From an uncultured Gemmatimonadaceae bacterium (GTDB lineage Bacteria; Gemmatimonadota; Gemmatimonadetes; Gemmatimonadales; Gemmatimonadaceae): 64,000 nt of DNA. Of the stretch, positions 1-64,000 are shown piece after piece; within the stretch, counting starts at the first letter, position 1, and each line of letters opens with the position of its first letter. The stretch is taken from positions 32,001-96,000 of the forward strand of contig CAWGJO010000004.1 in NCBI GenBank assembly GCA_963822945.1, read 5' to 3'. The notes beneath the pieces were generated by a model, which ran no database searches, was not told the DNA's origin, and saw nothing but the letters and a program-made list of their open reading frames with translations. The position numbers and the translations under genes were made by a program.

Positions 1-180
1 CTCGTCCCCCGGCGCGAGGGTGAGCGATTCGGGGGGCGGGCTCGACGCGGCCGGCCCCGTCGCCAGGCAGCAGCGGACATCGTATCCTTCGCTCTCGTCG
101 GCGGCGGTGGGCAGCCACTGGTCGTCGTCGTCACGAGTCGAGAATCCGAGGTCGAACTGAATGAGCGCGTCGAGAGTCAT
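1..180 (-). CDS. hypothetical protein, N-terminal part (runs off the window edge)
   Basis: ATG at 180 on the minus strand opens a stop-free frame to base 1 (MTLDALIQFDLGFSTRDDDDQWLPT...); divergent from the 210 ORF; no family recognised. Confidence 0.45.
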   Translation of the reverse strand, partial: MTLDALIQFDLGFSTRDDDDQWLPTAADESEGYDVRCCLATGPAASSPPPESLTLAPGDE

Positions 181-209
181 GGCCGTCCGTCGTTGGTGGA
201 GGTGAAAGG

Positions 210-974
210 GTGTCATCCGTGCCGCCGTCCGCAAAGGTAGCATCCCGCCGCCAGTCGTACTGGGCGGCCAGTCGTTCGCCGCGCTACAGCCTGCTGTTCG
301 CGCTCCCGCTGCTCCTGTTCTACGAGGGGCTCATCGTGGCGCGCCCGGCGCGCGTCGGCGACGCCCAGATCCGGAACGGCGCCGACGTGCTGCTGCACCA
401 ACTGTCGTACGCGCTCCTGGGGCCCTGGGGGCCGCTGGCCCTGATGGCGGCGGTGATGGCGGTCTGCGTGGTGCTCGTGCGGCGCGATCTCAAACGGGGC
501 GGCGGCCTGCACGCCGGCACCTTCGCCCTGATGTTCGCCGAGTCGGCGGTGCTCTCGGTGGCGTTCGGCCTCGTGGTCGGCACGGCAACCGCGGAGTTGC
601 TCGGCCAACTGCGAGCCCTCTCCATGGGGCCCATCCAGGGTATGGACGCCACCACGCGCCTGATGCTCTCGCTGGGGGCCGGCCTGTACGAGGAGCTGGT
701 GTTCCGCGTGCTGCTGGTGGGTGGCCTGGCGTTCGGGGCACGAGTGGTGCTCGGCATGAGCCGGCTGACGGCGGGCATCGGGGCGACGATCATCGGCGCC
801 CTCGCCTTCTCCGCGTTCCACTACATCGGGCCCTACGGCGAGCCGCTCCAGCTCCAGTCGTTCGTCTTTCGGGCCATCAGCGGCGTGGTGTTCAGCGCGC
901 TGTACCTGACCCGTGGATTCGGCATCACGGCCTGGACGCACGCGCTCTACGATATCGGGGTGCTGCTGGGCTAG
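210..974 (+). CDS. CPBP (CAAX/Abi) family intramembrane glutamic endopeptidase
   Basis: Multiple TM segments with motifs YEELVFR, FSAFHY, HALYD. Confidence 0.85.
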   Translation: MSSVPPSAKVASRRQSYWAASRSPRYSLLFALPLLLFYEGLIVARPARVGDAQIRNGADVLLHQLSYALLGPWGPLALMAAVMAVCVVLVRRDLKRGGGLHAGTFALMFAESAVLSVAFGLVVGTATAELLGQLRALSMGPIQGMDATTRLMLSLGAGLYEELVFRVLLVGGLAFGARVVLGMSRLTAGIGATIIGALAFSAFHYIGPYGEPLQLQSFVFRAISGVVFSALYLTRGFGITAWTHALYDIGVLLG

Positions 975-1038
975 GAGCGCCGCCGGCTGCCGGCCGGGGA
1001 CTCCTGACGGCCCACCGCCATCAGTCGACGGTGCGCGG

Positions 1039-2044
1039 CTATCCGTCGGCTCCCAGCGCCTTGGCGAATGCCTGCACCACTTGCCCGGCCGGCTCGATGT
1101 CGTGGATCTGGGCCACGCTCTTCCCGGCCTGCCAGTAGTCCTCGGCTCCGATCCGCCGCGTGGAGCGACTTCTTGAGCTTGCGGAGCGAGTGCAGGGCGT
1201 AGATGGTCCGCATCCAGTGCTTGGTCCGGCGGTGGCGAAGCATCCAGCGGGCGATCGGGCCGGCGCCGCGTGCCCAGCCGCCGCACGTATGGCGTTGTCG
1301 ATGACCGCCACCGGCACTCCCGTGAGCCGCTCGGTGAGCACGATGTCGTCGCTCGCGTCGCCGCGACGATGGCGCTGTTTGTAGTCGTCGGCGGCGCTGC
1401 ACTCCGTGGTGGCGATGAACCGGGTGCCGAGCTGGGCGCCGGCGTAGCCCATCCGCAGGACCCGGCGCGGAAGCTGCCGGCGTCCCCGATGCCGCCGGCG
1501 CAGACGAGGGGGAGGCCCAGGTCGCCAAGCTCGTCGAGAAGCGCCTGCGGCGATCTGGCTCGCCGGCGTGGCCCCCGGCGCGATCGTTCACCGCGATGAG
1601 CCCGTGGACCCCGCCGTCGCGCGGCCTTCAGCGCCCACTTGCGCTCGGTCACGTCGTGGTACACCACGCCGCCCACGGCCTGCACCCGCTCGACCACCCA
1701 GCGCGGGTTGCCCAGCGAGGTGACGAAGAAGCGGACCCCTTCCTCGAGCGAGATGTCGATCCAGCGCTCCATCCGCTCGCGATACATGCTCGACGGACTG
1801 CTCGATGAGGGCGTTCATCCCGATGGGCTTCGCGGTCAGCGAGCGGATATAGCGCAGCCCCTCCCGGATAGTCGTGCCCGTGGACGTAGGTGAGCGAGAT
1901 GGGCTGGACGATGCCGATGGCCCCTGCTTCGGACACGGCCGCCACCAGCTCGGGGTTGCTGCATGGGTACATGGCGCCGCAGATGAGGGGCACTTCGATC
2001 CCCACGCGCCGAGTGAAGGCGTTGTCGGCCAGCGACTTACCCAT
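1039..2044 (-). pseudogene. nitronate monooxygenase / FabK-like flavoprotein split by many frameshifts (probably sequence errors)
   Basis: Consecutive family segments in different frames: PLICGAMYPCSNPELVAAVSEAG, FFVTSLGNP..YHDVT, PLVCAGGIGD, GAQLGTRFIATTEC, WQAGKSVAQIHDIEPAG. Confidence 0.8.
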
Positions 2045-2555
2045 GGATTCCCGGAGGGTTGGCAGTGGACGGGGTCACCGGGGCCAGCCGCCAGACCACC
2101 GAGGCCGACGCGACCGGTTCGCCGGTGGCGTCCTCAATCGTGGCCGTTACCGTATAGTCGGTCTCCTCGGTCACGGTGCGGGGCGGGGAACAGCGGCACT
2201 CGGCGGTCAGCGTTCCCCGGGCCTTCTTCAGGTACTCGATGGACAGGCTGCGGACGATGCCGCGGGTGCCGGCCGGAAGCGCGGCGAGCATCGCGGTGCC
2301 GCTGGCCACTTCGGCCAGGTTCACCAGGGCCACGGCGTGGACCGAATTGAGGTGGTTCCGGACTCGGCGCCGGTCCCGAAGCGTCCATCTGGAGTAGCCG
2401 GGCTCCAGCGCGACGACTCGCGCCCCGATGGTTCCGGTGTACGGGGCCATCCAGCCAATCATCCGGCTGAACAGCCACCGGCCTCCTGGCAGGCCGCTGA
2501 GCCGGCGCCACATGGCGATGATCCGGGCGCTCGGGGCATCCAGCGAGGCAGGCAT
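2037..2555 (-). CDS. hotdog-fold thioesterase (PaaI/DUF4442-like)
   Basis: APYTGTIG, NHLNSVHAVALVNLAE, SIEYLKKARG motifs; start assigned to MPASLD at 2555; 8-bp overlap with the next gene. Confidence 0.8.
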   Translation of the reverse strand: MPASLDAPSARIIAMWRRLSGLPGGRWLFSRMIGWMAPYTGTIGARVVALEPGYSRWTLRDRRRVRNHLNSVHAVALVNLAEVASGTAMLAALPAGTRGIVRSLSIEYLKKARGTLTAECRCSPPRTVTEETDYTVTATIEDATGEPVASASVVWRLAPVTPSTANPPGIHG

Positions 2556-3024
2556 CTGGTGGCCGTCGGGGTGGGCATTCGACGGGGCCGGATTGTCTGG
2601 ATTGCCCCGCGCCCCGGATGGTAAGTGGGTTCCACCGGGTGGGCAAGGACAGGGGGCAGCGCCACCGATCGGCGGCCTGCGCCGTCGCCGAACGACGGTG
2701 GCGGCCGCCGGCATGGATCGTCTTCAATGTGCCAATATGACGCGCAGAAATCCGGTCGGATGTTCGTTGGTGCTGGCGCGATTCCGCGCGGACGAGAGTG
2801 GGCAGGGGAGGGATGGGTGTCGCCTGCGGACGGCGCATCCGCAGGTCACCCCCCAACTGGTCGAGCGGTGTGCTCAGTCGCCGGTCGTTGGCCGGTGACT
2901 GGGCGTATCGGTCCATGCCTCGCTGGAAGTTGTACGCAGCGGTCGGGGGTATTTCGTGGTGATTGTGAGCGAATGGCTCCCTCGATCGCGCGCCAGAGCG
3001 GCCGAATTCTCAGGATCGGCCGCT

Positions 3025-3045
3025 GTTGATATCGACCATATCAAC
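3025..3045. promoter_or_regulatory. perfect palindrome GTTGATAT-N5-ATATCAAC, candidate operator
   Basis: Exact 8-bp inverted repeat at the start of an AT-rich patch that has further TATCA half-sites. Confidence 0.5.
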
Positions 3046-3231
3046 TACTTTCTCAAGTACGTGGTAATATGCTATCAAATCACGCGTTACTGCTGGTATC
3101 ACAAATATATCAATGCCTTGAACACCGGTAATTCCGTCCGGTGCTCGCTGTAATTCGATGGTGTGCCATCTCCGCCTTCCCCGAGCCGCGACCGCCCCAC
3201 CACTGAGGCGCGGATATCACGTCGGCAAGAC

Positions 3232-3240
3232 TTATCCACA
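3232..3240 (+). promoter_or_regulatory. consensus DnaA box TTATCCACA
   Basis: Exact 9/9 match in an intergenic region. Confidence 0.5.
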
Positions 3241-3532
3241 CCACATACGCGGGCCGTTGGTCCGCGTCCGGACCCGGCGCTCCGGCCTCCGCGTCTCAGC
3301 GCGGTCTCACCCAGAACCGGGATCGCCGGCTCGTGGTCCCAATGATCGAACGCCGAATCGCCAGCCGGGAGCGTGGGTGATGCCGTCCTATCCTGAGGCA
3401 TGACACGCGTGGCGCGGTCACTCGGCAGCTGCCATATCGTCACGGCTCCGTTTGACGATTCCGTGCCCGGCGCCGCGTGCCAGACCGGCGGGCCTCGGCG
3501 CGGAAGAGAGGGACTCGGCCAGACCAGCGGAC

Positions 3533-3570
3533 AAGAAAAGGGGGGCAGCCAGACCGGCCGCCCCCCTCTT
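3533..3570 (-). terminator. rho-independent terminator of the fadL-lipase operon
   Basis: GC-rich stem-loop followed on the minus strand by CTTTTCTT, ~30 bp after the lipase stop. Confidence 0.75.
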
Positions 3571-3598
3571 CGATTCGACTGTTCAGTTCATGCCGGGC

Positions 3599-4822
3599 TC
3601 ACGGCACGTGCCGCACCGAGGTCCCGTACTTGGAATTGATCACGTCGATGAGATCGTTGGCGATCGTGACGTGGGTGGAATTGCTCGGGTGGACCCCGTC
3701 CAGCGAGAACGCGGTGCCGAAGGGCTGCGTCGGGCTGGCCAGGTTCGGCGGGTAGTCCACGGCCCCAGGCGTCTGGGCCAGCTGGGCGAGCGCCACGTTC
3801 GGGTCCCAATACGCGAACCCGATGGCGTCTGCCTTGCTCTGGATATAGGCGTTGTACGAGTTGATCAGGTTGAACACCTGGAGCTGCTCGGCGGCGTCCA
3901 GCACCAGGTAGTCGCCCACGGGGGCGGTCACGTCGCCCTTCACGCAGGCGATGATCGGCGGATGGAGCCCGGCCTTGATCGCGGCCACGATCTGGATGTT
4001 GATGAGCGATTGGTTGCCCGGGGCCGTGAAGCAGTCCGGATGGATCGTGATCGTGGTGCCGGCCGCCAGGTCCAGTCCGCCCACGAACTGTGCGTTCTGA
4101 AGAGCCGCGGCCGGAAAGAGCTGCGGAGCCGCCGCTACCTGGACAACGCCGATCAGGACGCCTTTGAGATTCGGCGCCCCGGCCATCAACTGGCTGATCA
4201 TGGAGTCATAGGCCGCCGTGAACGTGGCCAATGGCGTAGCGCCGTCCGGCTGCCCGGTGAGGGCGGGCCCCAGGACATCGTTGTTGCCGATCCAGATCGT
4301 GGCGAAGGTCGGTTTGGCGACCAACGCCCGTTGGGCCTGCGTGAGGCCGCCCAACACGAAGGTGGTCAACGGGTTGGCGCTCGTGCCGTTGGGCGAGGTC
4401 AGGTCGGCCACGTTGGCACCCGGCACGGCCACGTTGTTGAGTACGTCGGTGACCGACCACTGCGTCCGCAGGTAGCAGCTGGTTCCGGTGCTGGCAGGAT
4501 AGCCCGGCGGAGTCACCCGTGTCTGCGTCTGGAAGTTGTCGATCGGGGGCGGGCACCCCGGGTTCTGCAGCGCCGGATAGGCGAACCGGGTCCCGAACTG
4601 CTGGGCCAGCAGCACCGGATACGCGCGACTCTGCGTGGAGTCGTTGATGCCGCCCGACTGATACCCGGCGGTGAGGCTGTTCCCGAGGGCCACGTAGCTC
4701 TTGAAAATGCTTCCGCCGGCGTACGATGGCCCGACGGTCGAGTGCGGCATGTCGCAGCTGGCCAGGGCCCCGAAGAGCCCGGCGACCGCGACACCGCGAA
4801 GGAGATTCATGGTGCGAGACAT
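3599..4822 (-). CDS. SGNH/GDSL-family lipase/esterase lipoprotein
   Basis: Lipobox LASC; block I ALGNSLTAG, block III IGNND, block V DGVHP. Confidence 0.85.
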   Translation of the reverse strand: MSRTMNLLRGVAVAGLFGALASCDMPHSTVGPSYAGGSIFKSYVALGNSLTAGYQSGGINDSTQSRAYPVLLAQQFGTRFAYPALQNPGCPPPIDNFQTQTRVTPPGYPASTGTSCYLRTQWSVTDVLNNVAVPGANVADLTSPNGTSANPLTTFVLGGLTQAQRALVAKPTFATIWIGNNDVLGPALTGQPDGATPLATFTAAYDSMISQLMAGAPNLKGVLIGVVQVAAAPQLFPAAALQNAQFVGGLDLAAGTTITIHPDCFTAPGNQSLINIQIVAAIKAGLHPPIIACVKGDVTAPVGDYLVLDAAEQLQVFNLINSYNAYIQSKADAIGFAYWDPNVALAQLAQTPGAVDYPPNLASPTQPFGTAFSLDGVHPSNSTHVTIANDLIDVINSKYGTSVRHVP

Positions 4823-4846
4823 CTCGTATTCTCCAGGTGGGTGGTC

Positions 4847-6241
4847 TTAGAACGAGGCCTTGAGGCTGATGGACAGGATGTTCGCGGCCAGCGTGAACAC
4901 ACCGTCATTGAGCTGCGCGGCGGTCTGGTTGCGCGAGGTGCGGTCGACGATCCGGCCGCGACGTCCCGGGGTCCAGACATAGGCGTAGGCCGCGTCCAGC
5001 GTGATCGCGTGCGTGAGCGGAATGCCGAGTCCCACGGTGTAGTTGGCGCGGTCCTGGTCGGGGAGGATCGGCGTGACGGTCACGTCGGGGGCCGGGGTGG
5101 CCACGCCCGCGTAGCCGAACCGATACTGCCACTTGTTGCCGGCGGTGTACTGGGCGCCCAGTCGAATGGCCGACGAGTTGTTGTAGTCCTCGAACTGGGT
5201 GTGCGTCCCCAGTGCCGGGTTGGCGAAGTGGATGTCGAGCTGATGGAACCGCTTCCAGCCGATCCACGCGTAATCGGCGCTCAGCAGCCACCGGTCGAAG
5301 CCGTCGTACGACACGCCGACTTCGGCCTGGTCGGGGTGCACGAGCTCCGTGGTGCCGCCCTGTGACACGAGAGCGCCGCTCGTGAACTGGCTGGCCACCA
5401 GCGCGTCGACCGGCGTGCCCGCCGGTGCGCCGAGGGCGTTGCCGCTGGCCAGCGTGAGCCCCGTCGGGATCTGCTGGAACGTCGCCTTGCCGTTCTTGTA
5501 GTTGAAGTTCAGCGACGACAGGTATCGTCCGCCGATCGTCCAGTGGTCGTTGAGGTGGCCGAAGAATCCCACCGTCACGCCGTAGGAATAGGCGCTGCCC
5601 TTGAGCGTGCCACGCGCGAATTCGGTGCCCTGCGCGATGCCGAGCTGCCCGAAGGTGATCGGGCCCGTGGGACCCGCGGTGGCGACCTGCGTCGAGAGAT
5701 CCACCGACTGGATGAGTTCCACGTTCGAGTGGCCGATGATGGGGCCGCCGCCGATCATCCAGTTGTCGTTGATCTTCCACGCGATGTTCGGCTGGAAGTA
5801 GAGGGTCTTGATCGACGCCTTGAGGGCCAGGAACCGCCCCGGAAAATCGTTGTGCCATTGCGACGTCAGGCCGTACGGCACGTACACTCCGAGGCCCCAC
5901 GACAGGCGGTCGTTCTGCCGGTGCGTGAAGAAGAGGTGCGGGGCGTACGAGGTGGGCACGTCGCCGGGATAGCGGCCGAGCGAACTGTCACGCCTGAAGG
6001 CGCCGGTGACGGCGATCGACGCGCCGCCGACGACCAGCGAGTTGCCGGACAGCGCGGCCGCGTACGCCGGGTTCCAGTAGATGGTGGAGGCGTCCTGACA
6101 GGGAGCGCCGGTGACCGCGTATCCGCGCCCGACGGCGCAGCTGCCGATCTCGTTCAGCCCGAATCCTTGCGCGAATGCCGTCGCCGGTAGCGCCAGAAGC
6201 GCCGCGGCCAGGCAATGCCGCGTGAAACGGTGCACACTCAT
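4847..6241 (-). CDS. fadL: OmpP1/FadL/TodX family outer-membrane transporter
   Basis: Signal peptide, hatch motif GFGLNE..GRGYA..DASTIYWNPA, PYGLTSQW, C-terminal Phe; SD AGGAGG 6 nt before ATG 6241. Confidence 0.85.
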   Translation of the reverse strand: MSVHRFTRHCLAAALLALPATAFAQGFGLNEIGSCAVGRGYAVTGAPCQDASTIYWNPAYAAALSGNSLVVGGASIAVTGAFRRDSSLGRYPGDVPTSYAPHLFFTHRQNDRLSWGLGVYVPYGLTSQWHNDFPGRFLALKASIKTLYFQPNIAWKINDNWMIGGGPIIGHSNVELIQSVDLSTQVATAGPTGPITFGQLGIAQGTEFARGTLKGSAYSYGVTVGFFGHLNDHWTIGGRYLSSLNFNYKNGKATFQQIPTGLTLASGNALGAPAGTPVDALVASQFTSGALVSQGGTTELVHPDQAEVGVSYDGFDRWLLSADYAWIGWKRFHQLDIHFANPALGTHTQFEDYNNSSAIRLGAQYTAGNKWQYRFGYAGVATPAPDVTVTPILPDQDRANYTVGLGIPLTHAITLDAAYAYVWTPGRRGRIVDRTSRNQTAAQLNDGVFTLAANILSISLKASF

Positions 6242-6497
6242 CTCCATCCTCCTAATGATTCTGCGCTCGCACGACGCGCACGAGCACATCGGGAAGACTG
6301 CGAACACTCAAGGCGGCCGCCGCGGGGCGCCGATCATCGTGACTCGACCTGAGTCTGGTACGGGCACTGCGGCTCGCCATTTGGAACAAAAGTGTAGTAG
6401 GTATTGCCGCGAAGGTAGAGGGGGCAATTCCCGTAAACACTGATGGGGTTCATCGGAATTCCCGGGTTCGGCGATGCCCGGGTGCCCGCTCGTCCCA

Positions 6498-9473
6498 TCA
6501 GGGGGTCAGGCGGACCTCGGAATACACCGTCGTCCGGTAGCGGTAGGGCGCGTCCAGCGAGCGGGCGGCGCCGAGCAGCAGGGCGAACCCCGGGAGATAC
6601 GCGGCTGGAATCGTGCCGCTGCGCAGCGACACTTCCACGCCCACCACCCGGTGCCAGCCGTTCGGCGGCGAGCCCGCGCTGACGCTGACGCCCTCGTAGT
6701 AGGGGGTCAGCATTCCCATCGGCACGCTCAGCTTGTACGCCAGCAGGGCGCTGCCGCGCCCCGGACCGGTCGGAACCACCGCGCCGTTGGGGAGACCGGG
6801 AACGGCATAGCGCGCCGCGGTGAGACTCGAGTCCACCAGCGGCGAGGGCATGCCGCCGGCGGCGAACCGCTCGAACGCCAATCCGCTCCCATTCATCTGC
6901 CCCCAGGTTCCCCGCGCGACCACCGGGAACGGACCGATGCCGGTCACGCCGAACGCGCCATGCACCACGACGCGCGAGACGCCGTCCTGGCCGGTGTTCC
7001 CGGCGTCACCGTGTACGGCGAGCTGCTCGAAGGCGCCGCGCCGCCCGCTGGACTGCCGCAGGCTTCCGCTCCATTCGCCGAACAGGACGGAGCGCGACCG
7101 CCGAACCTCCGGGGCGCCCAGCGCCAGGCGTTCGTAGCCGAAGCCGCCCCGGAGCCGCCACTGCCACTGGTCGCCCATCGCGGTCCACGCCGCGGCCACG
7201 AGTCCCCCGCGCCGCGTGGCGTCGTAGCGCGCGCCGGTGGTGCCCGCCACCGATCCGTAGCGCGGCTGCCGGCGCGCCGCGTGCAGGGCGGCGTCGAGTT
7301 CCAGCCGCGTTCCGCGCCAGGCGAGTCCGAACGTGCCGCCGCGCCACTGCGTGCGTGCGCCGAACACTCCGCCGGCCAGCGCGTCGAGCCGTCCGATCAC
7401 GTCGATGTTGGTGAGATACACCGCGCCCGCCAATCCGTCGGGGCCGTAGCTCTCGCCCGGCAGCCAGCGGCCGTGCCGCGGTCCAAGACCGTAGGGACGG
7501 GGCGCGCTTACGGGATTGCTCGGCATGGTGTCGCGCGTGACGGGCGCCGGGGGCGCCGCGGCGCCGTATGCACCCACGAGGCTCACCACGTGCCCCGCCG
7601 TGACATCCGCGTTCAGCCGGCGCACGTCGTAGCCGCGGGCGTGCAGCGCCAGGAACCACACGGAACCATCGGCGGGGTCGACGGCGGGCGCCACGGCGGC
7701 GCCCGTGACGCGCGTCAGGGCGCTCTCCCGCCGGGTGGCCAGATCGAGCTCCGCCAGGTCGATCACGCCGCCACGATCGGTGGCGTACACCAGCGTGTCG
7801 CCCGAGGGGCGGAAGCTGGCGTCGAAGCGGTTGGCCCCGTCGTCGGGATCGATGAAGTGGAAGCCGGAGCCGTCCACCCGCGCGATCCCCAGCCGCCAGC
7901 GGCCGCCCCCCGACGCACTGACGACGAACTGGGTGGCGCCGGGCGCGTACCGCGGCCGGTAGTACGAGCGCGACGGGTCGCCGCTCAGCACCGTGGTCAC
8001 CGCACCGGTCTGCAGATTCACGCGCACCACGTTGCAGGAACCGCCCACGCAGCGGGTGCCCAGCGCGTCGCGGCCGTTGGGCGACGGATCGGCATCGCGC
8101 ACGCCGGCGTCCACGGTGACCCGATAGACCCCGCCGGAGGCGATGCTCCAGACGTAGAGGTCGGGGCGCAGCGTCCCGTCGGCCTGCCGGGTCAGGCGGT
8201 TCACCAGCACCCGGTTTCCCGGCAGGAAGCGCGGCTGCACGAACCCGCGCCCACCCACCGCCTCGAGCGTGGCCAGCGCCTGCCGCGGCCGGGGATAGAA
8301 CCGTTTGGCCGCCACGTCTTCGGGATCGCGCGCCAGCATCTCGCGCGTCAGCCGCTCGGCGACCGTGTCGGGGGGCGGCGTCGCCGTGGACCACACCACC
8401 AGGCGGGACGGGGCGCTCCCCGACCGCAGCACGATCGCCATCCGGCGGCCGTCGGGCGAGAGCGCCGGATCGCCGGTCTGCCAGGCCAGGTGCTGCATGA
8501 GCGTTCCCTCAACGATCCCGGCTCGCGAGAGCGCGCCGGCCGCGTCGGTGGCCTCCGCCGTCAGCTGGGCGGTGAACCGGCCGTACAGCACGCGCGGCGA
8601 GTCGCCGTACACGCCGGCGAACGCGTCGTCGAACGTGCGTTCCACGCGCGCCGACGCCCGTCGCCACACGTGGACGAGACTGGAGTCGCCCTGCTGCGCG
8701 ACGAGCCACTCGAGGAACGCCGACCCCGCCAGATACGCGAAGTCGCCCCCGTCGAAGGCCCCCCACGAGCTCATCTGATCGTACGTGGGCAGGTGTCCCT
8801 CGAGCGCCCACTGGCGAAGCACCGCGGCACGCCAGGCGCCGTTGGGCCGCCCGCTTCCGGTGACCCGCCCCTCGACGTACGTCGCGTAGCCCTCGATGGC
8901 CCAGCGGGGCACCTTGCGCGGCAGGGGCCCGAGGTCGGCGGGCATCAGCTGCCAGACCAGCGCGTCGAGCGGATTGCGCGACGGGCGGGTCAGGTGCGCC
9001 AGATGGGCGAACTCGTGCACCGAGAGGATCTCGCCCCACGTGCGCCAATTGCCGATGTTGTCGCGCGGCGTGGGCGGTACGGGCCAGAACGTCAGAACGG
9101 GCGAGCGGATGAACGGGAGCGCCGATCCGTTGGGCTGGTCGTAGGGATTGTCCACCACGACCTCCACCCGGTGCGTGGGCGCGAAGCCCACGAGCGCACG
9201 TACGGCCGAGTCCACGGCTTCCATGTGCGAGGCCGTCTGTTGCGTCCAGCGGGCGAGCGGCGCGGGATAGTGGAATCGGAAGTGCGCCGTTTCCAGCGTC
9301 TGCCAGTCACCGTACGGGTCGACGGGGCCCTGGGCGTGGGCCCGGGCCGGCGCGGCGCACAGCGCGACGGCCGCGGCCAGTGCGCGGATACACGAAAGGG
9401 GCGAGGCGCGACGCCTCACCCCTCGAATTCCCGGGAACCCGCGACGGGTCACGAGACCGGAATCAGCCCTCAC
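6498..9473 (-). CDS. secreted protein: gluzincin-like metallopeptidase domain, PD40/TolB-like beta-propeller, probable C-terminal beta-barrel
   Basis: Signal peptide, WQTLETAHF, HEFAH...WAIEGYA, repeated PALSPDG/DPSPNG/PAVDPADG, alternating beta-strands at the C-terminus; start could be GTG 9419. Confidence 0.7.
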   Translation of the reverse strand: MRADSGLVTRRGFPGIRGVRRRASPLSCIRALAAAVALCAAPARAHAQGPVDPYGDWQTLETAHFRFHYPAPLARWTQQTASHMEAVDSAVRALVGFAPTHRVEVVVDNPYDQPNGSALPFIRSPVLTFWPVPPTPRDNIGNWRTWGEILSVHEFAHLAHLTRPSRNPLDALVWQLMPADLGPLPRKVPRWAIEGYATYVEGRVTGSGRPNGAWRAAVLRQWALEGHLPTYDQMSSWGAFDGGDFAYLAGSAFLEWLVAQQGDSSLVHVWRRASARVERTFDDAFAGVYGDSPRVLYGRFTAQLTAEATDAAGALSRAGIVEGTLMQHLAWQTGDPALSPDGRRMAIVLRSGSAPSRLVVWSTATPPPDTVAERLTREMLARDPEDVAAKRFYPRPRQALATLEAVGGRGFVQPRFLPGNRVLVNRLTRQADGTLRPDLYVWSIASGGVYRVTVDAGVRDADPSPNGRDALGTRCVGGSCNVVRVNLQTGAVTTVLSGDPSRSYYRPRYAPGATQFVVSASGGGRWRLGIARVDGSGFHFIDPDDGANRFDASFRPSGDTLVYATDRGGVIDLAELDLATRRESALTRVTGAAVAPAVDPADGSVWFLALHARGYDVRRLNADVTAGHVVSLVGAYGAAAPPAPVTRDTMPSNPVSAPRPYGLGPRHGRWLPGESYGPDGLAGAVYLTNIDVIGRLDALAGGVFGARTQWRGGTFGLAWRGTRLELDAALHAARRQPRYGSVAGTTGARYDATRRGGLVAAAWTAMGDQWQWRLRGGFGYERLALGAPEVRRSRSVLFGEWSGSLRQSSGRRGAFEQLAVHGDAGNTGQDGVSRVVVHGAFGVTGIGPFPVVARGTWGQMNGSGLAFERFAAGGMPSPLVDSSLTAARYAVPGLPNGAVVPTGPGRGSALLAYKLSVPMGMLTPYYEGVSVSAGSPPNGWHRVVGVEVSLRSGTIPAAYLPGFALLLGAARSLDAPYRYRTTVYSEVRLTP

Positions 9474-9645
9474 CCCCGCCGCCGGGCCTCTTGCCCTGCA
9501 CGATCTCGAGCAGCCAGGTGGTGGGGATGACGAACAGCGGCTGCAGGAACATCGGCAGCAGCGTGTTGATCCACACGAGCGCGATGTAGAACGCGCACAG
9601 CGCGATGCCGACGTATAGGGTGGCGAGCGGGCCCTGGGTGTTCAC
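9463..9645 (-). CDS. small membrane protein (60 aa)
   Basis: SD GAGGAG 5 nt before GTG 9645; hydrophobic core LYVGIALCAFYIALVWI; stop overlaps the next ORF start. Confidence 0.6.
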   Translation of the reverse strand: MNTQGPLATLYVGIALCAFYIALVWINTLLPMFLQPLFVIPTTWLLEIVQGKRPGGGGEG

Positions 9646-9748
9646 GAAAGCTCCTCGGTTCGAAAGATCGAGCGGCAAGATACCACGTGACGGGCCGGGG
9701 TTCCAGAGGGCGCTGGCTCCGTGTTCCGCCGGCGCTAGCTTTCCTCGC

Positions 9749-11050
9749 GTGCCGCCCTCCGCGTTGGAACTCCAGGTGCTCCGCGAGATCGGGCGCCGGC
9801 TGACGCCGGTGCAGGGGCCGCTGGTGCTCGCCGTCTCCGGTGGAGCCGATTCCATGGTCCTGCTCCACGCCGTGAGCCGCCTGGCGCCCGATCGCGTGGC
9901 GGCCGTGGCGACCTTCGACCACGGGACCGGCGAGCCCGCGCGTCAGGCCGTAAAGTTGGTGCGCGCCGAAGGCGGCCGGCTCGGGTTCCCCGTGGTTGCC
10001 GCCGGGGGACGCCCGGTGGGGAGCACCGAAGCCCGGTGGCGCGCCGCCCGCTGGGCGTTTCTGCGCCAGGTGGCCGCCGCGCGCGGCGGCCGCGTGGTCA
10101 CCGCTCACACCCGCGACGATCACATCGAGACGGTGCTCATGCGGGTGCTCCGTGGGAGTGGGGCGCGTGGCCTGGCCGGGCTGCTGTCGGACAGCGACAT
10201 CGTGCGTCCGCTGCTCGCGCTGGACCGCCGGACCATCCGCGCCTGGGCCGCGGAGGCCGGCGTGGCGTTCCAGGACGATCCCACGAACGACTCGCGCAGG
10301 TACCTCCGGAACCGGATCCGGTTGGACCTCCTGCCCGCGCTGCGCCGCGTGCAGCCGGAGATAGACCGGGTGCTGCTCGATCTGTCCCGGCGCGCGGCGG
10401 AGGTTCGGCGCGGGCTCGACGCCGTGGCGCGGGAGATCTCGACCGCCGATCCGCCGGGCTGTCTGGCTGTTGCGACGGCGCAACTCGCCGGGTATTCTCG
10501 GGAATCGCTCGCGTCGCTCTGGCCGGCACTCGCGGCCAGGGTGGGAGTGGTGCTGGACCGAAGGGGAACCGAAAGGCTCGCCGCGTTTACCATAGATGGA
10601 CAGGTCGGGGCGCGGGTGCAGGTGTCCGGCGGGTGGGAGCTCCACCGGGGGCACGACCAGCTGGAACTTCGCCGGCCGCCGCCACCGACAACGGAGGCGA
10701 AGCGGTTGCGGGGGGCGGAGCCGGTCCGGCTCGGGGCGTGGCGGTTCACGCGCGGGAGCGTGCGGGGCGATGATCCCTGGACGGCGGCCCTGCCAGTGGA
10801 CGCGGAGAGCGTGGTGCGGTCGTGGCAGCCCGGTGATCGGATGATTGCGGCAGGCGCGCGGAGTCCGAGACGGGTGAAGCGCTTTCTGAGCGAGGCGCGG
10901 ATCACCGGTCCGCACCGGTCACAGTGGCCGGTGGTGGTGTCGGATGGAGTGGTGGTGTGGATTCCTGGGGTCCGCCGCAGTGATGCGGCAACCGCCCGGC
11001 CCGGTCGGTCGGAAGTATCTTATGAATGTGAATTCGACGCCCGTGGCTGA
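9749..11050 (+). CDS. tilS: tRNA(Ile)-lysidine synthetase
   Basis: AVSGGADS PP-loop, HTRDDHIET, YLRNRIR, C-terminal TilS domain; tilS-hpt-ftsH synteny; start uncertain. Confidence 0.92.
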   Translation: MPPSALELQVLREIGRRLTPVQGPLVLAVSGGADSMVLLHAVSRLAPDRVAAVATFDHGTGEPARQAVKLVRAEGGRLGFPVVAAGGRPVGSTEARWRAARWAFLRQVAAARGGRVVTAHTRDDHIETVLMRVLRGSGARGLAGLLSDSDIVRPLLALDRRTIRAWAAEAGVAFQDDPTNDSRRYLRNRIRLDLLPALRRVQPEIDRVLLDLSRRAAEVRRGLDAVAREISTADPPGCLAVATAQLAGYSRESLASLWPALAARVGVVLDRRGTERLAAFTIDGQVGARVQVSGGWELHRGHDQLELRRPPPPTTEAKRLRGAEPVRLGAWRFTRGSVRGDDPWTAALPVDAESVVRSWQPGDRMIAAGARSPRRVKRFLSEARITGPHRSQWPVVVSDGVVVWIPGVRRSDAATARPGRSEVSYECEFDARG

Positions 11051-11582
11051 CCCGCGCCTGATGGGGCGATCCGTCAAGCGGATCGTGTATACCGAAGCCG
11101 AGATCGCGCAACGCGTGCACGAACTCGGCGAGGAGATCACGGCGGCGTACCCCGACGGCGAGCTGCTCGTGCTCGGCCTGCTCAAGGGAAGCTTTATATT
11201 TCTGAGTGATCTCGTCCGGCAGATCCGGCGATCGCTGCAGGTGGATTTCCTCGTGGCCGCCAGCTACGGGGACGGCACGGTGTCGAGTGGCACGGTGCGC
11301 CTGCTGTACGATCCGGAGACGACGCTGGAAGGGAAGCACATCCTGTTGGTCGAAGACATCGTGGACACGGGGCGCACGCTGCGGCGATTGATGGACCTGC
11401 TGAGCCAGCGGGGACCGAAGTCGCTGGAGATCTGCGCGCTGCTCCACAAACACATCGCCGAAGAACTGCGGCATCCCACGCGGTTCATCGGCTTCGACGC
11501 GCCGAACGAATTCCTCGTGGGGTATGGCTTGGATCACGCGGAAAACTTCCGGCACATCCCGTATATCGCGAGTTTGCAGTAG
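11022..11582 (+). CDS. hpt: hypoxanthine phosphoribosyltransferase
   Basis: LLKGSFIF, LLVEDIVDTGRTL, FLVGYGLD. Confidence 0.95.
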   Translation: MNVNSTPVADPRLMGRSVKRIVYTEAEIAQRVHELGEEITAAYPDGELLVLGLLKGSFIFLSDLVRQIRRSLQVDFLVAASYGDGTVSSGTVRLLYDPETTLEGKHILLVEDIVDTGRTLRRLMDLLSQRGPKSLEICALLHKHIAEELRHPTRFIGFDAPNEFLVGYGLDHAENFRHIPYIASLQ

Positions 11583-13567
<1,985 letters not shown>

Positions 13568-13571
<4 letters not shown>

Positions 13572-14497
13572 CCGGCGTGGGCCTTCCCCCCACGCCCGGC
13601 TCCGGCCGCGCGTGGCGGGTTCGTGGGGCGACGCTCGCCCTCGACGCCCCGCGCCTGCTCGGCATCCTCAACGTCACTCCCGACAGTTTCAGCGACGGGG
13701 GTGACTTCTTCTTGCGCGACGCGGCCGTAGCGCGCGGCGAACGGCTCGCCGCCGAGGGCGCGGACGTGATCGACGTGGGCGGCGAGAGCACACGTCCGCA
13801 GGGCGCCGAGCCGGTGTCCGCCGCCGAGGAGCTGACTCGCGTGCTCCCGGTGGTGCGCGAACTGGCCCGCCGCCTGCCCGACACGCTCATCTCGGTGGAT
13901 ACGGTAAAGGCGGAGGTGGCGCACGCGGCCCTCAGCGAGGGCGCGCACATCGTGAACGACGTCTCGGGGGGACGACTCGACCCCGCCATGCCGGAAACCT
14001 GCGCACGGCACGGCGCCGGATTCGTGCTCATGCATTCGCGTGGGTCGGTGCGCGACATGGCCACCTACGCCCACGCGACGTACGACGACGTGGTGGCCGA
14101 GGTGCTCGCGGAGCTGGAAACCCGGGTGAGCGGGGCGCGCGCCGCGGGCGTCGCGTCGGAGTGCATCGTGCTCGATCCCGGGATCGGTTTCGCCAAGCGA
14201 AGCGCCGATTCGCTCGCCGTGCTGGCGGGCATTCCGCGGTTGGCCGCGGCCGGCTACCCGATCCTCGTCGGCGCGTCGCGCAAGCGGTTCGTGGGGGAGT
14301 TGACCGGGGTGACGACGCCCGCCGAGCGCGTGTTCGGCACGGTGGGCGCGCACGTGGCGGCGCTGATGCGCGGGGCCGCGCTCTTCCGCGTGCACGACGT
14401 GCGCGCGGCCCGCCAGTCGCTCGACGTCGCGTGGGCCGTGCTCGCCGCGGACCGCACTGGCGTGGCACCCCACGCCGCCCAGGGGGTGCCCGCGTGA
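13568..14497 (+). CDS. folP: dihydropteroate synthase
   Basis: GILNVTPDSFSDGG, GGESTRP, LDPGIGF, SRKRF, RVHDV. Confidence 0.95.
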
Positions 14498-15294
14498 CCG
14501 TGCTCGAGGATCTGCGGCTGTTGCACCCCGGATGGCGGGACGTGATCGAGATCCTGATCGTCGCGGTGGTCGTCTACCGCATCCTGCTGCTCTTCCAGCG
14601 CACGCGGGGCGTGCAGATCATGTTCGGCGTGCTGCTGCTGTTCGCGGCGTACGCCGTGGCGTGGCTGCTCAAGCTCGGGATGATCGTCGAGCTGTTGCAG
14701 CTGCTGTTCTCGTACGGTGTGTTCGCCGCGCTCGTGGTGTTCCAGCCCGAATTGCGGGCGGCGCTGGCCCATCTGGGGCGCACGCCGATGGCGCGGTTCC
14801 TTCCGCGCCTCGAAACCACCAGCGCGGCCGATGAGATTGCCGAGGCCGTGGAGCGCCTGAGCCAGGCGCGGCTGGGCGCGATCATCGTGGTCGAACGGAA
14901 GGTGCCGCTGGACGACTACATCGGCACCGGCTCCAAGATGAAGGCGCGGGTGTCGGCCGACCTGCTGGTGACGATCTTCACCCCGCATTCGCCGCTCCAC
15001 GACGGAGCCGTGGTGATCCGCCGCGATTCGATCGTCGGCGCGGCGTGCATTCTGCCGCTCACCCAGCACGCGCTGCAGGACCGCTCGCTGGGGACGCGGC
15101 ATCGGGCGGCGATGGGGATCGCCGACGAGACGGACGCCGTGGTGATCGTGGTTTCCGAGGAAACCGCGCAGATCGCGGTGGCCGTGCAGGGGCGCCTCTG
15201 GCGCGATGTGACGCCGCGCTACGTGCGCGATCGCCTGTCCGGCGTGGCGGTGGAAGACGGGTTCGACGCCGTCGTGCCGGAAGCGGCCGTGTGA
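14494..15294 (+). CDS. cdaA: membrane-bound diadenylate cyclase CdaA
   Basis: Three N-terminal TMs, VFQPELR, catalytic HDGA and GTRHRAA motifs; GTG overlaps the folP stop. Confidence 0.92.
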   Translation: MTVLEDLRLLHPGWRDVIEILIVAVVVYRILLLFQRTRGVQIMFGVLLLFAAYAVAWLLKLGMIVELLQLLFSYGVFAALVVFQPELRAALAHLGRTPMARFLPRLETTSAADEIAEAVERLSQARLGAIIVVERKVPLDDYIGTGSKMKARVSADLLVTIFTPHSPLHDGAVVIRRDSIVGAACILPLTQHALQDRSLGTRHRAAMGIADETDAVVIVVSEETAQIAVAVQGRLWRDVTPRYVRDRLSGVAVEDGFDAVVPEAAV

Positions 15295-17249
15295 CTCCCC
15301 GCCGCGCGGCCGCGTTGGGCGCGGCCGCTCTGCTCGCGGTATACGCCGCGACCCTGGCCCCCGGCGTCACGTTCTGGGACGCCGGGGAGTTCATCGCCGC
15401 GTCGCATTCGCTGGGGATCCCTCATCCGCCGGGGACGCCGCTGTTCGTGCTCGCGCTGCACGTGTGGGCGTTTGTACTCGGGGCGGCGATGCCGTACGCC
15501 ACCGCCACCAATCTGTTCTCGGCCTGCTGCACGGCAGGGGCGGCGGGAATGGCGGGTTGGCTCGTCGCGCGCGCGCGCACGGCCGACGCCGGCGCCACGG
15601 CGTTCGCCGCGGCCCTGGGCGCTGGCGCCATGTCCACCATCTGGCTGAACGCCACGGAGACCGAGGTGTACGCCGCCGCGCTCCTGCTGGCCGTGCTCAC
15701 GCTGGTGGCCGCCGACCGGGCGTCGCGTGAGCGGGGGATGCGCTGGTTGGCGCTCACGGCGTTTCTGGTGGTGCTCGCGGTTCCGGTGCACCTGAGCGCG
15801 CTCGTCGCCACCCCGGCGGCCGTGGTGCTCGCGGCGCAGGGCGAGGAAGGCGTGCACTGGGAACGCGGCCTGCTGCTCGGCAGTGTGTGGCTGCTGGCCA
15901 TCGGCGCCGGGCGGGTGAGTGTGCCGATCATCGGGGCGGCCCTGATCGTGCTGGGGGCGGCGTGCGTCGCGTGGGCGTGGAGCAACGGGGCGCGACGCGG
16001 CGCGGCGGTGGGCGGTGCGTTGCTCGGGGTCTCCGCGGTCGCGCTCTCCGCCGTGCTGTTCATGGTCGTGCGCGCGCGGTTCGATCCGTTCATCAATCAG
16101 GGCAACCCGTCCAACTGGGCGGCGCTGCTCGACGTCGTCGCGCGCCGGCAATATGACGTCGCGCCGCTCTGGCCGCGCCAGGCGCCCGTGTGGCTGCAAC
16201 TGGCGAACGTGGCGCAGTACGCGGACTGGCAGGTGGCGCTCGGCCTCGGACCCACCGTGCTCCCGAGCCTCGGTCGCACGCTGGCCACCGTCGCGTTTCT
16301 CGGGCTCGGCGTCTACGGTGCCGCGCGCCACCGGCTGGACGATGCGCGCACGTGGAGGGCGGTGCTCACGCTCCTCATCTGTGGATCGATCGGCGTTGCG
16401 GCGTACCTGAACCTGAAGGCCGGGCCCTCCATCGGGGCCGGTGTGCTGCCGCCCTCGGCGCCGCACGAAGCCCGCGAGCGCGACTACTTCTTCACCTTCG
16501 CGTTCATGGCGTGGGGCCTGTGGATCGGGTACGGCGTGGTGGCGCTGGCCCGGCGGTGGCGACTTCCCCTGGTGGCCGGCCTCGCCACGGCGGCGCTGCC
16601 CCTGGCCCTGAATTGGCCGGCGGTGTCGCGCCGCGCGCAACCGGAGGCCAAGCTTCCCGCCACCTGGGCCCGGATGCTGCTCGACGCCACGCCGGCGCGC
16701 GGCGTGCTGATTGCGGCGGGCGACAACGATACCTATCCCGTCTGGTATCTGCAGGAGGTGCAGGGATATCGGCGCGACGTGCGCGTGGTGACCCTGCCGT
16801 TGCTGCCCGCGGCCTGGTACCGGGCCGAGCTGCACCGTCGCGGCAACCTGCTGCCGGCCTCGGCGGTAGACGAATGGGACGCCGACGACGTGTCGGCGGC
16901 CATGGAGATCGCACGTCGCGCCGAGGCCGAGGGACGTCCCGTGGCCGTATCGGTGTACGTGGATCGATCGGAGCGCGACGCGATCGGACGGGCGTGGCGC
17001 GCCAACGGGATGACGTTCGTGCTCGACACCGCGGCGGCGGCGGCGGGGCGGGAGGTCATCGAGCCCGACACCGCGTGGGCGGAACGGCTCGCCGGCGTGG
17101 CGCGGCCCGTCGTGGAGCGGGAAGTACGGGCGTCGACGGACCCGGCGGCTGGATTTTTTCAGTCGTTGATGCGGTGCCCGGGATACCTCGTGGCCAGGAC
17201 TCGCGGGGCGGTTTCCCAGTCCCTTGATTCACTATGTAACTTCCGGTAA
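15291..17249 (+). CDS. DUF2723 / TMEM260-like membrane glycosyltransferase (GT-C)
   Basis: WDAGEFIAA..LGIPHPPGTPLF, ETEVYA, RERDYFF, GDNDTYPVWYLQEV; many TMs. Confidence 0.85.
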   Translation: MTPRRAAALGAAALLAVYAATLAPGVTFWDAGEFIAASHSLGIPHPPGTPLFVLALHVWAFVLGAAMPYATATNLFSACCTAGAAGMAGWLVARARTADAGATAFAAALGAGAMSTIWLNATETEVYAAALLLAVLTLVAADRASRERGMRWLALTAFLVVLAVPVHLSALVATPAAVVLAAQGEEGVHWERGLLLGSVWLLAIGAGRVSVPIIGAALIVLGAACVAWAWSNGARRGAAVGGALLGVSAVALSAVLFMVVRARFDPFINQGNPSNWAALLDVVARRQYDVAPLWPRQAPVWLQLANVAQYADWQVALGLGPTVLPSLGRTLATVAFLGLGVYGAARHRLDDARTWRAVLTLLICGSIGVAAYLNLKAGPSIGAGVLPPSAPHEARERDYFFTFAFMAWGLWIGYGVVALARRWRLPLVAGLATAALPLALNWPAVSRRAQPEAKLPATWARMLLDATPARGVLIAAGDNDTYPVWYLQEVQGYRRDVRVVTLPLLPAAWYRAELHRRGNLLPASAVDEWDADDVSAAMEIARRAEAEGRPVAVSVYVDRSERDAIGRAWRANGMTFVLDTAAAAAGREVIEPDTAWAERLAGVARPVVEREVRASTDPAAGFFQSLMRCPGYLVARTRGAVSQSLDSLCNFR

Positions 17250-17252
17250 ATT
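17224..17252 (+). promoter_or_regulatory. sigma70-type promoter, probably leaderless, for the yggS operon
   Basis: TTGATT-N17-TAAATT, then 8 nt to ATG 17261; no SD. Confidence 0.6.
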
Positions 17253-17260
17253 CGTGTGTT

Positions 17261-17950
17261 ATGCCATTTTCGGACCTGCCTGAACGGGTGGCGGAGGTGC
17301 GTGGCCGGATTGCGGCTGCGGCGGCGAGGGGCGGACACGGCCAGACCGTGACGCTGGTGGCGGTCACGAAGACGCGTGGGCCGGAAGCAGTGACCGCGGC
17401 CGTGGAGGCGGGGGTGCCCGACGTGGGCGAGAATCGCGTGCAGGAGGCCCTGCCGAAGATGGACGCGGTGTCGGTGGACGCACGCTGGCACCTGATTGGG
17501 CATTTGCAGCGAAACAAAGTGAAGGCACTGTCGCGGTTCGTGCTGCTGCATTCGTTGGACCGGCCCTCGTTGGCCGAGGCGGTCGACGCGTTGGGACGGT
17601 CGATGAGCCGGACGTTCGACGTGCTGTTGCAGGTGAACGTCTCCGGCGAAGCGAGTAAGGGTGGATACGCACCGGCCGCCTGGGCGGAGGCCGCGGAACG
17701 GTTGCGCGGCATGAGTGGCTTGCGGGTGCGTGGCGTGATGACGATGGCACCGCTCGAAGCGGGCGAGACGACGCTCCGATCGGTGTTCGCCGGGGCCCGG
17801 CGGGCGGGCGAGGTGCTGCGGGCCGCGGGACACGACGCGGGAATGTTGTCGATGGGGATGTCGAACGATTACGAGATCGCGGTGGAGGAGGGCGCCACCT
17901 GCGTTCGCCTGGGAACGGTCCTCTTCGGAGCCAGAGCGCATGATCGATGA
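17261..17950 (+). CDS. yggS: PLP homeostasis protein YggS
   Basis: LVAVTK, GENRVQE, WHLIGHLQRNK, SMGMSNDY, VRLGT. Confidence 0.95.
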   Translation: MPFSDLPERVAEVRGRIAAAAARGGHGQTVTLVAVTKTRGPEAVTAAVEAGVPDVGENRVQEALPKMDAVSVDARWHLIGHLQRNKVKALSRFVLLHSLDRPSLAEAVDALGRSMSRTFDVLLQVNVSGEASKGGYAPAAWAEAAERLRGMSGLRVRGVMTMAPLEAGETTLRSVFAGARRAGEVLRAAGHDAGMLSMGMSNDYEIAVEEGATCVRLGTVLFGARAHDR

Positions 17951-18443
17951 AACCTTTCATCTGACGCCACTCGACGTACGGCGCTACGACTTCGGCCGGG
18001 CGCTGCGCGGGTACGATCCCGAACGCGTCGATCAATTCCGCGAGCAGGTGGCGGAGGAACTGGAGCGGCTGACCCGTCTCAACCAGGAATTGGAAGCCAA
18101 GGCCAAGGGGTTTCACGAACAGCTCCGCGCCTTCCGCGAGCGCGACAAGGCGTTGAACGATGCGCTGGTGTCGGCGCAGCAGCTGCGTTCCGAAATCGCC
18201 GAGCAGGCCGAACGCGAGGGGCAGTTGGTGATCCGCGAGGCGCGGGCCGAAGGCGACCGCCTGCTCGACCAGGCGCGCTCCGATCTCCGCCAGTTGGAGC
18301 ACCAACTGGACAACCTGCAGCGCACCCGACGGGCGTACATCGCTCAGTTCCGCGCGTTGATCGACCGGCAAATGGCCGATCTCTCGGCCGCCCTCGATCC
18401 CAGTGAGGCCGACGAAGCGCCGGGCTCGAACGGGGACGTCTGA
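17940..18443 (+). CDS. divIVA: DivIVA-domain protein
   Basis: LTPLDV..F...LRGYDPERVDQF followed by a long coiled coil. Confidence 0.9.
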   Translation: MIDETFHLTPLDVRRYDFGRALRGYDPERVDQFREQVAEELERLTRLNQELEAKAKGFHEQLRAFRERDKALNDALVSAQQLRSEIAEQAEREGQLVIREARAEGDRLLDQARSDLRQLEHQLDNLQRTRRAYIAQFRALIDRQMADLSAALDPSEADEAPGSNGDV

Positions 18444-18454
18444 CGACCGATCGC

Positions 18455-19303
18455 ATGACGACGCACGCATCGCCGCCCATCGAGCAGCCGCTCGCCGCGC
18501 AGATCCGGGCCGCCGCCGACGTCATCCACGGCCGGTTCCCGAAGCGGCCGCACGCCGCGATCATCCTCGGCACCGGGCTGGGGCGTCTGGCCGAGGAGAT
18601 CGCGCTGGAGGCCGTCATCCCGTATGCGGAGATCCCCGGCTTTCCGGTGCCGACGGTGGAGGCGCACCGCGGACGCCTGCTCTGCGGCACGCTGGCCGGA
18701 AAGACCGTGGTCGCGATGCAGGGACGATTCCACCGCTATGAGGGGTACTCGCTGCAGCAGGTCACGCTGCCGGTTCGGGTGCTGCACGCGCTGGGCGCGC
18801 CGGCACTCGTCGTGTCGAATGCCTGCGGCGGAATGAATCCGGCCTGGGCGCCGGGCGACCTGATGCTGATCACCGACCACATCAACCTGCTCGGCGACAA
18901 CCCGCTGGTCGGGCCGAACGACGACGCGTTGGGGCCGCGATTCCCCGACATGTCGGACCCGTACGATCCTGCGCTGCAGGCACTGGCGCGTGAGGTTGCG
19001 CGCGCCGAGGGGCTGACGCTGCGGGAAGGGGTGTACGTGTCGGTGATGGGGCCGAATCTCGAGACGCGCGCCGAGTACCGGATGCTGCGGCGACTGGGCG
19101 CCGACGCGGTGGGCATGTCCACCGTGCCGGAGGTGATCGTCGCCGTGCACGAGGGTATGCGCGTGCTGGGTCTCTCGATCATCACCGACGACTGCATTCC
19201 CGAAACCTTGACGCCCACCAGCCTGGCCGACGTGATCGCGGTGGCGGGCGCGGCGGAACCCAAACTCGGCCGGCTGGTGCACGGCGTGCTGGAGCAGATG
19301 TGA
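18455..19303 (+). CDS. purine-nucleoside phosphorylase (trimeric family)
   Basis: IILGTGLG, MQGRFHRYEGY, GPNLETRAE, VGMSTVPE. Confidence 0.93.
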   Translation: MTTHASPPIEQPLAAQIRAAADVIHGRFPKRPHAAIILGTGLGRLAEEIALEAVIPYAEIPGFPVPTVEAHRGRLLCGTLAGKTVVAMQGRFHRYEGYSLQQVTLPVRVLHALGAPALVVSNACGGMNPAWAPGDLMLITDHINLLGDNPLVGPNDDALGPRFPDMSDPYDPALQALAREVARAEGLTLREGVYVSVMGPNLETRAEYRMLRRLGADAVGMSTVPEVIVAVHEGMRVLGLSIITDDCIPETLTPTSLADVIAVAGAAEPKLGRLVHGVLEQM

Positions 19304-22300
19304 CGGGCGTTCCCGAAACGGCGCGGTTCGCCATGCTGGCCGCCGATCAGGCGGCGGACGACCTCGAGCGCGAGGTGCTGGCGCGCTGGGAGGCCGAGGA
19401 TCTCTTCGCGCGTACGCTCGCCGTGGCCGAGGGGCGGCCGTCCTTCGTGTTCTTCGAAGGACCGCCCACGGCGAACGGGCGCCCCGGCATCCACCACGTC
19501 TTCTCGCGCACGATCAAGGATCTGTTCTGCCGCCACCGCGCGATGAAGGGATTCCGGGTGGAGCGCAAGGCCGGGTGGGACACGCATGGGCTGCCGGTCG
19601 AGATCGAGGTGGAGAAGAAGCTCGGCATCAGCGGCAAGCAGCAGATCGAGGCGCTGGGGGTGGCCGAGTTCAACCGGCTGAGCCGGGAGAGCGTGTTCAC
19701 CTACCGCGCCGACTGGGAGAAGCTCAGCGCCCGGATCGGGTACTGGCTGGACTACGCGCACCCGTACGTGACCTACCACAACGAGTACGTGGAGAGCGTG
19801 TGGTGGGCGCTGAAGACGCTGCATGGCAAGGGCTACCTGTACCGCGGGCACAAGATTCTGCCCTACTGCCCGCGCTGCGGCACGGCGCTGTCGAGTCACG
19901 AGGTGGCCCAGGGGTACGAGGACGTGGACGACCCGAGCGTGTACGTGGCGCTGGACCTGGTCGCCGACGAGGCGGCACCGGCCGGCGGCGGCCGCCGCAT
20001 GCTCGTCTGGACCACCACGCCGTGGACGCTGGTGTCGAACACTGCGCTCGCCGTGCATCCCGACCTCGCGTACATCGAACTCGTGCGCCAGGAGGGCGAC
20101 GACCGGCGCTCGGTGATTCTGGCGGAGTCGCGGGTCAAGGCGGTGCTGGGTGAGGACTTCGCCACGCGATGGAAGCTCGTGCGGTTGCTGCGCGGCGCCG
20201 AACTGGTGGGGCTGCGCTACCGCCGTCCGATCGACTGGCTGCCCTATCCGCCGGGCGAGCATGAAGTGATCGTGGGCGAGGAATTCGTGTCGGCGGATGA
20301 CGGCACCGGCGTGGTGCACATGTCGCCGGCGTTCGGCGCCGACGACTACGCGGCCGGGCAGCGCCACGGGCTCGCGTTCCTCCAGCCGGTCAACGCGCAG
20401 GGCGAGTTCCCGGCCGAGCTTCCGCTCGTCGGCGGGAAGTTCGTGAAGGACGCCGATCCGCTGCTCATCGAGGAATTGAAGCGCCGCGGCGTGCTGTGGA
20501 AGGCGGGCAAGATCACGCACGCCTATCCGCACTGCTGGCGGTGCGGCACCCCGCTGCTGTACTACGCCCGGACGTCGTGGTTCGTGAAGACCACGGCCTA
20601 TCGCGACCAGATGCTGGCGCGCAACGCCCGCGTCGATTGGCATCCGCCCGAGGTGGGGGAGGGGCGGTTCGGCGAGTGGCTCAAACAACATCGACTGGGC
20701 GATCTCGCGCGACCGGTACTGGGGCACGCCGCTGCCCGTCTGGGTGTGCGACGACGACGATTCGCACATCGACGTCGTGGGCGGCTTCGCCGAGTCTGGC
20801 GGAGCGCTCCGGCGCCGCGCTGCCCGGCGACTTCGACCCGCACAAGCCCCACGTGGACGGCTACGGCCTGGGCGTGCCGGCAGCCCGGCTGCACCGGCAC
20901 CATGCACCGTGTGCCGGAAGTGATCGATACGTGGTTCGACTCGGGCTCGATGTCGTTCGCCCAGTGGGGCTACCCGCACCGCCCTGGCAGCCGGGAGGCG
21001 TTGGCGCGGCAGTTTCCGGCCGACTTCATCGCCGAGGGCGTCGACCAGACGCGCGGATGGTTCTACTCGCTGCTCGCCATCGCCACCGGTCTCGACGACG
21101 CACTCCCTGAACAATGCGGGCGCCTCGACGCGAGTCCCCGGCGCCACGCCGGCGCCGTACGGCCACGTCGTGGTCAACGACCTCGTGCTCGACGCCGACG
21201 GCCAGAAGATGTCGAAGAGCAAGGGGAACGTGGTCGACCCGTGGTCGGTGATCGCCGAATACGGCGCCGACGCGGTGCGCCTGTTCCTCGTGGCGTCGTC
21301 GACGATCTCGGTGCCGCGCAAGTTCGACGAGCGCGCCATCCGCGAGCAGGCGGTGCGGTTCCTGCTCACGCTCAGGAACGTCTACAGCGGCATGTTCGCG
21401 CAGTACGCCAATACGGGTGGGAGCCGTCGCGGGCCGACCCGCCCCTCGCCGCGCGGCCGCCCCTGGACCAGTGGATGCTGTCGCGGCTGGCCGAATTGGA
21501 GCAGCAGGTGGACGGCGCGCTCGAGCGCGACCACGCAACGGCCGCCGCCCGGCTGCTCATCCGGTTCGTGGACGACGATCTGGCCAACTGGTACGTGCGG
21601 TTGAGCCGCGCCCGATTCTACGACGTGGACGGCGAGGACAACCGCGCCGCGTTCGCCACGCTGCACGATGTCCTCGTCACCACCTGCCGGCTGCTGGCAC
21701 CACTGGCCCCGTTCCTGAGCGACTGGATGCACCGCGAGCTGACCGGCGGGTCGGTGCACCTGGCGCCCTACGTGCGGGCCGAGCCGGCCCCTCGTGATCA
21801 GGACCTGGAACGCGCCATGAGCGCGGTGCGGATGCTGGCCAAGCTCGGCCGTGCGGCTCGCGAGGCGGCCGGGATCAAGGTGCGGCAGCGCTGACGCGGA
21901 TGGTCTGTGTGGCGCCGGACGTCCCCGATGCGGCGTTGGCGCCGCTGGTGCCGTTGCTGGCCAACGAACTGAACGTCAAACGAGTAGACTTCGCGCGCAC
22001 CGGCGACGCGCTGGTCACGTTGGAGGCGAAGCCGAACTTCCGCAGCCTGGGCAAGAAGTTCGGCAAGCAGACGCCGCTGGCGGCGCAGGCGATTCAGGCG
22101 TTCACGAACGACGCGTTGCGCGATTTTCTGGCGGGCCCGCCGCTGGCGGTGTCGGCCGGCGGGGAGTCGCACCAGTTGGAGGTCGAGGACGTCACGATCG
22201 TGCGACGTGCCTCGGGCGATCTTGTGGTGCAGGAGGAAGCCGGTTTCTTTGCGGCGCTCGACCCGTCCGTTCCGCCGGCCCTCCGGCTGGAGGGGCTGGC

Positions 22301-22556
22301 CCGGGAACTGGTGAGCCGCATCCAGCGGCTGCGGAAGGAGTCGGGGCTTGCGGTGAGCGATCGCATTGTCTTGTATGTCGGCGGCGATGCGGAGGTCCGG
22401 GCCGCGGTCCAGGCGCACAGTGGGTGGATTGGCAGTGAGGTGCTGGCGACGCGTGTGGTGTGGCGCGACGACGGCGTGACCGACGATCAGGCGACGATGC
22501 CGACCGTGGAAATCGACGAGACCACGGCACGGATCGCCATAACCAAGGCGGAGTAG
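19300..22556 (+). CDS. ileS: isoleucine--tRNA ligase, type 2 (IleRS2); reading frame broken several times between ~20680 and ~21890
   Basis: [69 protein letters not shown] (other frame), [16 protein letters not shown]. Confidence 0.93.
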
Positions 22557-22557
22557 C

Positions 22558-22971
22558 ATGGCCACCAAGAGCGTGAAGAAGGCGAAGGGGATGACGAAGA
22601 AGCAGCTCCAGCACTTCGAGAAGCGTCTCCTCGAGGAGCGCCGCCGTGTCCTGAAGGAACTGGGACAGTACGACGAGGCCTTCGGCGCCACGCAGCAGTC
22701 GGCGGACGGCGGACTGAGCAGCTATTCGTTCCACATGGCGGATCAGGGGACCGACGCCATGGAGCGCGAGAAGGCATTCCTGTTCGCGAGCCAGGAAGGG
22801 CGGTTCCTGTGGCACATCGACGAAGCGATCCGGCGGCTGTACCGCGCGCCGGAGAGCTACGGCCACTGTCATTCCTGCGGCAACCTGATCGGCTTCGAGC
22901 GCCTCGATGCACTGCCGCACGCGCGCTACTGCATCGAATGCAAACAGCGTGAGGAAGATGGCAAGAAATAA
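22558..22971 (+). CDS. dksA: TraR/DksA C4-type zinc finger protein
   Basis: Coiled coil with HMADQGTD tip; CHSC...ERLDALP..RYCIEC. Confidence 0.88.
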   Translation: MATKSVKKAKGMTKKQLQHFEKRLLEERRRVLKELGQYDEAFGATQQSADGGLSSYSFHMADQGTDAMEREKAFLFASQEGRFLWHIDEAIRRLYRAPESYGHCHSCGNLIGFERLDALPHARYCIECKQREEDGKK

Positions 22972-23500
22972 GGCCCTGCTGTTCTGGCCGGTGCTGCTTG
23001 CGGTGACGGTGAGCGATGCCGTCACCAAGGCGCTGGCCCAGCGCTGGCTGCCCCTGCCGGATCTGCCGCACGAGGTGCTCGGCAACACGGTGCGGTTCAC
23101 GCTCGTGTACAACCCCGGCGCGGCGTTCGGCATCAACTTCGGCGGCTATTCCCGCTGGATCTTCATGGCGCTGACCGTCGTCGCCCTGCTGATCCTGGCG
23201 CGGCTGTACGCCGGCACGCGGCACGGCAACGGGCCGCGCACGCTGGCCCTCGCCCTCGTCTGCGGTGGGGCACTCGGCAACCTCATGGACCGCGTGTGGT
23301 CGCCCATGGGTGTGGTCGACTTCATCGACATCGGGCTGCGCGGCGCGCGCTGGCCCACGTTCAACGTCGCCGACCTGGCGGTGAGCGTCGGCGCGGTGCT
23401 GCTGGCGATCGTGCTCTGGGGCGAGGACCGCGACGCCGTCGCGGCGGCGCGCCGCGTTTCGTCGCCACTCCGCGAACCCTCCGCGGGCGAGCTCTCCTGA
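22958..23500 (+). CDS. lspA: lipoprotein signal peptidase II, copy 1
   Basis: NPGAAFG, GALGNLMDR, VVDFID, FNVAD. Confidence 0.93.
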   Translation: MARNKALLFWPVLLAVTVSDAVTKALAQRWLPLPDLPHEVLGNTVRFTLVYNPGAAFGINFGGYSRWIFMALTVVALLILARLYAGTRHGNGPRTLALALVCGGALGNLMDRVWSPMGVVDFIDIGLRGARWPTFNVADLAVSVGAVLLAIVLWGEDRDAVAAARRVSSPLREPSAGELS

Positions 23501-23510
23501 CTCCCGGCTC

Positions 23511-24011
23511 ATGACCAGCGAATCCTCCAACGGCCGCCTGTTCTGGACCGCCGCCGTGAGCGTCGTGGTGCTCGACGTGATCACCAAGACGCTGGCCGTG
23601 AAGTATCTGACGCCCTATGTCGCGCGCGACGTGCTGGGTTCCTTCGGCCGCCTGACGCTCGCCTACAATCGGGGCGCGGCATTCAGCATGTCCCTCGGCG
23701 CGTATTCGCGCGTGGCGTTCGGCACCTTCGCGGCATTGGCCCTGGTGGTGCTGTGGTGGATGCACCGCGACGCGAAGCCGGGCGAACGCCTGAAGGTGAT
23801 CGGGCTCGGCCTGGCCTGGGGCGGCGCCGCCGGCAACCTCATCGACCGCATTCGCTCCCCCCGCGGCGTGGTGGACTTCATCGACCTCGGCGTCGGATCG
23901 GTTCGGTTCTGGACGTTCAACGTGGCCGATTCCGGGGTCACGATCGGCGCCTGCATGCTGGCCATCGCGCTCTGGATGGAAGAGCGGCACCGGCTGCAAT
24001 CGCGTGAGTGA
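23511..24011 (+). CDS. lspA: lipoprotein signal peptidase II, copy 2
   Basis: NRGAAFS, GAAGNLIDR, VVDFID, FNVAD. Confidence 0.93.
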   Translation: MTSESSNGRLFWTAAVSVVVLDVITKTLAVKYLTPYVARDVLGSFGRLTLAYNRGAAFSMSLGAYSRVAFGTFAALALVVLWWMHRDAKPGERLKVIGLGLAWGGAAGNLIDRIRSPRGVVDFIDLGVGSVRFWTFNVADSGVTIGACMLAIALWMEERHRLQSRE

Positions 24012-24993
24012 GCGCGCCCCGCGCCACGAACGCTTCGAGGCAGCCCCCGGGGCGCCGCGCCTGGACCTGCTGGTCGCCAGCCAACTCGATATCTCCCGCA
24101 ACCAGGCCGCCACGCTGATCGCCGAGGGCCATGTGCTCGTGCAGGGACGGCGCCAGAAGGCCAGCTTCCGCGCCGACCCCGGCATGTGGGTCGAGGTCAC
24201 GGTGCCCGCGCCACCCTCGCGCGACGTGCTGGCGGAGCAGATTCCCCTGATCGTCGCCTACGAAGACGACGATGTGTTGGTGATCGACAAGCCGGCCGGC
24301 ATGGTCGTGCATCCCGCGCCGGGCAACTGGACGGGCACCCTCGTGAACGCCCTCAAGGGACGTGGGGGGGAGCTGGCGGACGGGGGCGACGCCGAGCGGG
24401 CGGGGATCGTGCACCGGCTCGACAAGGAAACGTCGGGACTCCTGCTCGTGGCCAAGACCGATCGTGCCCATCGCGTGCTCGGCGCCGCGCTCCAGCGGCG
24501 GGAGATCACGAGGCGGTACGCGGCCCTCTGCTGGGGGCATCTGTCCGCCGACCGCCTGGAGGTGGACAAGCCGGTGGCACGGGATCCGAACGACCGCAAA
24601 CGGATGGCGGTGGTCGCCGGCGGGCGCGAGGCCAGGACCCTGTTCTACCGGCTGGCGCGATTCGACGCCGTCGACCTGCTGCGCGCCCACCTCTTCACCG
24701 GGCGCACGCACCAGATCCGCGTCCACCTGGCGTCGATCGGGCACCCCGTGGTGGGCGACGACACGTACGGGGGCGGGGGAGGGCGGCGACTGGTTTCACT
24801 GCCGCCCAAACGGCATTTTCTCCACGCAGCCTGGTTGGCCTTCCGGCATCCGGTGACCGGAACGCCGGTCGAATTGCGCTCGCCTCTGCCCGACGACCTG
24901 CGGACGGCGGTCGTGGCCGCCGCCGGCCGTGACGCCACCTTCGGAGACGGTGACCCGCTGGAATATTTCGGCTTCTTCCGCGTCGATGACTGA
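24004..24993 (+). CDS. rluD: RluA/RluD family pseudouridine synthase
   Basis: S4 domain, DKPAGMVVHP, IVHRLDKETSG, TGRTHQIRVH. Confidence 0.92.
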   Translation: MSERAPRHERFEAAPGAPRLDLLVASQLDISRNQAATLIAEGHVLVQGRRQKASFRADPGMWVEVTVPAPPSRDVLAEQIPLIVAYEDDDVLVIDKPAGMVVHPAPGNWTGTLVNALKGRGGELADGGDAERAGIVHRLDKETSGLLLVAKTDRAHRVLGAALQRREITRRYAALCWGHLSADRLEVDKPVARDPNDRKRMAVVAGGREARTLFYRLARFDAVDLLRAHLFTGRTHQIRVHLASIGHPVVGDDTYGGGGGRRLVSLPPKRHFLHAAWLAFRHPVTGTPVELRSPLPDDLRTAVVAAAGRDATFGDGDPLEYFGFFRVDD

Positions 24994-25405
24994 GCCTGCC
25001 GAGCTACGGACGCTGTTGTTCCGCGTGGGGACCGTCGTGTACGGCTGCGACATCGCCGCCGTCCGCGAGATCGTCCCGGTCCGCACGGCCACCCGGTTGC
25101 CGGGAACGCCACCCTACGTGGACGGGCTGATCAACCTGCGGGGGACCATCCTCACGGTGATCGACCTGGGGGCGCGGATGGAGGGCCGCCGGTCGTCCAA
25201 CGAGGAGGGGTCGGTGATCATCGTCCAGGTCGGGGGGCGCCATCTGGGCCTGGTGGTCGGCGACGTCATGGATGTGATGCAGATGCGGGTCGACCCACCC
25301 CCCGAGGACCGGGGCGATGACGTGGTGCAGGGGCTGGGACATCTGGGCGACACAGTCGTCATAATAGTTGATATCCCGGCGTTGGTAGGGCAGGTGTTGC
25401 TTTGA
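24986..25405 (+). CDS. cheW: chemotaxis adaptor CheW (1)
   Basis: VREIV, TRLPGTPPYVDGLINLRGTILTVIDL; ATG overlaps the rluD end. Confidence 0.88.
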   Translation: MTEPAELRTLLFRVGTVVYGCDIAAVREIVPVRTATRLPGTPPYVDGLINLRGTILTVIDLGARMEGRRSSNEEGSVIIVQVGGRHLGLVVGDVMDVMQMRVDPPPEDRGDDVVQGLGHLGDTVVIIVDIPALVGQVLL

Positions 25406-25408
25406 CTT

Positions 25409-25468
25409 TCGGTAGGTCGGTAGGTCGGTAGGTCGGTAGGTCGGTAGGTCGGTAGGTCGGTAGGTCGG
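25409..25468 (+). repeat. perfect octamer tandem repeat (TCGGTAGG)x7.5
   Basis: Read directly; begins 4 nt after the cheW stop; partial reverse complement CCGACCGACCGAC at 25489-25501. Confidence 0.97.
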
Positions 25469-25584
25469 CCGCATGCCCGCCGCGCATTCCGACCGACCGA
25501 CGCACGGACAAACCGCCGGGGTCTCGGCAAGACCCAACGGGCGTATTGCGGCCCGCGACAGCTTGGTCCAGACAGGAGAAACAC

Positions 25585-25947
25585 GTGAGCCACACGGTGT
25601 TGATTTGCGACGATGCGATTTTCATGCGGACGATGGTGGGAGACATCCTGCAGTCGGCCGGGTTCGAGATCGTGGGAGAGGCCGAGACGGGGTTGCAGGC
25701 GGTGGAGAAGTACAAGCAGCTGCGGCCGGACCTCGTGACGATGGACATCGTGATGCCCGACATGGGCGGCATCGACGCCGTGCGAGAGATCATGCAGTTC
25801 GATTCGCAGGCGAAGATTCTCATGTGCAGCGCGATGGGGCAGCAGGCGTTGGTGGTCGAGGCCATCCAGGCCGGGGCCAAGGACTTCGTCGTCAAGCCGT
25901 TCCAGCCTAGCCGCGTGCTCGAAGCCGTGCAGCGCGTTCTGAGATAG
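25585..25947 (+). CDS. cheY: single-domain response regulator CheY
   Basis: SD AGGAG then GTG; DDAIFMR, DLVTMDIVMP, MCSAMGQQ, KDFVVKPF. Confidence 0.93.
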   Translation: MSHTVLICDDAIFMRTMVGDILQSAGFEIVGEAETGLQAVEKYKQLRPDLVTMDIVMPDMGGIDAVREIMQFDSQAKILMCSAMGQQALVVEAIQAGAKDFVVKPFQPSRVLEAVQRVLR

Positions 25948-25955
25948 TCGGAGCG

Positions 25956-27929
25956 TTGGATACCTCACCGTACGCCGAGCTATTCCTCACCGAAAGCCGC
26001 GAACACGTTTCGGCGGTGAATCACTGGCTGTTGGAGTTGGAGCGTGGCGCCGGCGGGGACGAGCCGGTCCGCGAGCTCTTCCGCGCGGTGCACACGGTGA
26101 AGGGGATGAGTGCCACGATGGGGTACGCCGTCGTGGCGGAATTGTCGCACGAGATGGAGACCCTGCTCGATCGGGTCCGGCACCGGACCATGGAGATCAC
26201 GCCGGAGGTGATGGACGTGCTGTTTCGCGCCGCTGACGTGCTCGAGCAAGCCGTGGAGGCGTCGGTGGCCGGACGGCTGGACGACGTGCATCCCGAGGGG
26301 GTGCTCGATCGGCTGCGGGCCATGGGGCGCGCCACGCCGCGCGCGTCGGCCGCCATCGCGAGCCTGCCGTTGGACGAGCACCTGTGGACGGTGCCGGCTC
26401 CGGACGGCCAGGGCACGGTGGTGCGTGTGCGGCTGGCGCGAGAAGCGCCGTTGCGCGGCGTGCGGGCCTTTCTCATCGTCCAGCAGCTCGAGGCGCTGGG
26501 CACGGTCACCGGTGTGTCGCCATCGCTGGAGGCCCTGCAGGGCGACCGGTTCGAGTTCGACTTCGCGGTGCGCGTGCGGACCAAGGTGGCGGCGCAGGAG
26601 CTGGAGCGCGTCGTACGGGCTGCCGGCGACGTGATGCTGGTGGCCGTCGAGGGCGCCCCGGGGTTCGGGGCCGCTCCCGCGACGCCGGAGGAGCGCCCCT
26701 CGGGGCTGCTCGCCGCCGTCGAGAGCGCGGACGCCGAGGAGCCGCCGGCGAACGGCGACGCGCCGGCGCCGCCGGCCGCGCCGATCCGCGCCCCCCGCCA
26801 CGTCCGGGTGGACCAGCGCCGCCTGGATGCCCTGATGAACCTGATCGGCGAGCTGGTGATCGCCCGCGGCCGCCTGCTGCAGATCGGCGGCCGGCTGGCC
26901 GATCCCGCGCTCGACGAGACGCTGGCGCAGGCATCGCGATTGATCGCCGATTTGCGCGACGAGATCGTCACGAGCCGCATGGTGCCGGTGTGGCAGGTGT
27001 TCGACCGGTTTCCGCGCCTCGTGCGCGACGCCGCCCGCGGGCTGGACAAGGAGATCGACTTCTCGATCGAGGGCAAGGACATCGAACTCGACCGTTCGAT
27101 GCTCGACGAGATCGGCGATCCGATCGTGCACCTGCTGCGGAACGCCGTGGACCACGGCGTGGAGACCCCGGACGAGCGGGCGCGCCTGGGCAAGCCGCCG
27201 GCAGGCCGGCTCGTGCTCTCGGCGGTGCGCGATCGATCGGCGGTCGTCATCAAGGTGAGCGACGACGGGCGGGGCATCGACCGGGCGCGTGTGCTGGAGA
27301 AGGCGAAGGCGGCGGGGTTCGTGGACGCGAGCCGGACCGACCTCAGCGACGAGGAGCTGGTGCGGCTCGTCGCGCGCCCCGGCTTCTCGACGGCCGACCA
27401 GGTGACCGGGCTCTCGGGACGGGGCGTGGGGGTGGACGCGGTGATCTCCCGGGTGCGGGCGCTGGGTGGCTCGGTGGACATCAAGACGCAGGCGGGGCTC
27501 GGGACCACGGTCACGCTCCGGCTGCCCCTGACGCTGGCCATTCTCCGGGCGCTGATGTCGCGGGTGGCGGACGAGGTCTACGCGGTGCCGATGGCGCATG
27601 TGTGCGAGACGGTGGAACTGGCGGCCGAACGGCTGCGGACGCTGCGTGGCCGCGAGGTGATCACGGTGCGCGACGACGTGTTGCCGCTCCTGCGGCTCCG
27701 TGACATCGTGGGCCTGCCGCGGCGCGAGGCGGATGCGCGCGAGCACGTCGTCGTGCTGGAACTGGCGGACCGGCGGGCCGGACTGGTGGTGGATGGGTTG
27801 GCCGGGCAGCAGGAGATCGTGGTCAAGCAGTACGATCCGGTGCGGACACAGGTGCAGGCGTTCAGCGGCGCGACGATTCTCGGGGACGGTGCCCCGGCGC
27901 TGATCCTCGACGTGGGCAGTCTCTCCTGA
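25956..27929 (+). CDS. cheA: chemotaxis histidine kinase CheA (P1-P5)
   Basis: FRAVHTVKG, LMNLIGELVI, HLLRNAVDHG, DDGRGID, GRGVGVD, GATILGDG. Confidence 0.95.
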   Translation: MDTSPYAELFLTESREHVSAVNHWLLELERGAGGDEPVRELFRAVHTVKGMSATMGYAVVAELSHEMETLLDRVRHRTMEITPEVMDVLFRAADVLEQAVEASVAGRLDDVHPEGVLDRLRAMGRATPRASAAIASLPLDEHLWTVPAPDGQGTVVRVRLAREAPLRGVRAFLIVQQLEALGTVTGVSPSLEALQGDRFEFDFAVRVRTKVAAQELERVVRAAGDVMLVAVEGAPGFGAAPATPEERPSGLLAAVESADAEEPPANGDAPAPPAAPIRAPRHVRVDQRRLDALMNLIGELVIARGRLLQIGGRLADPALDETLAQASRLIADLRDEIVTSRMVPVWQVFDRFPRLVRDAARGLDKEIDFSIEGKDIELDRSMLDEIGDPIVHLLRNAVDHGVETPDERARLGKPPAGRLVLSAVRDRSAVVIKVSDDGRGIDRARVLEKAKAAGFVDASRTDLSDEELVRLVARPGFSTADQVTGLSGRGVGVDAVISRVRALGGSVDIKTQAGLGTTVTLRLPLTLAILRALMSRVADEVYAVPMAHVCETVELAAERLRTLRGREVITVRDDVLPLLRLRDIVGLPRREADAREHVVVLELADRRAGLVVDGLAGQQEIVVKQYDPVRTQVQAFSGATILGDGAPALILDVGSLS

Positions 27930-27941
27930 GGGAGCATTTCC

Positions 27942-28562
27942 ATGGAAGAGCTTCATTCCCTGAAGGCGCTGCAGTTGGATGCCCTGCGCGAGGTGGCCAA
28001 CATCGGCGCCGGGCATGCGGCGACGGCTCTCTCGCAGATGGTCGGCGGCACGATCATGATCAGCGTGCCGCGCATCAACATCCAGCGGCTCGACGCCATC
28101 GCCCCGATGGTGGCGGCCCCCGACGAGCCGGTCGCGGCGGTGCTGCTGCACATTCTGGGCGACCTGTCGGGCCGGACGCTCCTCGTGTTCCCCAAGGCGG
28201 CGGCGCTCCAGTTGGCCGAGGTGATGCTGCACCGGCCGAGCGGGTCGTCGACGGAGCTCGGGGAACTGGAGCAGTCGGCGATCAAGGAAGCCGGCAACAT
28301 TCTCAGCAGCGCGTACATGAACGCGCTCAGCGAATTCATGGGCATGCTCCTGCTGCCGTCGCCGCCGGCGCTCGCGGTGGACATGTCGGCGGCCGTCCTC
28401 ACCACGGCCTATCTGCAGTTCGGCACGAGCCGGGATTACGTGTTCTGCGTGGAGAGCGACTTCATGCTCCAGGGCGAGGCGGACCGCCTGCGCGGCTTCT
28501 TCCTGCTGCTGCCCGACCCGGCATCGTTGCAGGCCATTCTGCGCGCCATTCGCGTGACGTGA
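27942..28562 (+). CDS. cheC: CheY-P phosphatase CheC
   Basis: Two active-site repeats DALREVANIG and SAIKEAGNIL. Confidence 0.92.
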   Translation: MEELHSLKALQLDALREVANIGAGHAATALSQMVGGTIMISVPRINIQRLDAIAPMVAAPDEPVAAVLLHILGDLSGRTLLVFPKAAALQLAEVMLHRPSGSSTELGELEQSAIKEAGNILSSAYMNALSEFMGMLLLPSPPALAVDMSAAVLTTAYLQFGTSRDYVFCVESDFMLQGEADRLRGFFLLLPDPASLQAILRAIRVT

Positions 28563-28563
28563 T

Positions 28564-31254
28564 ATGGCCGCTTCGTCCCCTGGTTCCGACCACGACCGCG
28601 AGATTCTGAGGTCGTTTGCCCGACGGATCGACCCGTCGGACGCCGGCGCGCACAACAACCTGGGGGTGTTGTACTTCAACAAGGGACTGCACGAGGAAGC
28701 CGTGCAGGCCTTCATGCGGGCGCTGGAACTCGATCCCCGCATGGAAGTGGCCCAACGCAACATCGAGATCGCCTACTTCAACACCGGCTACTACGACCGG
28801 CGTGTCCCCGAGTTGCAGGAGCGGGTGCGCCGCGAACCGGCGGATCGGGACGCGCGGTGGGAGTTGGCCCGCACGTACGCGCTGCTCGGCGAGCATCAGC
28901 AGGCCGTGGAGGAGTTCTCGGCGCTGCTCGCGCACACGCCCGACGACGTGGGCGCGATCCTGCAGTTGGGGCTCGCCGAACGCGCGCTCGGCCACACCGA
29001 GCAGGCGCAGCAGTGGCTGGAGCGGGCGCGAGACCTCGACCCCGACAGTTCGCTGGTCCACTTCTATCTCGGCGAGGTGGCGTACAATCGCGGGCTCAAC
29101 GACGACGCGCTGGCGTCGCTGGAAATGGCGCTGGCCCTCAATCCCGACAACTACGACGCGCTCTACCTGATGGGATTCGTGCTCGGCGACATGGGGCGGC
29201 AGGAGGAGGCCCGGGCGCTGACCAACCGCGCCATCAAGCTCAATCCTACGCTGTCGCGCGCGCAGGCGAATCTCTCCATCGACCAGAACAAGCCGGAGCG
29301 CTACGAGGCGTTGGTCGGCGGACGCCGGTCGCATCGCATGGAGGTGTCCCCCGACGGCCAGCTGGCGCACTACAACCTCGGGCTCGCCTTCCGGCAGAAG
29401 GGATACTACCCCGAGGCGCTGCGCGAGTACCGCCTCGCGCTCGACCGTGGCGAGGACGAGGACCTCGTGCGGCAGGCGATGGCCGAGGTGCACCTGGTGA
29501 GTGGCGACGTGAGCGCGGCGCTGGCGCTCTACGACCGCCTCCTCGAGCGGATGCCCGCGAGCCCCAAGCTCTGGAACGAGCGCGGCGTCGCGTTGCACCA
29601 GGACGGGCGCGCGGCCGAGGCGGAGGAGAGCTATCGCCGCGCCATCGCCGCCGACCGGCGCTACGCGCTGGCCCACAACAATCTGGGGGTCGCGCTCGGG
29701 CAGTCGGGAGACGGGGACGCCGCCCTCGCCGAGTTCCGCGCGGCCCTGGACGGGCGGCCCGACCTCGTGAAGGCCCGGCTGAACCTCGCGCTGCTACTCT
29801 ACAAGGCGAAGCGGCTGCCGATGGCGCTCGAGGCGTATCGCCAGGTGCTGGCCACCGAACCGGAACATCCGGCGGCCTGGAACGGCGCCGGCGTGGTGCT
29901 CGCCGATTTTCAGAAGTTCGAGGACGCGCGGAACGCCTTCGCGCGGGCCATCCAGGCCCGGCCGCAGTATGCCGAGGCGCACTACAACCTGAGCTTCTGT
30001 CTCTCGAATCTGGGCGATTTCGAGGGTGCGTTGCGCGAGACCAAGCTGGCGCTGGAAATGGAGCCGTACTACATGGGACAGAAGTTCGAGCTCGCCATCG
30101 ACCTGCAGTACGAAGACCCGGATCTCTCCATTCAGCCCGACCTGGGCGGCGAGGCCCATACGGCAGACGCGATCGAGGCGTTCGACTTCGACGCCGGCCT
30201 ACTGGACTCCGTGTTCACGCAACTGGCGCCGGCGCCGGGGCCGCTGCCGCAGGTGGAGACGGACCCGTACAAGATGGCTGGCGACTTCCTGTCCAAGGGG
30301 CTCGTCGAACGGGCCCAGATGGAGGTGCGGCGGGCGCTGGCCCAGGGCGCCGACTGCGTGGCCGGCAATGTGCTGCTCGGCCAGACGTTCATGCGACAGG
30401 GGGTGTACGGGGAGGCGCTGGAGCGCTTCCGCGAAGCACGCCGCACCGCGCCCGACGACCCCGTGGCGATGCAAGGCGAGGCGCGCTGTCTGCTCAACCT
30501 CGGGCAGGGGGCGGCGGCGCTGCCCCTCGTCGAGAAGCTGGTGCTGCACGCCTCGGAAGACATCGACACGCTGATGCTCGCGGCCGGCGTCCGCGCCGCG
30601 GCGGGCGACCCCGCCGCAGCGCTGGCCACGCTCGACGCCGCCCGACGCGTGGCGCCGATGCGGGCCGACGTGCATCGCGAAATGGGCGACATCGCCCGGC
30701 GGCTGGGCGACCTGGAAGGCGCGATCATCAACTATCGCGACGCGCTGGCGCTCGATCCGCAGTTCGCCGGTGTGCGCTACGAACTGGCGCACCTGCTGAT
30801 CGAGAAACGACAGCTGGCCGCGGCGGAGTACGAACTGCTCTCGGCGCTGGAGACGGTGCCCACATACGCCCAGGCGACGCTGGAACTGGCCCGGCTGCGT
30901 CGCATGACCGGGCGGGCCGACTCGGCGCTGCCGCTGCTCATCGATCTCCTGCAGCGCGACCCGTACCACTTCGACGCCCTGATCGCGCTCGGGGAGACGC
31001 TGCTCGCGCTCGGGCGCAAGGAGGACGCGGTCACGGCGTTCGCCCGCGTACTCCGCTTCGATCCTCACCACGTGGGCGCCCTGTACCACGAAGGCGTCCT
31101 GTTCGCCGAACGCCGCCACTTTCGAGAGGCCATCGACCGGTGGGAGCGGGTGCGGACGCTGGCGCCGGCCACCGACTACGCCCGCCGGGCCCGCCGCGAG
31201 ATCCGCTCGGCCACCGACCTGCAACGCATCTTCGCTGAACGCGCAACCACCTGA
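28564..31254 (+). CDS. large cytoplasmic TPR-repeat protein (896 aa)
   Basis: Many TPR units (AHNNLGV, AHYNLG, A..LDP); no signal peptide seen. Confidence 0.88.
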   Translation: MAASSPGSDHDREILRSFARRIDPSDAGAHNNLGVLYFNKGLHEEAVQAFMRALELDPRMEVAQRNIEIAYFNTGYYDRRVPELQERVRREPADRDARWELARTYALLGEHQQAVEEFSALLAHTPDDVGAILQLGLAERALGHTEQAQQWLERARDLDPDSSLVHFYLGEVAYNRGLNDDALASLEMALALNPDNYDALYLMGFVLGDMGRQEEARALTNRAIKLNPTLSRAQANLSIDQNKPERYEALVGGRRSHRMEVSPDGQLAHYNLGLAFRQKGYYPEALREYRLALDRGEDEDLVRQAMAEVHLVSGDVSAALALYDRLLERMPASPKLWNERGVALHQDGRAAEAEESYRRAIAADRRYALAHNNLGVALGQSGDGDAALAEFRAALDGRPDLVKARLNLALLLYKAKRLPMALEAYRQVLATEPEHPAAWNGAGVVLADFQKFEDARNAFARAIQARPQYAEAHYNLSFCLSNLGDFEGALRETKLALEMEPYYMGQKFELAIDLQYEDPDLSIQPDLGGEAHTADAIEAFDFDAGLLDSVFTQLAPAPGPLPQVETDPYKMAGDFLSKGLVERAQMEVRRALAQGADCVAGNVLLGQTFMRQGVYGEALERFREARRTAPDDPVAMQGEARCLLNLGQGAAALPLVEKLVLHASEDIDTLMLAAGVRAAAGDPAAALATLDAARRVAPMRADVHREMGDIARRLGDLEGAIINYRDALALDPQFAGVRYELAHLLIEKRQLAAAEYELLSALETVPTYAQATLELARLRRMTGRADSALPLLIDLLQRDPYHFDALIALGETLLALGRKEDAVTAFARVLRFDPHHVGALYHEGVLFAERRHFREAIDRWERVRTLAPATDYARRARREIRSATDLQRIFAERATT

Positions 31255-31256
31255 CC

Positions 31257-32399
31257 ATGGCAATCGAAGGCCCCCTTCGCGAACTCGGCATTCACGACGT
31301 CTTCCAACTGCTCGATCTGAGCCGGAAGACGGGCACGCTTCGCGTGCGGTCCGAGCTGCGGGACGACGAGGGGGTGGTGCACTTCGCCAACGGCCGCGTG
31401 GTGCACGCCGGCATCCGCAGTCTGCCGACCTCGCTGGAGGGGATCCTCGTGTCGGCGGGCCGCGTCAGCGAGGCCGACGTCCAGGCGGCGCGGGAGCTGG
31501 TGGGACCCCGGGCCACGCCGGCGCAGCTCGCCGACGCCCTCGTGTCGAACGGGGCGGTGTCGCAGCGCGAAGTGGAACGGCAGGTGCGGCGGCAGATCGA
31601 ATCGGTGGTCTTCGAACTGATCTCGTGGCGCGAAGGGTTCTTCTCGTTCGAAGAGGTGGCCGCGCCCGACCTGCCCGTGGACAGCCGGATCAGCGTCTCG
31701 ACGGAATCCCTGCTCATGGAGGGGGCGCGGCGCATCGACGAGTGGTCGCGCATCGCGGACTCGGTGCCCAACCTCCAGATGGTGCCCGTGTTCGCGACGG
31801 CCGATGATGGTCAGGGCGCGCAGCTCGATCTCCTGCCGCACGAGTGGGAAGTGCTGACGATGATCGATGGAATGCGCGACCTGCGGGGCATCGCGGGCGG
31901 GCTGGGACGGAGCGAATTCGAGGTCGCCAAGATCGCCTACGGGCTGATCACCACCGGGGTGGTGGCCCTGGAGCCCCCGACGACCATACCGCGCGAGACC
32001 GAGGCGAGCCGGGAGGCCGGCGCTGAGGCGCTCCGGCGCGCGCGCGAATCGCTGGCCTGCGGCGAGTACGCGGCGGCGCTCGAGGCGGGGCGGGCCGCGG
32101 TCGAGACGCAGGGCACCGAGGCGCGGCTGGTGACCGCGCGCGCCCTCGTGAAACTGGAGCGCTACGCCGATGCCGCCGAGGAACTCCGGCGGGCCGTGTA
32201 TGCCGACCCGCTCACCGCGCGCGTGCACCTCGACCTCGGGTTCGCCGCCGTGCGCACGGGCGAGTTCGCCACCGCGCGCGCGAGTTGGGAGCACTTTTTG
32301 CGATTGGCATCCGGCGGGGCCGACGCCGCCCGCGCCCGCTCGGCACTCGACGCGCTCACCCGCCTCATGCACCTGCTGGAGGCGCACGCCGATGGCTGA
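31257..32399 (+). CDS. DUF4388 (PatA-N-like) domain plus TPR protein (1)
   Basis: IEGPLRELGIHDVFQLL..RKTGTL, WREGFFSF, SLLMEGARRIDEW, C-terminal TPRs. Confidence 0.85.
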   Translation: MAIEGPLRELGIHDVFQLLDLSRKTGTLRVRSELRDDEGVVHFANGRVVHAGIRSLPTSLEGILVSAGRVSEADVQAARELVGPRATPAQLADALVSNGAVSQREVERQVRRQIESVVFELISWREGFFSFEEVAAPDLPVDSRISVSTESLLMEGARRIDEWSRIADSVPNLQMVPVFATADDGQGAQLDLLPHEWEVLTMIDGMRDLRGIAGGLGRSEFEVAKIAYGLITTGVVALEPPTTIPRETEASREAGAEALRRARESLACGEYAAALEAGRAAVETQGTEARLVTARALVKLERYADAAEELRRAVYADPLTARVHLDLGFAAVRTGEFATARASWEHFLRLASGGADAARARSALDALTRLMHLLEAHADG

Positions 32400-33234
32400 C
32401 GACATCCGGCGGTGGAGCGAGGAGCTGGCGCGCGATCCGGGCAGCCTGGCGTTCCTGCTCCTCGGCGAGGCGCTGCGCCGCCAGGGCGACCTGGAGACCG
32501 CGCAGCGTGTTGCCGTCCACGGCCTCAAGCGGCATCCGCACCACGCCGATGCGCACGACCTTCTGGCCCGCATCTACGCGGACCAGGGGCAGGTGGACCG
32601 GGCGGCGGAGGAGTGGGAGATGACGCTCCGCATGACGCCGGAACATCCGGGAGCGCTCAAGGGGATGGCGTTCGTCTGCTTCCAGCGGCACCAGTTCGAG
32701 GAAGCCGAGGACTACCTGCGTCGGGCGGCGCTGGGCGACGCGCCGGATTCGGGCATCCGGGCCGCGCTGGACACCGTGCGGCGCAACTCGACGGCCATCG
32801 ACGCGTCCGAAGTCGAGGCGGCGGTGGATGCGGAGACCGATGCGGATCCCCAATTGGTGTTCGCGCGCATTCTCGAGACGGAAGACCGGACGGCGCTCCT
32901 GCTCGACGGATCGGGATTGGTGCTCGCCGGCGCGTACCTGACCCCCGACGGCGACGATGTCGCGGCGGAGGTGGGGGCGCAGCTGAGCGGCGTGTCGGAG
33001 GAAGCCGACCGCGCGACGCGGCATCTCGGTATCGGCGAGTGGACGTCGATCGTGTTCGAGACGGAGGCCGCGGTGGTGGCCATGGCGCCGGCGGCCGACG
33101 GCGGGCTGCTCGTGCTCGCCGCCTCACGCGCGACGCCGCTGGGGCTGCTGCGGCGGCTGCTCGACCGGTGTGCCGAGCAGGCGCGCCGATGGATGGCGTG
33201 GCACGACGCGGGCCGGCCGGGGGACGGCGCATGA
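32392..33234 (+). CDS. TPR-Roadblock/LC7 fusion protein
   Basis: N-terminal TPRs (DPGSLAFLLLGEALRR..HP...AHDLLAR); C-terminal Roadblock pattern ALLLDGSGLVLA...TPLGLLR. Confidence 0.75.
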   Translation: MADDIRRWSEELARDPGSLAFLLLGEALRRQGDLETAQRVAVHGLKRHPHHADAHDLLARIYADQGQVDRAAEEWEMTLRMTPEHPGALKGMAFVCFQRHQFEEAEDYLRRAALGDAPDSGIRAALDTVRRNSTAIDASEVEAAVDAETDADPQLVFARILETEDRTALLLDGSGLVLAGAYLTPDGDDVAAEVGAQLSGVSEEADRATRHLGIGEWTSIVFETEAAVVAMAPAADGGLLVLAASRATPLGLLRRLLDRCAEQARRWMAWHDAGRPGDGA

Positions 33235-33578
33235 GTTCGCCGTTTCGGGAGATGCTGCATTCGCTCATGCGACTGCGTGGGGTGTTGGCCACCATGCTCG
33301 TGGACGAGCACGAGGGCATGATCATCGATTCGATACTGCAGGTCGGTCAGGACGGCGACCGCGTGGCGGCCCTCGCCGCGTCGCTCCACCGCAAGGCGCG
33401 CAAGTCGGCCGAGGCGGCGGGAATGGGTGGCGTCTCGTACATGCAACTCGATGCAGCGAGCGGGCGGATCTGCGCGGCGGGGCGCGGCACGATGGTGCTG
33501 GTGGTCGTCGCGGCGCCCACCGCCAACATCGGGCTGGTGCGGGTGGAGACACTCAAGGCCGTGCAGGCGCTGCCATGA
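33231..33578 (+). CDS. Roadblock/LC7 protein (MglB/MglC-like)
   Basis: 115 aa; GVLATMLVD..GMII, VAALAASL, ANIGLVR. Confidence 0.8.
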   Translation: MSSPFREMLHSLMRLRGVLATMLVDEHEGMIIDSILQVGQDGDRVAALAASLHRKARKSAEAAGMGGVSYMQLDAASGRICAAGRGTMVLVVVAAPTANIGLVRVETLKAVQALP

Positions 33579-34051
33579 CCATCCGCGTCGTCGAACCCTG
33601 GGTCGAAGCGCCGCTGAAGCGCTTCGTGGACGATGCCCGCGTGACGATTGCGCTGCTGCTGCTGCCGAGCGGACAGGTGCTCGCGGAGCACGGGTTCACG
33701 CGATCGCTCGACGTCGCCGCGGCCTGCGCGCTCGCGGCGGCCATCCACGCGTCGGGGGGCGAACTCGGCCGGATGCTCGACGGTCGCCCGTTCAGTGGGC
33801 TGCACCACGCGGGCCAGGACCGCCAGATCTTCCTGGGCGAGGCGCGGACGCCGCGGGGTACGTACATTTTCCTGACCGTCTTCGACCAGGAAAGCTCACT
33901 CGGGCTCGTTCGGCTGTATTTTGACGAATTCGTGGCGAACCTGAGTGCCGCGGCCCCCGAAGACAGCGGCGCCTCCTCCGACACCGTTCTCGCCGACACC
34001 TTCGAACGGGATCTCAACCGCAACCTGGCCGCCCTGTTCGGTCGGGCCTGA
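33575..34051 (+). CDS. mglB: MglB, Roadblock-fold GAP of MglA
   Basis: SGQVLAEHG, ALAA..A...L..ML, HAG, VFDQESSLGLVRL, C-terminal helical tail; directly upstream of mglA. Confidence 0.82.
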   Translation: MTIRVVEPWVEAPLKRFVDDARVTIALLLLPSGQVLAEHGFTRSLDVAAACALAAAIHASGGELGRMLDGRPFSGLHHAGQDRQIFLGEARTPRGTYIFLTVFDQESSLGLVRLYFDEFVANLSAAAPEDSGASSDTVLADTFERDLNRNLAALFGRA

Positions 34052-34071
34052 CCTCCACCTCCCATCGCTCC

Positions 34072-34677
34072 GTGCCGCTCGTCAACTACGCTACCCGCGA
34101 GATCACCTGCAAGATCGTCTACTACGGACCCGGCCGGTCCGGAAAGACGACCAACTTGCATCACATCTACGGGCAGGTGCCGGAAGACCGGAAGGGGAAG
34201 ATGGTGTCGCTGGCGACGCAGACCGACCGCACCCTGTTCTTCGATTTCCTGCCGCTCGATCTCGGCACGATCTCGGGGTTCACCACCAAATTCCAGCTCT
34301 ACACGGTGCCGGGGCAGGTATACTACCAGTCCACGCGGAAGCTGGTGCTGCAGGGGGCCGACGGCGTCGTGTTCGTGGCCGACAGCCAGACGCGCCAACT
34401 CGACGAGAACATCGAGAGCTTTCAGGACCTGCACGCGAACCTGGCGGATCAGGGCGTCGACGTGCGGGCGGTGCCCCTCGTGCTCCAGTACAACAAGCAG
34501 GATCTGCCGCGCGACCTGATCATGGCCACCGAGGAGTTGCGCGACGCGATCAACTTTCGCGGCGTTCCCGATTTTCCGGCCGATGCCCTGCACGGGCCGG
34601 GGGTGTTCGAGACCCTGCGGGGCATCTCGGAACTCGTGTTGAAGCGCCTGAGTTCTCCCTCACGTGCGGCGAGGTAG
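34072..34677 (+). CDS. mglA: MglA small Ras-like GTPase
   Basis: REITCKIVYYGPGRSGKTTNL, DRTLFFDFLPL, TVPGQV, DGVVFVADSQ, QYNKQD. Confidence 0.95.
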   Translation: MPLVNYATREITCKIVYYGPGRSGKTTNLHHIYGQVPEDRKGKMVSLATQTDRTLFFDFLPLDLGTISGFTTKFQLYTVPGQVYYQSTRKLVLQGADGVVFVADSQTRQLDENIESFQDLHANLADQGVDVRAVPLVLQYNKQDLPRDLIMATEELRDAINFRGVPDFPADALHGPGVFETLRGISELVLKRLSSPSRAAR

Positions 34678-34680
34678 CGC

Positions 34681-36639
34681 GTGTCGTTGGACACCCGGAT
34701 GCGATTCGAGCACTTCGAGGCGGGCGCGGCCAATCACGAGGCCGTGTCCGCGGGGCGCGCCGTCGCCCGATCGCCGGGGCAGAAGCACAACCCGCTCACC
34801 TTCTTCGGGGTCGCGGGAGTCGGCAAGACGCATCTGATGCAGGCCATCGGGCATGCCGTGGTGGAAGCCCAGCCGGCCCTGCGCGTGGAGTATCAGACGG
34901 CGGACGAATTCGCGAAGCAGCTCCACGCCGCCGTCGCCGCCAGCCAGACCGACGAGTACATCCGGGGATGGGCGCGCGTGGACGTCCTGCTGCTGGATGA
35001 CATCCAGGGGCTCGCCGACCAGCGCGAGGCGCAGTCGGAGCTGCTGCGGCTGCTCGAGGCGATGCAGAGCATGGAGCGCCAGGTGGTGATGACCAGCGAC
35101 CGTCCGCCGGCCGAGATCGCGGGGTTCGATCCCGCCCTGGTCTCGCGGATCGCCGGCGGCCGGATCGTGGAGATCGGCGCGCCGGACGCTGCGACGCGCG
35201 TGGCGATTCTCAGGGCACGGTGCCGGGAGCGGGACGTGATCCTGGAGCCGGGCGTGGTGGAGGAGATCGGGCGCATCGAGACCGGCAACGTGCGCGAGCT
35301 GCACGGACTGCTCCATCGCATCGTCGACTTCCAGTCGCTGGGCGACGAGCCGGTGCACGCCGACGACGTGCTGACTCTGCTCGACCACGCGCCCGAAGCG
35401 CGGGCGGCAGTGGGCGACTCGGCGCCGTCCGCGGCCACGGGTGCCCTCGATTTCGAGAGCTTCCTCACCGACATCGCGAGCGCCGTGACGGCGCACGTCG
35501 AAGGGTGGAAGTCGCACGTGGCCGAGGCCGTGGCGGGGTGGCAGTCGGCGGGATACCGCACCAAGGTGCTGGAGCGGCTGCTGGACGAGCCGTCGCCGCC
35601 CCCCAACTACGAGGCCCTGCTGCGCGGATTCGGCGCCACGGTTCGCCGGCTCAAGGAGCTGGAGTCCGAGGCCGTCGAGGCCGATCCGTCGGTGGCCGGC
35701 CACGACGTGTTCCGCGACCCCGAGCGCATGCGCGAGGCCGAGGCCATGGTGCAGCGCGCGCGGGCGGGCGCCGTGGACCTGCCCGGCCCCTCGGTGGAGT
35801 TCTCACGCGCCGGGTTCGAGGTCGGCAAGTCGAATCAGGCGGCCGTGCGTGCGGCCGACGCCGTGGCGGCCGAACCGGGCAGCCGGTACAACCCCCTGGT
35901 GATCATCGGTCCCGGCGGGACGGGGAAGACGCACCTGCTCAACGCGCTCGGCCACGAATTGGTGAACGCCAGCGGAGGCGCGGCCGCGGTGGCGTGCGTG
36001 ACCGGCCAGCAGTTCGCCGACGAGTTCATCGCCGCGCTGCGCGACGGCACGCTCAATCAGTGGCGCCGGCGGTACCGGCGCGTGGACGCGCTGCTGATGG
36101 ACGACCTCCAGGCGGTGGCCGGGAAGGAGCGCACCCAGGACGAGGTGTTCGAGCTGTTCGGCGACCTGCTCGACGCCGGCAAGCAGATCGCGTGCACGGC
36201 GGCGCAGCTGCCTCGGGACATGACCGGCCTCGACGAGCGCCTCCGCGTACGGTTCGAGGGCGGGCTCGTGGTGGAGTTGGCGCCTCCGGACGTCGCGATG
36301 CGCGAGCAGTTGTACCGGCGGTTCCTGGACGGGGTGGCCGCCGATCAACTCGACCCGCTGGCGCGCTACCTCGCGTCGCGGCCCGCCGCCGGCGTACCCG
36401 ACATCATCGACACGATCCATCGGCTGTCCGTATCGGCCGACGCGGTGGGGGCGCCGCTGTCGTTGGACGTGGCGCGGCGGGAACTCGAGGGGCCGGAGCC
36501 CGTGGCGGCCCGGATGCCGACGCCGGTGAGCGCCGCGCCGGTGGTCCGCGCGGCCAGTGACATGTTCTTCCTGGACGACGAGAAGGTGGTCTGGGAGTTG
36601 CGCGATGTCGCGTCGCGCGTGGTCGAGGAGCTGGGCTAG
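34681..36639 (+). CDS. protein with two tandem DnaA/Hda-type AAA+ domains, lacking DnaA domains I and IV
   Basis: NPLTFFGVAGVGKTHL/LLLDDIQ/TSDRPP/NVRELHG and YNPLVIIGPGGTGKTHL/LLMDDLQAVAGKERTQDE/ERLRVRFEGGL. Confidence 0.88.
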   Translation: MSLDTRMRFEHFEAGAANHEAVSAGRAVARSPGQKHNPLTFFGVAGVGKTHLMQAIGHAVVEAQPALRVEYQTADEFAKQLHAAVAASQTDEYIRGWARVDVLLLDDIQGLADQREAQSELLRLLEAMQSMERQVVMTSDRPPAEIAGFDPALVSRIAGGRIVEIGAPDAATRVAILRARCRERDVILEPGVVEEIGRIETGNVRELHGLLHRIVDFQSLGDEPVHADDVLTLLDHAPEARAAVGDSAPSAATGALDFESFLTDIASAVTAHVEGWKSHVAEAVAGWQSAGYRTKVLERLLDEPSPPPNYEALLRGFGATVRRLKELESEAVEADPSVAGHDVFRDPERMREAEAMVQRARAGAVDLPGPSVEFSRAGFEVGKSNQAAVRAADAVAAEPGSRYNPLVIIGPGGTGKTHLLNALGHELVNASGGAAAVACVTGQQFADEFIAALRDGTLNQWRRRYRRVDALLMDDLQAVAGKERTQDEVFELFGDLLDAGKQIACTAAQLPRDMTGLDERLRVRFEGGLVVELAPPDVAMREQLYRRFLDGVAADQLDPLARYLASRPAAGVPDIIDTIHRLSVSADAVGAPLSLDVARRELEGPEPVAARMPTPVSAAPVVRAASDMFFLDDEKVVWELRDVASRVVEELG

Positions 36640-36640
36640 C

Positions 36641-38257
36641 ATGGCCATCAAGGGCAGCTTGAAGGAGGCCAGCCTCCCCGACGTGCTCCAGCTCCTGGCG
36701 ATGGGCCGGAAGACCGGGTGTCTGAGCGTCAACCACCGGACGAACTTCGGCTACATCTATTTCGACAAGGGGCGCATTTCGTACGCGTCGATCGTGAACC
36801 GGCGGGACCGGTTGGGCGACATGCTGGTGAAGAACGGCATCATCTCCGCCGAGCAGCTCAAGTCGGCCATCGAGGCCCAGGATCAGGAGCGCGAGCGGCG
36901 CATCGGCGAACTGCTGGTGGAGATGGGCTACCTGTCGCGCGACGCGCTGCGCCAGCACATCCGCGAGCAGATCGAGGAGGCGGTGTACTTCCTGTTCACC
37001 TGGAATCAGGGCTCGTTCAACTTCGAGGCCGACGTCCAGCCGGACGAGCAGGAATTCCTGGTGTCGATCAATCCCGAGTCGCTGCTGCTCGAAGGCGCGC
37101 GACGCGTGGACGAGTGGACGCTCGTCGAGAAGAAGATTCCCACGTTCGACATCGTGTTCGAGGTCGATCGGCCGAAGATCCTGGCCAGCGACCTCGATCT
37201 GACGCCGGAGCAGCGGGGGCTGCTGGAGCTGGTCGACGGCCGGCGGGACGTGCAGCAGATCATCGACGCCTCGGGCATGGGCGAGTTCGAAGTGGGGAAG
37301 GTGCTGTACGGCCTCGCCACCACCGGCTTCCTGCACCGCATCGGCACGTCGAAGGCCGGGGACGCCCAGGTGTCGGAAGCCCGGGTGCAGGAGCACTACA
37401 ACCTCGGCGTCGCGTTCTACAAGACGGGGATGTTCGACGAAGCGGTGCGCGAGTTCCGCCGCGTGATGGACCTCAAGCCCAACGACCCGTCGGCGCAGTT
37501 CTACCTCGGGCTGGTGCAGCTGCGCCAGGAACGGTGGCACGATGCGCTGGCGACGTTCGAGGCCGCGGTGGCGCGCCCCGGCGCCACCGCCGCGGTGTAT
37601 CACAACCTCGCGTACGCACTCGAGCGGCTGGGGCGCCTGGCCGAGGCGCAGCGGGCGCTGCAGGAGGCGTCGGCCCGCAGTCAGGGGGCCAGCCCGCAGA
37701 TCGAGACCTCGATCGGCATCGTCGCGCTGCGCTCCGGCGATCTGGCGGCCGCTGACGAGGCGCTGACGGCCGCGCGGCCGCTGTGGCCCCGGGCGCCGTC
37801 GGCGGCCTGGTATCACTATGCGGCGCTCACGGCGGCGCTGCTCGGCGACCTCGGGCGTGCCCAGACCATTCTCGACGAAGCGGTGGGCGCGCATCCGCAC
37901 AGCGCCGTGCTCTACAACAATCTCGCCGTGGTGCGCGAACGCCAGAACGCCGGCGAGGCGGCGGCGGCGGCGCTCGACCGGGCGCTGTCGGAGGATCCCT
38001 CCGTGCCGCAGGTGCACAAGAACCTTGGCGACGTGGCCTACCGCGCCGGGCGGTTCGACGAGGCGCTCGAGTCGTACCAGCGCGCCATCAAAGCGAAGCC
38101 GGATCTCGGGGACGACGTCTACCTCAAGCTCGGGAACATCAAGTTCCGCCAGCAGCAGAAGGAGGAGGCGCTGCGGCTCTGGCAGCGCGCGCTCGAACTC
38201 GATCCCACCAACGCCATCGTGCGCACCAACCTCGACGCCGTGCGGCAGGCGCTGTGA
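36641..38257 (+). CDS. DUF4388 domain plus TPR protein (2)
   Basis: IKGSLKEASLPDVLQLL..RKTGCL, RLGDMLV, WNQGSFNF, SLLLEGARRVDEW, multiple TPRs. Confidence 0.87.
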   Translation: MAIKGSLKEASLPDVLQLLAMGRKTGCLSVNHRTNFGYIYFDKGRISYASIVNRRDRLGDMLVKNGIISAEQLKSAIEAQDQERERRIGELLVEMGYLSRDALRQHIREQIEEAVYFLFTWNQGSFNFEADVQPDEQEFLVSINPESLLLEGARRVDEWTLVEKKIPTFDIVFEVDRPKILASDLDLTPEQRGLLELVDGRRDVQQIIDASGMGEFEVGKVLYGLATTGFLHRIGTSKAGDAQVSEARVQEHYNLGVAFYKTGMFDEAVREFRRVMDLKPNDPSAQFYLGLVQLRQERWHDALATFEAAVARPGATAAVYHNLAYALERLGRLAEAQRALQEASARSQGASPQIETSIGIVALRSGDLAAADEALTAARPLWPRAPSAAWYHYAALTAALLGDLGRAQTILDEAVGAHPHSAVLYNNLAVVRERQNAGEAAAAALDRALSEDPSVPQVHKNLGDVAYRAGRFDEALESYQRAIKAKPDLGDDVYLKLGNIKFRQQQKEEALRLWQRALELDPTNAIVRTNLDAVRQAL

Positions 38258-39081
38258 TGACGGTCGCCGAGCCGCAGGACGAGGACTTTCAGGCCCTGCT
38301 CGACAAGATCTCGCGCGATCGGGGATTTCACTGCGCCAGCTACAAGGCCACCTGCCTGCGCCGCCGGGTCGGGGTGCGCATGCGGGCACGCGGGCTGCAC
38401 CGCTACGTGGACTATGCGGGCCTGCTCGATGCCGACCTGGGGGAATACGACCTGCTGCTCGACGCGCTGACGATCAACGTCACGAAGCTGTTCCGGAATC
38501 CCGAGGTGTACCACGCCATGCTGCGCGACGTGGTGCCGGTGGTGTGGGACGCCGCGCCGTCGCGAATTCGGGTGTGGAGCGCCGGATGCGCGTCGGGCGA
38601 GGAGCCGTATTCGCTGGCCGCCCTGTTCCACCTGCACGCGGCGGCGCGTGGCGAACTCCACCGGCTGCCGCGCGTGGAGATTCTGGGCACCGACATCGAC
38701 CGGCGCAGCCTGGCGGCGGCGGAGTGCGGCGAGTTCGAGGAGCGCGATTTCAGCGAGACGCCCGAGGCCTGGCGGTCCGCGTATTTCGCGCCCGCGGCGC
38801 CGTTCACGGTGGTCCCCGAGTTGCGCCGGCTGGTGAAGTTCCGCCAGCATGATCTACTGCGCGAGCCCCCGCCGCAGGGCGAGCACGACTTGATCGTGTG
38901 CCGAAATGCGATCATCTACTTCGATCGGGTGTCGCAGGAGCGGCTGTTCGAATCCTTTTACTCGGCGTTGGCCCCCGGAGGGTTCCTGGTACTCGGCAAG
39001 GTGGAAACGCTCTTCGGTCGTGCGCGGCAACTCTTCCGTCCCGTGGACGCTCGCGAACGGATCTTCGTGCGGCCCGCATGA
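38257..39081 (+). CDS. cheR: chemotaxis methyltransferase CheR
   Basis: TINVTKLFRN, RVWSAGCASGEEPYS, GTDID, CRNAIIYF, GGFLVLG. Confidence 0.93.
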   Translation: MTVAEPQDEDFQALLDKISRDRGFHCASYKATCLRRRVGVRMRARGLHRYVDYAGLLDADLGEYDLLLDALTINVTKLFRNPEVYHAMLRDVVPVVWDAAPSRIRVWSAGCASGEEPYSLAALFHLHAAARGELHRLPRVEILGTDIDRRSLAAAECGEFEERDFSETPEAWRSAYFAPAAPFTVVPELRRLVKFRQHDLLREPPPQGEHDLIVCRNAIIYFDRVSQERLFESFYSALAPGGFLVLGKVETLFGRARQLFRPVDARERIFVRPA

Positions 39082-39560
39082 GCGAGCAACGCGTCGGGAT
39101 CGCCGATCTCGCGGTCGCCGCGGGGGAGGGAACGCTCTGCACGCTCGGGCTCGGGTCGTGCGTGGCGATCGTGCTCTACGACGCGGAGGCGCGGGTGGGC
39201 GGGCTGGCGCACGTCCTGTTGCCCGAGCCGGGCATGTCGCGCCTGCACGACAACCCGGCGCGCTTCCCGGAGACCGCCGTGCCCGCCCTCATCGCACGGA
39301 TGCGGGAGCTCGGCGCCGATCCGGCCCGGATGACGGCCCGCCTCGTGGGCGGGGCCAGCATGTTCTCCAGTCTGCTGCCCCGCGGCACGCCGACCATCGG
39401 CGGGCGCAACGTCGACTCCTCGCGGCAGGCCCTGCAGCGGGCCGGCATCACGATTGCCGGCGAGGACGTGGGGATGGAGCACGGGCGCAGCGTCTATCTG
39501 CACATCGCCGATGGCCAGGTCGAAGTGCGCTCGCTCGCGCGAGGGAGTCGTGTCCTCTAA
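39078..39560 (+). CDS. cheD: chemoreceptor glutamine deamidase CheD
   Basis: TLGLGSCV, GGLAHVLLP, LVGGASMF, IGGRN, EDVG...GRS. Confidence 0.92.
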   Translation: MSEQRVGIADLAVAAGEGTLCTLGLGSCVAIVLYDAEARVGGLAHVLLPEPGMSRLHDNPARFPETAVPALIARMRELGADPARMTARLVGGASMFSSLLPRGTPTIGGRNVDSSRQALQRAGITIAGEDVGMEHGRSVYLHIADGQVEVRSLARGSRVL

Positions 39561-40617
39561 GCCCTCCGTCCTGGTGGTGGACGACAGCGCGCTCATGCGG
39601 CGCGTGATCGCGGAGCTGGTCACCGAATCGGAGGAGTTCACCGTGGTCGGCGTGGCGCGGAACGGGCGGGAGGCGATTGCCCACGTGCTGGCGCTCAACC
39701 CCGACCTCGTGACACTCGACATCGAGATGCCGGAGATGGACGGGCTGCAGGCGCTGGCGCAGATCATGCGCGATGCTCCCCGCCCGGTGGTGATGCTGAG
39801 CGGGGCCGAGACGATGGATGGGCGCGATGCCGCGCTGCGCGCGCTGGAACTCGGCGCCGTGGACTTCGTGCGCAAGCCGTCGGGCCCCATCAGCCTCGAC
39901 CTCGCCGTGGTGGGCGAGCGGTTGCGGGGCGCGCTCCGGGCCGCCGCGCAGGCGAACCTGCGCGGCCTGCAGACGCCGGTACGGCGCCCCGGCACGGGAC
40001 GCCGCGGGGGCGTGCGGCCGGCCGCGTCCCGACCCAGGCGCGCCGTGGCGATCGCGGCCTCGACCGGCGGCCCGCGCGCGCTCACGCAGGTCCTGCCGGG
40101 GCTGCCGGCGGCTCTCGACGCCGCGGTGCTCGTGGTGCAGCACATGCCGCCCGGGTTCACGCGCAGCCTGGCGCAGCGGCTCGACGCGATGGGGCCGCTG
40201 CCGGTGCACGAGGCCGAGGCGGGTCAGATCGTCCAGAGCGGGCATGTATACGTGGCGCCGGGCGGCAAGCACATGCGCGTGGCCGACGACGCCCAACCGG
40301 TGATCGTGCTCGACGAGACGCCGCCCGTGTGGGGCGTGCGACCGGCGGCCGATCCGCTCTTCCGGTCGGTGGCGGCCCTGTTCGGCGAGCGGTGCGTGGG
40401 GGTGGTACTCACCGGCATGGGGCGCGACGGCGCCGACGGGCTGCGGGCCATTCGCGATGCGGGGGGCCGCCGCGTCGTGCAGGACCGGGACACCTCGATC
40501 ATCTACGGCATGCCGCACGCCGCCCTGGAGGCCGCGGGCGCCGATCGCGTGGCGCCGCTGGCGAGCGTCGCGGCCGCCATCGTCGCGCTGCTGGCCACGG
40601 CGGGTGAGCCGGCGTGA
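39550..40617 (+). CDS. cheB: chemotaxis methylesterase/response regulator CheB
   Basis: Receiver domain VVDDS..TLDIEMP; ASTGGP, VQHMP, LTGMGRDG. Confidence 0.95.
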   Translation: MSSKPSVLVVDDSALMRRVIAELVTESEEFTVVGVARNGREAIAHVLALNPDLVTLDIEMPEMDGLQALAQIMRDAPRPVVMLSGAETMDGRDAALRALELGAVDFVRKPSGPISLDLAVVGERLRGALRAAAQANLRGLQTPVRRPGTGRRGGVRPAASRPRRAVAIAASTGGPRALTQVLPGLPAALDAAVLVVQHMPPGFTRSLAQRLDAMGPLPVHEAEAGQIVQSGHVYVAPGGKHMRVADDAQPVIVLDETPPVWGVRPAADPLFRSVAALFGERCVGVVLTGMGRDGADGLRAIRDAGGRRVVQDRDTSIIYGMPHAALEAAGADRVAPLASVAAAIVALLATAGEPA

Positions 40618-41411
40618 TCGACGAACACTGGGGCCTGCTGCGCAAACCGTTCGCGAACACGCCGGATCCGGCGTTCGTGTACCACTCCCCGGTGTTCGAC
40701 GAAGGATACGCCCGCCTGCTGTACGACGTCACGGATCTGCGGGGGGGCCTGTCGCTGGTCACGGGCGAGATCGGGTGCGGCAAGACGATGCTCGTCGAGG
40801 CGCTGCGCGCCCGGCTCGGCGGCACTGCCTACGACCCCTGGGTCGTGGAGTATCCGCGCCTCACCGGTGCGCAGTTGCTGCAGTTCGTCGCTGCGGCGGC
40901 CGCGCTGCCCAACCCGCCGAAGAACAAGCCGGCGCTGGTGGCGGCGCTGCGGGGCCGGCTGGCCGAGCTGCACGCCGGGGGACGGCGCCCCGTGCTGATC
41001 GTGGACGAGGCGCAGCTGGCGAGTCCGAGCCTGCTCGAGGAACTGCGGCTGCTCACGAACTTCGAGGACCGGACCGACAAGCACCTCCACGTCGTGTTGC
41101 TGGGGCAGCCGGAGTTGCGCGAGCGCGTCGTGAAGCGTCCGCAGATCGACCAGCGCGTGAGCCTTCGGTTCCATCTCGACCCACTCGATGCCGGTGACGT
41201 GCAGGCGTACGTCCTGCATCGGCTGCGTGTGGCGGGCGCGATGCACGAGATCTTCACGGCCGAGGCGCTGGCCGCCCTGGCGGCGCGGAGCGGTGGTGTT
41301 CCGCGCGTCGTGAACAACCTGGCCATGCAGGCGCTGTTCGTTGGGGCGATGCGCGGATTGCCGCGCGTCGATGAGCGACTGATACACGACGTGGCGGACG
41401 ACCGGCAATGA
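40614..41411 (+). CDS. ExeA/GspA-family AAA ATPase (ATPase domain only)
   Basis: WGLLRKPFANTPDP, GEIGCGKT, LIVDEAQ, LEELRLL, LLGQPEL, SGGVPRVVN. Confidence 0.88.
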   Translation: MIDEHWGLLRKPFANTPDPAFVYHSPVFDEGYARLLYDVTDLRGGLSLVTGEIGCGKTMLVEALRARLGGTAYDPWVVEYPRLTGAQLLQFVAAAAALPNPPKNKPALVAALRGRLAELHAGGRRPVLIVDEAQLASPSLLEELRLLTNFEDRTDKHLHVVLLGQPELRERVVKRPQIDQRVSLRFHLDPLDAGDVQAYVLHRLRVAGAMHEIFTAEALAALAARSGGVPRVVNNLAMQALFVGAMRGLPRVDERLIHDVADDRQ

Positions 41412-42103
41412 AGACACCCACCATCAGCTACCGCGAATGGCTCCACCGGAAGCCGACGCCGCCGGCGTCGGGCGCGCCGGTGGCGGAGCCCGGTCTGCCG
41501 TCTCCGGAAACGCCCGCGCCTGCTGGCGGGGAGCCCGACGCGCAGCGTGCCGAGCCGGTGGAGGTCGTCGGTCCCGCGCAGCCGCGGTCCGCCGCAGCGC
41601 AGGCGGCGGTCTCCGTCGCAGCGCAGGCGGCGGTCCCCGTCGCAGCGGCGGCGTCCGCCGTACCCGCGGCGAAAGCGGTGGAGCATCTGGTGTTCCGGGT
41701 GGGGCGCGAGTTGTTCGCGCTGCCCCTCGACGTGGTCGAAGAAGCGCTCGACATCGACCGCATCCAGCGCATCCCCGAGATGAACCCCACGATGTTGGGG
41801 GTGCTCACGCTGCGCGGCGCCACCGTGCCGCTGTACGCGCCGTCGATTCCGCTGGGCGTGCCCGACAGCGACCACCGGGCGGCACTCGTCTTCGTTCGGG
41901 CGAGAGGGATGGTGGCCCTCGCCGTGGACGATGTGGACGACGTGCTGGAGATCGCCGCCGACGACGTGCAGCGCCCGCCGCTGGATTTCACCGACGGCGT
42001 GTTGTCGGGCGTCGCGCGTCGTGGCGCGGACCTCATCGGCGTGCTGGATGCCGACGCGCTCATCGCCGCCTGTCGCGCCGAACCGGTGCTGGAGACCGCA
42101 TGA
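41408..42103 (+). CDS. cheW: CheW (2) with Pro/Ala-rich N-terminal extension
   Basis: LVFRVGRELFALPL, RIPEM..MLGVLTLRG. Confidence 0.82.
   Translation: MKTPTISYREWLHRKPTPPASGAPVAEPGLPSPETPAPAGGEPDAQRAEPVEVVGPAQPRSAAAQAAVSVAAQAAVPVAAAASAVPAAKAVEHLVFRVGRELFALPLDVVEEALDIDRIQRIPEMNPTMLGVLTLRGATVPLYAPSIPLGVPDSDHRAALVFVRARGMVALAVDDVDDVLEIAADDVQRPPLDFTDGVLSGVARRGADLIGVLDADALIAACRAEPVLETA
41593..41647 (+). repeat. in-frame 24-bp tandem repeat (AAQAAV[S/P]V) in the CheW2 linker
   Basis: Two copies differing at one base plus a partial third. Confidence 0.85.
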
Positions 42104-42582
42104 CCAAGCCTCGTATTGCCAAGATCGTCTGGTTCCGCCTGGGCCCGGACTACTTCGCGGCCGACATCTTCTCGGTGGAGCGCGTGCTCCGCTACCAGCC
42201 GCCGACCACGGTGCCCAACGTGCCCGAATGGATCGAAGGCGTGATCGAGTATCAGGGGCGCGTGGTCCCGGTGGTGAGCCTGCGCCGCCGCTTCCAGCTC
42301 CCGGCCGTGCCGGCCACGCCCGAGACCCGCGTGCTGATTCTCAAGTCGGGCGACGAGTGGGTGGGTGTGGTGGTCGACGCCGTGCTCGAAGTCGCCAGCT
42401 TCGACGAGGCGCTGCTGTCGCCGCCGCCGCCGCTCTTCCGGGGGCTCGCCGGGGAATACCTGCGCGGCATCGTCCGCCTGAACGACCGTCTGCTGATCTA
42501 TCTCGACGTCGACCGGCTGCTGTCGTCCGACGACCGGTTGGCCCTGGAGCGCGCGACCGAGGAGGCGCTGCCGAATGGCTGA
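42100..42582 (+). CDS. cheW: CheW (3)
   Basis: WFRLG, VERVL, VPNVPEWIEGVIEYQGRVVPVVSL, VGVVVDAVLEV. Confidence 0.88.
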   Translation: MTKPRIAKIVWFRLGPDYFAADIFSVERVLRYQPPTTVPNVPEWIEGVIEYQGRVVPVVSLRRRFQLPAVPATPETRVLILKSGDEWVGVVVDAVLEVASFDEALLSPPPPLFRGLAGEYLRGIVRLNDRLLIYLDVDRLLSSDDRLALERATEEALPNG

Positions 42583-43420
42583 TGCCCCGCTCGGCGAATA
42601 CCGGGCACAGTACGCGGCGTTGGACTCGCGGCTCGACGCGCCGACCGCCGGCGCCGAACGCGATGCACTGAAGGCCGAGATCGTGGCGTTCTTCCGGCAG
42701 GTGGAGCGGGACGTCGTCGAACTCACGAAGCTGCGCGACGAGATCAAGACGCTCGTGGACAAGTGGAAGGCGCTTGCCGCGCCGTCGCTGGCCCCCGAGT
42801 TCAGCGCGGCGCGGCCGGTGGTTCACGCCGACCACATCGGGGCGTCCACGTTCATCGAGAAGGGCTGGAGCCGGCTGTCGCTGGGCGAGTACGAGGCGGC
42901 GGAGGCGGCCCTGCGCAAGGCCATCGAACTGTCACCCAACGATCCGCAGTCCGAAGCGCTGCTCGGCTGGGCGCTGATGCTCCAGGAGAAGTACGACGAC
43001 GCGCTGCTGACCTTCCAGCAGGTGCTCACCCGCGAACCGATGAACGCGTTGGCGCGCATCAACGTCGGCTATATCTGCCTCAAGAAGCGGATATTCGGGG
43101 AGTCCATCGAACACCTGTCCAAGGCCATCCGGCTGGACAACGACAAGAAGGCGACGCTGTACGCGCACTTCTACCTGGGGCTGGTGTATCTGGAGCGCGA
43201 CATGTTCGAGGACGCCCAGACCTTCTTCCAGAAGACCATCGCGCTGGGACCCAACTTGATCGAGGCCTACTACGAACTGGGACGCGCGTACTGGTTCAAC
43301 GGCCAGCGCGACGAGGCGATGCAGACGTGGCGCGACGGATTCGCCATGAACAAGTTCAATCCATGGGGAAAGCGGTGCGCCGAAGTCCTGAAAACGGTGG
43401 AGGCGGGCGGGGAGCCATAG
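42575..43420 (+). CDS. coiled-coil plus TPR protein
   Basis: N-terminal heptad-like helix followed by several TPR units. Confidence 0.8.
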   Translation: MADAPLGEYRAQYAALDSRLDAPTAGAERDALKAEIVAFFRQVERDVVELTKLRDEIKTLVDKWKALAAPSLAPEFSAARPVVHADHIGASTFIEKGWSRLSLGEYEAAEAALRKAIELSPNDPQSEALLGWALMLQEKYDDALLTFQQVLTREPMNALARINVGYICLKKRIFGESIEHLSKAIRLDNDKKATLYAHFYLGLVYLERDMFEDAQTFFQKTIALGPNLIEAYYELGRAYWFNGQRDEAMQTWRDGFAMNKFNPWGKRCAEVLKTVEAGGEP

Positions 43421-43452
43421 CCGGACGGCGCGCCCGCGCGCCGGTGCGTGCC

Positions 43453-44418
43453 ATGCTGGTCGCGTGCGCGGTGGCGCTGGCCTTGCCGGCGGCGGCGCGG
43501 AGCCAGGCGGCTGCCCCGCTTCGCCTCGACCGTGGGCGGTTCACCGTGGTCGCCTATCCGGAGGACGCGCGGCTGGCGCGGACCATTCTCCAGACCGCGC
43601 TGGTGCACGACACCTTTCCGTGGCTGCCCCGTCCGCGGGAGCACGTGCTGATCGCGATCGCGCCCGACTACGCGCGATTCCGCGAATGGGCCGGCCCCGA
43701 CGCGCCCGAATGGGGCGCGGCGCTCGCCTTTCCCGACACGCGGCGCATCGTGCTCCAGGGAAGCCGGTCTGGCGCCGACGCCGGAAACCCCGTCGAGGTG
43801 GTGCGCCACGAACTGGCGCACCTGGCGCTCCACGAGTATCTGGGCGGCCTGCCGCCGCGCTGGTTCGACGAGGGCTATGCCAGTTACTCGGCCCACGAAC
43901 TCTCGCGCGACGATGCGCTCGCGGCGAATCTGGCGCTGGCGCTCGAGGGGGTGCCGACCCTTCGGCAGTTGGAGGGGTACTTCTCCCAGGGGGCCACGAC
44001 GGCGCGCGCCGGGTATGCGCTGGCGGCGAGTGCCGTGGCCGATATGGCAGCGCTGGATCCCCGGAACGGTCTGACACATGTGTTTGCGGCCTGGCGCGAG
44101 ACCGGGTCTCTCGATCGGGCGTTGCGCCAGTCCGACGGGATCACGCTCGACGGCTTCGAAGCCGACTGGCGAAAGCAGGCGCGCCGCCGTTACGGCGCAC
44201 TGGCCATCATGGAAGATCTCACCCTGCTCGGGATCCTGTTTCTGGTGTTCGTGCTGCCGCTCTGGATTGCGCGACGCCGGCGCGATCGCTCCCGGATGGA
44301 GGCGTTGAAGGCGGCGGATGCGGCCGCCGAGGCGTTGGAGCGCGAAAGCGCGCTGGCGGAGCTGCTGGGCCCGTGGCCGCCGGCGGGAGGGACGGGCGGT
44401 GGAACGGGCGATGCGTAG
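43453..44418 (+). CDS. peptidase MA-like (gluzincin) protein with signal peptide and C-terminal TM anchor
   Basis: HELAH...PRWFDEGYA; TM LLGILFLVFVLPLWI followed by RRRR; start approximate. Confidence 0.8.
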   Translation: MLVACAVALALPAAARSQAAAPLRLDRGRFTVVAYPEDARLARTILQTALVHDTFPWLPRPREHVLIAIAPDYARFREWAGPDAPEWGAALAFPDTRRIVLQGSRSGADAGNPVEVVRHELAHLALHEYLGGLPPRWFDEGYASYSAHELSRDDALAANLALALEGVPTLRQLEGYFSQGATTARAGYALAASAVADMAALDPRNGLTHVFAAWRETGSLDRALRQSDGITLDGFEADWRKQARRRYGALAIMEDLTLLGILFLVFVLPLWIARRRRDRSRMEALKAADAAAEALERESALAELLGPWPPAGGTGGGTGDA

Positions 44419-44451
44419 CTGCCGTAACCGCCCGTAGTGACTAGGGTTGCC

Positions 44452-44480
44452 TTGACACTAACTTTGGCGGTCCATAGTGT
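44452..44480 (+). promoter_or_regulatory. sigma70-type promoter, probably leaderless
   Basis: TTGACA-N17-TAGTGT, then 8 nt to ATG 44489. Confidence 0.7.
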
Positions 44481-44488
44481 TGTGGTTT

Positions 44489-44659
44489 ATGGCAGAAACC
44501 GACATTTCATCCCGCTCTCGCCGCCTGGGCTGGTGGGGCCTGGCTCTTGCGACGATCCTCGCCGGGTACGCCGACCTCGCTCGGGGCGGCGACACGATTG
44601 CACCGATCCTCCTCGTCGTCGGTTACTGTGTTCTCGTTCCACTCGCAATTCTGAAATAA
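44489..44659 (+). CDS. small two-TM membrane protein (56 aa)
   Basis: MAETDISSRSRRLGWWGLALATILAGY...IAPILLVVGYCVLVPLAILK directly after a consensus-like promoter. Confidence 0.65.
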   Translation: MAETDISSRSRRLGWWGLALATILAGYADLARGGDTIAPILLVVGYCVLVPLAILK

Positions 44660-44683
44660 TCTCCCGGGGTGTTGGCGTTCTGA

Positions 44684-44757
44684 GGGCGAATAGCTCAGTT
44701 GGTTAGAGCGCCTGCCTTACACGCAGGAAGTCGGGGGTTCGAGTCCCTCTTCGCCCA
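44684..44757 (+). tRNA. tRNA-Val(TAC), CCA not encoded
   Basis: Acceptor GGGCGAA/TTCGCCC, D arm TAGCTCAGTTGGTTAGAGC, anticodon stem CCTGC/GCAGG with TAC at 44718-44720, GGTTCGAGTCC T arm. Confidence 0.97.
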
Positions 44758-44825
44758 CTAGGGGTAAAGGGGGAACTACGTTCCGTTGTCTTGGGTACGA
44801 TTTACATAGTGCGGAGGAGCCGACC

Positions 44826-46577
44826 GTGAAGGTATTGCAGCGCCGGATGGTGGTGGGTCTCGCGATCGCCGTGGTGGCGGGTATGCCGTCGATGGCCGAA
44901 GCGCAGTACGGGTACAACCGTCCGCGCGGCCCGACGGCCGATACGCCGCACCTGCTGGTGGGCACGTGCCACAGCACGCCGCGCCAGCTCGGCGTCGACG
45001 CCGCCAAGGAGCTCCGCGATCGCATCCAGATCGAGAACAACCCGCGCGACCTGTACGTCATTCCCAACAAGGACGTGAACACGGCGCTCACGGCGTCCGG
45101 CTACGCGCCGGACTCCGCGCTGAGCATGAGCGACCTCGGGGCGCTCGGCAAGCTCGTGCACGCCGACGAGATCCTGGACTGCGATGCGTCGCAGACCTCG
45201 GACGGCGTCCACCTGGCCGTGCGCATGCTGCTGGCGAGCGACGTCACGAAGACCCAGCCACTGCCCTCCGTGGACGCCAAGAACTTCGGCGACGCGGCCA
45301 AGGTGGTGGAGCGCGAGCACACGGCGGCGCGCAAGCAGCTCGAAGGCTACAACAAGTGCCGCAACGAACTGCTGGACGGCAAGCTGCAGGACGCCGCGAA
45401 GGATGCGCTGGACGCGATCCGGCAGTACCCGCAGGCAACGCTCGCCCGGCTCTGCCTGGCGTCGGTGTATGCCGACAAGCGGATGAACTACCCGCCGGAT
45501 TCGGTGCTGGCGATCACCGACCAGATCCTCAAGATCGACCCGAACAACGCGTTCGCCCTCCGCATCGCGATCGGCGCCTACAGTCAGAAGGGCGACCAGG
45601 CCGCGGAGATCGACGCCGAGCAGCGGCTGTTCAAGCTCGAGCCGCAGAACCAGACGTTGGCCACGCAGATCGTCGACGCGCTCGCCGCGTCCACCGATCC
45701 GTCCAAGGCGCTGCCGATTCTCGAGAATCTGCTCAAGAAGAACCCGGGCGACCCGAGCTACCTGCAGCAGCTGTGGAAGCTCCAGGCCAAGCTGAACATG
45801 TTCCCGCAGGCCCTCGCCACCGGCGATCAGATGGTGCAGTCGGATTCGACACTGGCCGACAGCGCGTACTTCCATCGCCAGATCGCCATGGCGTCGCAGG
45901 ACAGCAACTGGGCGAAGGTGGCGCAATACGCGCAGCAGGGCGAGCAGAAGTTCCCCAAGGACGGGCAACTCGCATACCTCGGCGGCGTGGCGTTGCGGAA
46001 CCTCAAGCAGTACGACCAGGCCGCGGCGTCGTTCCGCGCGGCACTGGCCGCGGATTCCACGAACACCAATGCGCGCCTCTACCTGGCGCAGACGTATTCC
46101 GACCTCAACCAGCCGGATAGCGTACTGAAGATCGCCGATGCGGCCATCGCCGACGGCGGCGACAAGAGCGTGTGGGGGCCGATGCTGCTCGCGCCGGTGC
46201 AGGACCTTCTGGAGAAGACCAAGACCGACACGGCCAATGCGACGCAGTACTACCAGCGCGCCTATCAGTTGTCGGTGCACGCGGACAGTCTGGCCCCGTC
46301 GGCCACCGGACACTTCTTCATCGGTGTGACGTCGGTCCAGTTGGCCGTCGATGCGATGCGCCGGTCGCAGACGGCCGCGCAGGACAAGCACATGGAAGAC
46401 GCCTGTACGGCCGCCAAGGAAGCGCAGGAATACTTCACCCAGTCGCAGCTGCACATGCCGCAGGGCGGCTCGGTGGACGCGCAGACCGCCGGCGCGGTGA
46501 TGAACGCCGTCACACAGTACGCCCCGAATGCCGACAAGATGGTGAAGGCCTACTGCACGACCAAGAAGAAGCACTAG
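44826..46577 (+). CDS. secreted TPR-like alpha-helical protein
   Basis: SD GAGGAG, signal peptide ending AEA-Q, TPR-like units (IDPNN, LEPQN, ARLYLAQTY). Confidence 0.75.
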   Translation: MKVLQRRMVVGLAIAVVAGMPSMAEAQYGYNRPRGPTADTPHLLVGTCHSTPRQLGVDAAKELRDRIQIENNPRDLYVIPNKDVNTALTASGYAPDSALSMSDLGALGKLVHADEILDCDASQTSDGVHLAVRMLLASDVTKTQPLPSVDAKNFGDAAKVVEREHTAARKQLEGYNKCRNELLDGKLQDAAKDALDAIRQYPQATLARLCLASVYADKRMNYPPDSVLAITDQILKIDPNNAFALRIAIGAYSQKGDQAAEIDAEQRLFKLEPQNQTLATQIVDALAASTDPSKALPILENLLKKNPGDPSYLQQLWKLQAKLNMFPQALATGDQMVQSDSTLADSAYFHRQIAMASQDSNWAKVAQYAQQGEQKFPKDGQLAYLGGVALRNLKQYDQAAASFRAALAADSTNTNARLYLAQTYSDLNQPDSVLKIADAAIADGGDKSVWGPMLLAPVQDLLEKTKTDTANATQYYQRAYQLSVHADSLAPSATGHFFIGVTSVQLAVDAMRRSQTAAQDKHMEDACTAAKEAQEYFTQSQLHMPQGGSVDAQTAGAVMNAVTQYAPNADKMVKAYCTTKKKH

Positions 46578-46597
46578 GCGCACCTCGAGGTCGTTCG

Positions 46598-46628
46598 CGA
46601 AGCCCGCCGGTGTTTCCGGCGGGCTTCG
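46598..46628 (+). terminator. 13-bp perfect hairpin, probable terminator
   Basis: CGAAGCCCGCCGG-tgttt-CCGGCGGGCTTCG 20 nt after the stop; weak U-tract. Confidence 0.65.
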
Positions 46629-46668
46629 TCGCTTGTGGGGGATGCCCTCTCCATATTGCTTTCTCTCC

Positions 46669-47643
46669 GTGATCTCCGACGTTCATCAGCCCACCGAGCC
46701 TGCCACCGACGCCGCGCCGTCCATTGCCTGGGCCAGCGCATACCATGCGCCGGTGCTGGCCGACGAGGTGGTGCGGCTCATGGAGGGCGCGCGACACGTG
46801 CTCGATGGCACGTTGGGCGGCGGGGGCCACACCGCGGCGCTGCTCGCGGCCGGAGCCCGCGTGACGGCCGTGGACCGCGATCCGGACGCCATCGCGGCGG
46901 CGGGCGCCCGGCTCGCGCACTACGTGCGCGAGCGGAAGCTGCGGCTCGTGCCCGGCAACTACGCGCAGCTCGAACGCACGCCGATTGCCGGCGAGCGATT
47001 CGACGGCATCCTGCTCGACCTCGGCATCTCGTCGCACCAGATCGACGATGCTGCGCGCGGATTCAGCTTTCGCGAAGGTGCGCCGCTGGACATGCGCATG
47101 GGCCCCGATGCCGCGCAGGATGCGGCCACCTTCCTGAACACGTCGGACGAGGGGGAGTTGGCGTGGGTGTTCCGCGAGTACGGCGACGAGCGCCGCGCCA
47201 TCCGGCTGGCGCGCTCGGTGGTGCACCGCCGTGCCAACCGTCCATTCGCCACCAGCGACGATTTCGTGGGCGCCATCCGTGCAACCCTCGGGCCGCGGAG
47301 CGGGCCGGGGGATTTCGCGCGCCTGTTCCAGGCCGTGCGCATCGCGATCAACGAGGAACTGCTCGGCCTGGAGCGCGCGCTGCCCGATCTCCGCGATCGC
47401 TTGGAGCCGCACGGCGTGTTCGCGGTCATCTCGTACCACTCGGGTGAGGACCGCATCGTCAAGCACGCGTTCCGCGACTGGAGCACGGCCTGTACCTGCC
47501 CGCCGCGGCAGCCGGTGTGCACGTGCGGTGGAAAGGCTCTTGGTGCGCTCGTCACCCGCCGGGCCGTGCAGGCCACGCCGGCCGAAGTGGACGCCAACCC
47601 CCGCGCGCGGAGCGCGCGGCTCCGGGCATGGCGCGCCGCGTGA
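46669..47643 (+). CDS. rsmH: 16S rRNA m4C1402 methyltransferase RsmH (MraW)
   Basis: HAPVL, DGTLGGGGH, LDLGISSHQID, PLDMRM, FQAVRIAIN, NPRARSARLR; start uncertain. Confidence 0.94.
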   Translation: MISDVHQPTEPATDAAPSIAWASAYHAPVLADEVVRLMEGARHVLDGTLGGGGHTAALLAAGARVTAVDRDPDAIAAAGARLAHYVRERKLRLVPGNYAQLERTPIAGERFDGILLDLGISSHQIDDAARGFSFREGAPLDMRMGPDAAQDAATFLNTSDEGELAWVFREYGDERRAIRLARSVVHRRANRPFATSDDFVGAIRATLGPRSGPGDFARLFQAVRIAINEELLGLERALPDLRDRLEPHGVFAVISYHSGEDRIVKHAFRDWSTACTCPPRQPVCTCGGKALGALVTRRAVQATPAEVDANPRARSARLRAWRAA

Positions 47644-47936
47644 AGCGCGGGTGGAGCCCGCGCGCCGTGGTCGCCCTCGTTTTGCTGGGTTTCGTTCTGG
47701 TGGCTACGGGCGTCATCTGGCGGAGGAGCCTCGGCATCCGGCAGCAACGCGCCCTGCGCCAACTGGAGCGGCAGCGCGACGCACTCGAGGCCGAGCGCGT
47801 CCGGCTGACGGGCGAGATCCGCGATTCGTCGAGCCTGGCGCGGCTGGCGCCCATTCTACAACGCATGCACATGCACGTCCCCGCCGACAGCACCGTCATC
47901 ACCCTGCCGCGGTCGCGCCCGCATGATCCGGAATAG
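47628..47936 (+). CDS. ftsL: cell division protein FtsL-like
   Basis: Single TM plus coiled coil, located between rsmH and ftsI. Confidence 0.7.
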   Translation: MARRVKRGWSPRAVVALVLLGFVLVATGVIWRRSLGIRQQRALRQLERQRDALEAERVRLTGEIRDSSSLARLAPILQRMHMHVPADSTVITLPRSRPHDPE

Positions 47937-49962
47937 CCGGATCGGGCTCGTGCACCTGTCGCTCGCCGCGCTCGCGCTGGCCGTGATCGCGAAGGCGGGG
48001 CAGGTGCAGCTGGTGCAGGGACGGACGTGGGCGGCGCAGGCGCACAACCAGCACTTCACGAGCCGCACCGTGCCGGCACCGCGCGGCGACATTCTCGACG
48101 CGACGGGACGTACGCTCGCCGAGAGCCGGATCATGGTGCAACTCGCGGTGGCGCCGCGGGAAGTGCTCGACCGCCGTCGCCTGGCCACCGTGCTGGCCCA
48201 CGCCGGCATCGATCGCAAGTGGATCGGACGGGCCACCGACACCTCGCGCAAGTGGGTCGCCATTCCCGGGCACTTCCGCGCCACCGACGTGGCGCCGGTA
48301 ACGGCGCTGCGGGGCGTGTACACCGATCCCGTGTCCGACCGGGTGTATCCGGGCTCCGACGCCACCCGCCGCATCGTGGGCCGGGTGAACGCCGAGGGGC
48401 AGCCGGTGGACGGCATCGAACTCGCGCTCGACAGCCTGCTCCGCGGCCGGGCCGGCGTCGCGGGGATGGTGCGCGACGGCACCGGCCACAGCTTCAACTC
48501 CCCGACGCTGCCGGGCACGCCCCCGCGCGAGGGGAACACGGTGGTGCTCACGCTCAACTCCGACCTGCAGCAGATCGCCGAGCAGGCGTTGGACGAGGCC
48601 GTGGCCAAGTTGGGCGCCGACGGCGGGGACATCGTGATTCTCGACCCGGCGGACGGCGACGTGCTCGCCATGGCGAGCCACCGGCAGAATCCCCGGTCCA
48701 CCTCGGCCACTGCACTCACCGAGCCGTACGAGCCGGGATCCACCATGAAGCCGCTGATCGCCGCGGCGCTGCTGGCCCGCGGGCTGGTGACGCCCAGCGA
48801 CTCGGTGGCGACGTTCGGTGGCGAACTCACGATCAACGGGCGCACCATCCACGACGATCGGGAGGAAGGGCCGGAGCCGACGCACCTTTCGCTGGCCGAC
48901 GTGATCCGGCGGTCGAGCAATGTCGGCATCGTGCAGTTCGCCGAACGGCTCACCCCCGCCCAGGAATATCAGGCGCTGCGCGACTTCGGGTTCGGCACGC
49001 CGACCGAGATCGCCTATCCGGCGGAGAGCAACGGCATTCTTCGGCCGCCCTCGCAATGGACGTCGGAGTCGCCGAATTCGATGGCCATGGGCTACGAGAT
49101 CGCCGTCACTCCGCTGCAGCTGGCCACGGCCTACGCCGCCATCGCCAACGGCGGAGACCTGCTCCAACCGGCCATCGTCAAGGAGATCCGTTCACCCGAC
49201 GGGCGGGTGCTCTACGAGCACCATCGGCGCGTGGTGCGCCGCGTCATTCCGCCCGCCGTCGCGGCCGAGGTGCGGCAGATGCTGCTGGGCGTGGTGGAGA
49301 ACGGGACCGCGGTCAAAGCCGACCTCGCCGACTACCTGCTGGGCGGCAAGACGGGCACGCCGCGTCGCACCGTGAACGGGCGCTACGCGCCGCATGCGTA
49401 CACCCCGAACTTCGTGGGGCTCTTTCCCGGGAACGCGCCACAGTTCGTGATCGTGGTGAAACTCGACAACCCGCAGGCCGAGTACTACAGCGCGAGCACG
49501 GCGGCGCCGCTCACGAAGACGATTCTCCAGGCGGCGCTGGCGGCGCGCGACGCGGCGCTGAATCGCCGGCAACTCATGAACGACGTCGTCACCCGAGCGT
49601 CGGCGACCGACGGCCCTCGTGCACGGCTGGCGCTGGATCGGCCGGAGTCGGACTCGACGGCGGCGGTGGTGCGGGCCGAAGCGGCTGCCGCACGGGCTGC
49701 CGCCGCGGCCGACCTCGCCGCGGAGCCACCTCCCGTCACGTTCACGCTGCCGGCATCGCCCACGCCTGACCAGGCGGCACCGACGCTGCCGCCGCGCGCC
49801 GTTCCCGCCGTGGCCGGCATGCCGTTGCGCGACGCCGTGCGCACCCTGCACGATGCGGGGTTCCGCGTCCGGCTCGTGCGCGGCACCCCGGTGGCGACGG
49901 TGCCGGCCGCCGGCGCCATGGCGGGGGCCGGGTCGACGGTCGTCCTGCGGTACGACTTCTGA
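47923..49962 (+). CDS. ftsI: class B PBP FtsI with C-terminal PASTA-like domain
   Basis: RGDILD, YEPGSTMK, SSN, GKTGT. Confidence 0.92.
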   Translation: MIRNSRIGLVHLSLAALALAVIAKAGQVQLVQGRTWAAQAHNQHFTSRTVPAPRGDILDATGRTLAESRIMVQLAVAPREVLDRRRLATVLAHAGIDRKWIGRATDTSRKWVAIPGHFRATDVAPVTALRGVYTDPVSDRVYPGSDATRRIVGRVNAEGQPVDGIELALDSLLRGRAGVAGMVRDGTGHSFNSPTLPGTPPREGNTVVLTLNSDLQQIAEQALDEAVAKLGADGGDIVILDPADGDVLAMASHRQNPRSTSATALTEPYEPGSTMKPLIAAALLARGLVTPSDSVATFGGELTINGRTIHDDREEGPEPTHLSLADVIRRSSNVGIVQFAERLTPAQEYQALRDFGFGTPTEIAYPAESNGILRPPSQWTSESPNSMAMGYEIAVTPLQLATAYAAIANGGDLLQPAIVKEIRSPDGRVLYEHHRRVVRRVIPPAVAAEVRQMLLGVVENGTAVKADLADYLLGGKTGTPRRTVNGRYAPHAYTPNFVGLFPGNAPQFVIVVKLDNPQAEYYSASTAAPLTKTILQAALAARDAALNRRQLMNDVVTRASATDGPRARLALDRPESDSTAAVVRAEAAAARAAAAADLAAEPPPVTFTLPASPTPDQAAPTLPPRAVPAVAGMPLRDAVRTLHDAGFRVRLVRGTPVATVPAAGAMAGAGSTVVLRYDF

Positions 49963-51434
49963 TGGCGGTCGCCTCCGAAACCATCGTTCGCGTTCTGCGC
50001 GAGGCGGGAATGTTGGCCGGCACCCGCGGCCACCTGCCGGACAGCTTCGCCGGGATCACGGACGACAGCCGTCGCGTGCCTCGCCAGGGTCTGTTCCTGG
50101 CGGTGCGGGGGTCGCTTCGCGACGGGCACGACTTCCTGGACGCGGCGCGCGAGGCCGGCGCCTCCGCCGCGCTGGTCGAGGATCCCACTCGCACCGAGCT
50201 GCCTGCGATCATCGTGCGCGAGGGCACGGGGCGGCGGGCCGCCGCCGTGGCGGCCGCCGCGGCATACGACTGGCCGGCGCGCGGGCTGCGGTTCGTCGGC
50301 GTCACCGGGACCAACGGCAAGACGACCACGGTGCACATGCTGCGGCACCTGCTGGATGATGTCGACGCCCTCAGCGCCTCGATCGGCACGCTCGGGGTCC
50401 GCGTCGGCAGTGCCGGCGAGCCGCTCGACGGCGGATCGGGGCTCACGACGCCGGGCCCCGTGGAGTTGCAACGGGTCTGCCGGTCGCTGGTGGACGCGGG
50501 GGTGCGCGCGGTGGCGATGGAGATGTCGTCGCACGCGCTCGACCAGCACCGGGCCGAGGGCATCACGTTCGACGCCGCGGTGTTCACGAATCTCACGCGC
50601 GACCATCTGGACTACCACGGCACCATGGAGGCGTACTTCCAGGCGAAGGCCCTGCTGGCCGAGCAGGTGGCGGCGGATGGGGTGGTGGTCGTCAACGCCG
50701 ACGACCCGGCGTGGGAGGCGCTGCGGCCGCCGGCGCGGCTGGTTCGCTTCTCCGCGGCCGGCGCGGTGGCCGAAGTGCGGGCCATGGACATCGAGGCGGG
50801 TCCGCGGGGCAGTGGGTTCGTGCTCGCCATCGGCGCCGAGCAGCACCGCGTGGAACTTCCACTGATCGGCGATTTCAACGTGGCCAACGCCGCGGGGGCC
50901 GCGGCAGCGGCATGGGCACTTGGCGAACGGCCCTCCGTCATCGCCGAGCGCCTGTCGTCGATGCCTCAGGTGCCCGGCCGGTTGGAACTGCTCGCCCACC
51001 GGCCGCTGGTGCTGCGGGACTACAGCCACACGCCCGACTCGCTCATGCGGGCCCTGGCGGCGCTGCGCCCATTCACGGCGGGGCGGTTGATCTGCGTGTT
51101 CGGCGCGGGTGGCGATCGCGACCGGGGCAAGCGGCCACTCATGGGCGCGGTGGTGGACCGGGGTGCCGACGTCGTGGTGGTGACGAGCGACAACCCGCGC
51201 ACGGAGGATCCCGAACGCATCATCGACGAGGTCGTGGCCGGAATCGCGCGCAGCGACTACGTTCGCATCGCGGACCGGCGCGAGGCCATCGCGCATGCCC
51301 TCTCGGAGGCTCGCGCCGGCGACGTGGTGCTTCTGGCCGGCAAGGGGCACGAGACGTATCAGGTCATCGGCACCACCAACGTTCCCTTCGACGAGAAAGC
51401 GATCGTGCACGAACTGCTGGGCTCGGCGGCATGA
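49962..51434 (+). CDS. murE: MurE ligase (meso-DAP type)
   Basis: GTNGKTT, EMSSHAL, NLTRDHLDYH, DNPR, AGKGHE. Confidence 0.95.
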   Translation: MAVASETIVRVLREAGMLAGTRGHLPDSFAGITDDSRRVPRQGLFLAVRGSLRDGHDFLDAAREAGASAALVEDPTRTELPAIIVREGTGRRAAAVAAAAAYDWPARGLRFVGVTGTNGKTTTVHMLRHLLDDVDALSASIGTLGVRVGSAGEPLDGGSGLTTPGPVELQRVCRSLVDAGVRAVAMEMSSHALDQHRAEGITFDAAVFTNLTRDHLDYHGTMEAYFQAKALLAEQVAADGVVVVNADDPAWEALRPPARLVRFSAAGAVAEVRAMDIEAGPRGSGFVLAIGAEQHRVELPLIGDFNVANAAGAAAAAWALGERPSVIAERLSSMPQVPGRLELLAHRPLVLRDYSHTPDSLMRALAALRPFTAGRLICVFGAGGDRDRGKRPLMGAVVDRGADVVVVTSDNPRTEDPERIIDEVVAGIARSDYVRIADRREAIAHALSEARAGDVVLLAGKGHETYQVIGTTNVPFDEKAIVHELLGSAA

Positions 51435-52837
51435 GCATCGATGTGCGGGCACCCGAACGGCGGGAACCGCCCGCGTCGGCCCCGGTGTTCTGGACACGAG
51501 ACCGCGTGGCGGCCGCGCTCGGGCAGGGGCCGGGGGGCGACGGCCGCTTTGGCCGCGTCTGGACCGATACGCGGACCGTGCAGCGGGCCGATCTCTTCGT
51601 GGCGCTGCGGGGCCCGAACTTCGACGGCCACGACTTCCTGCAGGCGGCGGTGGACGCCGGCGCCGGGGGCGTCGTGGTCTCGGACGCCAGGCGCGGCGCG
51701 AATCTCGGGGTGCCGGTCTACGTCGTGGCCGACACGACGGAGGCGCTCGGCGCGCTGGCGCGGTTCCGACGACGCGTCTGGAGTGGACCGGTGATCGGCG
51801 TGGTCGGCTCCAACGGGAAGACCAGCACCCGGGCGCTGCTGCAGGCCGCGCTCGAGTCGCGGCTCGAAGTGCACGCGTCGGCCGCGAACTTCAACAACCT
51901 CATCGGCGTGCCGCTCACGCTGCTGGCGCTCCCCGACCACGCCGACGTGGCCGTGGTCGAGATGGGCACCAATCATCCGGGAGAGATCGCCACGCTGCGC
52001 GTGATCGCCGAACCCGACATCGTCGTCGTGACGTCGGTGGCCGAGGAGCACCTGGAGGGACTCGGGGATCTGGCCGGCGTCATGCACGAGGAGCTTTCGG
52101 CGTGCGATGGCGTGCCGCTGGCCATCGTGCCGGCCTCGCAACCCGACGTCGTCGCGGAGGCGCGGCGCCGGGCGGGCAGAACGCTGTCGGCCGGGGTGGA
52201 GGCGGGCGACTGGCGGGCCGACGACTGGAGCCTCGATGCGGACGGATTCGGGAGGGCCCGGGTGGGCGCCGTGGAGGTGACCCCCCCGGCGCGGGGCGCG
52301 CACCACCTGCGCAACGCGATGCTGGCGCTGGCAGCGGCCGACGCCTGCGGCGTGTCCGCCGAGGACGCGGCGCGTGGGCTGGCCGGCGCCCGCATGCCCG
52401 CCATGCGCGGCACCGTCGAGCCCCTTGGCCGGGCGTTGCTCGTGAACGACGCCTACAACGCCAATCCGGCGTCCGTGCTGGCGGGCCTCGAGTTGCTGTC
52501 GCGCATGGGGCAGGGACGGCAGCGCGTCGCCGTACTGGGCTCGATGCTCGAGATGGGCGCGCATTCGGCACGGGTGCACGACACCGTGGCGCGGGCGGCG
52601 CTCGACTCACCAGTGGAGTTGCTCGTCGGCATCGGCGAGTTCGCCGCCGCCTTCGATCGTGCCGGAGCGGCCCCCTCGCGCGTCATCACAGCGTCGGACG
52701 TGCCTTCGGCGTGGACGGCGCTGGCGCCCCGGCTCCGACCCGACGCCGCCATCCTGCTCAAGGGATCGCGAGGGGGGCGGCTGGAGCGGATGGCGCCGTT
52801 GGTTGCCGCGTGGGCGGCGGAGATTCAACGACAGTAG
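51431..52837 (+). CDS. murF: MurF ligase
   Basis: TDTR, GSNGKTST, NNLIGVP, EMGTNHPGEI, NDAYNANP, LKGSR. Confidence 0.94.
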   Translation: MSIDVRAPERREPPASAPVFWTRDRVAAALGQGPGGDGRFGRVWTDTRTVQRADLFVALRGPNFDGHDFLQAAVDAGAGGVVVSDARRGANLGVPVYVVADTTEALGALARFRRRVWSGPVIGVVGSNGKTSTRALLQAALESRLEVHASAANFNNLIGVPLTLLALPDHADVAVVEMGTNHPGEIATLRVIAEPDIVVVTSVAEEHLEGLGDLAGVMHEELSACDGVPLAIVPASQPDVVAEARRRAGRTLSAGVEAGDWRADDWSLDADGFGRARVGAVEVTPPARGAHHLRNAMLALAAADACGVSAEDAARGLAGARMPAMRGTVEPLGRALLVNDAYNANPASVLAGLELLSRMGQGRQRVAVLGSMLEMGAHSARVHDTVARAALDSPVELLVGIGEFAAAFDRAGAAPSRVITASDVPSAWTALAPRLRPDAAILLKGSRGGRLERMAPLVAAWAAEIQRQ

Positions 52838-52866
52838 GGCGGTAGGTCAGTAGGTTGGTAGGTCGG
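52833..52866 (+). repeat. four degenerate copies of the GGTAGGTC octamer
   Basis: AGTAGGGC GGTAGGTC AGTAGGTT GGTAGGTC starting at the murF stop. Confidence 0.85.
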
Positions 52867-52938
52867 TGCCTCCGCAGCCACGCATCCGCCCCGCGCCGAC
52901 CAGTTCACCGTTTCATCACCGCGATCTCACCCGAACAC

Positions 52939-54084
52939 GTGCTCTACCACTTCCTGGTTCCGCTCATCCACCGGTTCAGAGTCCTGAACCTGTTCACGTA
53001 CATCACGTTCCGCGCGGCCGGCGCGGCGGTGACGGCGCTCGTCCTGGCGTTCATCGTGGGCCCGATGATCATCAACCGGCTGCGCCGCCGCGAGGTGACG
53101 CAGACGGTGCGCGAAGGGACGCCGGACTCGCACGCCGGCAAGGGGCACACGCCGACGATGGGCGGGCTGATCATTCTCTTCTCCGCAATCGTGTCGACGC
53201 TGCTCTGGGCGCGGCTGAGCAGCCGGTACATCTGGCTGGCGCTCGCCGTCACCGCCGCCATGGGGGGCATCGGGCTGCTGGACGACGTGCTCAAGCTGCA
53301 CCAGAAGCGCGCCGGCAAGAAGAATCTCGGCCTGGTGGAGCGGTACAAGCTGGCGGGGCAGGTGACCATCGGCCTGCTGCTGGGGCTGTACGTGTGGCAG
53401 TTCCCGCTCGCCCCCGATCTTCCGGGCGCTTCCACCACACTCCCCTTCTTCAAGTACGTCCTGGTGGTGCCGATCTCGGCGGGCTTCGCGTGGCTGTACG
53501 TCGTGTTCACGACGTTCGTGCTCACGGGGGTGAGCAACGCGGTCAACCTCACGGACGGTCTCGACGGACTGGCGGCGGGGCTCTCGGCGATCGCGTTCTC
53601 GTCGTTTGCCGTGTTCGCCTACGCCATCGGGCGTGTGGACTGGAGCCACTATCTCGGGTTGTTCTATCTTGCCGACTCCGGCGAGCTGACGGTGTTCTGT
53701 ACGGCGATCGTGGGCGCCCTGCTGGCCTTCCTCTGGTTCAATACGCATCCCGCCGAGATCTTCATGGGCGACACCGGGTCGCTGGCGCTTGGCGGCGGGC
53801 TCGGCGCGGTGGCCATTCTGCTCAAGTCCGAGTTCCTGCTGGTGTTCATCGGCGGAGTGTTCATGTGCGAGACGTTGTCGGTGATGATCCAGCGCAGCGT
53901 GTTCAAGTACCGGCGCCGGCGATACGGGGTGGAATACGCGAGGACGCACCGGGTCTTCCTGCGCGCGCCCATCCATCATCACTTCGAGTTGAAGGGCTGG
54001 CCGGAGACGCAGGTGGTGGTCCGATTCTGGATTCTCGGGCTGCTGTGCACGTTCCTGGCGCTGGCCACGCTCAAGGTGCGGTGA
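52939..54084 (+). CDS. mraY: phospho-MurNAc-pentapeptide transferase
   Basis: TPTMGG, NAVNLTDGLDG, FMGDTGSLALGG, APIHHHFE. Confidence 0.96.
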   Translation: MLYHFLVPLIHRFRVLNLFTYITFRAAGAAVTALVLAFIVGPMIINRLRRREVTQTVREGTPDSHAGKGHTPTMGGLIILFSAIVSTLLWARLSSRYIWLALAVTAAMGGIGLLDDVLKLHQKRAGKKNLGLVERYKLAGQVTIGLLLGLYVWQFPLAPDLPGASTTLPFFKYVLVVPISAGFAWLYVVFTTFVLTGVSNAVNLTDGLDGLAAGLSAIAFSSFAVFAYAIGRVDWSHYLGLFYLADSGELTVFCTAIVGALLAFLWFNTHPAEIFMGDTGSLALGGGLGAVAILLKSEFLLVFIGGVFMCETLSVMIQRSVFKYRRRRYGVEYARTHRVFLRAPIHHHFELKGWPETQVVVRFWILGLLCTFLALATLKVR

Positions 54085-54091
54085 GCCGTTC

Positions 54092-55485
54092 ATGACGCGG
54101 AACGTTGGAGTGGCCGCGGAGTTCGGTTGGCTGCGCGGCGAAGTCGCGGTGGTCGGGCTGGCGCGGAGCGGGGTGGCCGTGAGCCGGCTGCTGGCCCGGC
54201 AGGGCGGAACCGTATACGCCTCCGATGCGGGTGAGGGGCGGGCTCTCCAGGAGGCCGCGCAGTCGCTGCGGGCCGAGGGCGTGGCGGTGGACGTCGGCGG
54301 TCACGACCTCGAGCGCATCGCCGGCGCGTCGCTCGTGGTGACCAGCCCCGGCGTGCCGCCAGACGCGCCCCCCATCGCGCGCGCGCGGCGGGAAGGAGTG
54401 CCGGTGGTGAGCGAGGTGGAGATCGGCCTGCGGTTCCTGCCCGCGCTCCGCTACATCGCGATCACCGGCACCAACGGCAAGACGACCACTACGTCGCTGG
54501 TCGCGCACCTGTTGCGATCGATGGGGCTCCGGGCGGAGGCGGCCGGGAACATCGGACGCCCGCTCAGCGAGTTGGCCCTCTCCCCGATCCGGCGCCGTGG
54601 GTGGCGCTGGAGGTGTCGTCGTTTCAGCTGCACGACACGCCGGGGATCGCGCCCGACGTGGGGGTGCTCACCAATCTGTCGGGCAATCACCTGGACCGGT
54701 ACGCCAGCGTGGAGGCGTACTACGCCGACAAGGCGCTGCTGTTCCAGAACGCGACGCCGCGCGCCACGTGGGTGGTCAATGGCGACGACGTCGCCGCGCA
54801 GGCCATGACGTGGGACGTGGCGGGGCTGCGCACGGAGTTCTCGACCGCGCATCCGGCCGACGCCCATTACGATCGCGAGGCGGATCAGTTGGTGGTGCTA
54901 GGAGAACCGCTGCTCGCGCGCCACGAACTGCGCCTGGTGGGGGACCACAACGTGGCCAACGCGCTGGCGGCCACGCTGGCCGTCATGCTGGCCGAACGGA
55001 GCCACCGCGCCCGGCCGGCGGTGTCGCAACTGGCGCAGGGGTTGCGCGAGTTCCGCGCGTTGGAGCATCGCATCGAGCCCGTGGCGGACATCGACGGCGT
55101 GCAGTGGATCAACGATTCGAAATCCACCAACGTGGCGTCCACACTCGTGGCGCTCCGCGGCATGGACCGCCCCACCGTGCTGCTGCTCGGTGGGCGCCAC
55201 AAGGGGGAACCGTACACGCCGCTGGCGGCCGAGCTGCGCCGGACGGTGAAGCGGGTGATCGCCTACGGGGAATCGGCGCCGCTCATCGAGAAGGATCTCC
55301 GGAAGGTGGTCCCCGTGGAACGCCTACCGGCCGGCGCCTCGTTCGAACGCGTGGTGCAGGCCGCGCGGGCGGCGGCGAAGCCCGGTAACGCGGTGTTGTT
55401 GTCGCCGGCGTGTTCCAGCTACGACATGTTCGACAACTACGAACAACGCGGAGCCGAGTTCAAGCGGCTCGCGTCGCGCCCGTGA
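54092..55485 (+). CDS. murD: MurD ligase, one apparent frameshift at ~54582-54585
   Basis: GLARSG, TGTNGKTTT, GNIG then EVSSFQL, NDSKSTN, LSPACSSYD; adding one C to the C run restores the frame. Confidence 0.92.
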
Positions 55486-56696
55486 CGGCATACTCCGGCC
55501 CCGACGGGTTTGCCGGTGGATCGGACGCCACGCCGGCGCGCCGGGCGGCGATGGCGAGCGGCGTGGACGTGCGCGAACGTTGGCGCATGGGGCCGGAAGC
55601 GAAGGCGCTGGTGTTCATCACCGCCGCCGTGCTCGCGTTCGGGCTCGCCGTGCTGTACAGCGCCAGCGCCATCGTGGCCATGAACGAGAACCGGTCGAGC
55701 GCCTACTTCCTGATCCGGCAGTTGGAGGGCACGGCGGTGGGCGTGGTGGCGTTCGCCATCGCCGCCAAGATGGACGCGCAGAAATGGGAGACGTGGGCCT
55801 GGCCGCTGATGTGGCTCGCGATCGTGGCGATGACGCTGGCCCTGTTCTCCCCGCGCATCCACGGCTCGCGCCGCTTCCTGTTCGGACAGTCGCTGCAGCC
55901 GTCCGAGATGGGCAAGTTCGCCGTGATCGTCTGGGTGGCGATGCTCACGGTCAAGAAGGGCGACCAGCTGCGGCATCTCACCAAGGGGATCCTCCCCTTC
56001 CTGCTCGTGATCGGGCTGCTCGACGTGCTGGCGGTGCTCGAGCCCGACCTGTCGGTAGCCATGCTGTACACGCTCCTGATGGCCGTGATCCTGTACGCCG
56101 GCGGTGCGCGGATCGGCCACTTCGTGGCCATCGGCGTGGTGGCGACGCCGCTGCTCTGGTCGCGCGTCGAGAAGCTGCAATACGCCATTCTGCGACTGAC
56201 GAGCTTCTTCGACCCCGGCTCGGCGCCGGCCACGGTGAGCTACCAGTTGCAGCAGTCGCTGGTGGCCGTGGGATCGGGCCGTCTGTTCGGCGTGGGGTTC
56301 GGGCAGGGGCGGCAGCAGTACGGATTCCTTCCCTTCCCGTACAGCGATTTCATCGCCAGCAACATCGGCGAGGAGTGGGGCTTTCTGGGACTGGCGGCGA
56401 TCACGCTGGCGTTCGCGGCGTTCGGGCTGTTCGGATTCCGCATCGCGCGACAGGCCAGATCGCCGTTCCTGCAACTGGTGGCCGTGGGGCTGACCTTCGT
56501 CACGGTGCTCACGGCACTGCTGCATGTGGGCGTCGTGGTGGGCTTGCTGCCCACCACGGGGCTCACGCTGCCGTTCGTGTCGTACGGCCGCTCGAATCTC
56601 GTCCTCACGCTGTTCACCACCGGGGTGCTGGTGAACATCGGCAGCACCAAGGAACGCGTGTACGGTGCGAACGCCACCAACCCGCTGGGCGAGTAG
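55482..56696 (+). CDS. ftsW: SEDS peptidoglycan glycosyltransferase FtsW
   Basis: YSAS, LQPSE, EPD, YQLQQS, DFI...GEEWG, GLTLPFVSYG. Confidence 0.93.
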   Translation: MTAYSGPDGFAGGSDATPARRAAMASGVDVRERWRMGPEAKALVFITAAVLAFGLAVLYSASAIVAMNENRSSAYFLIRQLEGTAVGVVAFAIAAKMDAQKWETWAWPLMWLAIVAMTLALFSPRIHGSRRFLFGQSLQPSEMGKFAVIVWVAMLTVKKGDQLRHLTKGILPFLLVIGLLDVLAVLEPDLSVAMLYTLLMAVILYAGGARIGHFVAIGVVATPLLWSRVEKLQYAILRLTSFFDPGSAPATVSYQLQQSLVAVGSGRLFGVGFGQGRQQYGFLPFPYSDFIASNIGEEWGFLGLAAITLAFAAFGLFGFRIARQARSPFLQLVAVGLTFVTVLTALLHVGVVVGLLPTTGLTLPFVSYGRSNLVLTLFTTGVLVNIGSTKERVYGANATNPLGE

Positions 56697-56700
56697 CGGC

Positions 56701-57810
56701 ATGCGGGTGATCTTCGCCGGCGGCGGCACCGGGGGCCACCTGTACCCGGGGCTGGCGATCGCCCGCGCGCTGGTGCGCCTGCGTCCCGATATCGAACCGT
56801 TCTTCGTGGGGGCGCTCCGTGGCATCGAGCGCGAGGTGCTGCCGAAAGCGGAATTCCCGTATCAACTGCTCGATCTGCAGCCGCTGCACCGGCGGTCGCC
56901 GTGGAAGAACTGGCGCACCGTGGTGAGCGCGGTGACCGTGTGGCGGAAGATCGGCAAGCTGGTAAAGGAGCAGCGGCCGGCACTCGTGGTGGGCACTGGC
57001 GGCTACGCGTCGGGGCTCATGCTCGAGTACGCCCGCCGTCGCCGGATTCCCATCGTGGAGCAGGTGGGGGACAGCTTTCCCGGCATCACGGCCCGGCGGT
57101 ACGCGCGGGACTGCGTGGAGGTCTACCTGACCTTTCCCGAAGCGGCGCGCTACCTGCGCGTCCGGTCGAAGTCCGTGCTCATCGACACGGGGGCGCCCAT
57201 CGATCCCCCGACCTCGATGAGTCTGTCGCGCGGCACGGCGCGCGCCAAGTGGGGCTTTCCGCGCGAGGGGGGCCACGTGGTGCTGGTGTATGGCGGCAGC
57301 CAGGGATCGCAGGCCATCAACCGTGCGGTGGCCGGCTGGCTCAACCTGGGGCTGCCGGACGACGTGTACCTCATCTGGATGACGGGGAAGGCGACGTACG
57401 GCGAGTTCGCGTCGTACGAGAGCGACCGGGTGCGGGTGCGCGAGTACCTGTCGCCCATTGCCGACGCATATGCTGCCGCGGATCTCGCCGTGGCGCGCGC
57501 CGGCTCGATGACCACCAGCGAACTGTTCGCGTGGAAGATTCCGGCGATCCTCGTGCCGCTCCCGACGGCGGCGGCGCAGCATCAGACCACGAATGCGGCG
57601 ACGCTGGAACACGCCGGCGCCGCGATTCACCTCCCCCAGCACCAGTTGACCGGCCCAAAGCTGCACGAACTGATCGGCGGATTGCTGGCCGATCCCGAGC
57701 GGCTGGCGCGAGTTTCAGAGGGAGCGGCGCGCCGGGCGCGCCCGCGCGCCGCCGAGGATATCGCGGAACACATCATCGCGCTCGTCGATCGGCAGCCGGC
57801 GAAGGCTTGA
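56701..57810 (+). CDS. murG: MurG glycosyltransferase
   Basis: GGGTGGHLYPG, GTGGYAS, GGSQGS, RAGSMT, HQTTNA. Confidence 0.95.
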   Translation: MRVIFAGGGTGGHLYPGLAIARALVRLRPDIEPFFVGALRGIEREVLPKAEFPYQLLDLQPLHRRSPWKNWRTVVSAVTVWRKIGKLVKEQRPALVVGTGGYASGLMLEYARRRRIPIVEQVGDSFPGITARRYARDCVEVYLTFPEAARYLRVRSKSVLIDTGAPIDPPTSMSLSRGTARAKWGFPREGGHVVLVYGGSQGSQAINRAVAGWLNLGLPDDVYLIWMTGKATYGEFASYESDRVRVREYLSPIADAYAAADLAVARAGSMTTSELFAWKIPAILVPLPTAAAQHQTTNAATLEHAGAAIHLPQHQLTGPKLHELIGGLLADPERLARVSEGAARRARPRAAEDIAEHIIALVDRQPAKA

Positions 57811-57836
57811 GTCGCGGGGCGCGCGGCGCCTATATT
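57807..57836 (+). promoter_or_regulatory. candidate internal sigma70 promoter for murC-ftsQ-ftsA
   Basis: TTGAGT-N18-TATATT in the murG-murC gap. Confidence 0.45.
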
Positions 57837-57849
57837 GCCCGCGCCTTCC

Positions 57850-59226
57850 ATGTCCCTCATCGATCCCAGTGACCCGCGCCCCGTCCACTTCGTGGGCATC
57901 GCCGGCGCCGGCATGCGCGCACTGGCCGAACTGCTCAGCAGACGCGGGGTGCGGGTCACCGGTTGCGACGCCGTCGCCGACGACGTGGGCGATCTGCGCG
58001 CCGCCGGCATCGAGGTGTTGACTGGGCACGACCCATCGCACGTGCAGGGCGCGCGCGCCCTCGTGGTCACCTCCGCCATGCCGCCGGCGCATCCCGAACT
58101 GGAGCGCGCGCGCTCGGTCGGGTGCCCGGTGATCCGGCGCGCCGAAGCGCTGGGCGAGGCCACCGCCGGCGCGGAACTCGTGGCGGTGGCCGGGACCCAC
58201 GGCAAGTCCACGACCACGGTCATGGCAACGGAAGCGCTGGCGGCGGCGGGGCTCGATCCGACGGCGCTCGTGGGCGCGCGGGTGACCGGTTGGCGCGGCA
58301 ACCTCCGCCCCGGCGGCACCACGTTGTACGTGGTGGAGGCCGACGAGTACGACCGGTCGTTCCTCGCCCTGTCGCCCACCGTCGCCGTGATCACGAACAT
58401 CGAAGCCGACCACCTGGACATCTACCGCGACCTGGACGACATCCGCGGCGCGTTCGCGCAGTTCGCGTCGGGCGCGCGCGCGGTGGTGGTCTCCGCCGAC
58501 GACGAGGTGGCCACCGGGCTGCCGCTGCCGGCGTCGGCCGACGTGGTGCGATTCGGTATCCGCTCCGCGAACGCGCGACTCCGCGCCGCCGACGTGCGGG
58601 CGGAGGACGGCGGTACCCGGTTCGAGGTGCGGTTCGACGGCACGCGCGTGGGGCAGGTTCACCTGCGGGTACCGGGAACGCACAACGTGCTCAATGCCCT
58701 TGCCGCGCTCGGCGCCGGACTGGCCGAGGGGCGCACGGTGGTCGAGATGGCGCCCGGGCTCGAAGCGTTCGGCGGCGTGGAGCGCCGCTTCCAGCGCGTG
58801 GGCGATGCCGCCGGTGTTGCGGTGGTGGACGACTACGCCCACCACCCCACGGAGATCGCGGCCACGATCGCCGCGGCGCGCGAGGCATTTCCGGGGCGGC
58901 GGCTCGTCGTGGCGTTCCAGCCGCATCTCTACTCGCGCACGCGCGACTTCGCGCCGGCCTTCGCCGCGGCGCTCGCCGGGGCCGACGTCATCTTCCTGGC
59001 CGACATCTATCCGGCGCGCGAGCAACCGATGCCCGGCGTGTCGGCGGACCTGATCGCGGACCAGCTCGGTGCGGCGCGCCACCGTCTGCAATGGCGCGGC
59101 GCGCGGAGCGACATGGCGGAGGCGCTCGCGGCCTCGGTGCGCGAGGGCGACGTGGTGCTCACGATGGGCGCGGGCGACGTGACCCGGGTCGGGCCGGCCC
59201 TCGTGGAACGGCTGGGCGGCCGGTGA
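57850..59226 (+). CDS. murC: MurC ligase
   Basis: HFVGIAGAGM, GTHGKSTT, EADEYD, DDYAHHPTE, FQPHLYSRT. Confidence 0.96.
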   Translation: MSLIDPSDPRPVHFVGIAGAGMRALAELLSRRGVRVTGCDAVADDVGDLRAAGIEVLTGHDPSHVQGARALVVTSAMPPAHPELERARSVGCPVIRRAEALGEATAGAELVAVAGTHGKSTTTVMATEALAAAGLDPTALVGARVTGWRGNLRPGGTTLYVVEADEYDRSFLALSPTVAVITNIEADHLDIYRDLDDIRGAFAQFASGARAVVVSADDEVATGLPLPASADVVRFGIRSANARLRAADVRAEDGGTRFEVRFDGTRVGQVHLRVPGTHNVLNALAALGAGLAEGRTVVEMAPGLEAFGGVERRFQRVGDAAGVAVVDDYAHHPTEIAATIAAAREAFPGRRLVVAFQPHLYSRTRDFAPAFAAALAGADVIFLADIYPAREQPMPGVSADLIADQLGAARHRLQWRGARSDMAEALAASVREGDVVLTMGAGDVTRVGPALVERLGGR

Positions 59227-59966
59227 GCGCGCGGCGCGCCGGTGCGGCGGGCGCGGAGTCCCCGCACGCCGGGGGCGAGGCGTCCGGCCGCCGGCGGCGC
59301 TGGAAGCGGATCGGGTACGTCGTGCTCGCGCTGTGTGTGCTGGCGTCGCCCTGGTGGGGACCGCCGCTGCTGTCGCAGCTGGCCTTCTTCCGCGTGCGCC
59401 ACGTGGAAGTGGTGGGAGCGCGCTACACGTCGCCGCGTGACATTCTCCGTGCGTTGCACGTCGATACCACGGCGTCGGTGTGGATCGAGCCGGGTCCCCT
59501 GGAAAAGCGGGTGGAGCAGTTGCCGGAGGTGCGCCGGGCCGTGATTCGGCGTAAGCTTCCGGGGACGCTCGTCGTCGCCGTTACCGAACGGGTGCCGGTG
59601 GCGCTGGTGCCGACGCCGCAGGGACTTCGACCGTACGACGCGGCGGGGATGCCGCTGCCGATCGATCCATCGCGCTCGCACGTGGATGTGCCGATCGTGA
59701 CGCCCCGCGACACGGCAGCCCTGCGCCTGTTGGGCGCCCTGCGGCGGCAGGCGCCGGAGTTGTACCAGCGCGTGAGTGAAGTGCGGCGGGTGGGAGACGA
59801 GTTGGATCTCTCGCTCAGTTCGTTCCTCGTTCGCGCGATGGCCGATGTGACCGTTCGCCGTCTGGAAGACGTGGAACCGGTGGCGCGGGACCTCGCCAAC
59901 CGCCGGCTCTCCGTTGCCGAGCTGGATCTCCGCTACCGTGACCAAGTGATCGCCCGACTCAAATGA
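59223..59966 (+). CDS. ftsQ: cell division protein FtsQ/DivIB
   Basis: TM, POTRA domain (FRVRHVEVVG...RKLPGTLVVAVTERVPVA), C-terminal LDLRY. Confidence 0.88.
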   Translation: MSARRAGAAGAESPHAGGEASGRRRRWKRIGYVVLALCVLASPWWGPPLLSQLAFFRVRHVEVVGARYTSPRDILRALHVDTTASVWIEPGPLEKRVEQLPEVRRAVIRRKLPGTLVVAVTERVPVALVPTPQGLRPYDAAGMPLPIDPSRSHVDVPIVTPRDTAALRLLGALRRQAPELYQRVSEVRRVGDELDLSLSSFLVRAMADVTVRRLEDVEPVARDLANRRLSVAELDLRYRDQVIARLK

Positions 59967-61219
59967 ACGCAGACAATCTCGTTGCCGGTCTCGACATCGG
60001 CTCCGCCAAGACCACCGCCATCATCGCCGAAGTCGTCGGCGATCTGCCGCGGCATCCCTCCATCAAGGTGCTCGGGGTGGGGCAGACCCGCACCACCGGC
60101 ATGCGGCGCGGCGTCGTGTCCGACATCGAGGAGACGACGCGATCGATCCGCAAAGCCCTCCAGGACGCCGAACGGATGGCCGGCGTCCAGGTACAGGAGG
60201 TGTACGCGGGGATCGCCGGCGAACACGTGCAGGCGATGACCAGCAAGGGCATCGTGGCCGTGTCGGGCGACGAGATCACGCGCGCCGACGTGGAGCGCGC
60301 CAACGAGGTCGCGCGGGCCCAGGCCATTCCGCAGGATCGCGAGCTGCTGCACGCCATCCCGCAGGAATACACGGTGGACAAGAACACCGGCATCCGCGAT
60401 CCCGTCGGCATGAGCGGGATGCGGCTGGAAGTCGAGATGTACCTGGTGACCATCGGCAGCTCGCCGGCCGTCAATCTCCGCAAGAGCGTGGAGCGGGCCG
60501 GCTACAAGGTGCGCGACCTGGTGCTGGAGCCGCTCGCGAGCGCGCTCGCCGTGCTGACGGAGGACGAGAAGGAACTGGGCGTCGGGCTCGTGGAAATGGG
60601 CGCCGGCACCACGGACATCGCGCTGTTCCACGAGGGGAAGATCCGGCATCTGGGCACCGTGCCCTTCGGTGGGAACAACGTCACCAACGACATCGTGCAC
60701 GGGCTGGGCGTGACCCAGTCGGACGCCGAGCGGCTCAAGGAGCGCTACGGCAGCGCCTACGAGCCGCTGGTCGATCCGCAGGACATCATCCAGCTCCCGA
60801 GCACCGTGGCCCAGGGCGAACGGCAGATCCCCCGCGAACTGCTGGCCCACATCATCCACCAGCGCATGGACGAGATCTTCGACCTGGTGCAGCACGACAT
60901 CGCCGGCGCGGGGTACGCCAACCGTTTGAGCGCCGGGATCGTGCTCACCGGGGGCGCGGCAGCCATGGAGGGGTCGGGCGAGCTGGCGGCCGACGTGTTC
61001 GGGACCGGGGTGCGCGTGGCCTCCCCGGCGGAGAACCTCGGCGGCCTGAGCGACTCGGTGGAAGCACCCCGGTTCGCGACGGTGGTCGGGCTCGCCCAGT
61101 TCGGCGCCACCCGGCTCGCACTCGGGGCGTCGTCCACGGCGCGTCGCGTGTCGGTGGGAGGGGCCGGGGTGGAGAAATGGGTCCAGCGGCTCAAGTACTG
61201 GCTGCAGGACTTCTTCTGA
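59963..61219 (+). CDS. ftsA: cell division protein FtsA
   Basis: GLDIGSAK, MGAGTTD, AERLK..YG, GIVLTGG. Confidence 0.96.
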   Translation: MNADNLVAGLDIGSAKTTAIIAEVVGDLPRHPSIKVLGVGQTRTTGMRRGVVSDIEETTRSIRKALQDAERMAGVQVQEVYAGIAGEHVQAMTSKGIVAVSGDEITRADVERANEVARAQAIPQDRELLHAIPQEYTVDKNTGIRDPVGMSGMRLEVEMYLVTIGSSPAVNLRKSVERAGYKVRDLVLEPLASALAVLTEDEKELGVGLVEMGAGTTDIALFHEGKIRHLGTVPFGGNNVTNDIVHGLGVTQSDAERLKERYGSAYEPLVDPQDIIQLPSTVAQGERQIPRELLAHIIHQRMDEIFDLVQHDIAGAGYANRLSAGIVLTGGAAAMEGSGELAADVFGTGVRVASPAENLGGLSDSVEAPRFATVVGLAQFGATRLALGASSTARRVSVGGAGVEKWVQRLKYWLQDFF

Positions 61220-61248
61220 TTCTTCCCGGCAGTCGGCCGGTCGGCCAG

Positions 61249-61786
61249 TCAGCCTGCCGGACGGTCGAACAGCGACGGGGCGGCACTGCCCAGGATCCGC
61301 TGTTCGTGCTCCAGCAGCCAGCGCTTTCGTTCGATTCCGCCCCCGAACCCCGTGAGCGAGCCGTTGGCGCCCACTACCCGGTGGCAGGGCACCACGATCG
61401 AGATCGGATTCCGGCCGTTGGCCGCGCCCACGGCGCGGGCGGCTCCGGGGTTGCCCAGCCGGCGGGCGAGCTCCCCGTATGAGGTGAGCTGCCCGAAGGG
61501 GATGCGCCGGAGTTCTGCCCACACGCGAAGCTGAAAGGGTGTGCCGAGCGGATCCAAGGGCAGATCGAACTGCGTGCATTCACCGCTGAAATAGGCGGGT
61601 CAACTGCTCGCGGGTGCGTGCCAAGATGCTGGATGCCGGGTTGCGGCCGTCATCGCGCGTCCAGGCGGCACGCGCCGTGTCCGCGGGGGCGTGTCGGTGT
61701 TGCGCGAAGTAGACGGCGGCGAGCCCGTGATCGCTGGCTGCGAGGGTCAACTCGCCGACTGGGCTGGGCATGGTGACGAAGTGCAT
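61249..61786 (-). CDS. ogt: methylated-DNA--protein-cysteine methyltransferase, one apparent frameshift at ~61597-61599
   Basis: [40 protein letters not shown]; removing one base from the G run gives QLTAYFSG..FDLPLD. Confidence 0.88.
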
Positions 61787-61855
61787 CGTGCCGGTGAAGG
61801 TAGGGGCGGACGGCGTGAAAAATCCACATCAAAAACCTGCTGTCGCATCATCGTC

Positions 61856-61864
61856 TGTGGATAA
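61856..61864 (-). promoter_or_regulatory. consensus DnaA box upstream of ftsZ
   Basis: TGTGGATAA, the reverse complement of TTATCCACA, in the ogt/ftsZ divergent region; TATATT -10-like hexamer at 61932-61937. Confidence 0.6.
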
Positions 61865-62061
61865 GAAGCACGTGCTCTTTCACCGCATCCCTCGTCCTAG
61901 ATGCGGGGGTAGTCGCAAGCGGTAAAAGCATTATATTGCCGCAACTGATTACACCACTGTGGCGTGCGACATTCCGACACGCCCGGTTCCCGGTCCCGTC
62001 CGGCGATCGGCAGGGTGAACGCCGACCGTTCCCACCTCGCAAGTGCGGGAGTTCCACTCGC

Positions 62062-63249
62062 ATGGTCTTCGAGTTCGAGGAAAACGCGACTCAACACGCC
62101 CGGATGAAGGTCGTGGGCGTTGGCGGCGGCGGTGGCAACGCCGTCAATCGCATGATCGAGGAACGCCTCGAGTATGTCGAGTTCATCTCCGTCAATACCG
62201 ACAATCAGGCCCTGCTGAACTCGAAGTCGGACATGAAGGTTCAGATCGGCAAGAAGCTGACGCGCGGGCTGGGCGCAGGGGCTCGTCCGGAGATCGGACG
62301 CCAGGCGATCGAGGAGAATCGGGAAGAGGTGGCCGCGACGCTGCAGGGCGCGGACCTGGTGTTCATCACCTGCGGCATGGGTGGCGGCACGGGTACCGGC
62401 GCGGCGCCGGTGGTGGCAGAGCTGGCGCGTGCGGCGGGCGCCCTGACCGTGGGCATCGTGACCAAGCCCTTCCTGTTCGAGGGACGGAAGCGGATGCGGC
62501 AGGCCGAGCAGGGCATCGCCGAGATGCGCAAGAACGTGGATACCATGATCGTGGTCCCCAACGAGCGGCTGCTGGCCGTGGTGGGCAAGGGGATTCCGTT
62601 TCAGGATGCGCTGAAGAAGGCCGACGAGGTGCTGCTGCACGCCACGCAGGGCATCAGCACGCTGATCACCAAGCCGGGCCTGGTGAACGTGGACTTCGCC
62701 GATGTGCGCACGGTGATGCGCGAGGGCGGGTCGGCGCTCATGGGCACGGGCGTGGGCCGCGGCGAGAACCGCTCCATGGAAGCGGCGCAGCAGGCCATCT
62801 CGAGCCCGCTGCTCGACAACGTGTCGATCTCCGGGTCGCGCGGCGTGCTGCTCAACATCACCGGCGGCGGCGATCTCACGCTGGGTGAGGTGACCCAGAT
62901 CAGTGACATCGTCCACGACGCGGCGGGTGACGACGCCGAGATCATCTTCGGTGCGGTGCACGAGCCCGCGATGCAGGGTGAGCTGCGGGTGACCGTCATC
63001 GCCACCGGGTTCGACAAGACGGTGGCCACCGGACTCACGCCGGCACACGACCTCAAGGGTGCGCCGGTCATTCCGTTCCCGAGAGTGCGGCCCGGGCGCG
63101 CCGGCGCGGCGCCGATGCGCAGCACGGGGGGCGCGCCGGCCGATCAGTCTCGGCAGGCCCGGCCCGCGGAGCCGGACGACAAGGAGAAGGGGCCGGGCGA
63201 TCTCAGCGACATGGAGATCCCGACCTTCATCCGGAGGCAGATGGATTGA
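62062..63249 (+). CDS. ftsZ: cell division protein FtsZ
   Basis: [26 protein letters not shown]-terminal [12 protein letters not shown]. Confidence 0.98.
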
Positions 63250-64000
63250 CGGTTCGCGGCGCGCGCGTCATCACCTATCTGGTGGTGGCCCTTCTTGCTT
63301 TCGTCGCCATTCGCGTGACGACTCCGGTGGCCTCGGCCGGCGGCCAGGTGGTGCCGCGGGATACGCTGCCGACGCCCAGCTGGGATCTCTCGTACGACAG
63401 CGTGGCGCGCGGTGAGACGCTCATCAATGCCCTCGTGCGCGGCGGGCTGAGCGACACGGCAGCGGGCAGCGTGGTGCGCGCGGCCATCCCGGCCATCGAT
63501 CCGCGGCGGATTCCCGTGGGGCTGCCGGTGGCGGTTCTCCACGCGGCCCCCACCGATTCGCAGCCGGTGGAGGTGGTGGTGGAACTCGCCACCGATCACT
63601 ACCTGCATCTGACCCGCGATTCCAGCGGATGGAAGGAGCGCGACGAGCGCCTGCCGTGGAAGACCGACACGATCGCCATCCAGGGCACGATCCACACCAA
63701 TCTCTACCAGGCGATGTACGCGGCGGCTGACAGCGCGTTGCCCCGCGACGCGCAGAACGCGCTCGTGGTGAAGCTCGCCGACGACGTGTACGAGTATCGG
63801 GTGGACATGAGCCGCGATCTGCAGGACGGCGACACCTTCCGCGTGCTGGCCGAGCGGAGCACGCTGGCCAACGGCGTCGTGAAGATCGGTGACATCGTGG
63901 CGGCGCAGTTGAATCTGTCGGGCACCGAGATCGACGCCGTGCACTTCACCGACGACAAACTGGCCGGCAATTACTTCGATCAGAACGGCCGCTCGCTCAA
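63246..64000 (+). CDS. M23/MepM-like peptidoglycan DD-endopeptidase, N-terminal part (truncated by the window)
   Basis: Manual translation from a TTG overlapping the ftsZ stop: [32 protein letters not shown]; the catalytic domain lies outside the window. Confidence 0.75.

Follow-up and report, generated by a model that had tools for sequence, protein, structure and literature searches.

A non-flagellar chemosensory operon-like array of Gemmatimonadota, with a predicted c-di-GMP-binding PATAN-TPR protein, that probably steers a polar cell machine

Gene content and organisation of the locus

A Pfam scan of the open reading frames in the window (the whole stretch of 64,000 nucleotides that was analysed), which belongs to a metagenome-assembled genome of a soil bacterium of the Gemmatimonadota, identified 20 co-directional genes on the forward strand between positions 24986 and 44418. 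These encode a Che core (CheA, three CheW, CheY and CheC), an adaptation set (CheR, CheD and CheB), a GTPase part formed by MglA, MglB and two further Roadblock proteins, two PATAN-TPR proteins, two plain TPR proteins, two ATPases and a peptidase, as follows.

24986..25405, +, cheW1, 139 aa (Pfam CheW, E 4.8e-30); the ATG, our choice of start, overlaps the rluD stop
25585..25947, +, cheY, single receiver, 120 aa (Pfam Response_reg, 1.7e-30)
25956..27929, +, cheA, 657 aa (Pfam Hpt, P2, dimerisation, HATPase and CheW domains; no receiver)
27942..28562, +, cheC, CheY-P phosphatase family (Pfam CheC, 2e-21)
28564..31254, +, TPR protein, 896 aa (Pfam TPR families)
31257..32399, +, first PATAN(DUF4388)-TPR protein, 380 aa (Pfam DUF4388, 4.8e-30)
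32392..33234, +, TPR and Roadblock/LC7 protein, 280 aa, chosen start (Pfam TPR and Robl_LC7, 1.5e-8, on frame 32170-33234)
33231..33578, +, Roadblock/LC7 protein, 115 aa (Pfam Robl_LC7, 1.6e-8; generic Roadblock matches in PDB)
33575..34051, +, mglB-like Roadblock protein, 158 aa (M. xanthus MglB 6h5b, E 8e-8; Pfam Robl_LC7 weak, 18.6 bits)
34072..34677, +, mglA, Ras-like GTPase, 201 aa (M. xanthus MglA 6h17, E 1.7e-73, residues 3-194)
34681..36639, +, tandem DnaA-type AAA+ ATPase (DnaA2x), 652 aa (Pfam Bac_DnaA twice, 293.8 bits)
36538..36636, +, C-terminal tail of DnaA2x, residues 620-652 (alignment, complex prediction)
36641..38257, +, PATAN2-TPR protein with MshEN_N-type insertion, 538 aa (Pfam DUF4388 in two stretches, TPR; alignment)
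36809..36970, +, predicted tandem MshEN_N-type c-di-GMP motif, PATAN2-TPR residues 57-110 (relaxed motif, NCBIfam NF053729)
38257..39081, +, cheR (Pfam CheR, 1.7e-46)
39078..39560, +, cheD (Pfam CheD, 7.2e-26)
39550..40617, +, cheB, receiver and methylesterase (Pfam CheB_methylest, 1.1e-64)
40614..41411, +, AAA_22 (ExeA-like) ATPase (Pfam AAA_22, 7e-22)
41408..42103, +, cheW2 (Pfam CheW, 9.4e-25), variable among relatives
42100..42582, +, cheW3 (Pfam CheW, 4.4e-36, same frame)
42575..43420, +, TPR protein, 281 aa (Pfam TPR families)
43453..44418, +, Peptidase_MA_2 zinc peptidase (Pfam, 1.7e-9), start uncertain within 43363-43453

Counted from start codons that were chosen by us rather than proven, the 19 internal junctions comprise 10 overlaps, 4 gaps of 1–3 nt, 4 gaps of 8–32 nt and a single longer gap of 179 nt between cheW1 and cheY; 14 of the 19 thus overlap or lie no more than 3 nt apart. 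Terminator-like sites numbered 4 against 6.1 expected with both strands taken together, and none on the forward strand falls within 24986-44418, the sole forward site lying at 24800 within rluD. The genes cheC and cheR enclose the mgl and DnaA-like genes. Upstream, the order is YggS/YlmE-like, DivIVA (17940-18443), PNP, ileS, dksA/traR-like, two lspA and rluD, and downstream it is a secreted TPR protein, mraW, ftsI, murE, mraY, ftsW, murG, murC, ftsA and ftsZ. Among the scanned open reading frames of the window there were no flagellar or pilus structural genes, the sole PilM_2 signal being FtsA. The original prediction, made from the sequence of the window, had listed these domains gene for gene and in this order; its claims of tight co-directional packing, of a GTPase block inside the che genes, of flanks formed by divIVA-ileS-lspA-rluD and the dcw cluster, and of missing flagellar and pilus structural genes were likewise borne out, and its identification of mglA and mglB held in a PDB sequence search, in which the two proteins proved to be relatives of the M. 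xanthus proteins (E-values above). The cluster contains no MCP gene and its Che core and adaptation set must therefore rely on receptors encoded elsewhere. The last gene product has an N-terminus that resembles a signal peptide, the sequence HELAH and, towards the C-terminus, a single hydrophobic helix with a short basic tail; it reads as a membrane-anchored, periplasm-facing zinc peptidase.

A tandem DnaA-type ATPase and its predicted partner

DnaA2x combines two DnaA domain III modules with a helical linker and, at the C-terminus, a conserved tail; DnaA domain I and the DNA-binding domain IV are absent from its Pfam matches. The best Foldseek match of its AF2 model (pLDDT 84.2) was domain III of B. 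subtilis DnaA (TMt 0.91, 35% identity). Module 1 is 39% identical to the canonical DnaA encoded elsewhere in the host genome and, in alignment, retains all the DnaA ATPase motifs (Walker A, Walker B, SDRPP, the box VII arginines and NVREL); in module 2 the Walker A and B residues are lost in family f7. Each half resembles DnaA domain III and Hda as a DnaA-type AAA+ core with lid, whereas the two cores per chain, the helical linker and the predicted docking tail, together with the missing domains I and IV, set the protein apart from both.

Both PATAN-TPR proteins carry an insertion in the PATAN domain. That of the first gave no match to the relaxed motif or to NCBIfam, whereas in PATAN2-TPR the published relaxed MshEN_N motif matches at residues 57 and 87, the protein scores 57.2 bits against NCBIfam NF053729 (cut-off 38), and the motif recurs in 20 of 21 orthologs; the Pfam MshEN model PF05157 gave no match to this insertion. 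The predicted PATAN2 fold superposes on MshE-N with c-di-GMP (5htl) with an rmsd of 1.7–1.8 Å, and the predicted four-helix unit fits c-di-GMP-bound MshE-N and PilF-GSPIIB to 1.0–1.8 Å over 53–58 columns. As in MshEN_N of Vibrio cholerae MshE and Thermus PilF, there are two 24-residue motifs and a short spacer, but the spacer is of 6 residues, not 5, and the unit is inserted in a PATAN domain instead of lying at the N-terminus of a secretion ATPase. On this basis PATAN2-TPR is predicted to bind c-di-GMP through its MshEN-type insertion. In the supplement to Wang et al. (2016), one REC-DUF4388 protein of M. xanthus stands among the MshEN_N proteins, and the combination of PATAN with MshEN_N has therefore been seen in kind, although not in this protein family.

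The tail of DnaA2x, with E634 and E649 invariant and K635, V637 and W638 nearly so in alignment, is also carried by single-domain forms of the ATPase. A complex prediction with PATAN2-TPR placed tail residues 620–652 against TPR residues 283–493 with an ipSAE of 0.77 (best control 0.33), agreement between runs in at least 72% of contacts and a partner pLDDT of at least 74; a score this high was obtained for 116 of 157 solved complexes and for 2 of 215 mismatched pairs, figures that are only approximate here because the alignments were our own. The tail is thus predicted to dock in the TPR groove of PATAN2-TPR, which lends weight, for this one ATPase, to the original suggestion that the AAA+ ATPases of the cluster act as outputs or scaffolds.

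These features bear on a rival reading in which the pathway feeds into cell division, polar growth or budding, or the control of replication, and not into pili. The DnaA-type ATPase would then act on the divisome or, in the manner of Hda, on DnaA itself, and Che and MglA would time or place the event. The ATPase motifs kept in module 1 and its identity to host DnaA would fit, as would the best NCBIfam names of the protein (DnaA and Hda), the lack of a pilus gene nearby and a cluster that always lies between ylmE-divIVA-...-rluD and mraW-ftsI-...-ftsZ. The Hda model, however, scores 137 bits against a cut-off of 194.8, domains I and IV are absent, and the location next to divIVA and the dcw genes, the sole basis for a link to division or polar growth, is common to an entire syntenic block. 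To our knowledge, every described role of MglA and PATAN concerns pili or motility, and we consider a division or replication output unlikely.

Conservation and variants of the locus

The full order including flanks was present in 24 of the 29 fetched loci of the class, with 2 others cut by contig ends; the gene order is common to four families. At order level it was found in 16 of 19 loci (two of the remaining three end at contig ends, and in G027 the downstream flank alone is missing from the fetched stretch), and elsewhere in 7 of 10, among them two of family f4 and two from complete genomes of genus g17, whose variant cluster is without cheR and without Roadblock genes, mglB included. The three fetched loci of family f7 hold only a core of the cluster. 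CheY and MglA are its most conserved proteins (tblastn, 76–99% identity across the order), and the tandem DnaA-type ATPase occurs in 189 of 301 sampled genomes of the phylum, all within one class.

Reduced loci at the same chromosomal site retain che and PATAN-TPR without mgl (G093, G095), mglA and PATAN-TPR without che (G186), or the DnaA-like ATPase, PATAN-TPR and the peptidase without either (G241, G266, G304, G222). A PATAN-TPR gene is kept in 9 of 10 variant loci, counting the paralog-like copy of G018, and by these comparisons the array falls into modules that can be separated, with the PATAN-TPR protein at the centre as the element that the variants share. The 30–40 kb neighbourhood from PNP to ftsI is itself syntenic throughout, with flanks equally conserved, and conserved order alone is therefore weak evidence of coupling, reflecting in part a stable chromosome region; modules that are lost independently, moreover, need not share one pathway. 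The originally proposed single co-expressed module accordingly stands as regards operon-like packing and conserved order, but not as an indivisible unit. The further step, that a che operon, an mglBA pair and a DnaA-like/PATAN-TPR/peptidase trio are separate neighbours held together by descent, would account for the parts found alone and the conserved flanks; set against the nesting between cheC and cheR, the close junctions, the missing terminator-like site and the shared PATAN-TPR gene, it appears quite unlikely.

Envelope and flagellar alternatives

The Dif chemosensory system of Myxococcus controls exopolysaccharide, and the pathway might similarly govern an envelope or secretion process (exopolysaccharide, protein export or outer-membrane assembly). 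Such processes are commonly under c-di-GMP control, the array ends with a periplasm-facing peptidase followed by a secreted TPR protein, and the AAA_22 protein resembles the PEP-CTERM-associated ATPase TIGR03015, at 178.7 bits under a cut-off of 324.5. By tblastn, however, the AAA_22 gene is confined, across the examined loci, to genus g1 and G097, Pfam found no glycosyltransferase or exporter gene in the cluster, and the matches of its TPR proteins to PrsT, PilW and the like are generic repeats far under cut-offs, which makes this output improbable.

Sequence comparisons further indicate that the Che part is distinct from the flagellar pathway. A second che set, with a second CheA and a CheY 32% identical to that of the cluster, lies inside the flagellar region of the same genome (contig C27); FliG, detected in only 22 of 101 genomes of the order, was not found in five relatives that carry the cluster and are 97–99% complete (G010, G014, G015, G063, G097); the cluster CheA is the sole CheA in 7 of 8 relatives tested, each with 2–6 MCPs elsewhere; and FliG is present in all 4 genomes tested of genus g18, yet the locus there is a reduced one. 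The reading as an ordinary second pathway for flagellar chemotaxis, in which CheY simply binds FliM, the outcome that the original prediction had named against itself, is largely refuted and very improbable, despite the flagellar genes of the host, the high conservation of CheY, a CheC/CheD content that recalls flagellar and archaellar pathways, and best NCBIfam names of CheY_Halo, CheA_Halo and Thermotogales CheC and CheD, all under cut-off (CheC_Thtogales 171 bits against 250).

Relation to known systems and proposed output

Like the Myxococcus Frz-MglA/MglB system (with MglC and RomR/RomX), the cluster appears to join a Che-type pathway of non-flagellar output to MglA, MglB and extra Roadblock paralogs. 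Frz has a receiver-fused CheA, the dual-receiver FrzZ and a receptor; by Pfam, the CheA of the cluster is without a fused receiver and the cluster is without a FrzZ-like dual-receiver protein or a receptor, and its CheC and CheD are a further difference. We know of no Frz counterpart of the DnaA-type ATPase or of the predicted PATAN-TPR c-di-GMP hub. In Myxococcus and Bdellovibrio, as described in PMC4316618, mglA is encoded away from its signalling partners, unlike the mglBA pair nested here within a che operon. Che-type genes are also encoded alongside PATAN-domain proteins in the cyanobacterial Tax/Pix systems with PatA-type (PATAN-REC) regulators, and the PATAN domain of Synechocystis is presented in a preprint (10.1101/2021.06.11.447907) as an output domain that binds PilB1 and PilC; in the cluster, by contrast, the PATAN domains are fused to TPR instead of a receiver, one with an MshEN_N-type insertion, and the cyanobacterial systems, as that preprint describes them, have neither MglA/MglB nor a DnaA-type ATPase.

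We lean towards the reading that the locus is a non-flagellar chemosensory operon-like array organised around a c-di-GMP-sensing PATAN-TPR hub and converging on a polar machine, most likely the type IV pilus motor. The operon probably steers a polar, non-flagellar cell machine, and by analogy its output is most likely type IV pili or polarity. Receptor signals would reach CheA and set the level of CheY-P, while MglB and the Roadblock proteins would set that of MglA-GTP; both, together with c-di-GMP and the ATP state of the DnaA-type ATPase, would converge on the hub, and the PATAN domain would relay the result to the polar machine so that the active pole is chosen or switched. PATAN-TPR is assigned the hub because it persists with che alone, mglA alone or the DnaA-like gene alone, and the pilus motor is the most likely target because of PATAN in cyanobacteria and MglA in Myxococcus, Bdellovibrio and Thermus. 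The host genome encodes a PilB-like ATPase, a PilT-like ATPase and two pilM-to-secretin sets. Pilus genes are absent in and beside the cluster, which counts against a pilus output, and PilM occurs in 281 of 301 sampled genomes with or without the cluster, so that phyletic profiling fails to single out pili.

Literature searches found no published description of the cluster, in line with the original prediction, which knew of no functional account of this gene set. What is new here is the MshEN-type motif in PATAN2-TPR, the predicted docking of the DnaA2x tail on its TPR groove and the separable modules of the reduced loci. In these Gemmatimonadota, one operon would join chemotaxis-type signalling, a Ras-like polarity switch, a predicted c-di-GMP sensor and a DnaA-derived ATPase.

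Gene content and genomic setting

The cluster comprises 20 + strand genes (24986-44418) between rluD and mraW-ftsI, from cheW1 to a Peptidase_MA_2 gene, in a Gemmatimonadaceae genome of 3.97 Mb (45 contigs, 88% complete, G+C about 70%). Pfam searches of the + strand frames from 24929 to 44444 recovered every gene of the original prediction in the same order.

Gene order of the cluster (Pfam assignments)
Cluster start, + strand: cheW, cheY, cheA, cheC
After cheC, + strand: 896-aa TPR protein, then a PATAN (DUF4388)-TPR protein
After the first PATAN-TPR gene, + strand: TPR-Roadblock protein, Roadblock protein, MglB-like Roadblock protein, mglA
After mglA, + strand: 652-aa protein with two Bac_DnaA ATPase domains (34681..36639), then a second PATAN-TPR protein, PATAN2-TPR (36641..38257, 538 aa)
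After the second PATAN-TPR gene, + strand: cheR, cheD, cheB, AAA_22 ATPase
Cluster end, + strand: two cheW, TPR protein, Peptidase_MA_2 protein

With start codons chosen among in-frame candidates, 10 of the 19 internal junctions overlap, four have gaps of 1–3 nt, four have gaps of 8–32 nt and one, cheW1-cheY, has a gap of 179 nt; the ATG of the first gene overlaps the stop codon of rluD. A consensus scan found no + strand terminator-like site within the array, and a promoter scan returned one sigma-70-like site (25336-25365) against 0.8 expected by chance, which is no evidence of a promoter. Contigs of a metatranscriptome run (X1; 7% of sampled words) matched 29 of 30 bins of 24900-44500 at 90–99% likeness, with a single contig spanning cheY-cheA (25487-25984), and these matches show neither transcription nor co-transcription, as contigs from an RNA library may derive from DNA and from relatives.

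The predicted flanks were also recovered, with YggS/YlmE-like, DivIVA, PNP, ileS, dksA/traR-like, two lspA and rluD genes upstream, and a secreted TPR protein followed by the dcw genes mraW, ftsI, murE, mraY, ftsW, murG, murC, ftsA and ftsZ downstream. The two lspA (signal peptidase II) genes lie in tandem (22907-23500 and 23511-24011) and are both kept in most relatives of the same genus (g1), while in more distant relatives both lspA queries match one region. A CdaA-type diadenylate cyclase gene (DAC + CdaA_N, 14161-15294) follows folP some 10 kb upstream of the cluster, so that genes for a c-di-AMP synthase and for a predicted c-di-GMP receptor share this neighbourhood. A 1018-aa + strand ORF at 6474-9530 matches no Pfam family (E up to 1e-5) and shares its span with a 991-aa ORF on the opposite strand. 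The gene preceding mraW, conserved in position in relatives, codes for a TPR protein of 583 aa whose start resembles a signal peptide; the region before mraW (44437-46633) yielded no MraZ domain, and an 89-aa ORF there (44437-44706) matches no Pfam family.

Conservation and distribution

The tandem DnaA-type protein served as marker. Of 30 relatives belonging to three families of the order, 29 have it, the exception (G018) being matched solely through its true DnaA. Across the phylum the marker occurs in 189 of 301 sampled genomes, every match falling within one class (families f1, 52/69; f2, 119/125; f3, 3/3; f4, 4/6; f7, 9/47; f8, 1/4), and was found in none of 46 genomes sampled from six other families. 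Four unpublished genomes (G175, G200, G079 and G117) are counted here, but loci from them were not used. Stretches of 40 kb around the marker were fetched in 19 relatives of the order and the window's 29 proteins mapped on them by tblastn. Conservation of gene order, on which the proposal of a single module depended, held in 16 of the 19 loci, from ileS through the cluster to mraW-ftsI, with PNP also in place in 14 of these 16. One further locus (G027) carries the cluster through the peptidase gene, with mraW and ftsI not found in the fetched stretch, and two (G025 and G030) are cut by contig ends; AAA_22, cheW2 and cheW3 vary among the 19. Ten further loci revealed the full order in three more f1 genera and two f4 genomes, a variant in two complete genomes of genus g17, in which a diverged 342-aa PATAN protein lies directly 5' of mglA and the Roadblock genes and cheR are missing, and a minimal form in three f7 genomes. 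The latter reads ileS-rluD-[DnaA-like]-[PATAN2-TPR]-[peptidase], then a sigma-54 activator, and is devoid of che and mgl genes. Within the array, conservation is highest for CheY (76–99% identity) and MglA (61–100%).

Tandem-length relatives of the ATPase are listed in the ESM Atlas under Gemmatimonadota only. In the species collection (at least 79 loci), among the matches listed, those spanning both ATPase modules or cut by a contig end are all titled Gemmatimonadota, and those titled to other phyla span about 0.7–1.2 kb, the length of one ATPase module, and are presumably ordinary DnaA.

A chemosensory pathway separate from the flagellar motor

The cluster encodes a chemosensory core, consisting of a CheA with Hpt, dimerisation, kinase and CheW-like domains together with CheW and CheY (Pfam). 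Alignment of CheY shows the acidic pair, the conserved Asp (TMDIVMP), Ser and Lys all to be present. No methyl-accepting chemotaxis protein (MCP) is encoded with the cluster, the four MCPsignal matches of the genome all lying off its contig (C4), so the receptors must be encoded elsewhere; likewise, each of eight cluster-bearing genomes tested has 2–6 MCPs, none adjoining the cluster.

The original prediction had linked this pathway to MglA rather than to FliM, and a separation from the flagellar output is borne out. The study genome has two CheA genes, the second within a flagellar region on contig C27 that encodes FliM, FliG, FliF, FliI, FliH, flagellins and FliD and has its own cheY, cheW, MCP, CheX and cheB; identity between the cluster and C27 is 32% for CheY and 44% over the kinase core for CheA. 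Of 101 genomes sampled from the order, only 22 gave a FliG match (f1, 16/37; f2, 4/36; f3, 1/27), and five genomes of 97–99% completeness, all with the full cluster (G010, G014, G015, G063 and G097), yielded no FliG match. In seven of the eight cluster-bearing genomes tested the cluster CheA is the sole CheA and, with MCPs encoded elsewhere, the receptors of those organisms must signal through it, to an output that is not the flagellar motor. The co-occurrence with the motor (FliG/FliM) by which a member of a flagellar chemotaxis pathway would be recognised was not found in those five near-complete genomes, and this assignment was rejected. Genus g1 is itself variable in its flagella: the study genome possesses a full flagellar region, and the three other members in the FliG sample (G010, G014 and G015) gave no FliG match.

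The MglA/MglB module

Residues 3–194 of the cluster MglA align to Myxococcus xanthus MglA (6h17, E 1.7e-73), and the protein also matches Thermus MglA (3t12, E 3.7e-65). The hallmarks of the family are Thr in place of Asp in DxxGQ (TxxGQ) and an intrinsic Arg in switch I, and the corresponding segments LYTVPGQ and TDRTLFFDFLP are identical in the cluster protein and the aligned MglA. MglB is a Roadblock-fold GAP that stimulates GTP hydrolysis by MglA; its probable counterpart here, a 158-aa protein whose gene ends 20 nt before the start of mglA, matches M. xanthus MglB (6h5b, E 8e-8) and scores 18.6 bits against Pfam Robl_LC7, under the cut-off of 23. Matches of the 115-aa Roadblock protein are limited to generic Roadblock structures.

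Two further mglA copies occur in the genome. A paralog of 56% identity lies on contig C21 (379800-380381), with no MglB-like neighbour found among the scanned ORFs, and a third copy is degraded into frame-shifted pieces (C36:16748-17212). Contig C21 also carries a 2189-aa frame (L072:12-6581) with C- and N-terminal enolase matches and PPDK_N, which may be an unusual fusion or an artefact of GC3-based ORF calling at 70% G+C.

The tandem DnaA-type ATPase

The ATPase consists of two DnaA domain III cores joined by a disordered stretch and a helical linker; a further disordered stretch leads to a short conserved tail at its C-terminus. Both cores are recognisable as domain III by Pfam (Bac_DnaA, 293.8 bits) and by Foldseek, where an AF2 model from 40 sequences (mean pLDDT 84.2, pTM 0.47) has Bacillus subtilis DnaA domain III as top structural match (TMt 0.91, 35% identity), the whole model retrieving nothing beyond DnaA and generic double-ring AAA+ proteins. 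DnaA_N (domain I) and Bac_DnaA_C (the domain IV helix-turn-helix) are both absent from the ATPase, neither being among the 25 Pfam families matched, and its C-terminal 179 residues match solely the end of Bac_DnaA; a canonical three-domain DnaA with domains I and IV is encoded on contig C20. Identity with Hda was not supported, the score against the NCBIfam equivalog TIGR03420 being 137 bits against a cut-off of 194.8.

In the 40-sequence alignment, module 1 (the first half) retains Walker A, Walker B, SDRPP, the paired arginines and NVREL, and module 2 retains these motifs in most sequences, its Walker A/B residues being gone in the four f7 sequences. Within the last 20 residues, E634 and E649 are invariant and K635, V637 and W638 nearly so. 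Two f1 genomes (G222 and G299) have single-module forms, in which module 1 and some form of the tail are retained, with the sequence EKIVWDWP in G222 and a more diverged W-x-LDWP in G299.

The PATAN2-TPR protein and its predicted ligands

All three DUF4388 matches of the genome lie inside the cluster. The PATAN domain of PATAN2-TPR is split by an insertion (residues 57–110) whose sequence corresponds to a doubling of the 24-residue motif with which MshE binds c-di-GMP, described by Wang et al. 2016 (PMC5013675) as two tandem motifs, RLGxx(L/V/I)(L/V/I)xxG(L/V/I)(L/V/I)xxxxLxxxLxxQ. The relaxed motif of that study matches in tandem at residues 57 and 87, the sole departures from the strict motif being L to I at position 21 and, in motif II, also L to I at position 2 and Y at position 11; in 1.45 million residues of high-GC3 frames of the genome the relaxed pattern has nine matches, in tandem at PATAN2-TPR only. 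The protein scores 57.2 bits against NCBIfam NF053729 ('c-di-GMP_motif, MshE-related'; cut-off 38), a family matched by 20 of 21 PATAN2-TPR orthologs, f7 forms among them. Pfam MshEN (PF05157) did not match the insertion even at E 10, perhaps because its consensus begins only within motif II according to the supplementary alignment of PMC5013675.

Modelled with AF2 (pLDDT 83), the first 230 residues show the four-helix unit, with local Foldseek matches to MshE-N with c-di-GMP (5htl; probability 1.00, 56–58 columns, rmsd 1.7–1.8 A, 41–43% identity) and to Thermus PilF-GSPIIB in the c-di-GMP state (9gl5; probability 1.00, 53 columns, rmsd 1.0 A), at E-values that are weak (0.014–0.74) as the unit is short. 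The local MshEN unit is the only match, no whole-domain match being found at E up to 0.001. The supplement of PMC5013675 lists one M. xanthus REC-DUF4388 protein among MshEN_N proteins, and the combination of PATAN with MshEN_N is thus known in kind. On this motif and model evidence, PATAN2-TPR is predicted to bind c-di-GMP through the insertion.

The ATPase and PATAN2-TPR genes abut in all 20 relatives examined. Because of this arrangement, and because TPR grooves often accommodate C-terminal peptides, we ran a complex prediction of PATAN2-TPR (538 aa, 21-sequence alignment) with ATPase residues 372–652 (40-sequence alignment). The score was 0.77 (three runs, 0.76–0.78) against 0.00, 0.33 and 0.00 in controls; in calibration, 116 of 157 solved complexes attained the mark used, as did 2 of 215 mismatched pairs, a calibration that applies only roughly here as our own alignments were used. 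The runs share at least 72% of contacts, with partner pLDDT of at least 74, and place a confident interface between TPR residues 283–493 and tail residues 620–652, the tightest pairs joining tail E634-V637 to TPR residues 423–464, including the conserved Q457, N461 and D464. The tail of the ATPase is therefore predicted to sit in the PATAN2-TPR groove, these figures expressing the model's own confidence. We could find no description of a counterpart to a tail-docking tandem DnaA-type ATPase in the literature searched.

Reduced loci

In ten f1 genomes with no marker match at E up to 1e-60, or with a match that is not tandem, ileS was located and the 20 kb downstream mapped, and gene content was compared at the site bounded by rluD on one side and the secreted TPR protein/mraW on the other.

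Gene content of the site in ten f1 loci (TPR281, 281-aa TPR protein)
G059, G070: che and mgl genes; without ATPase, cheD, TPR281 and peptidase
G093, G095 (flagellated genus g18): cheW-Y-A-C, PATAN-TPR, cheR, cheB, TPR281; mgl and Roadblock genes all missing
G186: mglA and PATAN-TPR, nothing else
G134: mglA, PATAN2-TPR, cheR, TPR281
G222: single-module DnaA-like protein, PATAN2-TPR, TPR281, peptidase
G299: near-full array, ATPase single-module
G018: PATAN-TPR protein and peptidase
G105: site almost empty

A PATAN-TPR gene is common to nine of these ten loci. Where the DnaA-like gene is missing, the MshEN insertion is missing too in five of six loci (G186, G070, G059, G095 and G093; the exception is G134), and where the gene is present so is the insertion (the 20 of 21 orthologs matching NF053729, and also G222 and G299), an association to be read as a lead and not as a statistic, since the genomes are kin and the five loci come from three genera. 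The peptidase gene stays beside the ATPase/PATAN2-TPR pair even in f7. Its product has a signal-peptide-like start, a HELAH zinc site, a terminal hydrophobic helix and a basic helical tail, and these sequence features suggest an enzyme that faces the periplasm, held in the inner membrane by the helix and with its short tail in the cytoplasm.

Candidate output and alternative explanations

From this gene content and these protein families, in a pathway that is not flagellar, we infer, with rather more confidence than doubt, a Che-MglA pathway with a PATAN-TPR hub that steers a polar machine, type IV pili being the favoured candidate. Orphan MCPs would drive CheA, and the level of phosphorylated CheY would be tuned by CheC and by CheR/CheB/CheD adaptation. 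Phosphorylated CheY would then meet the MglA/MglB switch and the PATAN-TPR hub, which would take further input from c-di-GMP and from the ATP state of the DnaA-type ATPase, and whose PATAN domain would act on the polar machine.

Pili are favoured on three grounds. First, MglA of Thermus and Bdellovibrio has roles in pili or gliding. More generally, the MglA roles described in the available text of Wuichet and Sogaard-Andersen (PMC4316618) concern pili and gliding. Secondly, a PATAN domain of Synechocystis is, according to a preprint (10.1101/2021.06.11.447907), an output domain that binds PilB1 and PilC. Thirdly, the genome encodes pilus parts (PilB-like and PilT-like ATPases, the former with an MshEN domain, and two pilM-to-secretin sets), and PilM is present in non-flagellated relatives. 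PilM_2 occurs in 281 of the 301 sampled genomes, with or without the cluster, which makes phyletic profiling for pili uninformative.

The two pilus ATPase genes have unusual settings. The PilT-like T2SSE ATPase (392 aa; contig C25, L074:9741-10919, - strand) is encoded between accB and accC, an odd site for a pilus retraction ATPase. The PilB-like gene (MshEN + T2SSE, 717 aa; contig C22, L073:4704-11751) lies outside any pil operon and is preceded by genes for a Ser/Thr kinase and a CHASE3 hybrid histidine kinase with two receiver domains.

Other outputs were weighed against the same data. An output in division, growth or replication is unlikely: the array adjoins the dcw genes and encodes a protein of DnaA cores, but that protein lacks domains I and IV. 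Less probable still is that the che, mgl and DnaA-like parts are mere neighbours: they do occur apart in the reduced loci, but the mgl and DnaA-like genes lie nested between cheC and cheR, most junctions overlap or are very close, no + strand terminator-like site was found and nearly every variant shares a PATAN-TPR gene. An envelope or secretion process, which the putative membrane-anchored peptidase at the end of the cluster would suit, ranks lower again. Ordinary flagellar chemotaxis is very improbable, given the separate che set on C27 and the near-complete FliG-negative genomes.

The hub reading can be taken further, as a tentative possibility. The DnaA core would have been duplicated and stripped of its DNA-binding parts, and would now serve as an ATP-driven switch or polymer whose tail plugs into a c-di-GMP-sensing PATAN-TPR hub; this hub may integrate CheY phosphorylation, MglA-GTP, c-di-GMP and ATP to set where a polar machine acts, be it pili or the growth/division zone of these sometimes budding bacteria.

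Relation to known systems and significance

On the favoured reading, the cluster joins a chemosensory pathway with a polarity switch of the MglA type, a combination already known in kind. The closest known systems are Frz with MglA/MglB in Myxococcus and the cyanobacterial Tax/Pix systems with PATAN-REC proteins, and the cluster resembles a blend of the two while belonging to neither. The Frz operon encodes the CheA-CheY fusion FrzE, the dual-receiver protein FrzZ and the cytoplasmic receptor FrzCD; in contrast, the cluster CheA has no receiver, and the cluster encodes neither a dual-receiver protein nor an MCP. Unlike PatA-type proteins (PATAN-REC), both cluster PATAN proteins carry TPR repeats and no Response_reg domain. 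In the available text of PMC4316618, Group 1 MglA is listed in Gemmatimonadetes, occasional PATAN neighbours are noted, and mglA of Myxococcus and Bdellovibrio is not near its signalling partners; 'chemosensory' refers there to Myxococcus Frz only, and 'chemotaxis' and 'DnaA' are absent from the main text. No published description of the cluster was found in full-text searches of the literature outside subscription journals.

In the main order of Gemmatimonadota, Che and MglA are nested in one operon-like array, so that the genes between them form a ready list of candidate connectors. To our knowledge, communication from Che to MglA has been worked out in Myxococcus alone, whose genes for it are dispersed and whose connectors had to be identified individually. 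Gemmatimonadota is a widespread soil phylum with cultured members; in a cultured Gemmatimonas species the cluster takes a variant form that lacks mglB and cheR. The reduced variants found in nature (che only, mglA only, ATPase only) can be viewed as an evolutionary deletion series, and a DnaA-type ATPase outside replication bears on the reuse of initiator-clade AAA+ proteins. If the tentative integration of CheY phosphorylation, MglA-GTP, c-di-GMP and ATP at the PATAN-TPR hub is correct, bacterial polarity would here be controlled by a design not seen before, and the operon would be the first in which a Che pathway is physically wired to MglA.

Follow-up and report, generated by a model that had tools for sequence, protein, structure and literature searches.

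A tandem DnaA-type AAA+ protein encoded in a chemosensory and MglA polarity gene array of Gemmatimonadota

The dDnaA gene and the array that surrounds it

The window analysed here, that is, the whole stretch of 64,000 nucleotides, contains on its forward strand, at 34681..36639, an open reading frame that starts with GTG, is free of internal stops and encodes a protein of 652 amino acids; its GC3 of 0.93 resembles that of the adjoining genes. The product, which we denote dDnaA, is identified by its translation and by Pfam and NCBIfam matches as a tandem DnaA-type AAA+ protein, with an N-terminus that is conserved among homologues. The Pfam family Bac_DnaA (PF00308) matches two stretches of the protein (E 5.2e-88, 293.8 bits against a curated cut-off of 23), and a search of the genome with this profile yields two matches in dDnaA, of 152 and 148 bits. 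Bac_DnaA_C and DnaA_N are absent for dDnaA among the 25 of 43 Pfam families listed, and a whole-genome search with Bac_DnaA_C gives a single match, which is located in the true dnaA gene on another contig, a complete gene with a 471-aa product. Residue 3 of dDnaA pairs with approximately residue 114 of that protein, which leaves no space for a domain I; neither domain I nor domain II was found, the start being conserved across homologues, and domain IV was not found in the 51 residues that remain C-terminal of the second module. The earlier note on this DNA had described two DnaA domain III modules joined by a helical linker, with neither domain I nor domain IV, and profile searches and alignment show that this architecture is right: of the two, zero and zero hits that it expected for Bac_DnaA, Bac_DnaA_C and DnaA_N, the first corresponds to the two matching stretches, the second to the lack of a match in the gene and the third to the absence of the family from those listed. 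The positions that it gave for the motifs GVAGVGKT (34807-34830), GPGGTGKT (35908-35931), NVRELHG (from 35287) and GVPDIID (from 36391), as well as for LLLDD, LLMDD and ERLRVRF, are all exact.

Directly upstream, at 34072..34677 (+), lies a gene for a 201-aa protein that is a true MglA, with an E-value of 1.1e-73 to the solved Myxococcus structure (6h17). As the earlier note had it, dDnaA begins just downstream of mglA; from the stop codon of that gene (34675-34677), however, it is separated by 3 rather than 4 nucleotides. Further upstream, three Roadblock/LC7 genes could be re-annotated at 32392..34051 (+) from the GC3 frame profile, the translations and Pfam matches (E 9e-9, 1.6e-8 and 1.6e-3), namely, a TPR+Roadblock gene (32392-33234), a Roadblock gene (33231-33578) and a Roadblock-like gene (33575-34051), so that an MglA GTPase and Roadblock genes are encoded together, as is expected of an MglA/MglB polarity module. 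These are preceded, at 24929..32399 (+), by genes for CheW, CheY, CheA, CheC/X, an 896-aa TPR protein and a PATAN-TPR protein, in an order that is conserved in relatives. On the other side, the gene for a second PATAN-TPR protein starts 1 nt past the dDnaA stop codon and is followed, at 38260..46577 (+), by genes for CheR, CheB, AAA_22, CheW and two TPR proteins and then by the dcw cell-division cluster, with mraW at 46633. In outline, the array thus reads Che–TPR–PATAN–Roadblock×3–MglA–[dDnaA]–PATAN-TPR–CheR/CheB. In relatives, too, the family is invariably found in this array. Among 27 loci chosen because they were diverse or had given unusual search results, the PATAN-TPR gene immediately follows dDnaA in all 26 that could be assessed, and mglA is upstream in 25 of the 27. 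The array adjoins the dcw cluster in most relatives, and for this reason we keep the possibility that its output may be related to division. A DivIVA gene is located upstream. The array contains neither a pilus gene nor a receptor (MCP) of its own nor a ParA-type gene; given that the first two are missing from it, the identity of the output machine is a guess, and PilB- and PilT-like ATPases are encoded in the genome. Contigs from a metatranscriptome run span both junctions of the dDnaA gene, a weak hint of transcription. Among public runs, none contains as much as half of the sampled words (the best DNA share is 0.41, and one RNA run reaches 0.11), and the cover in the RNA run has gaps over most of the dDnaA gene and is uninformative.

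At least 120 homologues, 50-98% identical to dDnaA, are listed, and those that have names belong to Gemmatimonadota, with the family conserved for the most part within a single order. Of the 201 genomes sampled from the phylum, 128 have a match at E ≤ 1e-60 (four unpublished ones, G057, G097, G157 and G182, are included in the counts); by family, the fractions are 27/39 (f1), 92/96 (f2), 3/3 (f3), 3/4 (f4), 2/23 (f7) and 1/3 (f8), with 0/33 for the other families. The protein was not detected at this threshold in the remaining 73 of the 201 genomes, a few of which carry divergent or single-module forms, and 71 of the 73 have a match at the level of DnaA (about 1e-40). A full-text search of the literature yielded no DnaA-like or tandem AAA+ protein for MglA, PATAN or Che operons or for Gemmatimonadota; PATAN genes near mglA are mentioned in the accessible part of PMC4316618, which has no ATPase of the dDnaA kind.

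Two DnaA-type modules with different fates

Module 1 (residues 1-232, 34681..35376, +) aligns with residues 113-345 of the DnaA of the same genome, and its predicted structure is closely superimposable on domain III of Bacillus subtilis DnaA (8bv3), with a target-normalised TM score of 0.94 and an rmsd of 1.6 Å over 233 columns (Foldseek); in sequence, dDnaA matches B. subtilis DnaA with an E-value of 1.6e-42. All motifs of a DnaA-type ATPase are recognizable in this module: Walker A, GVAGVGKTH (residues 43-51, 34807..34833, +), with the lysine present in 121/121 homologues; Walker B, VLLLDDIQ (residues 102-109, 34984..35007, +), with both aspartates in 121/121; the sensor I region, VVMTSDRPP (residues 135-143, 35083..35109, +), with the aspartate in 120/121; box VII, DPALVSRIAGG (residues 150-160, 35128..35160, +), with an equivalent of the arginine finger R156 in 115/121; and sensor II, GNVRELHG (residues 202-209, 35284..35307, +), with the arginine in 112/121 and gaps in 7. 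The first arginine of box VII is replaced by A152 in the present lineage, this position being occupied by arginine in 107 and by alanine in 7 of the 121 sequences.

Module 2 (residues 369-601, 35785..36483, +; matched by DnaA structures in the PDB over 374-533 and 366-593) has the same layout, with Walker A, GPGGTGKTH (residues 410-418, 35908..35934, +; lysine in 120/121), Walker B, ALLMDDLQ (residues 470-477, 36088..36111, +; the aspartates in 120/121 and 119/121) and box VII, DERLRVRFEGG (residues 518-528, 36232..36264, +), in which both arginines are retained (R520 in 120/121, R524 in 114/121). Two of its motifs are degenerate. The sensor I position reads IACTAAQLP (residues 503-511, 36187..36213, +) against a consensus of LVF[AC]SDRPP, with alanine in place of a residue that is aspartate in 102 and glutamate in 8 of the 121 homologues, and the sensor II position reads GVPDIIDT (residues 571-578, 36391..36414, +) against SVREIIGT, with proline in place of the arginine. 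This arginine is present in 101/121 close homologues and in 64 of the 78 rows of a wider alignment, and the 20 homologues without it each share at least 59% identity with dDnaA. The asymmetry between the modules that the earlier note pointed out is therefore genuine in this copy and does not extend to the family; the loss on whose conservation in homologues that note had staked its reading is not conserved, and the combination of one catalytic and one regulatory site is not a general design, being specific to a lineage. Judging from these replacements, module 2, having lost the sensor I aspartate and the sensor II arginine, probably binds ATP but hydrolyses it poorly in this lineage, and on the alignments its degeneration is a local specialisation, not a feature of the family. 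The natural 'mutants' that result from this lineage-specific loss of hydrolysis residues lend themselves to comparison.

In the AlphaFold2 model of the monomer (mean pLDDT 85.5, pTM 0.45), the placement of the two modules relative to each other is not confident, so the model does not show the covalent pseudo-dimer of the earlier note to be a fixed one. Chains of p97 align with the whole model over some 650 columns, with an rmsd of 22-28 Å and TM scores of 0.26-0.29, values obtained on a model that has no confident inter-module geometry; with deviations of this size, we do not read these matches as kinship with the double AAA+ proteins of the p97/NSF type. In a phylogenetic tree, module 1 and module 2 form separate groups (support 96 and 99), and ordinary DnaAs lie in between. 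The tree does not show the modules as sisters, and an origin of module 2 as a recent copy of module 1 is not favoured; being unrooted, the tree does not give the order of events.

The second module also varies within the family: its lid is lost in several lineages and the entire module is missing in four loci, and the single-module forms occupy the same operon slot as the tandem dDnaA. It is unlikely, yet conceivable, that the AAA+ folds are no more than spacers that bring the linker domain and the tail to their partners, nucleotide turnover being irrelevant. Such an inert scaffold would be in line with the lid-less and missing second modules and with the state of this lineage, which has lost the sensor I and II residues of module 2 and the first box VII arginine of module 1, but not with the Walker A lysines, which are kept in 121/121 and 120/121 sequences (modules 1 and 2, respectively), the Walker B aspartates, kept in 121/121 and 119-120/121, and the arginine fingers, kept in 115/121 and 114/121. 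The near invariance of the Walker residues and the retention of the arginine fingers point to selection acting both on the binding of nucleotide and on a contact made in trans. A role that draws on another property of domain III, its surface that binds single-stranded DNA in the ATP state, appears even less probable. The surface would tether the chemosensory/polarity complex to the chromosome or partition it there, much as ParA-like proteins position some chemosensory arrays. In the alignment, the helical insert region specific to initiators has kept its length in both modules, most homologues have a DnaA-like GKERTQ segment after the Walker B of module 2, and the array has neither a ParA-type gene nor its own receptor, all of which is compatible with a positioning ATPase; the persistence of single-module and lid-less forms speaks against it.

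The linker, the C-terminal tail and the PATAN-TPR protein

The modules are connected by a linker domain (residues 252-368, 35434..35784, +) that the AlphaFold2 helices delineate as an antiparallel three-helix bundle (mean pLDDT 82) and that is conserved in 23 relatives, single-module forms among them. No Pfam family matches the linker at E ≤ 0.1 (the best value for residues 251-370 is at the chance level, E 0.23), and a protein atlas search with it gave no usable match. The best fold match in the PDB is the spectrin-like repeat of EzrA, with a Z-score of 6.3, followed by assorted helical bundles; a score at the level of a common three-helix arrangement is unspecific, and we do not consider the two domains to be specifically related.

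Module 2 is followed by a C-terminal tail in which the motif DMFFLDDEKVVWELRDVASRVVEELG (residues 627-652, 36559..36636, +) is conserved, the core being EK-x-x-W, followed by R-x-x-E-E at the C-terminus. Five core positions are retained in 118-120 of the 121 homologues, with E634 and K635 in 119/121 each and W638 and R646 in 120/121 each. The stretch FFLDDEKVVWE, reported earlier as the end of the protein, is indeed present (residues 630-640), but it is followed by 12 more residues that belong to the same conserved tail. The last 49 residues of dDnaA have no Pfam match, and the pLDDT of the tail in the monomer model is low. The tail is kept in lid-less and single-module variants, and together with module 1 and the linker domain it persists in almost all forms examined, even those that lack module 2.

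The gene that follows dDnaA (36641..38257, +; its true start codon is an ATG at 36641) encodes a 538-aa protein that consists of a PATAN (DUF4388) domain with a helical insertion and TPR repeats. In the complex model of this protein with the dDnaA tail (residues 612-652), the concave groove of the TPR region (residues 283-493, 37487..38119, +, from the interface list of the model) is the predicted docking site of the tail. The score is 0.78, against 0.24 for the best of three controls; it expresses the confidence of a model, is not a measurement and covers one of the six TPR proteins of the array as a tail receptor. Of 157 solved complexes, 116 attain the mark used for such scores, as do 2 of 215 mismatched pairs; these counts hold only roughly here given that the model was built with our own alignments. 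The runs share at least 64% of the contacts, with a pLDDT of at least 55 for the partner. On the tail side, the predicted interface comprises residues 629-652, and the contacts with the lowest error are those of tail residues 634-638 with TPR residues 396-464; the contact residues of the partner include K460 and N461, which are at least 90% conserved, and the invariant D464. By our count, about 10 of 50 interface positions are conserved at 90% or more compared with about 55 of 289 in the rest of the TPR region, so conservation of the interface shows no enrichment and was not taken as support for docking. The predicted tail-in-groove contact is concrete and can be tested cheaply.

Binding of a short, conserved, acidic C-terminal peptide in a TPR groove has a well-known parallel in the C-terminal EEVD peptides of Hsp70 and Hsp90, which dock into TPR co-chaperones. 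The likeness does not extend to the sequence, with which the dDnaA tail has no relationship, and the interface predicted here is longer and centred on EK-x-x-W. In one relative (L037), the tail ends in EEVD.

The helical insertion of the PATAN domain harbours two 24-residue motifs (residues 56-79 and 86-109, 36806..36967, +) that, by their pattern of residues, constitute a putative tandem MshEN-like c-di-GMP-binding motif. MshEN is described in the accessible part of PMC5013675 as the c-di-GMP receptor domain of ATPases of the MshE/PilB type; both motifs fit the relaxed pattern given there and miss the strict pattern at one and three positions, respectively. In contrast to the MshEN of that source, the motif resides inside PATAN, on a protein separate from the ATPase, and its spacer is 6 residues long instead of 5. 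Pfam MshEN (PF05157) does not match the PATAN-TPR protein at E ≤ 1.

Possible functions of dDnaA

The modules of dDnaA resemble DnaA in the fold of domain III, in Walker A and B, sensor I, box VII and sensor II; unlike DnaA, dDnaA has two modules per chain, lacks domains I, II and IV and possesses, in addition, the three-helix linker and the tail. To our knowledge, ATPase domains of the DnaA type are almost confined to replication initiation and its regulators (DnaA, Hda), helicase loaders and transposition helpers. The scores of dDnaA with models of helicase loaders are below the respective cut-offs (IS21_help_AAA, 106 against 200; DnaC, 38 against 357; DnaI, 59 against 228). Hda, like dDnaA, is a DnaA-related AAA+ protein without domain IV, and the earlier note had suggested that dDnaA might similarly cap or inactivate filaments of DnaA-ATP via its arginine fingers, tying the polarity or chemosensory state to initiation. 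The modules are, indeed, 39-45% identical to DnaA domain III, and the match to the DnaA model of NCBIfam (400 bits) exceeds its cut-off of 343.9; both arginine-finger positions are kept, which makes mixed oligomers with DnaA plausible on chemical grounds; and the array is flanked by the dcw cluster and has a DivIVA gene upstream. Yet Hda consists of a single module and is found in a different genomic context, and the score of dDnaA with the Hda model TIGR03420, 137.4 bits, is below the cut-off of 194.8, as are, by a wide margin, those with HdaA models (39 and 28.7 bits against about 300). Whereas Hda works via an N-terminal peptide that binds the clamp, dDnaA begins at domain III, and inspection of its first 10 residues by eye reveals no peptide of this type. 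Judged from the neighbouring genes, the locus is not a replication locus with dnaN or oriC, the gene being flanked by mglA and the PATAN-TPR gene, and it is beside dnaA or dnaN in none of the 27 loci. Moreover, dDnaA does not turn up at E ≤ 1e-60 in 73 of the 201 genomes, 71 of which have a match at the level of DnaA, and a signalling scaffold is the predicted binding partner of its tail. A replication regulator thus seems to us quite improbable, and the suggestion of DnaA capping, with a sub-threshold Hda score, no replication locus and this patchy distribution, gained nothing in its favour.

The earlier note had also offered a fallback, a repurposed scaffold ATPase, and this is the option that the operon context and the complex model favour. 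In the dDnaA family, all DNA-recognition domains are gone and the protein is built into a signalling operon; given a missing DNA-binding domain and an operon for chemotaxis and polarity, an initiator ATPase looks to have been reused as a signalling part. With somewhat better than even confidence, we regard dDnaA as a tandem AAA+ ATPase derived from DnaA that serves as a dedicated subunit of a chemosensory/MglA polarity module, not as a replication factor. The tail would tether dDnaA to the downstream PATAN-TPR protein with its MshEN-like motif; the tethered AAA+ modules would bind ATP and, in the manner of DnaA, self-associate head to tail via the arginine fingers, a step that, with a pTM of 0.45 and no confident inter-module geometry in the monomer model, is proposed by analogy with DnaA. 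The result would be an ATP-timed assembly or scaffold that would link signalling by MglA/Roadblock and the Che pathway to a machine at the pole, for which type IV pili are the likeliest candidate.

The closest known counterpart of the array, perhaps, is the Frz–MglA/MglB system of Myxococcus xanthus with SgmX, which likewise combines MglA, Roadblock proteins, a Che pathway and large TPR proteins. In Myxococcus, as far as we know, the polarity and chemosensory genes are scattered, with no AAA+ ATPase among them, whereas here they form one array to which PATAN proteins and dDnaA are added. Nor do we know of any studied model of MglA-type polarity that includes an AAA+ timer, so if dDnaA is an ATP-timed scaffold, such systems can include one and the same solution would have arisen separately beside pilus motors. 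SgmX itself, the TPR effector of the M. xanthus polarity module, is the subject of PMC7519303 and PMC7668184.

A broader and distinctly more tentative idea is that, on at least two independent occasions, a DnaA-type module was recruited to serve as an ATP-driven switch for type IV pilus or polarity control linked to c-di-GMP sensing: in Gemmatimonadota, as a tandem protein tethered by its C-terminal peptide to a PATAN(MshEN-like)-TPR partner beside MglA, and in Fermentibacteria, by direct fusion to MshEN within a pil operon; if so, the recruited module would represent a hitherto undescribed class of AAA+ regulators that function outside replication. In a Ca. Fermentibacteria MAG, three adjacent genes of this operon, located between pilD and pilB/pilT/pilC, encode fusions of MshEN (Pfam E 1e-7 to 1e-19) with one or two DnaA-type modules. 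These proteins share with dDnaA the AAA+ modules and neither the linker nor the tail, and in the tree their modules fall in with ordinary DnaAs, so we view these proteins as a parallel case, not as relatives of dDnaA.

The double DnaA-type protein and its distribution

The protein is encoded by a stop-free reading frame with a GTG start (34681-36639, forward strand; 652 residues), with a third-position G+C of 0.93 that is similar to that of the surrounding genes in this window of 70% G+C. The Pfam model Bac_DnaA matches it in two stretches (E 5.2e-88), as does the NCBIfam DnaA model (400 bits), and a profile built from both modules and the genome's own DnaA placed module 1 at residues 1-232 and module 2 at residues 369-601. 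Among solved structures, those of DnaA domain III are the closest relatives, with the B. subtilis structure 8bv3 matching the protein in sequence (E 1.6e-42) and its predicted model in fold (TM 0.94, rmsd 1.6 A). On re-checking, all motif coordinates of the earlier note were exact, and its statements that DnaA domains I and IV are missing from this protein were borne out: residue 3, in an N-terminus that is conserved among homologues, aligns with approximately residue 114 of the genome's own DnaA, and the single Bac_DnaA_C match in the genome lies on another contig, inside a normal dnaA (471 aa). The linker (residues 252-368), a conserved bundle of helices, was matched by no Pfam family and by nothing specific in a fold search. 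In the AlphaFold2 model (pTM 0.45, mean pLDDT 85.5), the packing of the modules against each other is predicted without confidence. One metagenome contig (run X3) skips 1115 nt within window positions 35007 to 36123 and has 11 other letters instead, a net loss of 1104 nt (368 codons), which is the exact offset between the two modules; this contig, with a shorter side of 22 letters and a depth of 2.5, may represent a one-module hybrid joined in register or an artefact of assembly.

Full-text literature searches turned up no description of such a double DnaA-type protein. A word-indexed protein search with 8000 scored candidates yielded 1760 proteins at E<=0.001; the 120 matches listed among these are 573-662 aa long and 50-98% identical, and those with a named source come from Gemmatimonadota and are called DnaA/Hda family or ATP-binding proteins. 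When 1.84 billion representatives were searched exhaustively, full-length two-module relatives appeared down to 30% identity; among ten hits looked up, the two full-length relatives with an organism name on their cluster (644 and 660 aa) belong to Gemmatimonadales. Across 201 sampled genomes of the phylum, including four unpublished ones that are counted in these tallies only (G057, G097, G157, G182), a match at E<=1e-60 was found in 128, namely, in 27 of 39 genomes of the window's own family (f1), 92 of 96 in family f2, 3 of 3 in f3, 3 of 4 in f4, 2 of 23 in f7, 1 of 3 in f8 and 0 of 33 in f5, f6 and f9-f12; some genomes below the threshold still carry divergent or single-module forms. Given this survey pattern, the gene characterises one order and a few neighbours rather than the phylum as a whole.

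Catalytic residues of the two modules

In a set of 121 sequences, the nucleotide-binding and trans-acting residues are kept in both modules. The Walker A lysine is present in 121 sequences in module 1 and 120 in module 2, the two Walker B aspartates in 121 each and in 120 and 119, respectively, and the Arg finger in 115 and 114. The sensor II Arg is found in 112 sequences in module 1 (with 7 gaps) and 101 in module 2, and the sensor I Asp in 120 and 102, the latter joined by 8 with Glu; in E. coli numbering, the DnaA positions are R285 for the Arg finger, R334 for sensor II, D269 for sensor I and R281 for box VII. In the window's protein, module 2 has Ala at the sensor I position and Pro at the sensor II position, and in module 1 an Ala occupies the position of the first box VII Arg (Arg in 107/121). 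The asymmetry from which one catalytic and one regulatory site had been proposed is thus real in this copy but is not the design of the family, in which the module-2 sensor II Arg is so widely kept. The 20 sequences that lack it all share at least 59% identity with the window's protein. When the alignment was widened to 78 rows (30-98% identity), module 2 had the sensor II Arg in 64 rows and the sensor I Asp in 50. On these alignments, the asymmetry is a local degeneration of one site.

Because the Walker and Arg-finger residues are conserved, we would argue for a working, self-associating ATPase over a mere spacer. The retained Arg fingers also make a link between this protein and replication, as envisaged in the earlier note, possible in principle, but the score, the motifs, the context and the phyletic pattern lend no support to such coupling.

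Gene neighbourhood, C-terminal tail and predicted partner

Upstream of the gene lies a genuine mglA (E 1.1e-73 to solved MglA), whose stop codon is 3 nt from the start of the double DnaA-type gene; the latter ends 1 nt ahead of the ATG of the next gene (36641-38257, forward strand), which encodes a 538-aa PATAN-TPR protein; a start at 36557 was rejected for this next gene in favour of 36641. The region 32392-34051 was re-read by its third-position G+C profile, by which the longest reading frames (32412-33578 and 33170-34051) were rejected as wrong-frame artefacts of a high-GC genome; it holds genes for a TPR+Roadblock protein (32392-33234), a Roadblock protein (33231-33578) and a Roadblock-like protein (33575-34051), which overlap one another by 4 nt. 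The array accordingly reads CheW, CheY, CheA, CheC/X, an 896-aa TPR protein, PATAN-TPR, three Roadblock proteins, MglA, the double DnaA-type protein, PATAN-TPR, CheR, CheB, an AAA_22 protein, CheW and two TPR proteins, after which comes the dcw cell-division cluster. This context places the protein in an MglA/Roadblock/PATAN/Che module.

The Che array (24929-46577) comprises CheA, CheY, CheC/X, CheR, CheB and three CheW-domain genes; it contains no receptor (MCP) gene, the four MCP matches of the genome being on other contigs. Only two of the first 20 related loci (L025, L026) have a match to the AAA_22 (ExeA-like) ATPase gene that separates cheB from cheW (40614-41411). The array ends immediately ahead of mraW/ftsI of the dcw cluster (46633 onward) in the window and in loci L029, L032, L035, L039-L043 and L048-L050. 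Upstream of the array lie a DivIVA gene (17940-18443), a class I tRNA synthetase gene (19300-21894, 864 aa) followed 5 nt later, in another frame, by a DUF5915 reading frame (21900-22556, 218 aa), and a tandem pair of signal peptidase II (Peptidase_A8) genes (22907-24011). Synthetases of this class usually have DUF5915 as their C-terminus, and the pair at 19300-22556 may be a split gene or a frameshift.

We compared by tblastn 28 loci, 20 picked for diversity and 8 for odd search results, 27 of which contain the double DnaA-type gene. The PATAN-TPR gene lies directly downstream in 26/26 loci whose contig continues, and mglA lies upstream in 25/27; the two exceptions, both from family f7, keep the ATPase/PATAN-TPR pair alone. 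In one genome (L049), the ATPase gene is gone, and mglA is followed by a PATAN-TPR gene short of about 75 C-terminal residues. Across these loci, the ATPase/PATAN-TPR pair is the most persistent unit. In locus L043 (genome G127, 7872-11013), the ATPase gene is split into two reading frames of 267 and 473 aa, and only part of the PATAN-TPR gene is matched; the two may be decaying together. One metatranscriptome run contains contigs of close relatives of the region, of which record 11 (34567-34776, 6 differences) crosses the mglA junction and record 12 (36551-36676, 10 differences) the PATAN-TPR junction. This is a weak hint that the gene and both neighbours are transcribed, as RNA libraries can contain DNA and a two-gene contig is no proof of one transcript.

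Outside the ATPase cores, the C-terminal tail is the best-conserved part of the protein: E634, K635, W638 and R646 are each present in 119-120 of 121 sequences and in 70-77 of 78 in the wider set. The tail is retained in relatives whose module 2 has long acidic spacers instead of a lid, and in four loci without module 2 (G049 of f5, G106 and G188 of f8, G084 of f1), in which the protein is built from module 1, linker domain and tail. In the distant two-module relative P0198, a response-regulator receiver domain replaces the tail; another protein, P0203, combines two DnaA-type modules with the DnaA C-terminal DNA-binding domain. An unrooted tree built from 86 modules put module 2 in a group of its own (support 96) and module 1 together with the single-module forms in another (support 99), with ordinary DnaAs in between; the f5 and f8 single-module forms are at the base of the module 1 group and the f1 form is nested inside. 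This topology fits, but for want of a root does not prove, a history in which a one-module ancestor acquired a second module and a single loss followed.

The tail is unstructured in the AlphaFold2 monomer model (pLDDT about 40-60). Residues 612-652, with the family alignment, were modelled with the downstream PATAN-TPR protein (20-row alignment), the one TPR protein of the array taken as a partner, and the complex scored 0.78 vs 0.24 for the best of three controls. Among solved complexes, 116 of 157 reach the score mark, and among mismatched pairs 2 of 215, a calibration that is only rough here because our own alignments were used. Three runs gave at least 64% contact agreement, with a partner pLDDT of at least 55. 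In the model, residues 629-652 follow the concave surface of the TPR region (residues 283-493), and tail residues 634-638 make their lowest-error contacts with TPR residues 396-464, including K460 and N461 (at least 90% conserved) and the invariant D464. The model supports binding of the tail to the PATAN-TPR protein, which is likely to be a direct partner.

DnaA-type modules fused to a c-di-GMP receptor domain

Residues 56-79 and 86-109 of the PATAN-TPR protein fit the relaxed 24-residue pattern of the c-di-GMP receptor domain MshEN, as published by Wang et al. 2016 (PMC5013675), except that the spacer is 6 residues rather than the 5 given there; the Pfam MshEN model does not match this protein. 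Among the distant matches are two very long proteins, P0201 and P0210, in which two DnaA-type modules follow a true MshEN domain. The source of P0201 is a Ca. Fermentibacteria MAG, in which a pil operon (locus L053, 4309-22556; JAUXFG010000024.1) has four adjacent MshEN genes, flanked by a prepilin peptidase gene (pilD) on one side and pilB, pilT and pilC on the other. Two of these genes encode MshEN with a single DnaA-type module (983 and 409 aa), one encodes MshEN by itself (436 aa), and the product of the longest is MshEN with two DnaA-type modules (1993 aa); the DnaA C-terminal domain is absent from all three fusions. Since these proteins lack the linker and the tail of the window's family, and their modules group with ordinary DnaAs in the module tree, they are an independent case of the same kind of DnaA-module reuse.

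The output of the module to which the window's protein belongs may be a polar machine, most likely type IV pili, as suggested jointly by this parallel, by the PATAN response regulators, described as working with the pilus motor in cyanobacteria (10.1101/2021.06.11.447907), and by MglA, described as acting with the TPR protein SgmX (PMC7519303). PilB- and PilT-like ATPases are present in the window's genome, elsewhere than in the array.
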